A DNA stretch of 64,000 nt from Bryobacterales bacterium. Lineage in GTDB: Bacteria; Acidobacteriota; Terriglobia; Bryobacterales; UBA6623. The notes under the pieces are model-generated. The model ran no database searches, was not told the DNA's origin, and saw only the letters and a program-made list of their open reading frames with translations. The DNA is taken from positions 2,304,001 through 2,368,000 of the forward strand of contig OY729428.2 of assembly GCA_963422375.2 (NCBI GenBank), written 5' to 3'. How positions within the stretch are numbered: the stretch's first letter is position 1; every line of letters begins with the position of its first letter. The position numbers and the translations under genes are program-made. Positions 1 to 64,000 of the stretch are shown here, piece by piece.

Positions 1-1020
1 GAAGCAGGAATTCAAGCGGGTGCGGCAGGCGAAGAGGAGGCAAGGCAACCCGGAGAGGGTGCGGTCGTACCTGGAGGCGGCCCTGGAGATAGCGCGGCGG
101 GCGGAGGGTGCGCTGGCGGCCCTGGCGCGGGCCGGGGAAGACCAGGGAACCTTGCGAGCGGCAAGGAGTTACCTCGGGTGCGTGCAGCTCCTGGCGGACC
201 CGGTGGAGCGGCGCGTGCTGCGGGGGGAGAAGATCCCGCACGAGGGGAAAGTGTTCTCGATCTTCGAGGAACACACGCGCTGGTGCGTGAAAGGAAAAGC
301 GGGGGTTCGGGTGGAGCCGGGCGTTCCGGTATGGATCGTGGAAAGCGAGCACCGATTCGTGATGAATCACGAAGTGACGTGGAAGGGCAGCGACGCGGAC
401 GTGGCGGCGGGAATCGTCGAGGGGGCGCAGGGGCTGTACGCGGGGCTGTCGGGCTGCAGCTTCGACAAGGGCTTGCACAGCCCGGCGAACCGGACGCGCT
501 TGGCGGAACTGCTGTCGTGCCACGCGATGCCGCGGAAGGGGAGGCTGTCGAAGGCGGCGAAGGAGACGGAAGGCGCGCCCGAATTCGCGGCTGCGAGGCA
601 GGCGCGCCCGGCCGTGGAGTCCGCGATCAGCAATCTCGAGTGCCGCGGTCCGGACGGGGTGACGGACCGGGGAGCGGAGGGATTCGAGCGGATGATCGGG
701 CTGGCGGTCCTGGCGGCGAACGTGCATCGAGTGGGCCGGATCGGGCGCGACAGAGAGAGGGAGCGTCTCAAGACGGGACCCTTGCCGCTGGCTACATAGG
801 CAGTCGGCAGCGATCTGGATTGCTCTGAATAGAAACCTTGAAGAGACAAGGTTCAGGAAAATTGTACCACTAGAAGAGAACTAACTGTATCCTCATAATG
901 AGAATGGAATATGAGGCAATGAGTTCGGGTAATTGGCGCAGTCTGTTTCTTCCATGGCTATCGTTTGGTCGGGCTCCATCGGCTAGAATCCCCGAAATAT
1001 CAGGCTTTTGTCACAAGCAC
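1..1020 (+). mobile_element. IS5/ISNCY-like insertion sequence, 3' part (5' end outside window)
   Basis: Transposase ORF to 799, then an AT-rich tail ending in GGCTTTTGTCACAAGCAC (1003-1020). The same terminus bounds the MITE at 50465-50719. Confidence 0.8.
2..799 (+). CDS. DDE transposase (IS5/ISNCY-like), 5'-partial, probably degenerate
   Basis: KVFSIFEEHTRW..KGKAG, SFDKG and R.AVESAI.NLE motifs. Apparent L->P changes (VEPGVP, RGPD). Confidence 0.85.
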   Translation, partial: KQEFKRVRQAKRRQGNPERVRSYLEAALEIARRAEGALAALARAGEDQGTLRAARSYLGCVQLLADPVERRVLRGEKIPHEGKVFSIFEEHTRWCVKGKAGVRVEPGVPVWIVESEHRFVMNHEVTWKGSDADVAAGIVEGAQGLYAGLSGCSFDKGLHSPANRTRLAELLSCHAMPRKGRLSKAAKETEGAPEFAAARQARPAVESAISNLECRGPDGVTDRGAEGFERMIGLAVLAANVHRVGRIGRDRERERLKTGPLPLAT

Positions 1021-1149
1021 TATATAATTCCCCTTCGAAACCGCCCCTCAAGCGAGGGCACGGAAAGCAATATCGACCGTACGGGTTACCACGGCAGCTA
1101 GGACCGCTTCCAGTTCATCCGCGTCGGCAAGGGGGCCTCACCCGCGGCC

Positions 1150-1518
1150 CTAGCAGGCGGCCCCGGGCAGCGGCAGCGGGTTCCGCGCAAATACGTATTC
1201 CTTGACCGGCCTGCCGCCTTGGACATGCTCCACGAGGATTCTCTCCAGCACCTCGCCGCTAGCGGAGTGATACCACGTTCCGTCGGGATAGACAACAGCG
1301 ATCGGCCCCTTCTCGCAAACCCTCAGGCAGTTGACCTTGCTGCGGAAGACGCATCCGTCACCCCGTGCCAAGCCCAGTTCGTCGAGGCGGTCCTTGAGGG
1401 CAGTCCATGCCGGGATAGTGACATCCCTCGGCGCGCACTTGGGCTTGGTCTGGTCGGCGCACAGCAGGATGTGGCGCGTGTAGCTCCCTGTCGGGATGCG
1501 CAGCTCGCGCGCCATCAT
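1150..1518 (-). CDS. Thioredoxin-like [2Fe-2S] ferredoxin
   Basis: HILLC...KC, CLRVCEKGPIAVVYPDGTWY. Confidence 0.9.
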   Translation of the reverse strand: MMARELRIPTGSYTRHILLCADQTKPKCAPRDVTIPAWTALKDRLDELGLARGDGCVFRSKVNCLRVCEKGPIAVVYPDGTWYHSASGEVLERILVEHVQGGRPVKEYVFARNPLPLPGAAC

Positions 1519-2966
1519 CCCACTCCGACCAACCCGTGCATCGCCTTGGTCAGCCTCTCGACGTCGCTCGGCGCCCGACGGGCGAGATCATCGTTCTCGA
1601 AGGGATCCTCCTGAATGTCGTACAGCAGGGGCGCGGTTCCGGCATCCCCCGCCGGATAAGCCGGTAGGTTCGACCCGCCGACGGCCTTGCCGCCGGCATG
1701 CCCCCGGATCAGCTTGAGGCGGCCATCGGTCACGCACCGCCACGGGTTGAGCCCGCTCAGCAGGAACTCGCGATGCGAATCGCTCGAGCCGTCCAATACC
1801 GGCCGCAGCGAACGGCTGTCCATCCCCTGCGGAACGGCCGCGCCGGCGAAGTCGACGAAGGTCGCCGCGAGGTCCATCAGGCTGACCAGCGCGGGTGTGG
1901 ATGCGCCGCGGCGCACGCCTGGACCGGCGATGACCAACGGGACGCCCACCGAGGCTTGCTGGGGGAGCCGCTTCATCCACAGGCCGTGGTCCCCAAGCAT
2001 CTCGCCGTGATCGCTTGAGAATACGACCAAGGTATTGTCGATCTCGCCGCGCTCCTCGACGGCGGCGAGCAGCCGTCCCATCCACGTATCGATGTTCTCG
2101 ATCATGGCGGCGTAGTTGCGGCGGATCTCGACGTGCTTCTGCAGAGTGAACTCGGAATTGCGGTTGGGCTGCGGGAAGTCGACGTCCGCGTAGAGGCCGC
2201 TCATCCGCTTGGTCACGTCCACGGGCTCGTGCGGACCGGCGAAATTGACGACTAGGTGCCATGGCTTCCCGACCGGGGCCTCCTGCAGCAAACGCAAGCC
2301 TTGGGCCGCAATCCAGTTGTCGCAGTAGGACTCTTCGGGCAACGGCGTCGGGAAGGTCGCCGCGAAGGCTCCCTCGACCCGCCGCCTCTCGAAGTCGTCG
2401 CGGTGGATTCCGACCCTACCGCTCTCATGCAGGTGCGCCGTGAACGGATCGCAAGGCTTTTCCATGCCCCAGCGGATCGCGTCCCACTTGCCTGCGCTGT
2501 CGATTCCGGCCGAGAAGCCCCACTCCGGCAGCAGGTGCTGCCCCTCGACGCCCCACGTCGCTTCCGGCTTGTGGAGATCGAACTTCCCGCAGCCCATCAC
2601 GTGATAGCCGGCGTCGCGCAGCACGGAATAGTACGTCGTCTGGTCGAGGGGGTAGTTCCGCCCGTTGTCGAGGACACCGCAGCGGTCGTACTCCATGCCC
2701 CCCGCCAAGCACGCCCTTGACGGCGCGCACAGCGGGGACGGGCAATAGCAGTTCTCGAATTGCACGCCGCGCGCGGCCAGCGCATGAAGATGAGGTGTCC
2801 TCACGGGGATCGACGGATCGAAGCCCGCCCAGTCAGGCCTCAGCTGGTCGGGCATGACCAAGAGCACGTTGGGCGGTCCTTGATCGGACGGAGAATCCCC
2901 CCGACCGCACGCCGTGGCGGCTGCAACGGAACCCGCGAGGAATTCCCGCCGGGAGACGACTGGCAT
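1515..2966 (-). CDS. Sulfatase (Tat/lipoprotein signal, choline-sulfatase-like)
   Basis: SRREFL Tat motif, PNVLLVMPDQ, CAPSRA, GKFDL, SDHG. Confidence 0.93.
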   Translation of the reverse strand: MPVVSRREFLAGSVAAATACGRGDSPSDQGPPNVLLVMPDQLRPDWAGFDPSIPVRTPHLHALAARGVQFENCYCPSPLCAPSRACLAGGMEYDRCGVLDNGRNYPLDQTTYYSVLRDAGYHVMGCGKFDLHKPEATWGVEGQHLLPEWGFSAGIDSAGKWDAIRWGMEKPCDPFTAHLHESGRVGIHRDDFERRRVEGAFAATFPTPLPEESYCDNWIAAQGLRLLQEAPVGKPWHLVVNFAGPHEPVDVTKRMSGLYADVDFPQPNRNSEFTLQKHVEIRRNYAAMIENIDTWMGRLLAAVEERGEIDNTLVVFSSDHGEMLGDHGLWMKRLPQQASVGVPLVIAGPGVRRGASTPALVSLMDLAATFVDFAGAAVPQGMDSRSLRPVLDGSSDSHREFLLSGLNPWRCVTDGRLKLIRGHAGGKAVGGSNLPAYPAGDAGTAPLLYDIQEDPFENDDLARRAPSDVERLTKAMHGLVGVG

Positions 2967-3046
2967 CGCCTACGAGTGTACCCGCAGCGCCACGGGCACG
3001 GCGGGCGGGACCTGCCCGCGACGGGCGATCTCTAGAATGGACGGGC

Positions 3047-4471
3047 ATGCGGTTCGGACTGACCCTGATTCTCGCTTTCGCGACGGCGCTGCCGTTGTGC
3101 GCCGTCCCGGACAAGCCCAACGTCCTCTTCATCGCAGTGGACGACCTCAACGACTGGGTAGGCTGCCTCGGCGGGCACCCCCAGGCGAAGACGCCGAACA
3201 TCGATGCACTGGCCCGGTCCGGGGTGCTGTTCGCCAACGCGCATTGCGCGGCCCCCCTCTGCAACCCGTCGCGGACGGCCCTGCTGTTCGGCAAGCGGCC
3301 GACCACCACCGGCGTGGTCGGAAACAACGACGACTGGCGCACCTTCCCCTCGCTGAAGGGATCGGAATCGCTGCCCCAGCTCTTCCGCCGCAACGGCTAT
3401 TTCACGGCCGCCGCCGGAAAGATCTTCCACGCCAACCACGGCGGCTGGCGCGGGGCGCTCAACCGCGAGGAGGGGGCTCCATACGCCGGACGCAGCGGAT
3501 TCGGCCAGCCGGAGGCCTGGGACGAGCGGTTCCCCGCCAAGACGATTCAGTTGCCCTTGGCGCCCGTGCTGATCGACACTCACCGAAACGGCATCGACCA
3601 TCACTGGGACTGGGGACCGCTCGATTTCAAGGCGGACCTCACGGAGGACGGGCAGACGTCCCGCTGGGCGGTGCGCCAGCTCCGGGAAGAGCATGCTAAG
3701 CCGTTCTTCCTAGCGGTCGGGATCTACCGGCCCCACGACCCCCAGTACGCTCCCAGCGAGTACTTTGACGAGCATCCCCTCGGCAGCGTCGAGCTGCCGA
3801 GGGTCCTGCCGAAGGACCTCGACGACATCCCCGCGATCGCCAAGCGCTACACGCTCGCCGCCAACAACTACGAGACCATGATCCGCAAGCACAACGCCTT
3901 GCGGTCGGCGACCAGGGGCTATCTTGCGGCAGTGACGTTCGCTGACGCCATGGTCGGGCGCGTGCTTCGCGCTCTGGCGGCCAGCCCGTACGCCGACAAC
4001 ACGATCATCGTGCTGTTTTCCGACCACGGGTACCACATCGGCGAGAAGCAGAAATACCACAAGAGCACCCTCTGGGAGGAATCGACGCGCGTTCCCCTGA
4101 TCTTCTCCGTCCCCGGCGTGACCGCGACGGGAAGCACGTCACGACGCGCCGTGAGCCTGATCGACGTGTATCCGACATTGGCCCAGCTGGCAGGGCTGGA
4201 AGCGCCGGCGGACTTGGACGGCGAGAGCCTGGTCCCCCTGCTCAGGGACCCGGGCGCGTCGCGCGACAGTCCCGCGGTGACCACGAGGCAGGGCCGGCAC
4301 CATGCCGTGAGAACGGATCGCTGGAGGTACATCCGATACGGAGACGGCAGCGAAGAGCTGTACGACCACGACGCGGACGCGACCGAGTGGACCAACCTCG
4401 CAGGCGACCCGCGCCACGCAGAAACGAAGCGCAGACTCGGCGCGCTCCTAGACCGGACCTTGGTCCCGTAG
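3047..4471 (+). CDS. Sulfatase (iduronate-2-sulfatase-like)
   Basis: Signal peptide, PNVLFIAVDDLNDW, CNPSRT, GKIFH, SDHGYH. Confidence 0.95.
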   Translation: MRFGLTLILAFATALPLCAVPDKPNVLFIAVDDLNDWVGCLGGHPQAKTPNIDALARSGVLFANAHCAAPLCNPSRTALLFGKRPTTTGVVGNNDDWRTFPSLKGSESLPQLFRRNGYFTAAAGKIFHANHGGWRGALNREEGAPYAGRSGFGQPEAWDERFPAKTIQLPLAPVLIDTHRNGIDHHWDWGPLDFKADLTEDGQTSRWAVRQLREEHAKPFFLAVGIYRPHDPQYAPSEYFDEHPLGSVELPRVLPKDLDDIPAIAKRYTLAANNYETMIRKHNALRSATRGYLAAVTFADAMVGRVLRALAASPYADNTIIVLFSDHGYHIGEKQKYHKSTLWEESTRVPLIFSVPGVTATGSTSRRAVSLIDVYPTLAQLAGLEAPADLDGESLVPLLRDPGASRDSPAVTTRQGRHHAVRTDRWRYIRYGDGSEELYDHDADATEWTNLAGDPRHAETKRRLGALLDRTLVP

Positions 4472-4480
4472 CAGCTGCGG

Positions 4481-4804
4481 TCAAGTGCCGCCGTAGTCCG
4501 GCGGATCCGCCGTACGGTAGGGATTCTCCGCTTCGCGCTGCTTGCGAGCCATCCTTGCCACCAGCGCCACGACCAGCAGGATTCCGATCACGACGACAAT
4601 GTCCTCGACGCCGCGGAAGGCTAGGTAGAGACTCCCGAGGAGCGAGGCTAGGAGAAACACTGCCACCGCCCGGACCACGAGCTGCCGAAACGTGGTGCGC
4701 GTTTCGGACGGATGCCAATCCTCGACGTGCTCGGCGAGTTCCTCAGGATCGTCCGCAACGCTGCCCGACAGGGCAAGTCTGTCGGCCGAGCCAGATTCGT
4801 GCAA
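4481..4804 (-). CDS. Small two-TM membrane protein
   Basis: Two hydrophobic helices, co-oriented just downstream of msrP. Confidence 0.65.
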   Translation of the reverse strand: MHESGSADRLALSGSVADDPEELAEHVEDWHPSETRTTFRQLVVRAVAVFLLASLLGSLYLAFRGVEDIVVVIGILLVVALVARMARKQREAENPYRTADPPDYGGT

Positions 4805-4825
4805 GGCGCTAGCGTCCGCCCCCAG

Positions 4826-5767
4826 TCAGTACTCGTCCCCGGTGTAGAGCTCCGAGACAAACGACTCGTACCCGTTGTACATCAGGGTCGGCCTGAACTC
4901 GCCGGTCTCGACGATCCGCTCGCGGGCCTGGGACCAGCGCGGATGGGGCTTGTTCGGATTCACGTTGGAGTACCAGCCGTACTCGGTGGGCACCGCCTTG
5001 TTCCACAGCGTGGGCGGACGCCTGCTCGTGAACTCGATCGCGACGATCGACTTGATGTTCTTCAAGCCGTACTTCCACGGGATGACGGCCCGGATGGGCG
5101 CGCCGTTCTGCTTCGGTAGCGGCTTGCCGTAGAGCCCGGTGCCGAAAAGCGCCAGTTCGTTGCCAGCCTCCTCGAGCGTCATGGCTTCCTCGTAGGGCCA
5201 GTCGTAGTGCGGCTGCGAGACGATTCCGGGCATCTCCTTGGGGCGGTAGGCCGTGACCATGCGAATGTACTTCGCCGCCGGCTTCGGGTCCGCCTCCTTG
5301 ATGAGCGCCGACATGGTGAAGCCCGTCCAAGGCACCGCCATCGACCAGGCCTCCACGCAACGGAAGCGATACAGGCGCTCCTCCAGCGGAAACCGTCGGA
5401 TCAAGTCGTCGATATCGTACTTCTTCGGGTTGTTGACCAAGCCCGACACCTTGACCGTCCACGGATCGATCGAGAAGCGATCAACCCTGAAGCGGACCTG
5501 CTGCTTGTCGAGGGTGAACTCGTAGAAGTTGTTGAAGCCGGTGGCGACGGTCTCGGCGGTCAGCGGGCGGTCGAGGGTGTACTTGGAATTCCGTCGCGCC
5601 GGATACAGCGGTCGGGTGTCGGTGGCGGCGGGCGCGGCTTGCGCCAGCGCTCCTCCGAGGCCCGCGCAGCCGAAGGCCCGAAGGATCTCGCGCCTGTTGC
5701 GAAACCGGCTCTCCGGCAGCGCCTCGCGCTCCGGGATCTCCCATCCTCGCGGGACCTTGACAAGCAT
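4826..5767 (-). CDS. msrP: Protein-methionine-sulfoxide reductase catalytic subunit (molybdoenzyme)
   Basis: NNFYEF, RFRCVEAWSM, QNGAPIR, PWKYG.K.IKSIV, NVNP..PHPRWSQA and a Tat RR motif. Start set at ATG 5767. Confidence 0.95.
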   Translation of the reverse strand: MLVKVPRGWEIPEREALPESRFRNRREILRAFGCAGLGGALAQAAPAATDTRPLYPARRNSKYTLDRPLTAETVATGFNNFYEFTLDKQQVRFRVDRFSIDPWTVKVSGLVNNPKKYDIDDLIRRFPLEERLYRFRCVEAWSMAVPWTGFTMSALIKEADPKPAAKYIRMVTAYRPKEMPGIVSQPHYDWPYEEAMTLEEAGNELALFGTGLYGKPLPKQNGAPIRAVIPWKYGLKNIKSIVAIEFTSRRPPTLWNKAVPTEYGWYSNVNPNKPHPRWSQARERIVETGEFRPTLMYNGYESFVSELYTGDEY

Positions 5768-6081
5768 CGCTTCCTCCATCGGCCAAGCCGACGCTCGGCG
5801 ACGCGGAGCGGCTTCCGGCAGGCCTGATTCAACGTAGCACAGCCGCGCCCCGCCAAGGCGGGAAAAGGCACCAGCGCGGCACGCCAGCAGCCTAGGGCAT
5901 GGACCGCCGCCCGCGCCAAGACCGATCAGGCCGGGCTTCGCCGACACGGAGTGCTCCTACGCCTAGCCCAGACCCGTTCGCATACAATTGCCATCGGGAT
6001 TGCGAGCGTCGGCATCATCGGCAGAATGTGCTGCCCGTCAAGCGCTTTCCACCGCGGGACGCAACTGGAGGAGCTACAGCC

Positions 6082-6144
6082 ATGCAGTGCCTGATCGTCA
6101 TTCTCTTGATCGTCATCATCGCCATGCTCGCCGGCGCGTGCTGA
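6082..6144 (+). CDS. Candidate 20-aa hydrophobic peptide MQCLIVILLIVIIAMLAGAC
   Basis: Strong GGAGGAG Shine-Dalgarno just upstream, TACAAT at 5983-5988, single TM helix. Confidence 0.5.
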   Translation: MQCLIVILLIVIIAMLAGAC

Positions 6145-6256
6145 CAGGGCCCCTGAATCGCAGCCGAATGCCGAATGGACGGTTGATTCCGCAAGCCTTC
6201 TCGACCGCCCATCCGAACGACCGCAAGCATCCGACTAGTCGTCACGGGAACGAGCC

Positions 6257-8575
6257 ATGCGACCCGAGCTGACGTACTTCGCGCGGTCACTGGCATGCAT
6301 CGCCCTCGCTGCGCCTGCCAGCGCAGGCGACTCCTTTGCGATCGCCGCGCGACGCGTCCTAGACACGCACTGCATTGCGTGCCACGGCAGCGCCCGGATT
6401 TCGGGCCTTGATCTGCGGACCTCCGAGGGCGCGGCTGCCGGCGGCACGCGAGGCCCCGCGATCATTCCCGGGGACCCCGCATCAAGCCTGCTGCTGCGCG
6501 CTGTTGCCGGCGAGGGGCAGCTCAGAATGCCGCCGAGCGGAGACGGGCTCTCGGACACGGACATCGAAACGCTCGGGCAGTGGATCGAGACCGGCGCGCA
6601 AGGGGCGAATCCGGAAGGAGATCCGGACCGGCCGCTATGGTGGTCCTTCAACAAGCCGGAGCGCCCGCCCGTCCCCAACACCGGAGCCGATCCGTGGGTG
6701 CGAAACACCGTCGACGCCTTCGTCCTAGCAAAGCTTCAGGAGCAGGGACTCGAGCCGGCCCGGCCAGCCAGCCCCAGAGCTCTCGTGCGACGGGCGTACT
6801 TCGACCTGCACGGCCTGCCGCCCCCGCCTGCCGACGTCGACCGATTCCTCGAGGACGATTCCGACAGTGCTTACGAGGCGCTGATTGACCGCCTCCTCGA
6901 GTCCGAGCGCTACGGGGAGCGGTGGGGGCGCTACTGGCTGGATCTTGTCCGCTACGCCGACACGTCGGGGTTCGAGACGGACCATTTCTACACCACTGCG
7001 TGGCGCTACCGGGACTACGTGATCGACTCCTTCAACCGCGACAAGCCCTACACGACCTTCGTACGAGAGCAGATTGCGGCCGACGAGCTGTGGCCGAATG
7101 ACATGGACCTCGAAGGCACCCTGACGCTGCCCGAAGAGAAGCGGGAGAACGCGTACAGGCGGATCGGTACCAGCCTTTTCACCCTCGGGGCGTTCCCGAT
7201 CGAGTACACGTACTACGGCGACCTCTACCGCGCCGAATGGCGCGCCGAAGCCATCGACCTTGTCGGCTCGGCCTTTCTCGGCCTGACTCTGGAATGCGCG
7301 CGCTGCCACGACCACAAGTCCGACCCCATCAGCCAGAGGGACTACTACCGCCTGACGGCATTCTTCGCAGGCAGCGTGGAACGCGAAATCCCTCTCGTCA
7401 GCCTGTTCGACGTGCAGACCAGCACGCGCAGGTTCCCCCTCTTGGAACATGCCCGCGCGCTGAAGAGGCTGGCCAAGCAGGCATCCAAGAAACTAGGCGC
7501 CGAGGAGCGGCGCAAGCTGCTCGAACGCCTGGGCGAGGCCTACCTGAATGCGCCCGAACCGTACCCCTCGGCCAAAGTGCTGGCGCACGAGGAGCGGGTC
7601 CCGCCGACGTATGTGCTAGCGCACGGCGACTTCCGGCGCGCAGGCGAGCGCGTGGAGCCGGGCTTCCCGGCCGCCCTCCAGGTCGGCCCCGAGATCGACG
7701 TGCCCGACACGGAGCGATTCGCACTTCGCAGGCGGGCCGCGCTCGCGGAGTGGCTCACATCCGAGGAGCAGCCCCTGCTTGGACGCGTGATGGTCAACCG
7801 CATCTGGCAGCACCATTTCGGGCGCGGCCTCGTGCGTACGCCCAGCGACTTCGGACGCCAAGGCGATCCTCCTACCCACCCGGAACTCCTCGACTGGCTT
7901 GCAGCCGAATTCGCGGAGCGAGGCTGGAGCATCAAGGATATGCATCGCCTGATCATGCTGTCCGCCGCCTACCGCTCTTCAAGCATCGCGCCAAGCCAAG
8001 CCCTGGAGATGGATCCGGACAACCGCTTCCTCGCGCGGATGAACCGGCACCGTCTGGACGCCGACGCGCTCCGCGATTCCATACTTGCCGTCTCGGGCAG
8101 GCTGAACCTCAAGATGGGGGGCGTCGGCGTGATCCCGCCTCTCGTCAAGGAGGAGATTCTTGCCGCCCGCATGCCCTACCTCTGGCCGGCCAACCCGGAC
8201 CCAGCGGAGCATTACCGCCGCAGCGTCTACCTACAGGCCAAGCGGTCGATGGCCGTGCCAATGCTGCAGGTCTTCGACGCACCGGACACCGCGCGGAGCT
8301 GCGCCCGGCGCGAGACCTCAACCGTGGCCCCGCAGGCGCTGGCACTGATGAACAGCGGCTTCGCTCTCGAGCAAGCCGACGCGTTCGCCACGCGCCTGCG
8401 CGACGAGACCGATGGCACACCGGAGGCGCTCGTCGAGACCGGCTGGAAGCTCGCTTTGGGGCGTCCGCCCATTCCAGAGGAGAGGTCAGCGGCTCTCGGA
8501 TACCTCGAGCGGAATTCCCTGCCCCAGTTCTGCCTGATGCTGTTCAATACGAATGAGTTCGTGTATGTGGACTGA
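6257..8575 (+). CDS. Planctomycete cytochrome c + DUF1549/DUF1553 (PSCyt1/2, PSD1) protein
   Basis: CIACHG, YGERWGRYWLDLVRYAD, CARCHDHK, RVMVNRIWQHHFGRG, PTHPELLDWLA, NTNEFVYVD. Confidence 0.95.
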   Translation: MRPELTYFARSLACIALAAPASAGDSFAIAARRVLDTHCIACHGSARISGLDLRTSEGAAAGGTRGPAIIPGDPASSLLLRAVAGEGQLRMPPSGDGLSDTDIETLGQWIETGAQGANPEGDPDRPLWWSFNKPERPPVPNTGADPWVRNTVDAFVLAKLQEQGLEPARPASPRALVRRAYFDLHGLPPPPADVDRFLEDDSDSAYEALIDRLLESERYGERWGRYWLDLVRYADTSGFETDHFYTTAWRYRDYVIDSFNRDKPYTTFVREQIAADELWPNDMDLEGTLTLPEEKRENAYRRIGTSLFTLGAFPIEYTYYGDLYRAEWRAEAIDLVGSAFLGLTLECARCHDHKSDPISQRDYYRLTAFFAGSVEREIPLVSLFDVQTSTRRFPLLEHARALKRLAKQASKKLGAEERRKLLERLGEAYLNAPEPYPSAKVLAHEERVPPTYVLAHGDFRRAGERVEPGFPAALQVGPEIDVPDTERFALRRRAALAEWLTSEEQPLLGRVMVNRIWQHHFGRGLVRTPSDFGRQGDPPTHPELLDWLAAEFAERGWSIKDMHRLIMLSAAYRSSSIAPSQALEMDPDNRFLARMNRHRLDADALRDSILAVSGRLNLKMGGVGVIPPLVKEEILAARMPYLWPANPDPAEHYRRSVYLQAKRSMAVPMLQVFDAPDTARSCARRETSTVAPQALALMNSGFALEQADAFATRLRDETDGTPEALVETGWKLALGRPPIPEERSAALGYLERNSLPQFCLMLFNTNEFVYVD

Positions 8576-9998
8576 CGAGTCGAGACGCCGCTTCCTCAAG
8601 CGTTCCGGCCTAGGCCTGGGCTGGCTGGCGGCAGCGGATCTGTTCGCACAATCGGAGCCGCCCGACGCCGATCGGGGCCCCCTGTCTGCGCGCAGGCCCC
8701 ATGGACCGGCGACAGCCAAGAGCGTGATCCATCTGTTCATGCAGGGCGGCCCGAGCCAAGTGGATACGTTCGACCCGAAGCCGCTGCTCAACAGGCTCGA
8801 CGGGCAGCCCCCACCGGCAAGCTTCGGGGACGTGGTTTTCCAGAACGGGCAATTCCGCAATCTTACGCTGATGGGCTCGCCGAGGACGTTCCAGCCCTAC
8901 GGCCAGTCGGGGCTTCCCGTGTCAGACCTTTTCCCGCACGTCGCGCGGCGGGCCGACGAAATCGCGGTCGTCCGCTCGGTCTATCACGAAGGGTTCACTC
9001 ACTCGCAGGCGCAGTTCCTTATCCACAACGGCTGGCCTCGCATCGGGCGGCCCAGCCTAGGGTCATGGGTCCTGTACGGGCTGGGAACCGAGAACCGGAA
9101 CCTGCCCGGTTTCGTGGTCCTCCTGCAGGGCGGCGTAAGATCCGGCCCGGAGGTATACGGCGAGGGTTTCCTGCCCGCTGCGTATCAGGGCACGTCGTTC
9201 CGGCCCGGTCCGGAGCCGATTCTCTATCTCAATCCACCGGAGGGAAGGACAAGCGCGCAGCAACGCGACCTCCTCGGCACGCTGCGGACTCTCAACGAGC
9301 GCCACATGAGCGAGCGCAACTTCGACAGCCAGCTGGCCGCCCGTCTCGATTCGTACGAACTCGCCTTCCGGATGCAGATGGCAGCACCGGAGGCCACCGA
9401 CATCTCCGGCGAGACCGAAGCCACCAAGAGCCTCTACGGCCTTGACGATCCGGTTAGCGCCGACTTCGGCGGCCGGTGTCTCCTGGCTAGGCGGCTCGTC
9501 GAGCGGGGCGTGCGGTTCGTGCAGGTCTGGTCCGGAAACGGCCAGAACGCCATCGACTGGGACGGTCACACCGAGTGCGATCAGAACCACCAAGATCGCG
9601 CTGCGGAGACCGACAAGGCCGTGGCCGGCCTGCTGACTGACCTCAAGTCGCGTGGCCTGCTCGAGTCCACCCTCGTGATATGGGGAGGCGAGTTCGGGCG
9701 CTCTCCCACCACCGACGGCGGAAGAGGACGGAGCGAGGGCCGCGACCACAATCCCTACGGCTTCACGCTGTGGATGGCCGGTGGCGGCGTCAAGGGAGGC
9801 AAGGTCATCGGCTCCACGGACGAGCTCGGCCTGCGGGCCGCGGAGGATCCCGTTCATCTGAATGACCTGCACGCGTCGATTCTCGCGCTGCTCGGTCTCG
9901 ATCACACGCGGCTCACATACAGACACCTCGGCCGCGACTTTCGTTTGACGGACGTGGGCGGCAGCACGGCCTTGGCTGACAGGCTGCGCCGGGCCTGA
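8553..9998 (+). CDS. DUF1501 domain protein (Tat-exported, sulfatase-like fold)
   Basis: SRRRFL, AKSVIHLFMQGGPSQVDTFDPKP, LARRLVERGVRFVQ, WGGEFGRSP, GRDHNP. Confidence 0.95.
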   Translation: MSSCMWTDESRRRFLKRSGLGLGWLAAADLFAQSEPPDADRGPLSARRPHGPATAKSVIHLFMQGGPSQVDTFDPKPLLNRLDGQPPPASFGDVVFQNGQFRNLTLMGSPRTFQPYGQSGLPVSDLFPHVARRADEIAVVRSVYHEGFTHSQAQFLIHNGWPRIGRPSLGSWVLYGLGTENRNLPGFVVLLQGGVRSGPEVYGEGFLPAAYQGTSFRPGPEPILYLNPPEGRTSAQQRDLLGTLRTLNERHMSERNFDSQLAARLDSYELAFRMQMAAPEATDISGETEATKSLYGLDDPVSADFGGRCLLARRLVERGVRFVQVWSGNGQNAIDWDGHTECDQNHQDRAAETDKAVAGLLTDLKSRGLLESTLVIWGGEFGRSPTTDGGRGRSEGRDHNPYGFTLWMAGGGVKGGKVIGSTDELGLRAAEDPVHLNDLHASILALLGLDHTRLTYRHLGRDFRLTDVGGSTALADRLRRA

Positions 9999-10734
9999 GC
10001 GGCTCGCGACGGAAGTCTGCCCTTTGTCCGAAGCGGCTGGGAGTGCGCTCCGGGGAGCGGATTACGGCACAAGACGGGTCCGTTTCCGTCGTTGACCGTC
10101 AATCCGACCCACGGCCCGACCTGCTACCGGGCCGTCGAGATCTCGCGGAGGAACAACTGGCAGCGTGTCGGAACCCGACGCCTCCGTTGATTCGCGAGTC
10201 GCTACTCGCTCAGTTCTAGCCTTCGCGAAACCTACAGCCGGGGGCATCCTTGGCTGGAATGCGGAAGTCTTGGAGCAGGATAGTCGGCAGGTTACCGAAG
10301 TCCGCAGGCTGGATCTCGTGCTTCGGCCCCTAGCTCGGCCTGTGCGTGTAAGTCGGGATTCGGAGCGCGCCGCCCTATTGGACGCCGGACAGGAACTCCA
10401 ACGCGAGGACGACAATCAGCAGCACGCTGATCATCGTGCGCACAGGACACAGAAGACCCGCGACCTGCTCGGCAGCTTTGGTGCCAAGCTTGTCCGGGCT
10501 AGCCGGTCACTGAGTCAAGACAGCGAACTAGGCAATCGGCAGGTCCCTCGGCTTGCAGCGCCCGAGGTCGACGGCCCGGCGCGTCGCCGAGCATAAGACC
10601 TTGAACATGCCGCAACAGTCCGACTGGACGATGGCTGTTCTTTCCGATTGGGAATTATATATCTGAGTGCCGAGGGAATCAAGTCGGCAAATTATCAATC
10701 CATAATAAGATCTCATATTTCTTCCGACTTTCCG

Positions 10735-10764
10735 TTGACATTCTGTGGTGTTTCTTGGTATAAT
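10735..10764 (+). promoter_or_regulatory. sigma70 promoter of IS1595 transposase
   Basis: TTGACA-N18-TATAAT with extended TG. Copy 2 has TTGACA-N18-TAGAAT at 28727-28756. Confidence 0.8.
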
Positions 10765-10787
10765 AGTTTCAGTCTTAGATACCGTAA

Positions 10788-11720
10788 ATGAAGAAAAAGT
10801 CCACGGAAAGTGGTTCCGTAAAGGCATCACCTTGATCGAAGTGATTGCCATGTTCCCCGATGACGAATCCGCGGAAAAGTGGTTCGCCTCCGTGCGCTGG
10901 CCGGACGGTCCGGCATGCCCCCGCTGCCGCGGCTCCAGCGTGCAGTCCGGCGCGGCCCACCCTTCGATGCCGTACCGTTGCCGCGGTGCGGCAAGCGCTT
11001 TTCCGTGCGCACCGGCAGCGTGATGGCCGACACCAAGCTCGGCTACCGCACCTGGGCCGTGGCCCTGTTCCTGCTGACCACCGGCATCAAGGGCGTCTCG
11101 AGCATGAAGCTGCACCGCGATCCGGGCATCAGCCGGAAGTCGGCCTGGCACCTCGCGCACCGCATCCGCGCGTGCCGGGAGCGGGATCAGGGCCTGTTCG
11201 CCGGCCCGGTGGAGGTGGACGAGACCTGCGTCGGCGGCAAGGAGCGCAACAAGCACGAGAGCAAGAAGGCCCGCGCCGGGCGCGGGCCCGTCGGCAAGAC
11301 GCCCGTGGCGGGGGCGCGCGACCGCGCCACGAACGCAGTGGCCGCGCGGCCGCTGCCGGGCACCGCCAAGGGCGACCTGCAGGGCTTCGCGCGCGCCCGC
11401 GTCGCGCCGGGGGCGCAGGTCCGCTCCGACCAGGCGGCGGCCTACGCCGGCATGGAGGAGTTCCCGCACGAAGCCGTCAGGCACTCCGGCGGCGAGTACG
11501 TGCTCGGGGCAGCGCATACGAACGGCATCGAATCGTTTTGGTCCCTGTTCAAGCGCGGCCTCTACGGAACCTATCACCGGATGAGCGTCCGTCATCTCGG
11601 CCGCTACCTCACGGAGTTCGCGGGACGGCGCAACGACCGCGACTGCGACACGGCGGAACGGATGCGGCGCATGGCGCGGGGCCTGGTCGGCCGGACGCTG
11701 ACCTACCGGCAGCTGACCGG
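10788..11720 (+). pseudogene. IS1595 transposase, frameshifted
   Basis: Zn ribbon, VEVDET, HTNGIESFWSLFKRG. Single-base losses near 10800 and 10986 relative to copy 2. Confidence 0.9.
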
Positions 11721-12661
11721 CAAGGCCGCGGTCGCGGCCCGAGCGGCGCCCTCCGAGCCGAGCGCCGCAGCCCGCTGCCGACGCACTCTTCACGCTCGGT
11801 GCGCTTCACGCTCGGTGCGCGGGGCGCGCCGGATCTGGAATCCCCCGGCGCGACCCGCGTCCGGCCCGGACCGTCCATGCAGGCCCTCGAGCGCCGGGGA
11901 TCCGCTGTCTTCGGCCCTCGCAGGGCACGCAATCGGCTTGCAAAGGGTGCCCTCCACCGCCAACCGGATTCCACCGGGCATGCGAGGGCGCCTCTCTTAT
12001 CCGTGCCTCGTCCATTCCGCTGGCAGGCTCGATTCAGATACGATCCCACCTTGCCGTGCCTACCGCGGCCGCATTCGAATGACCCCAGCCAGACGCCGAC
12101 CTCCCTGCTCACAGCAGTTCTCGTCGGACATGGCGTTGTCAGCACTCAGATATATAATTCCCTTACACAGAGCGTAAGGGCTTCTCCGAGGGTTCGCACC
12201 GTGTAGCCTACATTTTGTGGCTCGCTAAGATACGTGCCTATATGGAGGATAGGATGCTGGAATCACCATTGACGCACTGGGTAGTTTCACAAGTAGCTTC
12301 CGGAACCGGCCGAATGCCGCCCGTCTCATCTGTCTTGTTAGGGCATTGAGGCGGGTCCACTCGGCTGGAGCCCTCATCCTATCCGTCGAATCGACACGGC
12401 CGGGCCGAGCGACCGGCAGCTTCGCATGCACCGCACCTCCCCGACCAGTTACTTGTCCGTCTTGTCCAAGCAGACGACCGGCCGCCGCTCGCAGTACGGC
12501 CGGGCATAGCATTCCCGACCTAGAGACGGTGCGACGCGAGATCCCCATTCGGGAAACGGACCGGAACACGCGCCAGTCGAAGATCGACTCGCACTTCACC
12601 ACGGACGACGATCGAACCAGGCTGAGACGCCCTTCTCCGTGGAGATAGGGGTTACAACGTA

Positions 12662-15600
12662 CTAGAAAGGTTGGGCCCCAATTGAGCCCTCGAGAAAACC
12701 GAGGTAACTCGGTGCCCTCACACGTTCGAGCTCCGTCCGGGCCCGTGCCGCCCTTGCGACCAGCCCCAGCCGTCCCGAGACTTCGCCCGTCGAGTCCAGC
12801 GCCCGTGTGTCGGCGATGTGCCCGATCACCAGACGCGCTCGCCTGACCGCTCGGGACTGGGCCGCCACGAGACGCTCCCTGTACCAATCGCTTGCCAGCA
12901 CGGTCTCGCGAGTGAACTGATCTCGGAACTCGGGACTGGCCGCGGTCATGCCGTCGCAGCTACCGAAGGCCATGATCGCCAGCAGGACCCGCACCGGAGG
13001 GCAGACGGCCTCCGCGGACCCGTCCTCGAAATACATCCGAGCTGTCCTTGCATGCGCGTCGGTGATGTAGCGCACGCCGTCGGCAAACGCCGACGGATCC
13101 TGCGTCTCCGGGCGCAGGATCGGCTCGTCGAACACCATCGTGGGATTGTCGAAGACTCGCGCGACGAAGCGCCGGACGAACGGCGCATTGATGCGGTAGC
13201 CGAGTCGGCTCGCAAGCACCGGGCCGCCCGGATCCTCGAAATCCTCGAGCCGCTCCAGCAGCCCCTCCGCGATCAGCAACTGCGGGTCCCGCTCCTCCGG
13301 GCTCATCCGGCACCAAATCTCGGGAACGAGCAAGCTGATGTCGTGCATCATCTTCACTCCCGGGCCGATGTGACCGGCCGCTGTCGAGAATCCGCTGAGA
13401 CCCGTCAGCGCGTAGGAGAGGAACGCAGCGTTCAGGTCGGCGGCCGGCCTGAGCGCGTTGAACGGCCCCTTGGTGAGAGCTCCCTCGCTTCCGAATCCCG
13501 TGGTCGACGGGCTCTTCCCTGTCAGGGACGCGATGAAGTCCATGAGCAGTTCCGGGAGCTCCTGGTAGTGGATCGGGTTGTAGACCGCCAGACCGCGAAT
13601 GCCGGCCGCCTTGTCGGGCGGGTTGTTGCGTCGACCCACCAGCACGGAATTCACCGGCAGATGAGCCGGCTGGCCCGCGGGGATTCCCCGGAACAGCCGG
13701 ACGCCCATTTCGGCGGCATGGCGGTCGATCGGCGAGGCGATGTCCGGGCGGTCCTGCAGGTAGCGCGGGTTCTTCGTGGGCACGCCGCCGACGAGCCTGG
13801 GATTGGCGGAGCAGACCGCGAAACGGGCCTCCGACTCGCCCACGTCGGTCAGGAACCGGCGCATGGGCGCGGTGAAGTGCTCGAAGTCCGCCACCTTCTG
13901 GGTCATCTCGCGGACCTGGGAAATCCCGAGCGGCTCGAAGTTCGACAGGAACACTCCGCCTCTCGCGAGGTCCGCCTCGGTCTGCTTGTCGAGCCCCCGA
14001 TAGATCGCGTCGTCGGGACGCTGGAACAGGCGGAACTCGCAGTTCTCCGCGAACTTCACGCTGGGCGGCGCGTTGCGAGCCAAGCCCGTCAGGTGCCTGG
14101 AGGGCACGACTCGGGAGGCACTGATGTCGTCCTCGGTCTGGATCTTCTCGGCGGACACGAAGTCCTGGCGACACTTGAAGGTCCTCCAAGCGCTGTCTCC
14201 GATCAGCCCAACGCGCAGATACGTCCCGACCAGCCTGCGGCCCCTGTGCTTGAGCTCGTGGCCAAGCTGACCGTTCGAGATGTCGACTTGGAACTTCTCC
14301 CGCCACTTGCCGCCCCATTCCGGCTTGTAAAAGCGCTTGATGACGAGCACGAGCGAATAGACGTGGTTCGGCATCCGGGCCAGCCACTTGTTGAATTCCG
14401 GGGTGTAGCCGCTCGACGGCGTAAGGAGCTTGATGACGCTGCCCAAGGAGCGGGAACTGCTCAGGATCGGTCGGCTGGGACGCTCGTCGTAGATCGCGCG
14501 GATCGGCGAGTCGGCGGGCCACCGGTCCCGGTAGTCCCGGTCGAAAATCTCCTGCACGGCGTCCAGGTCGCTCTCGATGTCCGAGACGAAGACCGGGCCG
14601 TACAGCATGTAGTCGCGGAGCGACTTGCTGATCTCGCTCTTGCCCCCTCCGCTAACCGTGCAGGGCTTGTGGCAGAACACGCCTTCCGGAATCGTGCCGC
14701 GAAGCCTCCACGACGGTGCGGCCGGGTGCTTCTCGATGCGGATGCGGTACCCGGACGGGGCCATGTAGATCTTGCCGGGAACGAGCGGCAGCGAATGCTC
14801 CGTGCCGTGCTTGATCCAGCGGATGTCCTGCGTCCGCAAGCTGACCGCCGCGTCTTCCGAGATGTAGAAGAGGTCGCCGAAGCGGCGGTCGCGGCCGTAG
14901 CCCTCCGGGAAGAGCTCGATGGTTTCGGGGTGATGGCGGGCGACATCCTCCAAGCTTAGGGAGTTGTACTTGCGCGAGTTGAAGCGGAATTCCTCTCCGA
15001 GGTTGTAGCTCGGGAATGCGATGGCGCCTCCCGCATGCTCCTCTTCCGCGTTCCCGAGCAGGTTTGCCGCGTAGCTGATCTGGGTCTTGACTTCCTTCTT
15101 GCAGTAGCCGAAGTAGTTGTCGGCGATCAGCGTCACCATAACTCCGTCGGTCGTGCGGCAGGTTAGCTTGAACGGGCTGCCCTCGTTGTACGGCTCCGAC
15201 TCCGTCCTCCAGCACATCCCGTCACGCCTCTGGCGGTCGGTCGCCTCGTCGAAGTGTGGCAGTCCCACATCCTTCTTGCGCACCCGCTCCAGATGCGGGG
15301 CGAGGATGACTGCCCCCGTGTGGCCGCTCCACCCCTCGACGTCTAGGCCGGCGTCATTCTCGGGCAGGTACGGGTCGCCGGCATTGCCGAAGATCGATTC
15401 GACGAAGTCGAGGTTGCTGACGAGACCGCCGGGCGCGAAGAAGCGCGTCTCCATGCGCCTGGCCGGGGAGAATCCCGGCACCTCCGGCGTGACAAGAGGG
15501 CGCAGCAGCACGGACACGAAGCAGCGAGCGGCCGGATCGAACGGCAGGCCGAGGGCCTCGGGAGGCGGGCTGAGGGCGGTTCGCAGCAATTTCGCGAACG

Positions 15601-16099
15601 TCCGCTTGGGCACGGCCTTCTTGTCCCCCGGGATCGGCAGGCCTCCCTCGGCGACGTGGAACGTTCCCTTGGTGGTGCGGCGATCGTAGCGCGGATTGTG
15701 CAGCACGCCGTTGGCGACACGATAGGACCGGACGTACTCGGAGACGTACTCGTCCCCGTCGTCCGGCAGGGACAGCTCGCGAGCCATGCCGTGGCGGTCG
15801 AGGACCAGAGTCCGACCGGGCAGCCACCGCGCCTCGCCCAGGTCGACGTCTGCGAAGTGCTTGGACAAGAATTGCTCGATCCTTTGATCGGCGCCGCAGC
15901 GGTGATCGAGGAGCAGGCGCGCCTGCTCGCGGTAGCTCGCCAACAGGCCGTCGGCCTGCTCGGCGAGCTCGCCGCCGTCGGGCGCAAGGCCGCTGGCGTA
16001 GAGACGGAGCCGAACGTACTGACGGAGACTTCGCCGGTATTCGGCTTGCGTGCCTGCATCTGCGTCCCGGTCGTATCCGTAGGCTCGTTTCAAATCCAT
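12662..16099 (-). CDS. Probable PPi-dependent phosphoenolpyruvate carboxykinase (PEP carboxytransphosphorylase)
   Basis: 1145 aa. DRRTTKGTFHVAEGG, NYFGYCKKEVKTQIS, EEEHAGGA, CHKPCTVSGGGKSEISKS, GKSPSTTG.GSEGALTKGPFNAL. Confidence 0.85.
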   Translation of the reverse strand: MDLKRAYGYDRDADAGTQAEYRRSLRQYVRLRLYASGLAPDGGELAEQADGLLASYREQARLLLDHRCGADQRIEQFLSKHFADVDLGEARWLPGRTLVLDRHGMARELSLPDDGDEYVSEYVRSYRVANGVLHNPRYDRRTTKGTFHVAEGGLPIPGDKKAVPKRTFAKLLRTALSPPPEALGLPFDPAARCFVSVLLRPLVTPEVPGFSPARRMETRFFAPGGLVSNLDFVESIFGNAGDPYLPENDAGLDVEGWSGHTGAVILAPHLERVRKKDVGLPHFDEATDRQRRDGMCWRTESEPYNEGSPFKLTCRTTDGVMVTLIADNYFGYCKKEVKTQISYAANLLGNAEEEHAGGAIAFPSYNLGEEFRFNSRKYNSLSLEDVARHHPETIELFPEGYGRDRRFGDLFYISEDAAVSLRTQDIRWIKHGTEHSLPLVPGKIYMAPSGYRIRIEKHPAAPSWRLRGTIPEGVFCHKPCTVSGGGKSEISKSLRDYMLYGPVFVSDIESDLDAVQEIFDRDYRDRWPADSPIRAIYDERPSRPILSSSRSLGSVIKLLTPSSGYTPEFNKWLARMPNHVYSLVLVIKRFYKPEWGGKWREKFQVDISNGQLGHELKHRGRRLVGTYLRVGLIGDSAWRTFKCRQDFVSAEKIQTEDDISASRVVPSRHLTGLARNAPPSVKFAENCEFRLFQRPDDAIYRGLDKQTEADLARGGVFLSNFEPLGISQVREMTQKVADFEHFTAPMRRFLTDVGESEARFAVCSANPRLVGGVPTKNPRYLQDRPDIASPIDRHAAEMGVRLFRGIPAGQPAHLPVNSVLVGRRNNPPDKAAGIRGLAVYNPIHYQELPELLMDFIASLTGKSPSTTGFGSEGALTKGPFNALRPAADLNAAFLSYALTGLSGFSTAAGHIGPGVKMMHDISLLVPEIWCRMSPEERDPQLLIAEGLLERLEDFEDPGGPVLASRLGYRINAPFVRRFVARVFDNPTMVFDEPILRPETQDPSAFADGVRYITDAHARTARMYFEDGSAEAVCPPVRVLLAIMAFGSCDGMTAASPEFRDQFTRETVLASDWYRERLVAAQSRAVRRARLVIGHIADTRALDSTGEVSGRLGLVARAARARTELERVRAPSYLGFLEGSIGAQPF

Positions 16100-16401
16100 G
16101 GTTCACTCCGTGGGCTGAAGGGGCCCGCTCACGCGGCAACCCAGATGCCGCGCTTCGCGCTCCGGCGGGCCGCTACGCCCGCCGGGCAGAGACGAGGCTG
16201 GCGGGTCTTCAACGCCTGCGGCAGGGAGACCGGATGCGGACCGCAGCCACGACGGGATGCCCGCGGTGGATGCCCGCGGTGACGTTGCGCGGCTCCCGGC
16301 CTAGCCGCGAGCCACACTCCCATCGTACTCGCTTGGCACCCTGCGCTAGGAATTGCTAGGCAGGCACTCGTCGCCCGCCGCCCCCCGGAGCCAGGTCGGC
16401 C

Positions 16402-17502
16402 TCAGCCACCGTGCTGCCGATGGTGGCCGCGCGCCTTCAGCCGGATGCGGTACAGGCTCTGATCGACGGTCACGTAGAGCACGTTGCTGTCCTCGCCGAG
16501 ACCGAACTCCACGTTGCTTGGCAGGCCCGAGGGATTCTCGGGGGGCTTCTCCAGCCCCTCGATCTCCTTCTGCGTGAAGGGTGTCTCCTCGGCCTCCACT
16601 CCTTTGGAGGTAGGCAGGAACCCCACTTCCGAGCCGTCCGGGGCAAGTACCAGGATTCCGGGCTTGGAAGGCTCGCGGACCGTGAGATACACGTTGCCGC
16701 GCTCGTCGACCGTCATCCCGTCGCAACCGAACTCGGGTCCGAAATCGTGGAAGACGGTCCGGGGCCCGCTGACCAGCCCGTCGCTGCCGAGCGGGAAGGC
16801 GTAGATCCGCATCGGGCCGCGATTGCCGGGCTCCACCCCGGGCATGCCGTCGCTGCCGTTGTTGGTCTCGGCGACATACAGGATCTTGCCGTCGGGGCTG
16901 AGCGCGATCCCGTTGGGCTTGGTGACGTCGCGCGTAACTTCGACCACTTGGCCGTCGGGTGTTGTCCGATACACCGCCCGCCATTCGAGCTCGCGCGGCT
17001 CGTGGCCCGTGTAGCGCGGATCCGTGAAGTAGAAATTGCCTTCGCTATCGACGCAGATGTCGTTGGGAGAATTGAACTTCCTGCCCTCGAAGCGGTCAAC
17101 CACCAGGGCTCGCTCGCCCGTCCGCACATTCCACTTGGAAATCCTGCGGCCGCCGTGATCCGCCCCTTCCGCCGCGAATAGAAAGCCATCCGCGCCGAAG
17201 ATCAGGCCGTTGGACTTGTGGCTGTTTTCCGCGAATGTCGTGACCTGCCCGCCCGCGGGGTCGAATCGGTGGATCCTGCCGCGATGCTCGCCGCGCAGGA
17301 TGTCGGAGAAGTAGATCGAGCCGTCCGGCGCGACGGCGGGGCCCTCCGTCAGGCCGCCCCTTTCCGTCTCGGGCCGCGTGTAGAGAATCTCGAACCTAGC
17401 GCCCGGGTCAACGATCGTGTCCCCGGAGGGCGCCGGGAGGTCGAGCTGCCCGAAAGCCGCGACCGGCAGCTGGGACGCGAGCAAGATTCGGCGCAGCAGC
17501 AC
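16402..17502 (-). CDS. SMP-30/gluconolactonase/LRE family protein
   Basis: TEGP, SNGL, FNSPND, PNGIALSPDG, CDGMTVD. GTG start after GAGG. Confidence 0.9.
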   Translation of the reverse strand: MLLRRILLASQLPVAAFGQLDLPAPSGDTIVDPGARFEILYTRPETERGGLTEGPAVAPDGSIYFSDILRGEHRGRIHRFDPAGGQVTTFAENSHKSNGLIFGADGFLFAAEGADHGGRRISKWNVRTGERALVVDRFEGRKFNSPNDICVDSEGNFYFTDPRYTGHEPRELEWRAVYRTTPDGQVVEVTRDVTKPNGIALSPDGKILYVAETNNGSDGMPGVEPGNRGPMRIYAFPLGSDGLVSGPRTVFHDFGPEFGCDGMTVDERGNVYLTVREPSKPGILVLAPDGSEVGFLPTSKGVEAEETPFTQKEIEGLEKPPENPSGLPSNVEFGLGEDSNVLYVTVDQSLYRIRLKARGHHRQHGG

Positions 17503-17506
17503 GGCG

Positions 17507-18655
17507 TTACCTCGTGTAGAACTTGTAGACCGTGGAGGTCGAATAGGTCTCCCCGGGCCGCAGCACAGTGGACGGGAAGTCGGGCTGGTTCGGCGAGTCC
17601 GGGAAGTGCTGCGTCTCGAGACAGAACCCGCTCCGATGCTCGTAGGCCACGCCGCCCTTCCCGAGGTGGTGGCCGTCCAAGAAGTTCCCGCTGTAGAATT
17701 GGATGCCCGGCTCCTCCGTGCGCACGTCCATCGTCCGGCCCGTCGACGGGTCATGGACCGTCGCGGCCAGCGCCAGACCCTCCGCTTCGCGGCCCACCAC
17801 GTAGTTGTGGTCGTAGCCCGCGCCGAACCCGAGCTGCTCGTTCTCGTCTTCGATCCGCGCTCCGATCGGCGTCGCCTCGCGGAAATCGAGCGGCGTGCCA
17901 TCGACCGCTGCCAGTTCGCCGGTCGGAATCAGATTCTCGTCAATCGGCGTGAAACGGTCCGCGTTGATCGACATCTCGTGCTGGAGGATCGAGCTTTCCC
18001 CGCCGTCCTTGAGGTTGAAGTAGGAGTGGTTGGTGAGATTCAAGACGGTGGGCTTGTCCGTGCGCGCCTCGTACCGGATGCGCAGCTCGTTGTCGTCGGT
18101 CCACGTGTAGGTGACCTTCGCTTCCAGCTGGCCGGGATACCCTTCCTCGCCGTCCGCGCTCGTGTAGGCGAACTCCACGCTGTCCCCGGACGCTGCGGGC
18201 GTCCCCTCCCAGACCACCTTGTCGAAGCCCTTGTTGCCGCCGTGGAGGGAGTTCGGCGGGTTGTTGACCGGGAGCTGGTAGGCCGTTCCATCGATCTCGA
18301 AACGCCCCTCGGCAATGCGGTTCGCATAGCGGCCGGTGATCGCGCCGAAATACGGGGTGTCGGCGACGTACGACTCGAGGTTGTCGTATCCGAGCACGAC
18401 GTCACCGAGGCTGCCGTTCCGATCCGGCACATTCAGGCTGACGACGATGCCGCCGTACTCGGTGATACTCACTTGGGCCCCGGTATCGTTGGTCAGGATG
18501 AACAGCTTGACGGGCCTCCCGTCGACCGCGCCGAAATCGGCGGTCTCGAGCGCGCGCAGTCCCGGAGCCTCGGTCTCGGCCGGGCCGCACGACAACGCGG
18601 CGAGACCGAGGCACAGGGCCGCGGCCCCAGTGCTAGGCAGGATTGTGAGCTTCAT
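17507..18655 (-). CDS. galM: Aldose 1-epimerase (mutarotase) with lipoprotein signal
   Basis: GRYANRI, LHGG..GF, NLTNHSYFNL, GYDHN, FCLETQHFPDSPN. Lipobox LAALSC. Confidence 0.95.
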   Translation of the reverse strand: MKLTILPSTGAAALCLGLAALSCGPAETEAPGLRALETADFGAVDGRPVKLFILTNDTGAQVSITEYGGIVVSLNVPDRNGSLGDVVLGYDNLESYVADTPYFGAITGRYANRIAEGRFEIDGTAYQLPVNNPPNSLHGGNKGFDKVVWEGTPAASGDSVEFAYTSADGEEGYPGQLEAKVTYTWTDDNELRIRYEARTDKPTVLNLTNHSYFNLKDGGESSILQHEMSINADRFTPIDENLIPTGELAAVDGTPLDFREATPIGARIEDENEQLGFGAGYDHNYVVGREAEGLALAATVHDPSTGRTMDVRTEEPGIQFYSGNFLDGHHLGKGGVAYEHRSGFCLETQHFPDSPNQPDFPSTVLRPGETYSTSTVYKFYTR

Positions 18656-18818
18656 GCTGGACTTCCCTTCGCCTTCCAGTGTAGTGCCGGGCGGATCGGA
18701 CGAAGCACGAGGACGCCGGCTTCCCGGGCGACCGCGCCGCCATTGCCCTCGTCGGCGCAAGGCGAGAAATAGAAGGTCCGGTCGCCGTCACGCCTCCGCT
18801 CGCTGTCCGCGCCGGACG

Positions 18819-19142
18819 TCACTGGATGCGGCGGAGCGGAATGTATGCGCCGTTCTCGAATCGGTCGAAGACGCGGTCGAGCGCGGGATGGACGACCGGC
18901 TCCGGGTTCGGATCCCTAGCGAGATTGCGCTCGGCGACGTAGGTCGCGTGGCCAGCGCCATGCACGAGCACGCGGTACCAAGGCCGGTCCTTGGGCGGTC
19001 GGCTCCGGGCGACCTCTTCATACCATTGCTCGCTAAGGCTGAACCAGGGATCCACGTCGTACACGACGCCCCGATACCCGAACATGACGTGCCGGACCAC
19101 CTCTCCGATCGCGAACCGAGCCTGCGTGCCCCCTTCCTCCAT
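18819..19142 (-). CDS. hspQ: Heat shock protein HspQ (YccV-like)
   Basis: FAIGEVVRH.MFGYRGVVYDVDP, PWYRVLV, YVAERNL. Confidence 0.92.
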   Translation of the reverse strand: MEEGGTQARFAIGEVVRHVMFGYRGVVYDVDPWFSLSEQWYEEVARSRPPKDRPWYRVLVHGAGHATYVAERNLARDPNPEPVVHPALDRVFDRFENGAYIPLRRIQ

Positions 19143-19146
19143 GGCG

Positions 19147-21117
19147 TCACGACTGCGGGCTCGTGTCGAGCATCCCCCGAAGCATTACGCCCTCCAGCGC
19201 CTTGTTGAACGGACCGGGATCCTCGATCTCGGCCCCCTCGGAGAGAAGAGCGTAGCCGTAGAGCAGCTGGGCGTAGTCGCGGAGCACCGGATCCGTCTTG
19301 TCGTTGTCGAACCGATCCTGCAGTCGCTGGAGGATGTCGTGCGACCCGTTGACCTCCAGTATCCTCTTCTGCTTCGGCCCGTCCGGGCCGGTCATGCGGA
19401 GCATGCGCTCCATCTGAGGACTGAGGTCGTGCTCGTCCACGGTGAGGCAGGCAGGCGAAGTGGTCAGGCGGCTCGACAGGCGCACCCGCTTGACGTGATC
19501 CTCCAGGTGCTTGCCCAGCAACCCGAACAGGCTGCCGAAACGGCGCTCCTTCTCCTTCCGCCCGGTTTCGGACTCGTCGTCGGAGTCGACGGCATCAAGC
19601 TTCAGGTCGCCCTTGCCCACCGACTTCAGCTTCCTGCTGTCGAACTCGGGCAGGCGCTCGACTAGGAACTCGTCAACCGGATCGGTCAGGAACAGCACCT
19701 CGTAGTCTTTCTTGCCGAACGCCTCGATCAGCGGCGAGTTCTCGACGATCACGCGCGATTCGCCCGTGATGTAGTAGATCGACTCCTGGCCGTCCTGCAT
19801 GCGTGAGACGTAGTCCGCGAGCGTCGTCAGCTTCTCCGGGTCGTTCGACGACTCGAACATCAGCAGCGGGACGATGCGGTCCTTCTGCTCGGCGCCGGAC
19901 CCGACGCCTTCCTTGAGCGCCCGGCCGAACTGCTTCCAGAACTTGAGGTATAGCTCCTCGTCCTCGCGCTGCAGCTCCCCAAGCCTGTCCAGGACCTTTC
20001 TCGCGAGGAACTTCTGAATCCGGGCCAAGTGGCGGTTCTCCTGCAGCGTCTGGCGGGAGATGTTGAGCGGAAGATCGGAGGAGTCGACGACGCCCCGCAC
20101 GAATCGCAGGAACCTAGGGAGCACGGCGCCGCAGCGCTCCGTGATCATCACGCGCCGGGCGTACAGCTGCAGCCCGTACTCGGCGCCCCATACGAACATG
20201 TCCGGCGCTGGCTCGGACGGCACGAAGAGGAGCGACTCGTACTCGGAGATGCCCTCGGCCTTGAAACGCATGTGGAGCATCGGATCCTGCCAGTCCGCGG
20301 TGGTGTGCCGGTAGAATTCGCTGTACTCCTTGTCCTTGACCTCGGACTCCGGCCGGGTCCAGATGGGCTTCATGGAGTTCAGCGTCTTGTCCTCGAGGAC
20401 GACCGTCGTCTTGCCGTCCGCCTTGACGACGCCCTTCTCCTCCGTGTCGCGCTTCTCCCGCCGCACCCTGTGGCGGATCGGGTAGGCGATGAAGTTCGAG
20501 TATTGCTTGACGATCCGCTCAAGCGTCCACTCCTCGGTGTAGTCCTCGATACCGGCGTCCTGGTCGACCGGCTTCAGCTGCAGCTTGACGCTGGTGCCGT
20601 GAGCCTTGCGGGACCCCTCGGAAATCGTGTACGTGCCGTCGGCGTTCGACGTCCAGAGCGTCGAGGCATCCTCCCCGGCCTTGCGGGTCTCCAGCTCGAC
20701 TGTGTCGGCAGCCATGAACGCCGAATAGAATCCGACGCCGAAGCGTCCGATCATTTCCGGCGTCGCTCCGGCGTCGCCCTGCTTCCGCAGCTGCTTGAGC
20801 AGCTCCTGCGTTCCGGACCGGGCGATGGATCCGATATTGTCGATGACCTCCTGGCGGGTCATGCCGATACCGTTGTCATGGATCGCCAAGGTGCGCTTGT
20901 CTCCGTCCGGGTCGAGCCGGATCTCAAGCTCCTCACCGTCGGGCAGCAGACCCGGTTCGGTGATCGCCATGAAGCGCAGCTTGTCGAGGGCGTCGGAGGA
21001 GTTGGAGATGAGCTCGCGCAGGAAGATCTCCTTGTTCGTGTACAAGGAATGGATCATCAGGTCGAGCAGCTGCTTGGTCTCGGCTTCGAATGCTCGTGTC
21101 TCGGTCGTGGTTTCCAT
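19147..21117 (-). CDS. htpG: Chaperone HtpG (Hsp90)
   Basis: YTNKEIFLRELISNSSDALDKLRF, DNGIGMT, IGRFGVGFYSAF, DLPLNISR. Confidence 0.98.
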   Translation of the reverse strand: METTTETRAFEAETKQLLDLMIHSLYTNKEIFLRELISNSSDALDKLRFMAITEPGLLPDGEELEIRLDPDGDKRTLAIHDNGIGMTRQEVIDNIGSIARSGTQELLKQLRKQGDAGATPEMIGRFGVGFYSAFMAADTVELETRKAGEDASTLWTSNADGTYTISEGSRKAHGTSVKLQLKPVDQDAGIEDYTEEWTLERIVKQYSNFIAYPIRHRVRREKRDTEEKGVVKADGKTTVVLEDKTLNSMKPIWTRPESEVKDKEYSEFYRHTTADWQDPMLHMRFKAEGISEYESLLFVPSEPAPDMFVWGAEYGLQLYARRVMITERCGAVLPRFLRFVRGVVDSSDLPLNISRQTLQENRHLARIQKFLARKVLDRLGELQREDEELYLKFWKQFGRALKEGVGSGAEQKDRIVPLLMFESSNDPEKLTTLADYVSRMQDGQESIYYITGESRVIVENSPLIEAFGKKDYEVLFLTDPVDEFLVERLPEFDSRKLKSVGKGDLKLDAVDSDDESETGRKEKERRFGSLFGLLGKHLEDHVKRVRLSSRLTTSPACLTVDEHDLSPQMERMLRMTGPDGPKQKRILEVNGSHDILQRLQDRFDNDKTDPVLRDYAQLLYGYALLSEGAEIEDPGPFNKALEGVMLRGMLDTSPQS

Positions 21118-21186
21118 CGTTTTCGCGAATTGCCGTCCAGGGACAGCCGGAATCAAGGGGGCAAGCGGGGCGAACCCCTACCTCTG

Positions 21187-21216
21187 AATCTATTGTGGAA
21201 CGAAGCGAATCGTCAA
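21187..21216 (-). promoter_or_regulatory. Candidate htpG promoter
   Basis: Minus-strand TTGACG-N18-TAGATT about 70 nt upstream of the start. Confidence 0.45.
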
Positions 21217-21504
21217 GCACAGACCGCGCCCCGGCGGCGCGGACAGCCTCTCTTGGGAGCGCCTGGCAGAAGCAGGCACCCTGGCGCCGAGCGACAGGGT
21301 GGCTCGGGACGACGACGGCCGCCAAGCCGACCGGCGCGACGGCGTTCTTCGACGACCGAGACCGATGCCAGAGGATGACCTGCTCTCGCAGCGGCTCCGC
21401 TGTCCCGCGCCATCCCCGGGGGCGGGCCAAGGGCCTCCCCTGCAGGGGATTTGGTGCGGCCCGACCGCACCTTCTTTGGCGTCTCGCGATTTCTCGCGAG
21501 AGAA

Positions 21505-21960
21505 GCCCCTGGGGGCGCTACGCTGAAACGACCTTGATGGTACCCGGTCTCCAGATCGTCCCCCTTGCTGGGCTTGAAGTCGGTAAGAGGGAAAATCCGC
21601 GTCGCCCTGCCGGGAAGCCTTTCGGTGAACCAGATCTGGTCGCGTCGCAGCACGGGCAGGGACATCAGCCGAGTATCCTGTGTCCTCGCCAAGAGTTGCG
21701 CACCCTTCGAATTCGACCGCGGCGAGCAAAACAGTCTCACGACTTCCTCGCATGCGACGCTGTGCAGACTGGCGTCAAGTTCATCGACGAACAAAGGAGA
21801 TCCGTCGTCAATCGCCTGAAACGCTCGGATAAGAAGTACTAGAAGTCGCCCTGTTCCGGCACTCTCCCAATCAATATCGAGGTAGACTTGCGTGCCATCC
21901 TGCCGCTAATGGCCCAGTTCTACAGTGAGTTTTATTTCTAGCAACGAATTGACACGTGTT
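21505..21960 (-). pseudogene. AAA_21 / RloA-AbiEii-like ATPase, C-terminal remnant
   Basis: ESAGT, LFVDELDASLH, AQLL..T.DT.L, LRRDQIWFTE, Y.QGRF. Contains a stop and frameshift, lower GC. Confidence 0.8.
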
Positions 21961-22539
21961 GCCATCTGGAATCCCTTGTGGAGAATTCGACTCAGCCTTG
22001 TCTTGCAGCGGTCGAATTCAAGAATCTGGGAAGTCTTGCAACTAAGCTCCAGAGGGACTCATGCACCGCCAAGACGTTGGTCAGCCGCCTCAACGGTCGA
22101 CTGCGGACCAACGGCGCCCCGCCCGCGCTCGCCTACAGCGACGAGGATCCGCATTGAATCTAGGCGGCGTCTCCTTGCCAGGCTTCCGGCACGTCGCATC
22201 GCCTGCGCTGGCTTGCTACGGCCGGGAGCACCCGTTGCCCGAATCCGTCTCGTGTCGGGTCCGCATGTACCGTCGGGGCGTACGGCAGCATCCTCCGCGC
22301 AACTGCGCTGAAATCGGCCCGGCCGCCGACACATCCCGGACGCGGACGCGACTCTATCGTTACGCCCGATACACCGGGTGTCGCGGGCGGCTCCGCGGAA
22401 CTCCCCGGGTCAGCGGGTCGTTCCCCGAGAGTCTGCCGCCGATGCGATCATCGAGCGGGTCCCGCGGGCATCGCATTTGACCTTCGGCGGGCAGTGCTGG
22501 TAGGTTGGAAGTCGGTTCCCGACCGCAAAGACGCCATCC

Positions 22540-23040
22540 ATGAGCAGACAGACCACCCTGAAGGGCACACCGCTGGAGCTGCAGGGAGAAGAACTCTCTC
22601 CCGGCAGCGCCGCCCCCAAGTTCAACCTGACCGGTGCCGGCCTGAGCGAGGTCTCGCTCGCAGACACCGAGGGTGTCCGCATCTTCAACGTGGTCCCCTC
22701 TCTCGACACCCCTGTGTGCGACCAGCAGATCAGGCGCTTCAATGATGAGGCCGCTCAGCTCGAGAGCGTCTCGATCTACTGCGTGAGTTGCGATCTGCCG
22801 TTCGCCCAAGCGCGCTGGTGCGGCGCGGCCGAGGTCGAGAACGTGACCACGCTGTCCGACTACCGGGACGGAAACTTCGGCAGGGCGTGGGGAACGATGA
22901 TCGACGCGCTGCGGATCCAGTCCCGAGCGGTGTTCGTCGTGAATTCGAGCAACACGATCGTGCATGCGGAGTACGTGCCCGAGGTGACGGAACACCCGAA
23001 TTACGACGCGGCGCTCGACGCGGCACGCGGAGCGGCGTAG
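22540..23040 (+). CDS. tpx: Thiol peroxidase (atypical 2-Cys peroxiredoxin)
   Basis: VPSLDTPVC, DLPFAQARWCGA, RAVFV, EHPNYD. Confidence 0.96.
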   Translation: MSRQTTLKGTPLELQGEELSPGSAAPKFNLTGAGLSEVSLADTEGVRIFNVVPSLDTPVCDQQIRRFNDEAAQLESVSIYCVSCDLPFAQARWCGAAEVENVTTLSDYRDGNFGRAWGTMIDALRIQSRAVFVVNSSNTIVHAEYVPEVTEHPNYDAALDAARGAA

Positions 23041-23092
23041 ACCGAGCCTGTAGCGCGTGGCTCGAGGTGCCCCGCGTCGCGAAAACGGCCGG

Positions 23093-24229
23093 CTAGACCG
23101 GCTGCGTCGGCGCAGGCGAGCCTGTCGGCAGGGTCTCCAAGAAGAAGCGGCACCAGTTCCCGCTGAAGACCGCCCCGACGCTCTGTTCCGAGTACCCGCG
23201 ACGGAGCAGGATTTCACCGATCCGATGCAGGTCGCAGATGGTATTCAGGTCAAGCGGGGTCTGCTCGGTTCCGAAACCGCCGTCGAGGTCGCTGCCGATT
23301 CCGACGTGGACGCTGCTCCCGGTTAGCGAGCAGATGTGGTCGATGTGATCCGCCACGGCGTCGAGCGTGACTCTCAACCGGCCCGGCTCGCCGCGAGCGT
23401 AGCCCGGCGAGAGCATCCACTCGTCCATCACCACGCCGATCACGCCGCCCCGTCCAGCAACCGCCTCGATCTGCCGGTCGCTGATCTGCCTGTCGCCGGG
23501 CACGAGCGCCCGGCAGTTGCCGTGGCTGACGAAGACGGGGCCCGAGTAAACGTCGAGCGCTTGCTCGAACGCAGTGTCGGCGGTGTGGACCAAGTCGAGC
23601 AGCAGGCCCAGCCGGTCGAACTCCCGGAGTAGTTCCCTTCCCGCCGGCGTGAGGGGCCCGTCGCCGCCCGTACCCATCGCATAGGCACTGGGCCCGTAAT
23701 GGGCTAGGCAGGCCGTGCTCAGCCCTTGCGCATGCCACCACTCCGCTTGCGCCGGGTCGATGATCGGGTCGCATCCTTCCATGCTCAGGATGATGCCCAA
23801 GGGAGCGTCCGGTCTCCGCCAGTGGCGCTCGAGATCGACGCTGCTGCGGATGAACTCAAGGTGCCCCTGCTGCTCGAGCAGCCTGTAGTAGGCCAGCTGG
23901 CCTTGCGCCATCGCGCTCGTGATCGTCTGGCTGGCGTAGTCCAGATCCTCCCGTAGGAGGACTTCGGCCCGGCGGCGGTCGCCAATGCCGCCGACATTGG
24001 CGGCCATCTCAGGCACCTGCGCCGGCCGGGCGCGGCAGAGGAGCGTGGCAAGGCAGACCCGCACGTTGCCCCGTCGCATCTCGGGAAGACTTACGGTGCA
24101 TCTCGATCGGCACGCGCCGCTCATGCCTACTTCGCGGCGTCGCATCTCGCCCAGATCCAGCAGCTGGTCCCGGTCGAACGAGAGAGCGTTCCAAGCGATG
24201 TCGAGGTGGGCGTCGATGATTCGTCTCAT
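23093..24229 (-). CDS. Membrane dipeptidase (M19)
   Basis: IIDAHLD, SMEG, DLVH, SHGNCR, HVGIGSDLDGG. Confidence 0.92.
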   Translation of the reverse strand: MRRIIDAHLDIAWNALSFDRDQLLDLGEMRRREVGMSGACRSRCTVSLPEMRRGNVRVCLATLLCRARPAQVPEMAANVGGIGDRRRAEVLLREDLDYASQTITSAMAQGQLAYYRLLEQQGHLEFIRSSVDLERHWRRPDAPLGIILSMEGCDPIIDPAQAEWWHAQGLSTACLAHYGPSAYAMGTGGDGPLTPAGRELLREFDRLGLLLDLVHTADTAFEQALDVYSGPVFVSHGNCRALVPGDRQISDRQIEAVAGRGGVIGVVMDEWMLSPGYARGEPGRLRVTLDAVADHIDHICSLTGSSVHVGIGSDLDGGFGTEQTPLDLNTICDLHRIGEILLRRGYSEQSVGAVFSGNWCRFFLETLPTGSPAPTQPV

Positions 24230-24236
24230 GGCCCGC

Positions 24237-25619
24237 TCACATCAGCCTCGGGATCGAGCGCCACCAGCCGAGCAGCGCGCCCTTGAGGCGCTGGGCGACG
24301 TGCGGATGCTCCGACGCGACGCTCGCCGTCTCGTCGAAGCCCGCGCCGAAGTCGTACAGCTCGACATCGGTGCCATCCGGATTCATAAGCAGCTTCCACC
24401 TACCGTCCCGGACTGCCAGCGCCGGGCTGCGGTCCGACTCGAGGCCCGGGCGGAGATAGGTAGGGTCACGCCCGTACTCCCAGAACAGCGGCCGGGGCCG
24501 GACCGACCGCTCCCCGCGGAATGCCGCGCTCATATCGACACCGTCGAAATCCGCTTCCGGGGCTGCAATGCCGGCCAGCTTGCAGAACGTGGGGAAGAGG
24601 TCGACAGCGCCAAGCACGGTCGCTGCGTTCTCGGCGCCCGCGGGCACCACGCCCTTCCAGCGCGCGATCAGGGGCTCGCGGATTCCGCCCTCGTAGAGGC
24701 TCCACTTCCTCCCGCGCAAGCCGTTCGTCCTGCCGGGAGGCTCGAACCCCTCCTCGTAGTACCGCTTCCAAGCGGTGGGCCCGTTGTCGCTCGCCAAGAC
24801 TACGAGTGTCTTCTCGCCAAGGCCCAGTTCGTCGATCTCGCGGAACAGGCGTCCGAGCTGCCGGTCCATTTCGTCGATCACGGCGAAGTACTGCTGCCTG
24901 TAGGGATTCGCCGCAAACGCCTCGAACTTCGCGAGGAGCTCCGGCTTGGGGAAAAAGCGGTCATGCACGTCGTTGAGCCACACGTGGAGATAGAACGGCT
25001 TGTCGCTGTTCCGGCCGACGAAGTCGATCGCTCGGTCGACGTAGATCTCGGTCATCTGGTGCTTGGCGACGGCGCGGATCGAGCCTCGCCCCAGCTCCCG
25101 GCTCTGCTCCGAAAGCCGGCCCGGCGGCAGAATCCTGTCTCCCAGTCCCTCAAACGACACCAGCGACTCGTCGAACCCGTAGGCCTCCGGCAGCGGGGCG
25201 TCGTCCACGTCGCGGCCGCCTCCCATGTGCCACTTGCCGAAATGCGCCGTGGCGTACCCGGCCTCCCGGAACGCGCGCGCCACGGCGGGAGCTGCGGGGT
25301 TCAAGTAGTCCCGCATGCCGCGCTCCCGGTTGCGGTTGCGCGAATTGAGAAACGAATGAATCTGATGTCGAGCCGGATACTGGCCGGTCGTCACGGCGAC
25401 GCGCGACGGAGAGCAGATGGGAGAACCGACGTAGAACTGCTCGAACCGGATTCCCTCGCTGGCCAGGCGATCGATGTTCGCTGTGCGAATGTCCGGGTTG
25501 CCGTAACAGCTCAAGTCCCCGTACCCCATGTCGTCGATGAAGACGAAGACGACGTTGGCGCGCTCGGCGGCGCCTAGCGCAAGCGTCGCGGCCAAGGCCA
25601 GTGCGATGCGATGGAGCAT
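24237..25619 (-). CDS. Sulfatase (N-acetylgalactosamine-6-sulfatase-like)
   Basis: NVVFVFIDDMGYGD, CSPSRV, GKWHMG, SDNG. Start at ATG 25619 with signal peptide. Confidence 0.95.
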   Translation of the reverse strand: MLHRIALALAATLALGAAERANVVFVFIDDMGYGDLSCYGNPDIRTANIDRLASEGIRFEQFYVGSPICSPSRVAVTTGQYPARHQIHSFLNSRNRNRERGMRDYLNPAAPAVARAFREAGYATAHFGKWHMGGGRDVDDAPLPEAYGFDESLVSFEGLGDRILPPGRLSEQSRELGRGSIRAVAKHQMTEIYVDRAIDFVGRNSDKPFYLHVWLNDVHDRFFPKPELLAKFEAFAANPYRQQYFAVIDEMDRQLGRLFREIDELGLGEKTLVVLASDNGPTAWKRYYEEGFEPPGRTNGLRGRKWSLYEGGIREPLIARWKGVVPAGAENAATVLGAVDLFPTFCKLAGIAAPEADFDGVDMSAAFRGERSVRPRPLFWEYGRDPTYLRPGLESDRSPALAVRDGRWKLLMNPDGTDVELYDFGAGFDETASVASEHPHVAQRLKGALLGWWRSIPRLM

Positions 25620-25833
25620 GGTAGGTTTGAGTGCATCCGATTCGGCCCGTCCCCGGGACGCGGCGGATACAGCATCATACCCCCGACCGGAGCGCGTAGA
25701 GGGATTCGCCACGCTGCCGATTGCCGAAAGCCCGAACGCTGCGAAACCGGCCGAGCCGCGCGACGTCCCACCAAGTGTGCTCCGACCGCGCATCCGGCCC
25801 GGCCTAGGGCGCTGAGCGAGGGCCCCGTCCCGC

Positions 25834-28344
25834 ATGTTTCTGCTTAGAGACCTATCCGTAGCCCTCCGGGCCGTCGGCAAGAATCCGGGGTTCTTCGCCG
25901 TGGCTTCGCTGACGCTCGCGCTCGGCATCGGCGCGAACACCGCTGTCTTCAGCTTGGTGGAGGCGCTGATGCTGCGTTCCCTCCCGGTGGCGCGCCCGGG
26001 GGAGCTGGCGGTGCTGGGGCCCGGGACGGTCGGGGTGTTCAGCCGGAGCGACCGCCCGCAGCCCGCGGTCTTTTCGTATTCCCAGTACGAGGCGCTGAGC
26101 CGGGACAGCAAGGGCGTGTTCTCGGCCGTGGCGGCCGCGCCAACATTCGACACTAGGGCGTACTGGGGCGACCGTGGCGAGGCCGGAGCCGAGTTGCGCC
26201 GGGCCTCGTGCCAGCTCGTCACCGGCTCCTACTTCCCGCTGCTGGGCATCCGCCCGTTTCGAGGGCGGCTCCTCGACAGCAGCGACGACGGCTCGCAAGG
26301 CGCGAATCCGGTAGCCGTCGTCAGCTACCAATTCTGGGCGACCCGCCTAGGCTCCGCGCCGGACGCGGTCGGCTCGACGATCCGGATCCAGAACGCGCCC
26401 TTTACGATCGTCGGCATCGCGGAGCGGCCTTTCCGTGGGCACACGGTGGACTTCCGCACCGACATCTGGGTGCCTATGTCCATGCAGCGAAGCGTGACGC
26501 TGGGGCCGTCGCGACTCGAGCCGACTCGCCCCTACGAGACGTACTGGCTCAACATTCTCGGGCGCGTCCGTCCCGAGATGTCATTCGAGCAGGCCGAAAC
26601 CGCGCTGAACGCACGCCTACAGGAAGTGTTTCTCGAGCATGCTGGCGACGGAATCACGGACGAGGGCCGCAGCGACCTCGCCAAGATCCGGGTCCAGCTG
26701 ACCCCGATGGGCCGCGGCATCTCGCGCGTCAGGAACACCGCGACACGGCCCTTGGCGCTGCTCTGGGGTGCAACCGGCCTGCTCCTGCTGGTGGCCTGCG
26801 CCAACCTAGGCAGTCTGCTGCTCGCCCGCGCGGCGGGCCGCCAGCATGAACTCGGCGTGCGACAGGCGCTGGGAGCCGGGCGGGGGAATCTCATGCGCCC
26901 GCTGCTGGCCGAGGCCGCGGTGGTCGCGGGCATGGGAATGGTCGCTGGCTGCGCGCTGGCGTACTGGCTGGTCCCCCTGCTGAGGGGCTGGCTGGCCGGT
27001 ATCCGCGGCGCCGGATCGCTGGACGCCCGGCTGGCCGGGCCGGAGTTCGCCGTCGCCGCCGCAACGGGGGGCCTAGCCGTCCTGCTCTTCGGCGTCGCGC
27101 CCGCGGCCCTAGCCGCTCGGGACGCCGTTTCGGCGGGTCTGCGCGCCGGCGGCCCGGCGGCCACGGCGGGCCGCGGCTCGGTGCGCGCCCGCAGCGTGCT
27201 CGTCGGCGGCCAGTGCGGTCTCGCGGTCGTCCTGCTCGCTACGGCGGGTCTGTTCCTGAGGACGCTTTCGGAGCTGCGCGCCTCCGACCTAGGACTGGCA
27301 GGAATCCATGCCGTGGGAGTGCGCGTCGACCCGCGGGCGGGCGGATTCGCGCCGGAAACGCAACCGTCGATGCGCGCCCGAATCGTCGAGAGAGCCCAGG
27401 GGCTGCCGGGAGTCGAGTCGGCGGCCTTCACGAGTTCCCTGCCCCTACGCGGCAACTTCGGGATGAGCACGGTTTCCGTTTCGGGCTACACGCCGGCCGA
27501 GAACGAGGAAATGAGCGTCATCGAGGTGTGGGCCGGCCCCGCGTACTTCGAGACGCTCGGAATTCACATCCTGCAGGGGCGGGCGCCGGAACCCCGGGAG
27601 CTCGACGCTCTCGTGGTCAATCGCGCCTTCGCCGAGCGGTTCTATCAGGATGCATCGGCCCTCGGGGGCGTGATCGGGCACCACGGTGGAGCGATCGAGC
27701 GGAAGGGCCGCATCGTCGGGGTCGCAGCAAACGTCCGGCAGGTGTCTCTACGGGACGCCCCGCCTCCGATCATCTACCGCCCCGCGGCAGGCTACGAGGG
27801 ATTCCTGCAGACCCTCGCGGTGCGTTCGTCTGCAGCGCCGGAACGCACCGCCGCCGCCGTGCGCGAGGCCGTGAAGGGGATCGCGCCCGCGATGCCCGTG
27901 GCCCGGGAGTTCGACACCGTGGCCCTGCACCTCGAGCGCGCGGTGGCGCTGGAGCGGATGCTGGCGAGACTGGTGGGAGCTTTCGCCGCAGTGGCGGCGC
28001 TGCTCGCGTCACTGGGCCTGTTCGGCCTGTGCAGCTACACGGTGCGTACCCGCACGAGAGAGATCGGCGTGCGCCTCGCGCTCGGCTCGACCGGCGGACG
28101 GGTGCGGGCACTGGTGTTCCGCCAGGCCGCAATACCCCTTGGCTACGGTGCGGTCGCGGGAATCGCGGGTGCCGGCGCAGTCGGGCAGGTCGTTTCGGGA
28201 CTGCTGCATGGGGCGGAGCCGTTCGAGTGGGAGGTGTCCGCGTTGGCGGTGCTGGTGATCGCAGCCTGCTCCGTCATAGCCGCCGGCGTACCGGCGCTGC
28301 GCGCCGGCCGAATTCAGCCCGCCGAGGCACTGCGTCACGCCTAG
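25834..28344 (+). CDS. ADOP-type duplicated MacB/FtsX ABC permease
   Basis: LTLALGIGANTAVFS, LLVACANL..LLLAR, REIGVRLALG, PALRA.RI.P.EALR. Confidence 0.93.
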   Translation: MFLLRDLSVALRAVGKNPGFFAVASLTLALGIGANTAVFSLVEALMLRSLPVARPGELAVLGPGTVGVFSRSDRPQPAVFSYSQYEALSRDSKGVFSAVAAAPTFDTRAYWGDRGEAGAELRRASCQLVTGSYFPLLGIRPFRGRLLDSSDDGSQGANPVAVVSYQFWATRLGSAPDAVGSTIRIQNAPFTIVGIAERPFRGHTVDFRTDIWVPMSMQRSVTLGPSRLEPTRPYETYWLNILGRVRPEMSFEQAETALNARLQEVFLEHAGDGITDEGRSDLAKIRVQLTPMGRGISRVRNTATRPLALLWGATGLLLLVACANLGSLLLARAAGRQHELGVRQALGAGRGNLMRPLLAEAAVVAGMGMVAGCALAYWLVPLLRGWLAGIRGAGSLDARLAGPEFAVAAATGGLAVLLFGVAPAALAARDAVSAGLRAGGPAATAGRGSVRARSVLVGGQCGLAVVLLATAGLFLRTLSELRASDLGLAGIHAVGVRVDPRAGGFAPETQPSMRARIVERAQGLPGVESAAFTSSLPLRGNFGMSTVSVSGYTPAENEEMSVIEVWAGPAYFETLGIHILQGRAPEPRELDALVVNRAFAERFYQDASALGGVIGHHGGAIERKGRIVGVAANVRQVSLRDAPPPIIYRPAAGYEGFLQTLAVRSSAAPERTAAAVREAVKGIAPAMPVAREFDTVALHLERAVALERMLARLVGAFAAVAALLASLGLFGLCSYTVRTRTREIGVRLALGSTGGRVRALVFRQAAIPLGYGAVAGIAGAGAVGQVVSGLLHGAEPFEWEVSALAVLVIAACSVIAAGVPALRAGRIQPAEALRHA

Positions 28345-28641
28345 CCGAAGGCGACGCGAACGGCCCGGCCGGTCGCGACGCGTGTCGCTCGGGCGATACA
28401 GCGAGAGTTGCCGGCACCGCTCGACCAAGTGTCGACCGCAGCGCGACGGCGGCGACGGCGGGCGGCGCGATGGCCGTTGCCGACGCAATGAATTCAGAAG
28501 CGACCCGCCGCGACCGACCATCGAAGGGACTACGGAGTGGCTCGCTACGCGTACATCCTCTAAGTCTGGCCATTTCCGGATGTCCGGAGTGCCTGAAAAA
28601 GGTGTCGAAGGCAGTTTGGCACAGACAGGCGCTTAACTTTT

Positions 28642-30157
28642 GGGAATTATATATCTGAGTGCCGAGGCAACCGATTTTGCAAATTATCAGTCCATAAATT
28701 AATTTCATATTTCTTCCGGAAATCTGTTGACAGTCGGTGGAGTATTTTGATAGAATATTTCCAATATATGAGGTCGTCTATGAAGCAGAAGGGCCCCGGG
28801 AAGTGGTTTCGTAAAGGCATCACTCTGATTGAAGTGATCGCCATGTTCCGCGATGACGAATCCGCGGAAAAGTGGTTCGCCTCCATGCGCTGGCCCGACG
28901 GTCCGGTATGCCCCCACTGCCGCGGCTCCAGCGTGCAGTCCGGCACGGCCCACCCTTCGATGCCGTACCGTTGCCGCGGCTGCGGCAGGCGCTTTTCCGT
29001 GCGCGCCGGCAGCGTGACGGCCGACACCAAGCTCGGCTACCGCACCCGGGCCGTCGCCCTGTTCCTGCTGACCACCGGCATCAAGGGCGTCTCCAGCATG
29101 AAGCTGCACCGCGACCCGGGCATCAGCCGGAAGTCGGCCTGGCACCTGGCGCACCGCATCCGCGCGTGCCGGGAGCGCGCACAGGGCCTGTTCGCCGGCC
29201 CGGTGGAGGTGGACGAGACCTGCGTCGGCGGCAAGGAGCGCAACCAGCACGAGAGGAAGAAGGCCCGCGCCGGGCGCGGGCCCGTCGGCAAGACGCCCGT
29301 GGCGGGCGCGCGGGACCGCGCCGCGAACGCAGTGGCCGCGCGGCCGCTGCCGGGCACCGCCAAGGGCGACCTGCAGGGCTTCGCGCGCGGCCGGGTCGCG
29401 CCGGGCGCGCAGGTCCGCTCCGACGAGGCGGCGGCCTGCGCCGGCATGGAGCAGTTCCCGCACGAAGCCGTCAAGCACTCCCGCGGCGAGTACGTGCGCG
29501 GGGCGGCGCATACGAACGGCATCGAGTCGTTTTGGTCCCTGTTCAAGCGCGGCCTCTACGGAACCTATCACCGGATGAGCGTCCGTCATCCGGGTCGCTA
29601 CCTCACGCAGTTCGCGGGACGGCGCAACGACCGCGACTGCGACACGGCGGAACGGATGCGGCGCATGGCGCGGGGCCTGGTCGGCCGGAGGCTGACCTAC
29701 CGGCAGCTGACCGGCAAGGCCGCGGTCGCGGCCCGAGCGGCGCCCTCCGCGCCGAGCGCCGCAGCCCGCTGCCGACGCACTCTTCACGCTCGATGCGCTT
29801 CACGCTCGGTGCGAGGGGCGCGCCGGATCCGGAATGCCCCGGCGCGACCCGCGTCCGGCCCGGACCGTCCATGCAGGCCGTCGAGCGCCGGGGATCCGCT
29901 GTCTTCGGCCCTCGCAGGGCACGCAAGCGGCTTGCAAGGGGTGCCCTCCACCGCCAACCGGATTCCACCGGGGCATGCGAGGGGGCCTCTCTTATCCGTG
30001 CCTCGTCCATTCCGCTGGCAGGTTCGATTCAGATACGATCCCACCTTTCCGTGCCTACCGCGGCCGCATTCGAATGACCCCAGCCAGACGCCGACCTCCC
30101 TGCTCACAGCAGTTCTCGTCGGACATGGCGTTGTCGGCACTCAGATATATAATTCCC
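28642..30157 (+). mobile_element. IS1595-family element, type A, copy 2
   Basis: Same TIRs as copy 1, 8-bp TSD TAACTTTT (28634-28641 / 30158-30165). Confidence 0.97.
28780..29718 (+). CDS. IS1595 transposase core (frame open, no stop at usual end, several damaging substitutions)
   Basis: CPHC..CRGC Zn ribbon, VEVDETC, HTNGIESFW, EF.GR.N-like motif. Confidence 0.85.
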
Positions 30158-30191
30158 TAACTTTTCCAAGCGGGATTTGCGAGTGGGATCT

Positions 30192-30508
30192 ATGCCCCAT
30201 ATCTTGGACCCGCTGCCGGCGCCTTCCGCGAGACGCCCTCCGGCCTGCCCGACGGGCGCACGGGTCGCAACACGCGCTACGAGGCCAGCGACGCCGCCGG
30301 TTGCGCCCCGGCCTGCTTCTTCACCCGGTGCGAGTCGTTCCGCGAGTTCCGGCGGCGCATGGAGCGGGACAACTCCCGCTCCAACTGCCGGACCCTGTTC
30401 GGCGTGGGCCGCATCCCCTGCGACAACCGGATCCGCAACTTGCTCGACGGCCGCGACCCGGCCGCGTTCGACCCGCTGTTCCGGCTGTCCCTCGAAACTC
30501 AGCAGCGA
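30192..30508 (+). pseudogene. ISNCY-like transposase N-terminal fragment
   Basis: MPHILD, frameshift, then LPDGRTGRNTRY...FFT..SF...SNCRTLFGV.RIP.DN.IRNLLD. Confidence 0.75.
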
Positions 30509-30904
30509 GTCCAAGACATGGGGCATAGACCCTAGCTCGCGAATACCGCGACGAAATGTCAAGTGCCTGCCTGCGCCAGCCTTCTCAGACACTCTGGACA
30601 TCCCAAAAATGCCCAAGTCTAGAATCGCTGTGCTTGGATGTGAGCGGCCCGGAGGGTCGACGCTCGGCAACGCAGGCTTCCCAGGCGTGGCTCCGGCTAG
30701 CGGCGACGACCCAGCCGCGAATCTCGGGCCGGCTCGGAGTAGGTTCCGCCAAGCCCGCTTGCAGCAGGGCTGGGTTCACTCGGCCGGTGGGACGCGTCTA
30801 CCTCCTTTGGGGCCGCGGCCTCGCGAGCCCCAAGGATCGTCACTCATCCTGTAAGCTGAGGCGCGACGGAGCGGGCACCCCGCTCGGTCGATTCGGGAAC
30901 CATC

Positions 30905-32167
30905 ATGAATCGCAGACAGATTCTCACCGCCGCAGCGGCATCCGCAGCCTCCTACGAGAGGATCCTCGGTGCGAACGGGCGCGTCAGCGTCGGAGTCATC
31001 GGAACGGGCAACCGCGGCAGCCAGGTTTGGGAGACGGTCCTGGCCGAGGACGACGCGCTGCCGGTTGCGGCCTGCGACGTGTATGAGCCGCATCTCGAGA
31101 AGGCCCTGAGCATGGCGAACGGCCGCGCAAAAGCCTACCGGGATTTCCGCGACCTTCTGGAGCACCGCCCCATGGACGCAGTGCTGATCGCGACGCCCGA
31201 TCACTGGCACGCCATTCAGACGATCATGGCCTGCCGGGCCGGCTTGGACGTCTACGTCGAGAAGCCGCTCTCGCTAACGGTCGCCGAGGGCCGCAAAATG
31301 GTCGAGGCCGCCCGGAAGCACGCACGGGTGGTCCAGACCGGGAGCCAGCAGCGGTCCGGCCCCCATTACAAGGAAGCCGTGGACTTGGTGCGGTCCGGGG
31401 AGATCGGCACTGTCCATCACGTGGAGGCCGGCATGGAGCGGAACTCGATGCCGGGATTCGGCACGCCGGAGGATGCCGCGCCTCCGGCGGACTTCAACTA
31501 CGAGATGTGGCTCGGCCCGGCACCTACCAAGCAATACAACCCTCTGCGCGGCCACTACCACTTCCGCTGGTTCTGGGACTACTCGGGCGGCCAGATGACC
31601 AACTGGGGCGCGCACAACATTGACATCGCGCGGTGGGGGCTGGACTGCGAGTGGCCGGATTCCGTGTCGGGATGCGGCGGTCGCTACGCCATCCGAGACA
31701 ACGGCGAGACCCCCGACGTGCAGGAGGTGGTGTACGAGGTCGAAGGGGGCGTCCTGACCTGGGCGGTCCGGGAGATGAATGGAGTCCGCGGCTCGTACCT
31801 CGTGTTCCACGGCACCAAGGGCGACCTCGAGGTCGGCCGCAGGGGGTACTCGCTAAGGGGCCAGCAGTGGCAGCGCAAGGATCCCCCGATGGCCGAAGAC
31901 CGGGAATCCTACCCGGAGAACGCCCAGCGTCGGCTGACCGCCCTGCACATGCGGAACTTCCTGGACTGCGTCAAGAGCCGGGAGCGCCCGAACGCCAACG
32001 TGGAGACCGGGCACCGTACGGCGGTCTTCTGCCACTTGGGCAACATCGCGACCCGTCTGAGGCGGTCCCTGCAGTGGGACCACGCAAGCGAGACCGTGGT
32101 CGGGGACGAAGAGGCGAATCGCTGGCTGTCGAAGTCCTACCGCAGCCCGTGGACGCTCGACATCTAG
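30905..32167 (+). CDS. Gfo/Idh/MocA oxidoreductase (Tat)
   Basis: MNRRQIL, IGTGNRG, IATPDHWH, YVEKP, QTGSQQRS, GGQMTNWGAH.ID. Confidence 0.95.
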   Translation: MNRRQILTAAAASAASYERILGANGRVSVGVIGTGNRGSQVWETVLAEDDALPVAACDVYEPHLEKALSMANGRAKAYRDFRDLLEHRPMDAVLIATPDHWHAIQTIMACRAGLDVYVEKPLSLTVAEGRKMVEAARKHARVVQTGSQQRSGPHYKEAVDLVRSGEIGTVHHVEAGMERNSMPGFGTPEDAAPPADFNYEMWLGPAPTKQYNPLRGHYHFRWFWDYSGGQMTNWGAHNIDIARWGLDCEWPDSVSGCGGRYAIRDNGETPDVQEVVYEVEGGVLTWAVREMNGVRGSYLVFHGTKGDLEVGRRGYSLRGQQWQRKDPPMAEDRESYPENAQRRLTALHMRNFLDCVKSRERPNANVETGHRTAVFCHLGNIATRLRRSLQWDHASETVVGDEEANRWLSKSYRSPWTLDI

Positions 32168-32688
32168 GCCGCGATCCCGCCACGCCGTTCCTCCGAGGTT
32201 CGCCGGCCGCCCCCCTTCCCTAGGCGATTCCCCTGCCGGTCGGGAGGGCGTGGTGCCCGCATGCCGCAGGAACCGCAGCCAGCGCGCTGCCTGCTCCCTC
32301 GAGCCGAACCGTCCTCGCCGGCAGGGCCCGGCAGTGCCGGGAGACCGAGCCAGCCCTGCGTCCCGCCGGTCAGGCGGCCTAGCGGCGCGAGGCGCGCCTC
32401 GGACATGGCGAGCGATCTCGCCAAGGGGTCGGCGCCGTGTCACGAGCAGCGACCGGTCGCCGACCTGACGACTTCGACCCGCAGCCGAAGTTTCTCGTCG
32501 CCGATGTACACCTCGATACGGGCATCCAGTTCCCTGAGGTGCGCTTGGTTCTTGGCGATTTGCTCGTCATCTCCGGCCTTGAACTCAACCTTTTTGCCAG
32601 AGACATCTCGTAGGATTCTGGTGGTCCTACCGCACTCAGGGCGTAGGACAACTGCCCCTATTGCAAGCCTGAGATCCTCATCGGACTT

Positions 32689-33730
32689 CCTGATTACCAA
32701 CGAACGTCAGCCGAGGATATGCTATACTGGAGGAGGTCGGAAACCTCTGACAGGAAAGGGGATAGCTGATGAAACGCAATCGCGTGCAATTCCAGAAGGG
32801 ACTCAGCCCGGGCAAGTTCCTGCAGCGCTACGGCAGCGAGGGGCCATGCGAGCAGGCCGTCTTCAAGGCCCGCTGGCCGGACGGCTTCCGCTGCCCGGAG
32901 TGCGGCTCCCGGCGGCACTGCCGCATCCGCTCCCGCAAGCTCTGGCAGTGCCATGCCTGCCACCGCCAGACTTCCCTCGTCGCCGGCACGATCTTCGCCG
33001 CCACCAAGCTGCCGCTGACCGTCTGGTTCCTGGCGCTCCACCTGCTGACGCAGGGCAAGCACGGCGTTTCGTCGCTGGAACTGGCGCGGCAGCTGGGGGT
33101 CAGCCAGAACACGGCTTGGAAGATGAAGCACAAGCTCTTGCAAGTGATGAAGGAGCGCGACGAGCGCCTGCCGCTGGCCGGCATCGTGCAGGTGGACGAC
33201 GCCTACTGGGGCGGGGAGCGGAGCGGCGGCCAGCGCGGTCGCGGCGCGGCGGGCAAGACGCCGTTCGTGGCCGCCGTGCAGGTCACCGCCGCCGGCCAGC
33301 CGGCAAGGATGCGCATGATCAGCGTGGCCAGCGTGGCGGGCTTGCGCAAGAAGACGCTGGCAGCGTGGGCCGGGCGGCACTTGCAGCCCGGCACGGAGGT
33401 GCATTCCGACGGCCCGGCCTGCTTGCGGGGCGTGGCCGGCGCCGGCTGCGAGCACGTGCCGACCGTCACCGGAGGCGGGCAGCGGAACTGCGGGGATTCC
33501 CGCTTCGTCCGGGTCAACACCATGCTGGCGAACGTCAAGCGGTCCCTGGCGGGAACCTGCCATGCGCTCGACCGCAAGCACCTGCCGCGGTACCTCGCCG
33601 AGTTCCGCTACCGCTTCAACCGCCGCTACGACCTGGAGGCTCTGGTCCCCCGCCTGCTCCACGCCTCCGTGCGCACCCCGCCCATGCCTTACCGTCTCCT
33701 AACCTTGGCTGAGTCTTGTGGGCAATCAGG
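32689..33730 (+). mobile_element. IS1595-family element, type B, copy A
   Basis: Ends CCTGATTACC..TCAGCC / GGCTGA..GGCAATCAGG, TSD TCGGACTT. Confidence 0.97.
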
Positions 33731-33767
33731 TCGGACTTTGGGTTGGCTCCGTCAATGCGTCCGATGA
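32769..33767 (+). CDS. IS1595 transposase (stop TAA->CAA, reads out of the element)
   Basis: RWPDGFRCPEC, VQVDDAYWGGE, HSDG, KHLPRYLAEFRYRFNRR. Confidence 0.9.
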   Translation: MKRNRVQFQKGLSPGKFLQRYGSEGPCEQAVFKARWPDGFRCPECGSRRHCRIRSRKLWQCHACHRQTSLVAGTIFAATKLPLTVWFLALHLLTQGKHGVSSLELARQLGVSQNTAWKMKHKLLQVMKERDERLPLAGIVQVDDAYWGGERSGGQRGRGAAGKTPFVAAVQVTAAGQPARMRMISVASVAGLRKKTLAAWAGRHLQPGTEVHSDGPACLRGVAGAGCEHVPTVTGGGQRNCGDSRFVRVNTMLANVKRSLAGTCHALDRKHLPRYLAEFRYRFNRRYDLEALVPRLLHASVRTPPMPYRLLTLAESCGQSGRTLGWLRQCVR

Positions 33768-34034
33768 CGGCAATAGTTAGCACGGAGTATTGCAGGCTGT
33801 CACCGGCATCCAATTCCAAGATCTCGACCCGCTTGCAAAGGTCTTCTTCTGCGGATAAGAATCTCTGATGATAGTGTCTAATCCCTTGATTAGCGCTCTA
33901 TTTGCGTTGACCAATTCGCGGTTCACTCGCTTGACATTGTCGGCACTCGTGGCACGCAATCGTTTCAGATCCCTCAACCCTCTCCTGAATTGGAGGCGGA
34001 AGTTGAGGAACTCTCTCACGTGCCCATTCCTCTT

Positions 34035-35053
34035 CCTGATTACCAACGAACGTCAGCCGAGGATATGCTATACTGAAGGAGGTCGGAAATCTCTGACAGG
34101 AAAGGGGCTAGCAGATGAAACGCAATCGCGTGCAATTCCAGCAGGGACTCAGTCTGGGCAAGTTCCTGCAGCGCTACGGCAGCGAGGGGCCATGCGAGCA
34201 GGCCGTCTTCAAGGCCCGCTGGCCGGACGGCTTCCGCTGCCCGGAGTGCGGCTCCCGCCGGCACTGCCGCATCCGCTCCCGCAAGCTCTGGCAGTGCCAT
34301 GCCTGCCACCGCCAGAGCTCCCTCGTGGCCGGCACGATCTTCGCCGCCACCAAGCTGCCGCTGACCGTCTGGTTCCTGGCGCTCCACCTGCTGACGCAGG
34401 GCAAGCACGGCGTTTCGTCGCTGGAACTGGCGCGGCAGCCGGGCGTCAGCCGGAACACGGCTTGGAAGATGAAGCACAAGCTCTTGCAAGTGATGAAGGA
34501 GCGCGACGAGCGCCTGCCGCTGGGCGGCATCGTGCAGGTGGACGACGCCTACTGGGGCGGGGAGCGGAGCGGCGGCCAGCGCGGGCGCGGCGCCGTTCGT
34601 GGCCGCCGTGCAGGTCACCGCCGCCGGCCAGCCGGCAAGGATGCGCCTGAGCAGCGTGGCGGGCTTCCGCAAGAAGACGCTGGCAGCGTGGGCCGGGCGG
34701 CACTTGCAGCCCGGCACGAAGGTGCATTCCGACGGCCCGGCCTGCTTGCGGGGCGTGGCCGACGCCGGCTGCGAGCACGTGCCGACCGTCACCGGAGGCG
34801 GGAAGCGGAGCTGCGAGGATTCCCGCTTCTTCCGGGTCAACACGATGCTGGCGAACGTCAAGCAGTCCCTGGCGGGAACCTGCCATGCGCTCGACGGCAA
34901 GCACCTGCCGCGGTACCTCGCAGAGTTCCGCTACCGCTTCAACCGCCGCTACGATCTAGAGGCGCTGGTCCCCCGCCTGCTCCACGCCTCCGTGCGCACC
35001 CCGCCCATGCCTTACCGCCTCCTAACCCTGGCTGAGTCTTGTGGGTAATCAGG
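34035..35053 (+). mobile_element. IS1595-family element, type B, copy B (transposase frameshifted near 34590)
   Basis: Same ends, TSD TTCCTCTT. Split ORFs 34115.. and 34599..35048. Confidence 0.97.
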
Positions 35054-35743
35054 TTCCTCTTTGAATTCGGGTCGCCTCCGTCGATCCCTCGCCCTCGCGC
35101 AAAGGTCACCGGGACCTCGTCGCCGTGGCCGTCGTCACGCAGATCTCCCCGCTCGAACTGGGCGAAGAGCTCGACGGTGTCGTCCTCCGCGACGAGCGCG
35201 TGCATCCCAGCCGAGACGAGGCACCGATGGAGGGCGCGCCACTCGCGACCCGAGCACCCCATGACCACCCGCAGCAAGCCCGAGGCGCGCAGCCAGTCGC
35301 CCAGGGCGCGCCGTCCCCGGGCGGGTCCAAGCGGCGCTTGTCAATCCGGATGCCCGCCTACGGAGGGCTGCCTGGCACCCCAGTCAGGGGCAGCCCGCCT
35401 TGCCGATTCGTCATCGCACGGTCATTCCCCGGCACGGCAGCTCCCGGTCTGTCATGGCGCCGGGTGCAAGCACTGAAGCGGCATTCCGGGGTCCCCCGTG
35501 CGCACCTTGCATGGGACCCGAATTCCTGCTGCCAGCTGCGGGGCCCGGGCCTCCCTGCTAGCCACTGCCACCTGCTCGGCAGGGCGCGAGTCATCGGCGC
35601 GGGACGAGCCTACCCTGCGCCGTGTCGAGCACGCGGGCGGACGCAAGCCTCAGGACCGTGCAGCGAAGGCGCGCGCGGTCGCCGACGCGAATCACATCCG
35701 GCTCATCGGAACGCGCGGCCGCCGACCCAGTCCCGCCGACGCG

Positions 35744-38700
35744 TCAGAACGAATACTTCAACGAGAATTGGCCGATCCTCCCCGCTCCGGCCCCGGTGAT
35801 GCGGCCGAGGCGGCGGTCGGTGGCGCTGCCCCGCCGAGGCGTCCCGAAGTTCGGGTGGTTGGGCAGGTTGAAGAAGTCCACGCGGAAGTCTAGGGAATGT
35901 CCTTCCCGGATCGGGATCCGCTTGCGCAGCGAGATGTCGAGATTGATTACACCGGGGCCCTGGAGGTTGTTCCGGCCCGAATTACCGTACGAGCCGACCG
36001 GGGCGAGCGCGAAGGCATCCTTGTTGAACCACTCGAAGATCTTCTCGCCGCGCGACCGGCCGGAAGGCAGCCTCGGGTCGCCCACGATCTGGGCGCGGTC
36101 ATGCCGGACCGCGGTCAGGGAGCGGTCGCGCCCGGCATCGACATGGAACGGACGGCCCTCCTGCAGGGTGATGATCGAGCCCAGCTCCCAGCCGCCGAGC
36201 ACGCTCCGAGCCACGCCGCTCTTGGGTCCCGGAATCTCGAACAGGAACGAGCTGACCATGCGCTGCTGGATGTCGAAGTCGCCCCGGCCGCGCTCGGCGG
36301 CGCGGTTGTTGGGGTCCTGCAGGCCGTTCTGCGTCACAGTCGCGAATGCGGAACTGGTGAGGACCTCGTCGATCGCGCGCCCGTAGGTGTACGCGACCTG
36401 GAAGGTCAGTCCCCGGCTGAAGCGGCGCTGCACCTGGACCTGGAGGCTGTTGTACAACGAGGACGCGCCGCTGTTGAGCTGGCCGATGCTGCCGAAGCCT
36501 TGGTGGATGCGCCGCTGGTCGGTGTTCCCGGCGGTCGACTCGGGGCCGTACACGGCCCGGTTCTGCTCCCGGTTGTAGGTCAAGTTCCGGCCCACGTTCC
36601 CGACGTAGGCGACTTCGACCATGAGGTTGTCCGACACCTGCTGCTGCACGGTCAGGTTGTAGGTCTGCATGTACGGATTGCGCAATCCCGGCGCGAAGCC
36701 CTTGGGAATGGTGATCGGGTAGACGAAATTCGGATCGCTCGGGTCGAACACGAAGGGAAAGGGATTGAGGTGCCCCCTGAACGGGGCCGCGAGCGCGAAG
36801 GGCTGGTTGATGTCTACCGAGGCGCCGAACGGCTGCAGAGCCTGCACGCCGCCGGCCATCTCGGCGGTCAGGGGGTCGTAGGAGACGCCGTAGCTTGTGC
36901 GAATCGAAGTCCGCCCGTCACCAAAGACATCCCACGCGACGCCGAACCGCGGGGCGACGTTGACCAGGCCGTCCCGGTAGGGGAAGCCCGCGTCCGACAG
37001 CCAGAGCAAGCCCGCCGGAGCGTCCGGAATGAACGAGGACTGCGCCCCTGGCACTAAGGCCGTCTGCTGGTTCTGCTGCTCTTCCCAGCGCGGGAAGAAC
37101 TCGTTGCGCACGCCCAGCGTCATCGTGACGTTGCGCCGGATCTTGAAGCTGTCCTGGAAGAACAGTCCTGTCTGGATATAGCGGTGATCGAACTCGATGG
37201 GCGAGGCCTGCCGGATTCGCCGCGCCTTGCCCGTCACGAAGTCGGCCATCGGCAGGCCGGTCCGGTTGCCCGTGAACTGCCACTCGGTCCCGGTGGCGCG
37301 GTTGTCGCGGTAGAGGAACTGGTTGCGCTGCGTGTCCACGCCCCATTTCATGTTGTGGTTGCCCCGCAGCCAGCTCATGTTCCATGACACGGCGTAGTTC
37401 TGTGAGAGGCGCTGGCGGTGCCGCCCCGGTCCCAGTCGGAAGCGGTTCGTGATCTGGACCAAGGGCCGGCTCTTGACCACGCCTCCGGCGTGGTTGAAGT
37501 CGGTCGCGCCGAAATCCGCTAGGTCGTCGTCGAAGGGAATGCTCTCTTGGTAGTTGAAGCGCGTGTAGGTCAGCCGAACGGTGCTGGCCAAGGTGGGGCC
37601 GAACAGGTGCGTGTCCTCGAGCGTGTAGGTCTGCATCCGGTTGAACCGAGGGTTCGGGCCGTAGTTGATGAAGTCCGCGTTGCGCAGCGGGTCGGCGCCT
37701 TGGTTGTGGTCGTAGAAGAGCCGGAAGTTGACCTTGTTGCGGTCGGTCAGGTTGTGATCCATTCGCGCAAGGTACTGGTTGTCGTCGCTCGGCTGGCTGA
37801 CCTGCGTGACGAAGCTCCCGTCCGGCCGGTCGGGCAGAGGCACCCATCCGTCCAGCATGTGCTTCGCGACAGGATCGAGCAGGTTCGCGGGCACCATGTT
37901 GTTAGGGAACGGATCGCCGGTATCCGCATTCTTGATGGCGTCCAAGCCGCCGAAGTCGCCGCCCCGTTCCGCCGTGGTCGCGGGGAAGGCGGTCCGGAGG
38001 CGGTCCTCGCGAATCCGCTGCCCTTGGTAGGTGAACTGGAAGAAGGAGCGGTCCTTGCTGAGCGGACCGCCCACGGTGCCGCCGAACTGGTTGAAGCGCA
38101 GCTTGGGCACCGTGCGGGAAAAGAAGTTGCGGGCGTCAAGTGCGTCGTTGCGCAGGAAGTGCCAGACGCTGCCGTGGAACTCGTTCGTCCCGGACCGCGT
38201 GACGGCGCTGATCACGCTGAACCCGCGCCCGTGCTCGGCGGTGACGCCGGTGGTCGAGACGCGGAACTCCTGGACTGCGTCCGGAGGCGGCAGGATGAGC
38301 CCCTGGCCGCGGTGGAAGTAGCTCATGGATCCGCCGTCGAGCAGGTAGTTCACCGAGAAGTGCCGACCGCCGTTGATGTTCATGTTCTGCTGGCCGAACG
38401 AAGGCCGGATCGTGGTGCTCACGCGCTGGACGCCGGGCACCAGCCGGACCAGGTCCAGCGGATTGCGGCCGTTCAGGGGGAGATACCCGGATGCGACGGT
38501 CGTCGACAGTCATGCCGATCTGCGTCGAGCGCGTGTCCACCTGCGGCGCCTGGCTGGTGATGGTGACTGTTTCCGTCACCTGGCCCAGTTCCAGCACGAA
38601 GTCGACGCGCAAGCTCTGCAGGGCCGAGAGGGCGATTTTCGGACGCTCCGTGGTGCGGAAGCCCTCCGACTGGACCGAGGCCCGGTAACTACCGACCGGG

Positions 38701-38900
38701 AGTTGCGTGGCGAGGTAGTCGCCGACCGCTCCCGACTCCACCGCCTTCACCTCGCCGGTGTTCTCGTTGGTAAAGGTGATCTGCACGCCAGGGACCGCGG
38801 CGCCGGTCGGATCGGTCACGGTCCCAGCGATTTCGCCGGTCGTGGATTGGCTCATCGCCGTCACGGCAGCGAGGAGGAACGCGACAGCAAGTCTTCTCAT
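35744..38900 (-). pseudogene. TonB-dependent (Oar-like) receptor with carboxypeptidase-regulatory-like domain, +1 frameshift at 38485
   Basis: GTVTDPTGAAVPG, LPLNGRN (after removing one base), TRSGTNEFHGS, NQFGGTVGGP, C-terminal LKYSF. Confidence 0.9.
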
Positions 38901-39008
38901 GGCTGAACTCCCTTGGCGAGAAGATTACCAAACGGCACCAAATCCCACGCCTCCTCGGCACCCGGACTTCCGCGCCCGCCGCCCTCGCGGGCCTGCAGTC
39001 GCGCTCCC

Positions 39009-40484
39009 CTACAGCAGCCGGCCGACCTGCTGGTACAGGGCGATTCCCGAGATGCCCAGAAAGAATACGAAGCAGGCAACCTGGCTCGCCTGCATGATCG
39101 TCGGCGGGCGCAGGGGCTTGGGGAGCAGCCTTCGATTAACGGCGAGCGCATGCAGGGCGGTCGCACTCATCCCGAGATTGCGCAGCGCCCCGGTGACAAC
39201 CGCGAGGAACAGGGGGTCAGGCGTCAGGCGCAACGCAATGAGGCCCCAAGCGAAGTACATGCCCATGATCGTGTAGTAGATGTACTTCACTTGATTGCCC
39301 CGGAGGTGCCGGACGCGCTTGCTGCCCGTCCAGATCAGCTCCGTCCAGCGGCGCACGATGTTGTCGATATCGGAAATCTGGCCGGGCGACAGCACGATGA
39401 ATCCGCACAGCAGGGTCAGGAACCAAAACACGTCCCCGGACCGCTCGGCGATCCCCCGCGCGGTCATCGCTGCCGCCGCATGCCCCTCGACTTCGGCTCC
39501 GGCGATGTACTCCAGCGACAGCATGGACGGAAGCGCCATGCCGATCACGCAGCCGACGGCCCAGATGCAGATTTGATCCCGCAGGAGGTGCCGCATCCAG
39601 CCCTTCCAGCGGGCAAGGGCCTGGGCGCTGAGCGGGAACACCTTGCCGACGTGCGCCAGTTCGACGTTCTTGCCACCCACCATGCTGGGGATCGCGCCGA
39701 CCAGCGGTCCCATGCCCCAGCCCTTGTCGCGGGCGTAGTTCGAGAAGCCCGTGTTCGTGAGGCCGCCCATGCCCGCGATCGCCGCGAACGCCGCGAGCGT
39801 GGCCCAGTCGATTTCCTGGTCGGGGAAGGAGCCGATGCGGAGGAACCCCGTGAACACCGCCGTCCACGTATCCCAGCTCACCATGAACAGGCATACGAAT
39901 CCCAGATAGCCGAGCACGACGATGATCTTGCCGACCATCACCTTCTCGACCATGTTGTAGATCTTGCCGCCGAAGATCAGCGGCAGGAAGGCAGCCGAAA
40001 AGATGCAGTAGGACACGAGGCGCAGCAAGCCTTCGTGCTCGGGTCCCGGCAGGTCTCCCAGAAAGGCCGACACCAGCGGGACCGCTGCGTTGGACGCTAG
40101 GTACGGAAATATCCCGGGCAGATCCAGCAGCAGGTAGAGAGCGACCCAGAACCCCGGCCCGGGCGTCAGTCGGAAGAATCCGACCATGATCGGCTCGCCG
40201 GTGTACAGGGTGTAACGCATCATGCACAGGTTGTGGCTGACCTGCAGCAGGATACTGAGCATGGCGATCCACATGAGCTGACCGCCGTACTGCGCCGTGA
40301 CGATGGGCCCGAACAGCCACTCGCCACCCCCGATCGCGCTGCCCGCGAAGAGCAGGCCGGGCCCGATCAGGATCTTCCACTGGCCCCGAGTGAGCCGCGG
40401 CGCTTCCGGCAGGTCCGCGGTCTGCCACCGCGGGAAGTAACGCGACGCCTTGGCGCGGATCGACTCCGAGTTGTCCGCGGGCAT
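39009..40484 (-). CDS. Nramp-like / APC-superfamily membrane transporter
   Basis: IGPGLL..GSAIGGGEW..GP, about 11 TM helices. Confidence 0.8.
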   Translation of the reverse strand: MPADNSESIRAKASRYFPRWQTADLPEAPRLTRGQWKILIGPGLLFAGSAIGGGEWLFGPIVTAQYGGQLMWIAMLSILLQVSHNLCMMRYTLYTGEPIMVGFFRLTPGPGFWVALYLLLDLPGIFPYLASNAAVPLVSAFLGDLPGPEHEGLLRLVSYCIFSAAFLPLIFGGKIYNMVEKVMVGKIIVVLGYLGFVCLFMVSWDTWTAVFTGFLRIGSFPDQEIDWATLAAFAAIAGMGGLTNTGFSNYARDKGWGMGPLVGAIPSMVGGKNVELAHVGKVFPLSAQALARWKGWMRHLLRDQICIWAVGCVIGMALPSMLSLEYIAGAEVEGHAAAAMTARGIAERSGDVFWFLTLLCGFIVLSPGQISDIDNIVRRWTELIWTGSKRVRHLRGNQVKYIYYTIMGMYFAWGLIALRLTPDPLFLAVVTGALRNLGMSATALHALAVNRRLLPKPLRPPTIMQASQVACFVFFLGISGIALYQQVGRLL

Positions 40485-40509
40485 TCCGAAGATAATACCC
40501 GAACGACTT

Positions 40510-41877
40510 TCACTGGACCCGGGAGGATCCTCCGCTCGGGGGGCAATGCCCGACCGTGCGGGAGCCCGCGACGCGGTCGATCGTCACGTCAACCAATGCT
40601 CCGGGCCGGGCCGGGCAGCCGGGTACGTCGATTTCGACGAAGTTGTCGCTCAGCGCGCGCGCTCCCCCGCCGGCCGATGCCAAGGCGACAGACGAGACAC
40701 TGGTGCCGACCAAGCTGCGCCGGAAGGCGGCGTTCTTGCGGTCCGCGAGGTCCCGGAGAAGACGGCTGCGCTCGCGCTTGACGGCCTTCGGCACCTGCCC
40801 TCCGAGTCCGGCCGCTTCCGTGCCTTCCCGAGACGAATACGCGAACACGTGCAAGTAGGTGAAGGGCATCCTCTCGACGAACGCCGCGGTCTCTTGGAAG
40901 TCGGCCCTCCCCTCGCCCGGGAATCCGACCATCACGTCGGCTCCGATTGCCGCCGCGGGCATGGCCGCCCTAGCTGCCAGCAAGCGGCTCTCGTAGTGAC
41001 GGACCCGGTAGCGACGGCGCATGCGGCGCAGGATCGCGTCGCACCCCGACTGCAGAGGCATGTGGACGTGCCGGGCGATGCGGGGCGACGAGGCCATCAG
41101 CTGGATCAGGCGGTCGCTCCAGTCCATGGGTTCCACCGAGCTGAGCCGGACCCGGCGCACCGAGGTCTCCGCGAGAAGGGTCTCGAGCAGGTCCGCCAGG
41201 CGCGGGCGGCCGTCAAGATCCCGGCCCCAGCGCCCGAGGTTGATGCCCGTCAGCACGACTTCGGAGTAGTCGCCCTGCAATCGCCTCACCTCCCGGATCA
41301 CGGCGTCCGCCTCGGCACTGCGGCCCCTGCCGCGGACTGACGGAATGACGCAGAACGAGCACCGGTTGTCGCAGCCGTCCTGGACCTTCACGTTCGGGCG
41401 GCTGCGTCCGTATGCCACGCCAGCAGGCACGGCCGCCACGCCGGCGCGGCGGCCGATCTCGCCTACGAGGGTGCCGCCCGACTCGATCCCGCCGTGATAC
41501 GAGAGCGACGCCGTGCCGGCGCCGCCGATGTTCACCAGGGGCGGGGCGACGACCTCCCCGATCTCGTGCTTGTGGGAGTTCCCGACGACCCACTTCACGC
41601 CATCCAGCGCCGCCAGATCGGCGGGTTTCCGCTGGGCGTAGCACCCGGTGACGAGAATGTCCGCTGCGGGATTCTCGCGTCGAGCGCGGCGAATCGCCTG
41701 GCGCGCGTCCCGGTCGGCCTCGTTCGTAACCGTGCAGGCGTTGATGACGACGAGGTCGGCGGTGCCCTGTTCCGAGGCCGGCAGGAGCCCTCGCACCGCC
41801 AAGTCCGCGGCGATGCCCGCTCCGTCGGCCTGGGCCGCGCGGCAGCCGAAGTTCTTCATGGCGAATGAGCGCGGCAC
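40510..41877 (-). CDS. mtaB: tRNA t6A37 methylthiotransferase (radical SAM)
   Basis: FGC, INACTVT.EAD, VTGCYAQ, KVQDGCDNRCSFC, PLQSG.D.IL, HVFAYS.R.GT. GTG start after GGAGG. Confidence 0.92.
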   Translation of the reverse strand: MPRSFAMKNFGCRAAQADGAGIAADLAVRGLLPASEQGTADLVVINACTVTNEADRDARQAIRRARRENPAADILVTGCYAQRKPADLAALDGVKWVVGNSHKHEIGEVVAPPLVNIGGAGTASLSYHGGIESGGTLVGEIGRRAGVAAVPAGVAYGRSRPNVKVQDGCDNRCSFCVIPSVRGRGRSAEADAVIREVRRLQGDYSEVVLTGINLGRWGRDLDGRPRLADLLETLLAETSVRRVRLSSVEPMDWSDRLIQLMASSPRIARHVHMPLQSGCDAILRRMRRRYRVRHYESRLLAARAAMPAAAIGADVMVGFPGEGRADFQETAAFVERMPFTYLHVFAYSSREGTEAAGLGGQVPKAVKRERSRLLRDLADRKNAAFRRSLVGTSVSSVALASAGGGARALSDNFVEIDVPGCPARPGALVDVTIDRVAGSRTVGHCPPSGGSSRVQ

Positions 41878-42191
41878 GGCTACCTCCATTGAAGCAGGAA
41901 CGAAGGCCTGGACCGGGACGGTGGGGGGACGCCAGCGTGTCCGCTGCCATAATGGGCTGGCAAGGCGCTGCACCCGACTCGGCGCTGGTGCCCGAGTCGA
42001 TCGCGTCCGTGCATCCGCTGAAGGGACGTCGACCAAGGCAGCGGCAGCTCCGCTCCGCGAGGCATCATGCGGGGCTGAGCGCCCAGCGATCACCGGATTC
42101 AGGCCGGGGGCGAGGCATTCGGGACCGCGGCGATCAAGCCGTCGGATATCGCTGCAAGGCGTTCGGGGCGGCCGGTCCCGAGGAGGGTTTT

Positions 42192-43205
42192 CTGAAAGTA
42201 CTAGTAACGGGAGTGGCTGGATTCATCGGCTTTCACACAGCGGCCGCATTGCTGGAACGAGGCGACGAAGTCGTCGGTATCGACAACCTTAACGACTATT
42301 ACGACGTTTCGCTTAAGGTCGACCGCCTCAACCTATTGCATTCAAACGATCGGTTTGCCTTCCTGAGGCTGGATCTATGCGACTCCGACGGAATGACTGC
42401 GCTCTTCTCCAAGGAATCCTTCCAGAGAGTGGTGCATCTAGCGGCGCAGGCAGGAGTTCGATACAGCATCGACCGGCCGCAAACCTATATCGACAGCAAT
42501 GTCGTCGGAATGCTAGCCGTTCTCGAGGGATGCCGGCACCACGGCACGGAGCATTTGGTGTTCGCCTCCAGCAGTTCGGTCTACGGCTCGAACGCCACTC
42601 TTCCCTTCTCCGCCCGTCACGGTGCCGACCATCCGCTGTCCCTGTACGCGGCAACCAAGAGATCCGGCGAACTGCTGGCGCATTCGTACGCGAGCATGCA
42701 CTCCCTGCCCGTGACGGGACTGCGCTTCTTTTCAGTCTACGGGCCGTTCGGCCGTCCAGACTCGGTATTCTTCAAGTTCACGAAGCGGATTCTGGCCGGC
42801 GAGACGGTCGACCTTTATCACTTCGGCCGTCACCGACGCGACTTCACCTACATCGACGACGTGGTGCAGGGGGTTCTCGGGGTCCTAGACCAAGCGCCGA
42901 GGCCTGATCCCGGCTGGAGCGCCAGCACCCCCGATCCTGCCGCGAGCCACGCCCCGTTCAAGATCTACAACGTCGGCAACCAGGAACCCGTCGAGGTGCT
43001 GCGACTGGTCGAAATCATCGAGGGACTGTTGGGAAGGAAGGCCATGCGGAACCTGGTGCCGATAATGATTGGGGATGTCGCGGACTCCTGGTCGGACACG
43101 CGGGACCTGACAACCGCTCTCGGCGGGATCGCAAGCACGTCCATCGAGGACGGCACGCGGATGTTCCTAGAGTGGTACTTGGACTACTACAAGATCACGC
43201 CGTGA
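42192..43205 (+). CDS. NAD-dependent epimerase (UDP-glucuronate 4-epimerase-like)
   Basis: VLVTGVAGFIG, DNLNDYYD, HLAAQAGVRYS, YAATK, RDFTYIDD. Probable CTG start. Confidence 0.92.
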   Translation: MKVLVTGVAGFIGFHTAAALLERGDEVVGIDNLNDYYDVSLKVDRLNLLHSNDRFAFLRLDLCDSDGMTALFSKESFQRVVHLAAQAGVRYSIDRPQTYIDSNVVGMLAVLEGCRHHGTEHLVFASSSSVYGSNATLPFSARHGADHPLSLYAATKRSGELLAHSYASMHSLPVTGLRFFSVYGPFGRPDSVFFKFTKRILAGETVDLYHFGRHRRDFTYIDDVVQGVLGVLDQAPRPDPGWSASTPDPAASHAPFKIYNVGNQEPVEVLRLVEIIEGLLGRKAMRNLVPIMIGDVADSWSDTRDLTTALGGIASTSIEDGTRMFLEWYLDYYKITP

Positions 43206-43317
43206 GCCGAAGCCCCGCCCAGGCGGAAGCCGGCGCATCCCTGCCCCAGGCAGCCGGCTCGGCATGCGAGCGCCTAGCCCGGCGCCAAGGTCGGGACGGG
43301 TCGCGGCCCCGGCGGCG

Positions 43318-44535
43318 CTAGAGGCGGACCCGGGCCCACTTCTTGCCGAACTTCAGGACCAGCTCCGTCACGCCAGGCGACACTTGGTAGCTCATCTCCT
43401 TGTGCTTGACGCCGTTGACACTGACCGCGTTCTCCCGGAGCTTGCGGTTCGCCTCCCCTCCCGACTTCGCCAGCCCGGCGACCCGGAGAAGCTTGTCGAT
43501 GCGAATCGTGGGCTGGTCGCGCATCTCGGGAGGGATGTCCAATTCGGGCATCTCGGGCGGGACCTCCTTGTTCTGGACCACGCGGCGGAAGATCTCGCCG
43601 CCGCGCCGTGACTCGCTCGCTCCGTGGAAGTCAGTCACGATCCGCTCCGCCAGGGAATGCTTCAGGTTCATCGGATGGACCGCCTCTTCGGCCGCTTGGA
43701 GCTTCAACTCGGCGATCTCGCTCTTCGGCACGTCCGTGAGCAGCTCGTAGTACCGCCACATCAGCTTGTCCGAGACCTGCATTACCTTGCGGTACATGAT
43801 CTCGGGCGGCTCGCAGATGCCGATGAAGTTGCCAAGCGACTTCGACATTTTCTGGGCGCCGTCCAAGCCCTCGAGAATCGGCATCGTCGCGACGACCTGG
43901 CGCGGCTGGCCCCGGCTGGCCTGCAGTTCCCTGCCGAGTAGGAGGTTGAACTTCTGGTCCGTCCCGCCAAGCTCCACGTCGGCTCGCAGGGCCACCGAGT
44001 CCCGGGCCTGCGTCAGGGGATAGAGCAGCTCGTGCAGGCGGATGGGCCGGCCCTGCTTGTAGCGCCGGGAGAAGTCCTCTCGCTCGAGCAGCTGCGCGAT
44101 GGTGGCCTCGGCGCACAGCCGGATCATGCCGAGGGTCCCGAGCTCGAGCAGCCACTCCCCGTTGAAGCGGACCTCGGTCCTGTCCCGGTCTAGGATCCGG
44201 AACACCTGCTTCTTGTAGGTCTCGGCGTTTTCGCGAATCTGATCTCGGGTCATGGGCGGCCGCGTGGTGTTGCGCCCTGTCGGGTCGCCGATCAGTCCCG
44301 TGACGTCGCCGATCAGGAAGATCGCCGTGTGCCCGAGGTCCTGGAAGTGCCTCATCTTGCGCAGTAGGACCGTGTGGCCGAGATGGAGGTCCGGGGCGGT
44401 CGGGTCGAAGCCGGCCTTGACACGCAGGGGCCGCCCTTCCCGGGCGCACTGCACCAAGCGCTGGCGAAGCTCCCCCTCCGAGATGATCTCCGCGCAACCC
44501 TTGCGCAGGTACTCGAGTTGCTGGTCGACCGTCAC
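43318..44535 (-). CDS. tyrS: Tyrosine--tRNA ligase
   Basis: GFDPTAPDLHLGH, GGTDQKFN, KMSKS, C-terminal S4 domain. Confidence 0.98.
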   Translation of the reverse strand: MTVDQQLEYLRKGCAEIISEGELRQRLVQCAREGRPLRVKAGFDPTAPDLHLGHTVLLRKMRHFQDLGHTAIFLIGDVTGLIGDPTGRNTTRPPMTRDQIRENAETYKKQVFRILDRDRTEVRFNGEWLLELGTLGMIRLCAEATIAQLLEREDFSRRYKQGRPIRLHELLYPLTQARDSVALRADVELGGTDQKFNLLLGRELQASRGQPRQVVATMPILEGLDGAQKMSKSLGNFIGICEPPEIMYRKVMQVSDKLMWRYYELLTDVPKSEIAELKLQAAEEAVHPMNLKHSLAERIVTDFHGASESRRGGEIFRRVVQNKEVPPEMPELDIPPEMRDQPTIRIDKLLRVAGLAKSGGEANRKLRENAVSVNGVKHKEMSYQVSPGVTELVLKFGKKWARVRL

Positions 44536-45134
44536 TTCGTGCGCAAGACCCGGCGCCCGTCGATGCGGTAGCGCCCGCTCAGAACCAAGGCGATTGCCTC
44601 GGTGTAGATCCGGTGCTCCTGCTCGAGGATGCGAGCCGACAATGTGTCTTCGTCGTCCGCATCCAGCACCGGCACGACAGCTTGCTCAATGACCGGGCCT
44701 GCATCGAGACGCTCGTCAACGAAATGCACTGTGCAGCCCGTGTACCTCACCCCGTGCTCCAAAGCCTGGGCCTGGCCCTCCAGTCCAGGGAAGGAGGGCA
44801 GCAGAGATGGATGGATGTTCAGAATTCGCTGCGGGTACGTTTCGACGAAGTAGGCGCTCAGCAGGCGCATGAAGCCGGCGAGGCAGACCAAATCGACTCG
44901 CTCTCGGCGCAGCCGGTCCACGACCAAGCGGTCGTAGGCCTCCCGCTCCATCCTGCGCGAGGGAATGCACACGTTCTCCAACCCGCGCTCACCGGCCCGC
45001 CGCAAACCAAGAGCCCTGGGGTTGTTGCTGATGACGACGGCGATCTCCGCATCGAGCCGCCCCGCGTCGATGCTGTCGGCGATCGCTTCAAAGTTCGACC
45101 CCCGCCCCGAGATCAGAATCCCAAGCCGATTCAT
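44532..45134 (-). CDS. purN: Phosphoribosylglycinamide formyltransferase
   Basis: ISGRGSN, LAGFMR, NIHPSLLP, GCTVHFV...D.GP. Confidence 0.98.
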   Translation of the reverse strand: MNRLGILISGRGSNFEAIADSIDAGRLDAEIAVVISNNPRALGLRRAGERGLENVCIPSRRMEREAYDRLVVDRLRRERVDLVCLAGFMRLLSAYFVETYPQRILNIHPSLLPSFPGLEGQAQALEHGVRYTGCTVHFVDERLDAGPVIEQAVVPVLDADDEDTLSARILEQEHRIYTEAIALVLSGRYRIDGRRVLRTK

Positions 45135-46171
45135 GGGCCGTAAACCACTTCCCTGTCGCCGGACTCCACGACGCCCACCTCGTAGGCCTGGATTTCGGTC
45201 GCGCGCAGCACGTCCAGCGCTAGTCCGACCGTACCGGGCGGCACGCAGGCCACCATGCCGATCCCCATGTTGAATGTCCGCAGCATCTCGGAGTCCTCAA
45301 TCCCGCCAAGCTCCTGCAGCAATCCGAAAACGGCGGGGACGGGCCACCGACCCGTCCAGATTCGAGCCCGCAGGCCGTTGGGCAGCATGCGGTGAGCGTT
45401 GCCCGGAATCCCGCCGCCGGTGATGTGAGCGGCCGCCTGCAGCAGTCCGCGGACTTTCAGCGCTCGCAGAGGCTGCAGATAGCTGCGATGCACCTTGAGG
45501 AGCTCCTCCCCAACGGTGCATTCGAGTTCGGGCCGCCAATCGTCCACCTGCATGCCCGCCACGTCGAAGAGGACCTTGCGGGCCAAGGAGTAACCGTTGG
45601 TGTGCAGTCCAGTCGAGGCGATCCCGATGAGATGGCTGCCACCGGTGACGCCCGCGCCGACCATCAGGTCGTCTCGGTCGGCAATTCCGACGATGAACCC
45701 AGCGAGGTCGTACTCGCCGTCCTTGTAGATGCCGGGCATCTCGGCGGTCTCCCCGCCCACCAGCGATACGCCGTTGTCCGAGCACGCAACGCTGACACCG
45801 CGAACCACGCTTTCCACAACGCCCGGCACCAAGCGGCCAGTCGAGAAGTAGTCGAGGAAGAACAGAGGCGTAGCGCCCTGCACGGCGATATCGTTCACGC
45901 AGTGGTTCACGAGGCACTGGCCCACCGTGTCGTGCCTGTTCGCGGCGAATGCGACCTTGAGCTTCGTTCCGACGCCGTCGGCCGAGCTCACGAGCACGGG
46001 ATTCGACACGTTCGCGCCTTCCAAGGAGTACGCGGCTCCGAACGATCCGATGCCGGTCAGGACGTTGGCGTCGAAGGTCCTGCGCGCCAGTTCCTTGATC
46101 CGGTCGGTGGCCCGCTCAGCACTATCGATGTCCACGCCCGCCTCGGCGTACGTCAGGGGGCTTCGCGCCAT
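45131..46171 (-). CDS. purM: Phosphoribosylformylglycinamidine cyclo-ligase
   Basis: Y..AGVDI, DGVGTK, GGETAEMPG, GLHTNGYSL, HITGGG, RTFNMGIG. Confidence 0.98.
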   Translation of the reverse strand: MARSPLTYAEAGVDIDSAERATDRIKELARRTFDANVLTGIGSFGAAYSLEGANVSNPVLVSSADGVGTKLKVAFAANRHDTVGQCLVNHCVNDIAVQGATPLFFLDYFSTGRLVPGVVESVVRGVSVACSDNGVSLVGGETAEMPGIYKDGEYDLAGFIVGIADRDDLMVGAGVTGGSHLIGIASTGLHTNGYSLARKVLFDVAGMQVDDWRPELECTVGEELLKVHRSYLQPLRALKVRGLLQAAAHITGGGIPGNAHRMLPNGLRARIWTGRWPVPAVFGLLQELGGIEDSEMLRTFNMGIGMVACVPPGTVGLALDVLRATEIQAYEVGVVESGDREVVYGP

Positions 46172-46998
46172 CGTCTGAATCCATTATCGCAACGGGCTTC
46201 GCCGCCCGGCGACGTCACTGGCAGGCGGGTGCGCGCGACCGGCCTGCAGTTGGGGCGGGAGCGTCCAGCAACGCCACTCGGCCAGTCCGAGCGGCCTTGA
46301 GCTACCAGGTACTGGACGCGCAGATTCAGCCCCAAGTGACCGCTGGCATGAAAAGTCGAGGATTGCAACGACAGGACTGGTCCGGATGGTTTCCGCGTGA
46401 CGACGATTCCTTGTAGGGATGCTTTGGCGTGGACCTGCGGACCGGATCCAGGATTCTCTCGGCCACCGAATGCGTAGATCACCTGCACCGACCTGGGAGC
46501 CCCTAGAGCCGCCCGCACGTATGCTCGCTCGGGCAGGCGGCCCGCGCTCCGGAACAGCTAGGATGCACGGGAAAGCGTCGGCAGCCTAGGCTTGCAAGCG
46601 TTGCGCTGCAGCCGGTCGAAACCCGTCCGCGCCACCATGGCGCGCCCCTCGTCTACGACGTTGCGCGTTCGTCTGCGGTCATGACGCATTTTCGGGGCGA
46701 TGCCTTCCCCGCCAGAACACCGATACAGGAGCCCCTCCGCATGCGTGGAGTCCACCAACCCCGATGGATCATGAATCAACAGGACCTAGCTGCGGGGTAT
46801 CGAGACAAGGCACAGCTACGGCCCGGAGCCTCCCGGGAAGTGCAAGCGGGCGCGTCGCGGCCCTGCCTGCCTCCCTCCACCGAGGTAGCCGAGCATCCGA
46901 ACTGGTCCGCGGTCGCAGGCTACGGCCCGGCACCCCGTCATGCGGGCGCAGGGCGGGCTTGATTCTTCCCTTTAGACTACGGAATACGGGAAACGCCA

Positions 46999-49101
46999 GT
47001 GACTGTCGAAACGAGACTTCGGCTCAGCATTCTGCCAGTGGCCTTGGCCCTCCTTGCAGCGGGTGCAAGTGCGCACGACGAGCCCATCGCCGTTTATTCG
47101 GCGGCAAGCTTGGACAGCGACCGGCCCGTGGCGCCACGCTCGATCGCCATCGTCGAAGGCGATTTCGGGGATCGCCTGGCGATGGCGCCGAACGGCGTGC
47201 CGACGGTCGAGCTTGACTCGGTCCGCGTGCGAATCTCCGGATCGGACGGCGTCGAGCAGGACGCTGCCATCTTCGCGGTCAATCCCCAGCATGTCCGCAT
47301 CCTCGTGCCGAGCCTGCCGGCAGGCACGGCTCACATCGAGGTAAGGCGCGCCGCCGAGGTGATCGCCGACGGCACGTTTCGAGTGCAATCCGTCAGCCCT
47401 GGGCTGTTCTCGGCAGCGGGCAGCGGCGGCGGTTTCGCGGACGCCATGGCCGTTCGCGTCAACATGGCAACGGGCGCACGGAGCGTCGAGGCCGTTGCCT
47501 ACCTGAATGACCGGACAGGAGCCTACGAGCCGGTTCCGCTCAATCCGGCCGCGGACGACGTCGTCCTGTTCCTGAAGCTTCGCGGAACCGGGATCCGCAA
47601 CGCCTCCAAGGTGTCTGTGACGATCGCGGGGGTCTCCGTACCGGCAAACTGCCGGCACCCCGGCGACGCGCCCGCCGGAATCGACGAAGTCAGCGTCGGC
47701 CCGCTTCCTGTGCAGCTCGCCCACCGCGAAGTCGCCGAGGTCGTCCTGACGGCAGACGAAATCACGTCGAATGCCGTCCGGGTCGCCTTCTCGCCAAGCA
47801 CCGGCGAAGCAATCACGTTCTCGAACCAGATCTCGCGGCTGTTTCAAGAGCACTGCCAGGAATGCCACCGGCCGGGCGAGGTCGCGCCGTTCCCGCTGAT
47901 CGAGTACCAAGACGCAATGTCGCGGGCTACCAGCATAGTCAGTGCAGCCGAGAGTAGATCTATGCCCCCGTGGAAGCCTGTCCCGGGGCACGGCAAATTT
48001 CTGAACGAGCGACGCTTAAGCGAAGAGGAGATCAAGCTGCTGCGACTGTGGGTGGACGCGGGCGCCCCGGAGGGCAACCCAGCGGACCTGCCAGCCCCTC
48101 GCGAGTTCAGCAACGATTGGTCGCTGGGCGAGCCGGACGTCATCCTAGAAGCCCCTACGTACTCCCCCGACCCAAACGCGAACGACGATTACCGCTGCTT
48201 CAGCGTTCAACTCCCGGAGAGCATCACCGAAAGCAAGAGCATCACCAAGATCGAAGTCCAGCCGGGAAACCGCAGGATTGTTCACCACGTGATTCTGTAC
48301 GGCGACCCCATTGGGGAATCGGCAGCGCTCCAAGCATCGACCAGCGACGGGAAACCCGGATACCGATGCTTCGGCAGCGGCGGCATATCGCTGAGCGGGT
48401 TCACCCTCGGAGTGGAGTCGTATCTCATGGGCGGCTGGGCACCGGGGACGCGCCCGATGGTGCTTCCAGAGGACACCGGGCTTTACGTCCGGCGAGGCGC
48501 GCGCTTCGCGCTCCAAGTCCACTATCACCCCGACGGCAAGCCGGAATCGGACAGCACTCGGATCGGTCTGCATTTCGCCGACCGGAGAACTTCGCAGAAC
48601 GCCTCCGTCATCCCGGTGATCAACACGCGATTCGTGATACCTCCGGGCGAACCGCGCCACGAGGTTACGGCATCGCTCGATCTGGAGGGATTCGCCGGCG
48701 ACTTGGTTCCAGCCGCCTTTCTCCCGGCTATTGAAGCAAGCGGAATCTTCCCGGTGGATATTATCAATGTCCTCCCGCACATGCACAAGCTGGGCCAGGA
48801 GATCCGGATGGACAAGATCTCCTCGGACGGAACGAGGACGCCCATGGTCTATATCGACGACTGGGATTTCAACTGGCAAGACTTCTACTATTACGTCGAG
48901 CCTGTCAAGTTCAACATAGGGGATCGTCTCGAAGTATCTGCGATCTACGACAACTCGACATCCAATCCGAACAATCCCAATAATCCGCCGAGATCTGTCG
49001 GTTGGGGCAATGGCTCTGACGACGAGATGTGCATCGTTTTCTTCACAGTGGTGCTACCCGATCTCTGCCGATTTCCGTTGGGCCTCTGCAACAGCCATTG
49101 A
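46999..49101 (+). CDS. Secreted fusion: TIGR03437-like domain + c-type heme + copper type II (PHM/DBH-like) monooxygenase
   Basis: Signal peptide, SPGLFSA.GSG.G and L.GTGIR, CQECH...MPPW, IVHHVI, QVHYH, PHMH, W.FNWQ, DEMC. Confidence 0.85.
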   Translation: MTVETRLRLSILPVALALLAAGASAHDEPIAVYSAASLDSDRPVAPRSIAIVEGDFGDRLAMAPNGVPTVELDSVRVRISGSDGVEQDAAIFAVNPQHVRILVPSLPAGTAHIEVRRAAEVIADGTFRVQSVSPGLFSAAGSGGGFADAMAVRVNMATGARSVEAVAYLNDRTGAYEPVPLNPAADDVVLFLKLRGTGIRNASKVSVTIAGVSVPANCRHPGDAPAGIDEVSVGPLPVQLAHREVAEVVLTADEITSNAVRVAFSPSTGEAITFSNQISRLFQEHCQECHRPGEVAPFPLIEYQDAMSRATSIVSAAESRSMPPWKPVPGHGKFLNERRLSEEEIKLLRLWVDAGAPEGNPADLPAPREFSNDWSLGEPDVILEAPTYSPDPNANDDYRCFSVQLPESITESKSITKIEVQPGNRRIVHHVILYGDPIGESAALQASTSDGKPGYRCFGSGGISLSGFTLGVESYLMGGWAPGTRPMVLPEDTGLYVRRGARFALQVHYHPDGKPESDSTRIGLHFADRRTSQNASVIPVINTRFVIPPGEPRHEVTASLDLEGFAGDLVPAAFLPAIEASGIFPVDIINVLPHMHKLGQEIRMDKISSDGTRTPMVYIDDWDFNWQDFYYYVEPVKFNIGDRLEVSAIYDNSTSNPNNPNNPPRSVGWGNGSDDEMCIVFFTVVLPDLCRFPLGLCNSH

Positions 49102-49717
49102 CCTCTCGCGCACGGATCGCTCACGACGGCTCCCGGAACTGATCTCGGGCCGCATAGAATCAATTGAGCGGGATAGATCGGTTCCATCTGCTACTTGGCG
49201 AGAGTGCCTAGTCATTCACCAAGATGCCAGCACCCTCGTGCGCGGTCGGGCGTGCGGCCAGCGAGCAGAATCCAAGAGAGCGAAAGCCGGCCGGTTCTCC
49301 AGCATGTGCCGAACGGCGACGGCAGGCCGAATCGCCCAGTGCATCGCTCGAGTGCCAAACAATCCGCTCGTCAGTCCGGGGAGGGGCATTGCCAGCACAT
49401 CACGTAGAAGGACTCCACTAGTCCGGATGATTCGCGGCTGAAGTCCGACTGGAGGAATCCGGTTTCAGCAGGTCGGAATTGAGGCTCGACGCACATGGAT
49501 AGCCGGATTCAGGGCTTCCGCTGGTCGGTTCTGCCTGCACGGACGTCCGGCCCGGCGTTCCGCGGCCGAAATGCGAACGAGCGCCCGATTCGATGGCTCG
49601 ATGAGTCCTTCGGGCTAGGAGCGGCACATCTGCGGGCGCGGGCGCCTCCGCCGCAGCGGAATGGTCGCCTGCTGGCGGCGTCGCCCGACACGAGAATTGA
49701 CGGCGAGCGGCAGCCGC

Positions 49718-50337
49718 TCAATCATCAGCGTCCTCCAGCGGTAGCAACTGCGCCGCCATCCACTGGGGAGGGTCTGCGTCGAATTCCCGTACCGGCCCGG
49801 AACTGGCGGGCCGAGCCTCGATGTGCAGAACTGCCGATTGCAGCCTCCTCAATTTCCATTCGTGCTCGGCTTGACGCCTCTGAATCGGCTCGATCTGCAT
49901 CAGTCCGCCGGTGAGCGTGGCCAGTAGTTCTCCGTTGCGAGCGGCTTGCTCCGAGAGATTGCGGTGGTCCTCCCGCTGCCTCGTCGCGAGCTTCTCGACG
50001 GCCCCGTCCCGCTGCCTCGAGAGCTGCTCGAAAGCCTCCTGCTGCCCCGCCGCAAGAGCGCCGTAGCCGCCCGTCAGCCGCTCCGAGAGCCTGCGGAGGT
50101 GAACCTCCTGCCGCTCCAACAACTCGTCGAAGGCCCCAGCTGCAGCTGGATTGCCTCATAGCCTTGCACCACCTGGACAGCTAGGGTGCTTTGGCCCGCT
50201 GGTACCCGCCGAATGACATTCCGGACCCTGCCGACCCCGTCCGACAGCTCTTGGACGGCACTCGCGCGCTTGCGGGATCCCTCGCGATACTCTCCCGAGC
50301 GAAACGCGAACCTCAGAGTCGCCCAATTTATTATCAA
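49718..50337 (-). pseudogene. Coiled-coil hypothetical protein, frameshifted near 50130
   Basis: Two overlapping ORFs with Q/E/L-rich heptad-like composition. Confidence 0.4.
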
Positions 50338-50464
50338 ATCTATGACGTTGTCCCCGAAACACCGACGGACACTGCTGTTGCTATTTGAGCGACATCCACT
50401 GTCTAGACCAGAGCATGGGCGCTACTCACGCGCATCAGTCTGCCCCCTGCCCTGCCGATATCTA

Positions 50465-50719
50465 GTGCTTGTGACAAAACCCCTGAATTCTGGCCCGATC
50501 AGCATTTCATACTACATCCTGAAGTCGGATGGATCTCCAAACACAACATATAGGGCCCAAGGTCGGAAATTGCTCAGACGCCAATCGCGAAGATTTCGAC
50601 GCTCTATTCAGAATCGCCAGGGTTTCGGATTAGTCGTAGCATTCCAGCGAAATCTTCGCCTTGAGAGATTGGATCTAACGCCTTTGTTGTCAAGGGGATA
50701 CGAGTTTTGTCACGGGCAC
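50465..50719. mobile_element. 255-bp MITE related to the IS at 1-1020
   Basis: TIRs GTGCTTGTGACAAAAC / GTTTTGTCACGGGCAC, flanks TATCTA / GATCTA, AT-rich, no transposase. Confidence 0.8.
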
Positions 50720-50722
50720 GAT

Positions 50723-51352
50723 CTAGTCAATTAGGTTCAGGCCGCCGTCTTCAAGTGTCACGGGTCGCTGCCAGTACCCGAACTGGGGAGTCCAGTCGTC
50801 CCCTCCGTGGCCCGCTAGAGCGAGGAAACTCCAAGCCGAGCAGAACATGTCGCCGGGACCGAACACCACGGCATTCTTCCGCAGGATGGTACCGTCGCTC
50901 TTCTCGTAGAGCACGGCCCCGGGCATATTGTCCTGGCCGGACATGGTGGTCTGCTCGCGGATGTAGCTGCCGGCCTGATGCGAAGCAAGCCGGAACCGCC
51001 AGCCGCGAGCGTTGGCGAACCGTCGCTGGACTTCGGGCGGATCCTTCGAAAGCAGCACGACCGCCATGGCCGACTCCAAGTGATGCAGGAAGCCGTTGAT
51101 GCCGTCGGCCCACAACGTACAGTACCTGCACGCCTGCCCCATGTTGTGTATCGCTAGTAGCTTGTCCTTTCCGGCGAAGAGGTCGGCGAGATGCGTTTCG
51201 CCTTCCAGCGTTTGCAATGGGTAGTTCGGCACCGGGGTGCCCACTGCGGTCCGTCTCAGCTTGTTGAGCTGCTCCGTCAGTTCCGCGACTCGGCGCTCGA
51301 GGTCCGTGATGGTGGACTCGGAATCGGTAGGGCTTGTAGTAGGCTCTGGCAC
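50723..51352 (-). CDS. DUF899 family thioredoxin-like protein
   Basis: V.NY......G...L.DLF.GKD.L..IHNMGQACRYCTLWADG. Confidence 0.85.
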   Translation of the reverse strand: MPEPTTSPTDSESTITDLERRVAELTEQLNKLRRTAVGTPVPNYPLQTLEGETHLADLFAGKDKLLAIHNMGQACRYCTLWADGINGFLHHLESAMAVVLLSKDPPEVQRRFANARGWRFRLASHQAGSYIREQTTMSGQDNMPGAVLYEKSDGTILRKNAVVFGPGDMFCSAWSFLALAGHGGDDWTPQFGYWQRPVTLEDGGLNLID

Positions 51353-51976
51353 GGCAGGTCGTCCAATTCTGGCTAAGGCCTAGCCTCGCGGGAGTGACCG
51401 TACGGCCGTCACCCGGCGCAGGCGAGTTGGCTGAGTAAGTCTAGCACGCGGCTAGCGGTCTCCTCCTCCCCGCTGACGGCGAGGTCACGGCGGGACGGTC
51501 TCGCCCAGCTGGGGCACCAGGCGCCGTGGAAGTCGATTCGGTCTGGAGCCGGGGCGGTGCCTGTTCGCAGGACGGATTGAGACGATCAGCGTGCCCGTCG
51601 GGCACTTATTCTTCGGCGTGTCCGGCTCATCGCCGCCGACGGGACCGCCGGGATCGTCCGCGGGGCATCCCAAGAACCGGCCCCCAGGTGCCGGGGGTTC
51701 GGCGATGGCAGAACTTCGAGCCCCCTAGAGTGGTCTCGGACCAAGCGTGGCTGGTGTTCGGGCAGACATGTCTACTGGGCCCGATTTCTCCATCAAAGCC
51801 CGCAACCTTCGCTGCCCGGGCACCGAGAGACCGTGGTATGCAGCAACGAACTCGAGAGACAGGTCAACTTCACCCTAGCGAGCAGTTCATTGTCTTAGGG
51901 CAGTCGCCTCGCCTTGGGCCGTGCCCTCGCCGCTTGCCGCTGCGAGCCATCTCTCAGAATTCCAGGGCCGGCCAGC

Positions 51977-52495
51977 CTAGCGTGAACGCACGGTGCCGAA
52001 GCGAGAGGCGAACTCGTCCCACGCGACACGGTACTCCTCCTCTCGGTCGCAGCGATCAAACGGGGCGCGGTACTCGATCACGCGCTCGACCGGGCTGCCG
52101 GACTGCGTGTCGTCAAGAATCTTGCGCGTGACGACTCCCTCCTTGAGGTCTCGGATGTCCTCCCATCCGAGCGATAGACCCGATTCGGACCGATCCGGCG
52201 CGACCAGTCCGTAGCACGTGTCCTGTTTGTTCGGCTTGCGCGGCAGGCCCACCCCGGGTAGGCCCTTGGACGAAGTGAACACGATTCGTCCGTTCGCGTC
52301 GTACCAAGTGTCTACCTCGTAGCCGCGCATCACCGGGAACAGAACTCGGTAGACGACAAGCAGCTCGTCGAGTCCGAGTCCGAGAGCCATCGAGGCCAGC
52401 ACGTCGATCTCGACCAACGCCTGCCGCCGGGCGTAGTCGGACCGGAGAGCGCATGCGCGATGCCAAGAAGGTCCGAGGGACGAAAAGTAGCCATT
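51977..52495 (-). pseudogene. C-terminal fragment of a large type II RM / N6 DNA methyltransferase
   Basis: [61 protein letters not shown]-terminus missing. Confidence 0.75.
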
Positions 52496-52875
52496 CGAAA
52501 GAGTCCTGTCGCATCCGGCTCCTTTTCCGACTCTCGGTGGGAAATGCACTCCTCGCACGCTCCACGGTGTCGATGGCGGATATGGCACGGTAATCGATTC
52601 AGCCAAGCCACTCGCATTTGCACTATCGAGTGATGGCACTTCGCTGACGTTACAGGCCTGCTTCCCATCTGGGTCCGCGGAAAGGCAGCATCTCGCGTAA
52701 ACTGCATGAAGGAATCCTAGAAGTATGGCCCGCCGAGTATTCTTTAGCTTCGCCCATTCAACTCCGAAGTGCGACACGCGCCGAGCCACAAGATGGCAGG
52801 GAGGGGAGAGGGGGGGCAGCGAGCGGTGGTGTGGCGGCAGTAGGCTGGTAGGTGCTGGAAGGAGCAGGGAGGCGG

Positions 52876-53919
52876 ATGCGGAAGAGCTACACGCACGTGA
52901 CGCAGGAGGAGCGCTGCCGGAGCGAGACGCTGCGGGCGGCGGGCTGGGCGGGCTGGGGAGCGGACAGGATCGCCGGGCAGCCGGGCCGCAAGCGGGCCAC
53001 GATCTACCGGGAAGTGGGCCGCAACGGCCGACCGGCGGAGGGCGAGCGCGCGGCGAGCTACAGCTTGGGGAGCGCGCGGGAGCGCGCGGAGCGGCGGCGG
53101 CGCGCGGCGTCGTGCCGGCCGCGCCAGCTGACGTCGGCGCTGCGGGCGCGGAGCGAGGACTGCCTGCGGCAGGACTGGAGCCCGGAGCAGGAGCCCGGAG
53201 CAGGAGCCCGGAGCAGGAGCCCGGAGCAGGTCGCGGCGCGGCTGCAGCGGGAAGGGGCGCTGGAGATCAGCCCTGAACGGATCTACCAGCTGGTGCGCGC
53301 GGACCGGCGGCAGGGGGGCCGGCTGTACCGGCACCCGAGGCAGGGCGGCCGCAAGCGCGTCCGGCGGGTCGGCCGGACGGCGGGCCGCGGCCTGATCCCG
53401 GGGCGCGCGGACATCGCGGAGCGCCCGGCGGAGGCGCGAGCGCAGGCGCGCGTCGGCGACCGGGAGGCCGACACCGTGATCGGCGGGCAGCGCCGCGGGG
53501 CGCCGGTGACGCTGGTGGACCGGTTCTCTAAGTACCTGCTAGTGCAGCCGGTTAGCCGGCGCACGGCGCGGCTGGTCGGGGCGGCGATGACGGCCATGCT
53601 CGCAGGCAGCGGGGCCGTGACGCGCACGATCACGGCCGACAACGGCAAGGAGTTCGCGGGGCGCCGGGAGGTGGCGCAGCGGCTGGGGGCGGGCTTCTAC
53701 TGCGCGCGGCTCTGCCACTCCTGGGAGCGCGGGCTGAACGAGCATGCCAACGGGCTGCCGCGGCAGTACTGCCCGCAGGGGACGGACCTGCGGCGGGTGG
53801 ACCCGGCCCGGGTGCGGCAGGCGCGGGACCGCCTGAACCGGCGTCCGCGGAAGGTGCCGGGCGGGCGCACGCCGGAGGAAGTCTTCCCGGCGGAGCGCGA
53901 GCGGGTGCCGCGGGGCTGA
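52876..53919 (+). CDS. IS30 transposase, degenerate
   Basis: Y.H.T.EER, TIYREV.RN, WSPEQ, GD(R)[34 protein letters not shown]. Confidence 0.92.
53177..53230 (+). repeat. 13-bp tandem repeat (GGAGCCCGGAGCA) x4
   Basis: Directly visible, duplicates the WSPEQ-coding sequence. Confidence 0.95.
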
Positions 53920-54726
53920 GGCAGGGCTGGCAGCCCGCCGCCCCGGACAGGGGCGCGGGGGAGCTGCGCCCGGACAGGCGCGGATTCGACCCTCCGGGCC
54001 TTGCTGCGGTCGCTCCGCTCCCTGCGCAAGGCCCGGAAGGTCCCCGTTCCGGAAACGGGGCACGCATGCCCGCCTGCCCGGGACGCGGCCCCCCGCTGCG
54101 GCCCGGCAGCGGCTTGTCCGGCGCCGCTGGATCTGCTACTGTGGTCCTAGTATCCCAGCCCACCGCCCCTTACCCGCGTGTCGCACTTCGGAGTTGAATG
54201 GGCGCTTTGATTACGTACGGGACGTTTCTCGTGCTATGATCGTGCGGAATAGCTGGGTGACACAGGGTCGAGAGGATGTGGGTTTTGTCGATGCAGCTGA
54301 GATCCAGAACGTGGAGAAGTCTGGCAGCCGTGCGATCCGCCATTGGATCAATGAGCAAATGATGGGAACATCCGTCACTGTAGTCTTGGTGGGATCGCAT
54401 ACATGTCGCAGCCGTTGGGTCCGGTATGAAATCGAGTTGAGCGAAGAGCGATGTAATGGCTTGCTCGGAATCGACATTAGCAAAATCAAGGATTTTGCCG
54501 GGAATACGAGCTCCTGTTGTCGCATGATGCCAATCGGCCATCCGTTCTACCGATGGAATCGTGATCACGGGTACCAGAGTCTCGGAAAGTAGATTGAATG
54601 GGCAGCACGGTCAGTCGGGCGCTAGGGACTTCAGGTCAAGTGCCAGATCATCTTGATTCGGAATCGCGAAGCATTGCAGTGTTCGCGACACCTGACAGAG
54701 GGGAGAGACGCGACATATATGACGAC

Positions 54727-56737
54727 ATGATCATTGATCAATCCGAGTTTGAAGAGGAAGAATTGGCCGTGCATCCACGGTACTCAATTACGACTTATGG
54801 AGTGGATTTATCCGTAGATAGTGTGGCACGGCGCCTAGCGAGAGGAGACATTGTCCTGCCGATTTTCCAGCGGGGCTTCGTATGGAGCCTCACACAGGCA
54901 TCAAGATTTGTCGAATCCTTGTTGCTAGGACTTCCCGTACCGGGAGTCTTCTTGTGCAATCAACCTGCAACTCAAAGACTGATGATTGTCGACGGAAATC
55001 AGCGGCTTCAGACGATATCAAGTTTCTATATCGGAAAGAATCCGTAATCAGCCGTTGGCATTGGCTAGCGTGGAATTGTCACTACAAGGATTGACATATC
55101 AGACCTTGGATGAGGATGATTGACGTGCCCTAGATCGTTCGTTTCTGCACACAACCGTGTTTCATCAGGAACAAACAACAAGTGATAAGAGTAGAATTTT
55201 TCAAGTGTTTGAGCGCCTAAATATGACTGAAATTCCGCTTTCCACGCAAGAAATTCGAGCATGTCTATACCGAGGGTCTGTCAACGATCTTCTAAAATAT
55301 TCCTGATTACCAACGAACGTCAGCCGAGGATATGCTATACTGAAGGAGGTCGGAAATCCCTGATAGGAAAGGGGATAGCAGCTGAAACGCAATCGCGTGC
55401 AATGCCAGAAGGGACTCAGCCCGGGCAAGTTCCTGCAGCGCTACGGCAGCGAGGGGCCATGCGAGCAGGCCGTCTTCAAGGCCCGCTGGCCGGACGGCTT
55501 CCGCTGCCCGGAGTGCGGCTCCCGGCGGCACTGCCGCATCCGCTCCCGCAAGCTCCGGCAGTGCCATGCCTGCCACCGCCAGACCTCCCTGGTCGCCGGC
55601 ACGATCTTCGCCGCCACCAAGCTGCCGCTGACCGTCCGGTTCCTGGCTATGCACCTGCTGACGCAGGGCCAGCACGGCGTTTCGTCGCTGGAACTGGCGC
55701 GGCAGCCGGGCGTGAGCCGGAACACGGCTTGGAAGATGAAGCACAAGCTCTTGCAAGTGATGAAGGAGCGCGACGAGCGCCTGCCGCCGGGCGGCATCGT
55801 GCAGGTGGACGACGCCTGCTGGGGCCTGCTGGGGCGGGGAGCGGAGCGGCGGCAAGCGCGGGCGCGGCGGGCAAGACGCCGTTCGTCGCCGCCGTGCAGG
55901 TCACCGCCGACGGCAAGCCGGCAAGGATGCGCATGAGCAGCGTGGCCAGCGTGGCGGGCTTCCGCAAGAAGACGCTGGCAGCGTGGGCCGGGCGGCACTT
56001 GCAGCCCGGCACGGAGGTGCATTCCGACGGCCCGGCCTGCTTGCAGGGCGTGGCCGGCGCCGGCTGCGAGCACGTGCCGACCGTCACCGCAGGCGGGCAG
56101 CGGAGCTGCGGGGATTCCCGCTTCGTCCGGGTCAACGTCCGGGTCAACACGATGCTGGCGCACGTCAAGCGGTCCCTGGCGGGAACCTGCCATGCGCTCG
56201 ACGGCAAGCACCTGCCGCGCTACCTCGCCGAGTTCCGCTACCGCTGCAACCGCCGCTACGACCTGCAGGCGCTGGTCCCCCGCCTGCTCCACGCCTCCGT
56301 GCGCACCCCGCCCAGGCCTTACCGCCTCCTAACCTTGGCTGAGTCTTGTGGGTAATCAGGTAAAAGAATACTCTAGACCTCTTCGACACTTCTTGAACTG
56401 GTATATGGAATCGAACGCCAACGCAAGCGGAGAATGAGTAGAAGAGCATCGCATGAAGTTTTATCATGCTGTAGAAATCGCTTCTCGTTACTTGAGGAGG
56501 GATGGGTTTTGTCAAGGTTCAAGGTTGAATTCTGCGATCACTGATGCAATGTTAGTGGGCCTGATGTGTCGTATCGATCATGGGAGCATCAAGCATCCAA
56601 GTCGACTGCGAGGTGTTGCCATTGATCTTCGAGACTCCTCAGAATTTGCTAGCGTAGTCCATCGTAACACAACAAATATCAACTCTGTTCAGAGTAGGAT
56701 TCAGCAAGCTTGCGAAGCCTTCTGGAGGGTTGCATGA
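54727..56737 (+). pseudogene. DUF262 (GmrS/ParB-like) protein, frameshifted and split by IS1595
   Basis: PIFQRGFVWS, FVESLLLGLPVP, IVDGNQRL, downstream VFERLN and LSTQEIR, C-terminal piece 56453-56737. Confidence 0.85.
55302..56360 (+). mobile_element. IS1595-family element, type B, copy C (pseudogenised, no TSD)
   Basis: Same ends as copies A and B. Start ATG->CTG, frameshift near 55830, flanks AAAATATT vs TAAAAGAA. Confidence 0.95.
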
Positions 56738-57170
56738 ATCCAAGCAGGGAGCCGCAGGGAATCTTGGCAGAAGTCAGAAGAGTAGTGGCAGAGCTGCTCG
56801 GTCCGTCCCGGCCGCTGGCGTTGCCAAGAAGGCCCTCCCGCTCGAACTCCCCCTGCCCTCCTCGCCCCCCCGGCCCAGCCGGTGCGACAGCCCAGTTGAC
56901 GGCCGCTCGAGACGCCAAGGCGTCCTCGGATGTGGGAAGCTCGCATTGGCGGCAGCTGCGGCGCTGGGCGTATCTGACTCTGCCGAGGCGTGGGGGGAGG
57001 AGCCTGCCGGCTGGCCGTCCGCCGAACGGACTGTCCCGTCACCGCCACGCCCCGTCATGGGGGCTGCTGGTGCGTCATCCTCAGCGAATCCAGCCTGTCT
57101 GCAATCGGCGGCGGAGCGGCTGACAAACTGTGGGCCCGGCCATCACGGTCGGTACAATGGAAGCGGGACG

Positions 57171-57962
57171 ATGCCGGAAGAGCTGCTATTCGAGAAGCGC
57201 GGGCGCGTAGCGGTGCTGACCTTCAACCGGCCCGAGAGGAACAACGCCCTGACGCCCGCCATGCGCGAACACTACTTCGATCTGCTGGATCGATGCAGGG
57301 ACGACCGGAATGTCCGCGCTATCGTGCTGACCGGCGCTGGCAAGTCGTTCAGCGTGGGTGCCGACGTCGAGTCCCTCAAGACCTCCGGCGAGCACACGAT
57401 CAACAGGATTCGCCAAGCTGGCCGCCCCGTTCATTACTCGCTCTCGATCCCGAAGCCGATCATTTGTGCGATCAACGGCGGCTGCGCCGGCGTCTCGCTA
57501 GTTCACGCGCTTTGCTGCGACGTCCGCTTCGCGGCGGCGGGAGCCAAGCTCACCACCGCCTTCGCCCGTCGCGGCCTGATCGCGGAGTACGGTATCTCGT
57601 GGCTGCTGCCCCGGCTGGTAGGCCAGGCCAGGGCGCTGGACTTGCTCCTCTCGGCGCGGGTCGTGACCGCTGAGGAGGCCGAGAGAATCGGCTTGGTCAA
57701 CGCCGTCTTCCCGCGCGACGGATTGCTTGACGCTGCGCTTGCATACGCGGCGGACTTGGCTGCCAATTGCTCTCCGGCCTCGATGGCGACGATCAAGCGC
57801 CAAGTGTACGCCGACTACGACCGCTCTGTGGACGATGCGGCTACGGCCGCCCTCGAGGAGATGGTTGACTCCCTGCGCCGACCGGACGTGCGGGAAGGAG
57901 CGTCGAGCTTCATCGAGCGGCGCCAGGCGGAGTTCCCGCCGTATGGCGGCAACGCCGAATAG
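57171..57962 (+). CDS. Enoyl-CoA hydratase/isomerase family protein
   Basis: NRPERNNAL, LTGAGKSFSVGAD, KPIICAING, AEEAERIGLVN. Confidence 0.95.
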   Translation: MPEELLFEKRGRVAVLTFNRPERNNALTPAMREHYFDLLDRCRDDRNVRAIVLTGAGKSFSVGADVESLKTSGEHTINRIRQAGRPVHYSLSIPKPIICAINGGCAGVSLVHALCCDVRFAAAGAKLTTAFARRGLIAEYGISWLLPRLVGQARALDLLLSARVVTAEEAERIGLVNAVFPRDGLLDAALAYAADLAANCSPASMATIKRQVYADYDRSVDDAATAALEEMVDSLRRPDVREGASSFIERRQAEFPPYGGNAE

Positions 57963-58048
57963 CGATCGGGACCGGGCGGTCGACCGGTGTTCTGCATGCC
58001 GAGCACCGAACGGCTCCGCGACACAGCGCGGAATCCAGGAGTTGACCC

Positions 58049-58822
58049 GTGAAGGCGTCCGCCTATCCCAGTGACCGGCCGGTCCACCGCCGGACCGACG
58101 AGGTCGGGCGCGAGTTCGACGAATGGGTGCGGACTGGCAAGGCAGACGGGATGGAGCGTCGTCACAGGCGGCTGGCGGAGCTCATGCTCCAGCGCGTCGA
58201 ACTCTCCGCCGACTCCCGGGTACTTGACATCGGCTGCGGCGATGGCTGGACCGCCCGGATGCTCGCAGACCGCACCCAAGGTGGGGCGCTCGTCGGCATC
58301 GATGTCTCAGCCGAGATGGTCCGAACGGCGAGGCGCCGGTGCGAGAGCATCGATCACGCGCTGTTCGCCCCGGCACCGGCCGAAGAGGTCCCATGGGCCG
58401 AGGACTACTTCACACATATTCTGAGCATCGAGTCCGCATATTACTGGATTGACTTAGCTTCTGCCGTACGCGAGATGTATCGCGTGGCGGCGTACGGCGG
58501 ATCGTTCCATGTTCTCATCAACTACTACGAGGAGAACCCGTACTCGGAAGGCTGGGACAGCGAGACTGGCCTTCCCATGCATCGGCTCTCTGCGGACCAA
58601 TGGTCGGAAGTGTTTCGCGTGCAGGGCTTCTCGGACGTCGAAACGGATCGGATTCCGGACGACAGTCCGGTCTCTCCCTTCAAGCGTCCAGCGGAGCGAA
58701 AGCGGCGCATCGGCCTCCAGAGGACCGGCGCATTGTACGTCACCGGGCGAAAGGCTGACCTGCCGCAAGCATCGAACGCCCTGCGCCGACCGAGTCCGAA
58801 TCCCTTCCGGATCCTTGGCTAG
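58049..58822 (+). CDS. Class I SAM-dependent methyltransferase
   Basis: VLDIGCGDGW, VGIDVSAEM, SIESAYYW. Confidence 0.92.
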   Translation: MKASAYPSDRPVHRRTDEVGREFDEWVRTGKADGMERRHRRLAELMLQRVELSADSRVLDIGCGDGWTARMLADRTQGGALVGIDVSAEMVRTARRRCESIDHALFAPAPAEEVPWAEDYFTHILSIESAYYWIDLASAVREMYRVAAYGGSFHVLINYYEENPYSEGWDSETGLPMHRLSADQWSEVFRVQGFSDVETDRIPDDSPVSPFKRPAERKRRIGLQRTGALYVTGRKADLPQASNALRRPSPNPFRILG

Positions 58823-59159
58823 TGCGAGCGACGCCACGCATCAAGACCAGACGCCGCAGCCGCGTAGCCTCGAGCTTCTGCCTTCGGAGGACTTCCGGCG
58901 GTACACCCTCCGTCAAGCCAAGAGATATGGCGCATCAACGCTACCTACCGCGCTACAGTTTCCTAGCCAGCAGCGCCGGACCGATTCCCGCCCAGTCCTA
59001 AGGGTGTTACGTCGCAACTTGGGACGTCGGTGTTTGGTTGCCCACCCCGCGCCTGCATCGCGCGTTCGAGACTTGAGTCCTGCACCATCCGAGGCGAGCG
59101 ATCAGGGCTCCCTCGGCAAGCACGTGCCTGCATTCAATGCTCCGTGCTATAAGGGACCC

Positions 59160-60119
59160 ATGAGCGGACACCCGAGCGAGGAGTACAAGTTGGAGCGCAG
59201 CTTTCCGCTTGGCTTCAACGAGACATCGCCGATTCCCGTCCAGAGCCGTTCTACATCCCCGGCCGACCGGGACGACGAGGCATCAAGAAAGGCAGAGCGA
59301 AAGCTAATGGAACAGTCGCCCGTACCGTACGCAGTCCTTCGGCATCCCCTCGGGTGGCCAATCGCCTCGTAGCCGGGCAGTCCGGGCGCGGAACTCGAAG
59401 CCGGCCGCAACTCGCGTGACGAAGCGCCTCCGGAACTTACGAATAGCATAGGGATGGAATTCGTGCTCGTGCCGGCAGGGAGGTTCCGCATGGGCTCGCC
59501 GGAATCCGAAGAAGGTCGGTTCGGAGACGAGGGCCTCGTACGCGACGTGACGATCAGCGAGCCCTTCTACCTAGCCAAGACTGGTGTAACGGTGAGGCAG
59601 TGGAAGGAATTGATGCAAGTGGACCCGTCAGAATCTGGCGCAAGCGGGGACGACTGCCCGGTGGGCGGTGTCTCTTGCTATCGCGTGAACCAGTTCATCT
59701 GGAAGCTGAATAAAGGAGAAGGTAGCGAGAGATACCGCTTGCCGACGGAAGCCGAATGGGAGTACGCAGCCCGCGCGGGGACAGAGGATGCACGTTACTC
59801 TCCCACGCTCGGGCAAATCGCTTGGTACAACGGTAACGGCGGTACTGGAAGGCAACCGGTCGGGCGCAAGACGCCCAACGCCATGGGGCTCTACGACATG
59901 CTAGGCAACGTGTTGGAGTGGGTGTCGGACTGGTATGGACCTTATTCGCTGAATGCATTGATGGATCCGCCAGGTCCCTCGACTGGCCCCAGCCGGGTGG
60001 CCCGCGGCGGAAGCTATGACAACGGTCCGCCGGGCTGCCGGTCCGCCAGCCGCTTCAAGTACGGACCCGGCAGCAGGTACGACAACTTAGGCTTCCGCTT
60101 GGCGAGGACGGTGGGATAA
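59160..60119 (+). CDS. FGE-sulfatase (SUMF1/CLec-fold) domain protein, domain 59454-60119 preceded by an in-frame TAG at 59370
   Basis: TNSIGMEFVLVPAG.F.MGS, YRLPTEAEWEYAARAG, GLYDMLGNV.EW, RGGS, GFRLAR. Confidence 0.85.
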
Positions 60120-60649
60120 CGGCTTGGGTCGGCACGAACGGTGGCTTGATGGCTGCGCAGACGCGGCTATCGCCCGCGAAGCCGGTTCGGTGAGCCGGAT
60201 TCGTCTCGTCGCGTTACCGGAACGGGCCAGTCGCAAGAGGGCTCGCTGACCTACTACCCTCGTGCGTCGCAACGTGGCGTCGAGCCTGTCGACCGGAGCC
60301 GAGTGACCCGTCTTGCCGACGGACATGAAGGCTATTGCCGATGCGATCTTGCACGGCACTCTTCGACTTGGTCCCGGAAGTGGCTGACATACACGGTCCC
60401 GTCGCGGCAGCCGCAAGAAGCCGATTCGACAGGACGGCCAGCACGATTCAGAGCAACGCTGTCCAAGAAACGGCGACACGGCTATCGCATCACCATATCA
60501 ATCCGGACTTCGCGGGCTCACGGGCATAGCGTTCGGCACGCTTGACGCCAGGGAAAACCTAGTCTGGATTGTCTATCAACGGGAAGGAATCATCTAGGGG
60601 GAGTAGCCTATGTGGTCCGGGCTAGGGATGGCGTCTCTATTGATCAACA

Positions 60650-61681
60650 CTATTGGTGCCGACAATGCAGATAGAGGACTGCACCGATCTCAGTTCCGTT
60701 CGCGAACACAACGCTCTCATTCTGTCCGCTGGCAATCTCAGAAACTGTGTGCGTAGAGTAATCGACGCGATTATTCACACGTGTTTCCCCATTGTTATAG
60801 GAGAACATCTCCACTTTGCAGCCGAGACCAAGCTGATTCTCAATATTGATCGCGAGAGTCTTGTCGCCGAATAATTCCGGTAAGACGGTCTGAATCCACT
60901 CGATAGACTCCGGAATACTAGTGTAGATGGATGCGAGGGACCCGCTATTTCGAATCGAGATCGCACTGTTGATTTCCGAATAGGCCAAAATCCCTACCTG
61001 CTCCCACCGTCCGGAAACACGCACCAAGAGGGGTCCACCGCTGTCTCCGGTGGCCGATCGCATGAAAAACGATCCCGCGGTGCAGATTGATTTCTCGTCG
61101 GCCGCTCCTTTGTCCACGACGTCTTGCGGGCAATCGTAGATCGGCCACTCCACCTTCCGCGGCGCGGACGGAGTGCTTCCGTCTCCCAGTTCACCCCAGC
61201 CAACCGCGGTTGCCATCGTGCCGGGCATCGCATGCATTCGCTGTGATTCCAACAAGAGTAACGGAACATACGCTACCCCTGGCCCTCGAGCGGGAGAGGC
61301 GAGCCTCAAGAGGGCTATGTCGTTGCGCTGGCCGCTCTCGGTTCGCGAATAGTTGGGGTGGATTATGATTTTCCCGACTCTCGCCGTGGACTCGCCAACG
61401 CTGATCGCGTGCGAAACGGTCAGCGTTTGGATGGGAAGCGGTTCGATCACGTTGGAGAAGGTTACGCAGTGCGCAGCAGTGAGGACCCACAGGTGGTCGA
61501 TCAGAGTTCCCGTGCATCTGCCGGCCAAGGTGTTGACTCGTACGAGGAACGGGAACTCCTTCGTCGACGTCACTTGGCCCCCGGCGATGTGCCGTGATTC
61601 TAGGTCCTGCGATTCCGCGATGATGGCTGTCGGCGCTGTCATCAAGGCCAGGGAAAGAAGTAGCGGTTTCATCTGAAACAT
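60650..61681 (-). CDS. Secreted trypsin-like (S1) serine protease with C-terminal extension
   Basis: IAGG, VLTAAHC, NDIALL, GWG, GDSGGPL. Confidence 0.93.
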   Translation of the reverse strand: MFQMKPLLLSLALMTAPTAIIAESQDLESRHIAGGQVTSTKEFPFLVRVNTLAGRCTGTLIDHLWVLTAAHCVTFSNVIEPLPIQTLTVSHAISVGESTARVGKIIIHPNYSRTESGQRNDIALLRLASPARGPGVAYVPLLLLESQRMHAMPGTMATAVGWGELGDGSTPSAPRKVEWPIYDCPQDVVDKGAADEKSICTAGSFFMRSATGDSGGPLLVRVSGRWEQVGILAYSEINSAISIRNSGSLASIYTSIPESIEWIQTVLPELFGDKTLAINIENQLGLGCKVEMFSYNNGETRVNNRVDYSTHTVSEIASGQNESVVFANGTEIGAVLYLHCRHQ

Positions 61682-63288
61682 GGAATGCCCTTTCTCGGAC
61701 GTGTGCGACACGTTCGACCCTCGACGCTCAGCCTCCCACGCCTACGGCAGCGCTGGTCGGGCTGTCGAAGAGAGTTGGACTAACGAGGGCTCCGTGCGGT
61801 TTCACTTAGCTTGGGATTTCGCAAGGCCGAGCCTGCTTGGTTCCATCGGGCTCGCAGGCCACCCACGCCTGCTCGCGTGCTCCGGGACGGGCAGGGCTGC
61901 TCGCCGGCCTGTAAGAGCACTCGGGGCGCGGACGGGCAACACCGTCAATCTGCTGTCCGGCTTCCGCCGACCCGGCGGGAGGCAGTTCCAGCGGCCGGGC
62001 ATTGAAGTGCCCCGAGCAGGAAGGGAGGGATGCACGGATTCCCCTGGTGACGACCGGCATCGGGTGTGAGTCGAATGCCCCATTCCGAGAGTCTGGTCCG
62101 GACAGGCATTCGGGACGGCAGGGGCAACGGAGGCTGCGAAGGAATAGTGCGTCGACGGGAACGGCGCGAACGCTCCGCCTAGGCTTGGGCAACAGGGCTG
62201 GACAGTATGCTACGGACCGGCCATTCGGGTAGAGATGCCCCCAGCATGCGGCATTCCAACGAGACGACCACGGCGAGACGGCGCCAACCCCGGCTCGCGG
62301 GCTCCGACTCCGGTCGGCGGGTGACCGCGAACGACGTACCGGTAAGGCCTAGCGGCACCTGCATCACGTCAGTGTCGAAAGGCTGGGTGCCAAGCCCTCG
62401 GGGCGGAGAGGCGACGCTCCGCTCCCTCGAGACCTGCTCGTACCAGCTGTGACTACGGTTCAGCCGCAGCAGGGCCTGTCCGCGATGGCTCCTCGTCCGT
62501 CGCTTGCGCCGGAATGCGAGCGGGTCGGCTCCGCCACGCCGGTCGAACTCTCGATCGGGTGCCGAGACTCGCTGTTGAGACTCCCGAATGAATCCGTCAA
62601 GGCGAGAACTTCCGCTCCGAGGCCCGCCGGTGACGTCGCCAGGTGAGACACTCCCGGCAACGCCCGTTGCACTTCGAGAGCCGAATCGCCGTCCCGTGTC
62701 CGCTGTCTCCGTCCGGGGCTATGGCCCGCGACCTGTCGCCGGTCACTTCACTTGACTCCCTGTGCCACCGGACGAATCGCCGCGCGGGCCGGTCCCACGC
62801 GGCTCCATAGGTCCAGCCATCCATGCGACATCCGATAGGGACACCCACGGGATGCCCGAGTCGTGCGACACGGGTGGAGCCAGGCAAGTTCGCGAGACCT
62901 CACTGGTGACGGAGTGCATGTGGTCTGGAGAATCGTTCGTGACGCCTCGCTCTTGTTCGAGTTGCCCCACTCGGCCGACCGACGGGGCAACCGAGCGTCT
63001 CCGGCCGCTCGATCAGATCGCGCCACTGCAGCAGGTAGCCAACGTCGAGCTCGCGGAGCGCCGGGGTGGGCACGAAGCCAGACGAGCAGCGTGCTCTGTT
63101 CCCGTGTCGCTGGCGCGATACTGGCGTTCGCCTCTATCTCTCCAAATCAGGCGCGGCACCCCCGGCCGAGGGGCTCGTCGCCGGGCGGACTTCGAGATGC
63201 CCCAAGTACGGCGGACCAGACCGGCATGCCGGACCGTCGTTGCATGGCATCCCGCTGCAACAAGGAATCGCTACGCTACAGTGAAGCG

Positions 63289-64000
63289 ATGCTCCGCTCG
63301 GCGGCGACCCTCGCCCTCGCCTCTCTACTCGGCTGCGTCGCGCCGTACCCGGAATCGGATCAATCCAGCATGGACTTTAGTGTCAAGGTGAAGGACTACG
63401 TATCCGTCAGGCTGGAGGCCGACACCAGCGCGCTGACCGCCGGGCAGAAAGCTATGATTCCAGTGCTGGTCGAGGCCGCAGCGATCATGGACGGCCTATT
63501 CTGGCAGCAAGCCTTCGGGGGCAAGGAACAGTTCCTGCGCGGGATTGCAGATCCGAACGCCCGGCGGTTCGCGGAAATCAACTACGGGCCGTGGGACCGC
63601 CTCGGTGCCAACCGGCCGTTTCTGGCGGGCTTCGGGCCCAAGCCTCCCGGCGCGAACTACTATCCTCCCGACATGACCAAGGAGGAATTCGATGAGGCGG
63701 CCAAGGCCGAGCCAGAGTTGCGCAGCCAGTACGCGCTGATTCGCCGGGATTCCGCAGGCGCGCTGATTGCCGTCCCGTACCACAAGGTATTCCAAGAGGA
63801 GCTATCGAAAGCGGCCGCGCTATTGCGGCAGGCGGCTGGAATGGCCGAGCACGGCGGCTTCCGGCACTACCTCAAATCTCGCGCAACCGCCCTGGAGACG
63901 AACGACTACCAAGGCAGCGATTTCGCTTGGATGGACATGCGCGGCAACGCCATCGACATCGTTATCGGTCCGATCGAGTCGTACGAGGACAGGCTTTTCG
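63289..64000 (+). CDS. Peptidase M49 (DPP III-like) lipoprotein, 3'-partial; not in the ORF track
   Basis: My translation: MLRSAATLALASLLGC..., INYGPWDRL, PPGANYYPPDMTKEEF, SDFAWMDM, IGPIESYEDRLF. Confidence 0.9.
   Translation, partial: MLRSAATLALASLLGCVAPYPESDQSSMDFSVKVKDYVSVRLEADTSALTAGQKAMIPVLVEAAAIMDGLFWQQAFGGKEQFLRGIADPNARRFAEINYGPWDRLGANRPFLAGFGPKPPGANYYPPDMTKEEFDEAAKAEPELRSQYALIRRDSAGALIAVPYHKVFQEELSKAAALLRQAAGMAEHGGFRHYLKSRATALETNDYQGSDFAWMDMRGNAIDIVIGPIESYEDRLF

What the first reader, a model, noticed from the sequence alone, without database searches (positions are those of the whole stretch)
1..56360. Repeat-specific CTGG/CCAG->CCGG hypermutation across unrelated IS families (reverse RIP-like signature)
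Seen directly between sister copies. Type B: cagCTGGgg..agCCAGaac (A) vs cagCCGGgc..agCCGGaac (B, C). ctCTGGcag, gtCTGGttc and cgCTGG (A, B) vs CCGG (C). agtCTGG (B) vs agcCCGG (A, C). Type A: acCTGGgcc vs acCCGGgcc, and gatCTGGaat vs gatCCGGaat. Against family consensus as I recall it, the same change explains L->P, W->R and Q->R at conserved sites in IS30 (GDREAD, GAPVTL, RKVPG), IS1595 (RDPG.SRK, SDGPAC), the first IS (VEPG, RGPD) and the ISNCY fragment (FTR, FRRR, DNRIR). A second class, CTAC->CTGC (Y->C: DETC, GTCH, DACW, AACA), recurs. The single-copy TIR and DUF262 pseudogenes nearby keep their CTGG/CCAG sites. Inference: a process acting on multicopy DNA drives AT->GC and cripples transposases. 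It could be biased Vsr-like T:G repair in inter-copy heteroduplex or a dedicated silencing mutator. The causal genes are not in this window.
Basis: partly seen in the sequence, partly recalled or inferred. Interest (0 to 1): 0.85.

Follow-up and report, generated by a model that had tools for sequence, protein, structure and literature searches.

The report
Biased copy-to-copy repair cripples transposons
The hundreds of dead jumping-gene copies in this bacterium keep overwriting short stretches of one another, and the overwrite favours G:C over A:T, most of all at TGG sites, so the same damaging changes have spread through whole families; this looks like a side effect of ordinary DNA repair, not a dedicated mutator.

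Summary
The eight cited CTGG/CCGG differences are real, and outgroup proteins give the direction T>C. It is no base-calling artefact: 914 intact single-copy genes show no excess (34/5996). (1) The motif is wider: [T>C]GG after any base, TAGG, TTGG, plus a T>G class; CTGG/CCGG is about 5% of copy differences. (2) It is not strictly repeat-specific: single-copy pseudogenes show 15/416 (3.6%) against 28% in two ~90-copy IS1595 families, and the excess rises with copy number. (3) It is spread, not fresh hypermutation: private mutations are ordinary; copies are mosaics that share 9-14 bp duplications while keeping their own target-site duplications; linkage fits conversion tracts near 100 bp; A:T>G:C alleles sit at high frequency, G:C>A:T at low (p 4e-8). 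Best reading (0.62): non-crossover gene conversion among copies with context-biased heteroduplex repair. Candidates are an orphan, genus-wide Vsr (outside the window) and MutY; neither link is shown. Conversion among dead IS copies and bacterial GC-biased conversion are each known; nine searches found no report of the combination. The scan noted a similar one-way bias in another genome (e1-6827949).

The parts
1..1022 (+). Decayed ISNCY-family copy, cut by the window start (15 copies covering 80% of this stretch)
   Evidence: (NF033593, 202.6 bits, below the whole-protein cut-off of 325)
10648..12164 (+). IS1595 'type A' copy 1 (89 near-full copies in the genome; 8-bp target-site duplications in the family)
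   Evidence: (PF12762)
28640..30161 (+). IS1595 'type A' copy 2; derived alleles at 29047 and 29438, CCGG allele at 29830
30166..30640 (+). Internally deleted copy of a further IS family (49 copies of 250 bp or more); CCGG allele in 27 of 29 copies at one site, 5 of 48 at another; family name not confirmed
   Evidence: no family hit
32686..33731 (+). IS1595 'type B' copy A (94 near-full copies; keeps its own 7-bp target-site duplication); keeps ancestral T/A at 32943, 33024, 33094, 33106, 33175
34032..35054 (+). IS1595 'type B' copy B; mosaic of ancestral (34155, 34289, 34370, 34521) and derived (34440, 34452) alleles
50459..50725 (.). Miniature element (63 copies)
52751..54204 (+). Decayed IS30 copy (20 copies) with L>P, W>R and F>C changes and short tandem duplications
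   Evidence: (NF033563)
54598..55047 (+).
55299..56361 (+). IS1595 'type B' copy C; derived at all six cited sites; carries two of the shared tandem duplications

Best explanation
After bursts of transposition the copies stopped moving but kept recombining. RecA-type strand exchange between dispersed copies forms heteroduplex over tracts of roughly 100 bp that resolve mostly without crossover, so each family behaves like a recombining population of 15-100 sequences (mosaicism shown; tract length inferred). Ordinary mutation seeds variants, about 3-fold faster at CTGG than at other T (inferred from pseudogenes and model). Mismatches in the heteroduplex are repaired with a bias to G:C that depends on context: strongest for T:G followed by GG (CTGGG, TCTGG, also TAGG, TTGG), weaker for T>G after T (A:G mispair). 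Because the effect scales with copy number times bias, seeded G:C alleles sweep in large families and G:C>A:T alleles stay rare (frequency skew shown). W>R, L>P, Q>R, Y>C, K>Q and F>C changes thus reach every copy and no intact transposase is left. The enzymes are inferred, not shown: the orphan Vsr (G000:C2:2578398-2578835) for T:G>C:G, MutY for A:G>C:G. Inactivation is most simply a by-product of repair.
For: Mosaicism: type B r2 0.159/0.069/0.036/0.020 at 1-5/6-15/16-40/41-100 bp; one neutral simulation per tract length gives 0.125/0.091/0.023/0.019 for 100 bp, too little for 10-30 bp, too much for 300 bp. Duplications of 9-14 bp are shared by 13-17 of 94 copies whose carriers are hardly closer than non-carriers beyond 30 bp (3.95 vs 4.23%, 4.29 vs 4.53%, 4.32 vs 4.44%). 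49 of 84 type B and 43 of 68 type A copies with both ends keep a matching target-site duplication. Bias: at outgroup-conserved codons W>S 82 rare/63 common, S>W 94/13, fixed class left out, p 4e-8; CTGG 1/12 against C>T 68/8. A site-wise model prefers bias over neutral spread for CTGG at all three conversion depths tried (dLL 10-79). Dose: CYGG excess 1.11, 1.27, 1.61, 2.95 in decayed repeats of 2-3, 4-7, 8-15, 16-40 copies at 3-5% divergence. Amplification: 556/1984 copy-sites in IS against 15/416 in single-copy pseudogenes and 11/92 in pseudogenes with paralogues; CC|TAC>TGC 144/335 against 0/75; C>T changes are alike, a few tenths of a per cent. Target-site duplications differ at 10 of 686 positions (about 0.7% per copy) while interiors lie 3.7-4.2% from the inferred ancestor. 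Genes: vsr with E. coli catalytic and Zn residues, in 29 of 30 other genus genomes; recA, mutS, mutL intact, mutY-like. A Neisseria Vsr cuts a CTGG/CCGG T:G substrate (PMC6116569, passages).
Against: No enzyme specificity was measured; vsr presence is only circumstantial. Context heterogeneity (CTGGG 7 of 7 sites polymorphic, most GCTGGH sites untouched) can mimic the bimodality the model reads as bias. The pseudogene control is small (55 loci, 15 events), chosen by lesions and may include intact genes. IS counts are not independent (21-27 sites). C>G changes, which no G:C bias explains, are also common (18 of 55 polymorphic sites at 5% or more). The few >40-copy segments gave ratios 0 (0/9) and 1.33, against the trend; the >31-copy bin gave 2.98. 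Type A has subfamily structure and longer linkage. About 40% of copies lack a matching target-site duplication, so crossovers or deletions also occur. Low-copy repeats in G003 show no CYGG excess (0.76, 1.04).
Confidence: 0.62

Rival explanations
1. Genome-wide context-biased mutation (or allelic biased repair) plus unbiased conversion: CTGG is simply a hot spot everywhere, and the IS variants are older than the pseudogenes or date from a past mutator phase.
For: Single-copy pseudogenes show the same direction and hottest 5-mer (CTGGG 8/126, CTGGH 7/290; intact 7/1424). T>C sweeps fall in contexts where T is scarcest at 4-fold sites genome-wide (p 6e-10). The 16S of 21 of 21 correctly oriented genus sequences reads CCCGG where CCTGG is usual (usual state recalled).
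Against: Neutral conversion keeps the mean frequency, yet CTGG is about 8-fold higher in IS at a similar C>T clock; copy-number dose response at similar divergence; no singleton among 8 unswept CTGG sites; neutral fit needs CTGG mutation 6-26 times C>T and still fits worse.
Confidence: 0.22
2. A homology-sensing de novo mutator (reverse RIP), or error-prone repair synthesis during ectopic recombination, writes new T>C and T>G changes into repeats.
For: Copy-number dependence; per-copy load mildly over-dispersed (SD 0.088-0.095 against 0.066-0.067); a dinB-like gene lies 1.5 kb from vsr (named by eye from the translation).
Against: Private mutations are ordinary with no CTG excess; identical 7-mers differ from 0.00 to 0.85; no excess in 2-3-copy repeats; shared indels and C/G variants need conversion anyway.
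Confidence: 0.13
3. Base-calling or polishing artefact at methylated motifs.
For: The raw short-read runs laid gave no coverage (1 and 0 reads), and the library of the matching run X2 is not on record.
Against: Intact single-copy genes: CTGG class 34/5996 against other T>C 50/10534, p about 0.4. Run X2 matches listed single-copy pieces (5991 and 5773 bases, and four shorter) with 0 differences and holds both alleles at 55556 in about the assembly's ratio (65% T against 59 of 92); the 2015 run X1 shares IS junctions. X2 may be the assembly's own sample.
Confidence: 0.03

Closest known systems
GC-biased gene conversion in bacteria (Lassalle et al. 2015, PMC4450053; passages seen)
   Same: Recombination-linked transmission bias to G:C; the paper notes that strong bias fixes deleterious mutations and names mismatch repair as a candidate source.
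   Different: There it is inferred between alleles of core genes; here it acts between dispersed paralogues inside one genome, scales with copy number and depends on sequence context. The term VSP does not occur in that paper's text.
Gene conversion among non-functional IS copies in Wolbachia wBm (Cordaux 2009; known only from a passage in PMC3196728 and reference lists)
   Same: Dead IS copies exchange sequence by conversion and share inactivating lesions.
   Different: There the copies stay highly similar; here they are 2-6% apart, fully mosaic, and the exchange is directional to G:C. I did not see the paper itself, so cannot say whether it tested a bias.
Very-short-patch repair: E. coli Vsr/Dcm and Neisseria V.NgoAXIII/XIV (PMC2715241, PMC6116569; passages)
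   Same: T:G is repaired to C:G in a context-dependent way; excess Vsr promotes CTAGG>CCAGG; V.NgoAXIV cuts CTGG/CCGG. The Vsr here aligns with the E. coli enzyme (E 1e-29).
   Different: No methyltransferase lies beside this vsr. CCWGG is the most depleted 5-mer (0.67) and CTAG is near expectation (0.91), unlike the E. coli pattern (recalled). Specificity untested.
Fungal repeat-induced point mutation (RIP; recalled)
   Same: Repeats accumulate one-directional, context-biased changes that inactivate transposons.
   Different: Opposite direction; RIP makes new C>T mutations in any duplicate pair, whereas here new mutations are ordinary, pairs are unaffected and existing alleles are spread.

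Membership tests
RIP-like homology-triggered mutator | Excess confined to or scaling with repeated DNA | tested here: met
   Scales with copy number; about 8-fold over single-copy pseudogenes, which are not free of it
RIP-like homology-triggered mutator | New, copy-private mutations carry the signature | tested here: not met
   Singletons C>T 434, T>C 169, T>G 109, C>A 155, C>G 144, T>A 42; CTG context 1.6 per 1000, below the T>C mean (swept columns are excluded by design)
RIP-like homology-triggered mutator | Acts on two-copy duplications | tested here: not met
   Ratio 1.11 (0.71-1.54) in 81 decayed 2-3-copy segments
RIP-like homology-triggered mutator | Dedicated gene required | not testable with these tools
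   No genetics available
Ectopic gene conversion among IS copies | Interior mosaic while flanks stay in place | tested here: met
   Linkage decay, shared duplications in unrelated copies, matching target-site duplications in 49/84 and 43/68
Ectopic gene conversion among IS copies | Recombination machinery present | tested here: met
   recA, open frame 358 aa
GC-biased gene conversion | W>S alleles at higher frequency than S>W alleles | tested here: met
   82/63 against 94/13, p 4e-8
GC-biased gene conversion | GC-neutral changes unaffected | tested here: inconclusive
   T>A mostly rare (11 rare, 2 common) but C>G often common (37 rare, 18 common)
GC-biased gene conversion | Direct transmission bias in recombination products | not testable with these tools
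   Needs strain series or crosses; raw reads gave no coverage
VSP repair by Vsr | Vsr with catalytic, Zn and intercalating residues | tested here: met
   TIGR00632 154 bits; PD, HGCFWH.H.C, W..K...N...D and WEC motifs align with 1cw0 (residue roles recalled)
VSP repair by Vsr | Cognate C5 methyltransferase with matching site | tested here: inconclusive
   18 PF00145 matches, none beside vsr, several broken; specificities unknown; no excess C>T at CCGG
VSP repair by Vsr | Nicking preference for T:G before GG/AGG/TGG | not testable with these tools
   Needs purified enzyme
EndoMS/NucS repair | nucS gene | tested here: not met
   No PF01939 match in G000 (96% complete); 12 of 30 other genus genomes have a weak match

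The most novel reading that the evidence does not exclude
The orphan vsr, kept in a housekeeping neighbourhood across the genus without a partner methyltransferase, works with recombination as a selected, copy-number-sensing genome defence: the more an IS family expands, the faster its W, L, Q and Y codons are converted to R, P, R and C, which gives bacteria a self-limiting, reverse-direction analogue of RIP built from ordinary repair parts.
Probability: 0.13. Interest if true: 0.92.

Novelty: new variant of a known kind. Interest (0 to 1): 0.66.

Why it matters
Whether GC-biased conversion exists in bacteria, and which enzymes cause it, is an open question argued mostly from between-strain statistics. 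Here one genome holds several natural 'populations' of 15-100 neutral, recombining sequences with known ancestral state, a copy-number series and single-copy controls. The bias can be read per mismatch and per context, which yields a testable enzyme prediction (Vsr for T:G before GG, MutY for A:G). It also offers a route by which IS families die out without selection, and warns that majority consensus of old IS copies can be a dead sequence.

Tried and rejected
Genome-wide 4-mer counts show no CTGG depletion (1.06) or CCGG excess (1.04): uninformative because of coding constraint. The CCCGG at the 16S 5' end first looked like a sequencing error; it is shared by 21 of 21 correctly oriented genus sequences (G039 was mis-oriented and left out). 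I first read the fast linkage decay as tracts under 15 bp; simulation showed about 100 bp suffices, so tract length is no evidence for Vsr. Relatives are too distant (68-75% DNA identity at mutS) for direct neutral comparison, hence the codon-based test. Raw reads X7 and X8 gave 1 and 0 reads; X1 (share 0.17) gave 5 single-copy differences in about 2 kb, too few for a spectrum. An equilibrium frequency-spectrum fit gave negative values even for C>G, so only differences between classes were used. Swapped target-site duplications as a sign of crossovers were at chance level (8 against 7.6; 1 against 0.4). Neighbouring copies are not more alike than distant ones in type B. The IS30 target-site test failed because my search needed 6 bp or more. 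mutT status is unclear: best match 76 bits, under the cut-off. Nine paper searches listed no report of context-biased conversion among IS copies; the library lacks most subscription papers and I opened no supplements.
Full report
Setting. The window is G000:C2:2304001-2368000 of a 6.0-Mb, 67% GC genome in three contigs. The 16S looks Acidobacteriota-like (recalled signature; no call names the taxon). About 14% of the genome matches two or more other places. The window holds copies of six families: two IS1595 types (89 and 94 near-full copies), IS30 (20), an ISNCY (15), a miniature element (63) and a further deleted element (49). Copies are 2-6% apart on average. Every copy has at least 4 (type A, 27 sites) or 7 (type B, 46 sites) changes at conserved residues, though 25 of 89 and 39 of 94 keep one open frame.

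Observation. All eight cited differences are present. Homologues from other genus genomes (11 loci for type A, 6 for type B) have W, L, Q, Y at the coding sites, so the direction is T>C. Of 27 ancestral CTGG sites, 12 stand at 0.02 or less and 15 at 0.10-0.87 (mean 0.29); 58 ancestral CCGG sites average 0.004 for the reverse. The motif is wider than stated. Over five families, T/C polymorphism occurs at 21 of 63 C_GG, 5 of 14 A_GG, 4 of 15 T_GG, 10 of 44 G_GG, 7 of 15 _AGG and 7 of 21 _TGG sites, against 12 of 202 before CC (unpolarised). A second class, T>G after T (K>Q, F>C), is strong. In repeats above 31 copies CYGG makes 173 of 3194 pairwise differences.

Artefact. I compared 1560 genes called in 2.4 Mb of the closest relative tested (G003) with G000; 1090 non-redundant loci passed the filters. 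In 914 intact single-copy genes W>R at C|TGG and L>P at CTG|G total 34/5996 (0.57%), like other T>C (0.47%; p about 0.4). A motif-linked error would show here. Run X2 matches the listed single-copy pieces without a difference and holds both alleles at 55556; it may be the assembly's own sample. Raw short reads gave no coverage.

Repeat specificity. In 55 single-copy pseudogenes the class is 15/416 (3.6%) against 10/724 (1.4%) for other T>C (p 0.02); in the 15 with two or more lesions 3/109; in 10 with paralogues 11/92. The same codon test in the two IS1595 families gives 556/1984 (28%), CC|TAC>TGC 144/335 (pseudogenes 0/75), K>Q 267/2849, while C>T classes stay low (P>L 8/2382, stops 6/2671). 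So the context is mildly hot everywhere and about 8-fold amplified in large families. The excess grows with copy number: 0.47, 0.87, 1.77, 2.52, 2.98 over five bins (confounded by selection on low-copy genes) and 1.11, 1.27, 1.61, 2.95 in repeats with frameshifts (its small >40 bins did not follow). Target-site duplications, which are single-copy and as old as each insertion, differ at 10 of 686 positions, while interiors are 3.7-4.2% from the inferred ancestor. T>C sweeps also fall where T is scarcest at 4-fold sites genome-wide, so the same bias has probably shaped the whole genome weakly.

Spread, not hypermutation. Private mutations are ordinary. Polymorphic sites are highly homoplastic on the copy trees, including C/G sites. 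In type B linkage is near background beyond 40 bp. Tandem duplications of 9-14 bp are shared by up to 17 copies that are otherwise unrelated; by eye the largest have little flanking repeat, which makes one origin likelier than repeated slippage. Most copies keep their own target-site duplication and 803 of 913 adjacent orthologue pairs remain within 15 kb, so exchange is mostly without crossover. A neutral simulation, one run per setting, matches the decay at about 100-bp tracts. At 376 outgroup-conserved codons, W>S alleles are common and S>W alleles rare (82/63 against 94/13; 16 fixed cases left out since they may be lineage differences; p 4e-8). A site-wise model ranks bias CTGG above other GG and T>G after T, above C>G and other T>C, above C>T and C>A, with CTGG mutation about 3 times other T>C; a neutral fit is worse for CTGG at each depth, but is adequate for several other classes at the deepest setting. 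The model assumes equal sites within a class, which one search shows to be only roughly true.

Candidate enzymes. One vsr lies 210 kb beyond the window between housekeeping genes, with no methyltransferase beside it. It keeps the motifs of the E. coli enzyme. It is found in 29 of 30 other genus genomes, 8 of 17 in family f2 and 0 of 7 in f3; 8 of the 24 loci compared share a neighbouring gene. mutS, mutL and recA are intact, a mutY-like gene scores just under the cut-off (282 against 286.5), two uracil-glycosylase-family genes are present, nucS was not found. T>C needs T:G repaired to C:G, Vsr's reaction (PMC2715241 and PMC6116569, passages); T>G needs A removed opposite G, MutY's reaction (recalled). 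These assignments are inference.

Beyond this genome. Decayed copies from G012, G034 and G007 show the same L>P, Y>C and W>R changes by eye (not counted). G003's low-copy repeats show no CYGG excess.

Verdict. Real and striking, but best explained by two known processes acting together at unusual strength: ectopic conversion among dead IS copies and G:C-biased, context-dependent repair. New variant of a known kind; interest 0.66. A selected defence role remains possible (0.13).

Noticed in passing
G000:C1:1573013-1574505 (L001) and L012-L033: The 16S 5' primer site reads GATCCCGG in 21 of 21 correctly oriented genus sequences, a mismatch to the usual 27F primer (recalled) that may hide the genus in amplicon surveys.
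   Followed up: partly
whole genome: Very strong context effect at synonymous sites: T3 is 16-54% before CC but 1-9% before AA, GA or GG; A3 is high after GG. Runs of CCC/GGG seem avoided.
   Followed up: partly
whole genome: CCWGG is the most depleted 5-mer (0.67) and CCTAG/CTAGG among the most enriched (1.27); CCWGG is not among the 12 lowest in the G003 sample. Possible past Dcm-like methylation or restriction avoidance.
   Followed up: partly
IS1595 type B family, e.g. window 55299-56361: Distinct insertions outnumber deletions (57 against 30 alleles), many being 9-14-bp tandem duplications; possible insertion bias in conversion.
   Followed up: partly
IS1595 type B ORF: TTC>TTG (F>L) is frequent (150/1085 copy-sites; 0/784 in type A), a GC-neutral change that the G:C bias does not explain.
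   Followed up: no
Untested.
   Followed up: no
window 28640-28720 and 32686: Elements nest in each other's ends; for example a type B copy elsewhere has a target-site duplication drawn from type A's 5' end, and type B was inserted in a methyltransferase-like pseudogene region near 32261-33712 only by eye.
   Followed up: no
G000:C1:1834233, C2:1339756, C3:16926: Three equally scoring copies of one C5 methyltransferase in prophage-like surroundings; several other methyltransferase genes are broken or IS-interrupted.
   Followed up: partly
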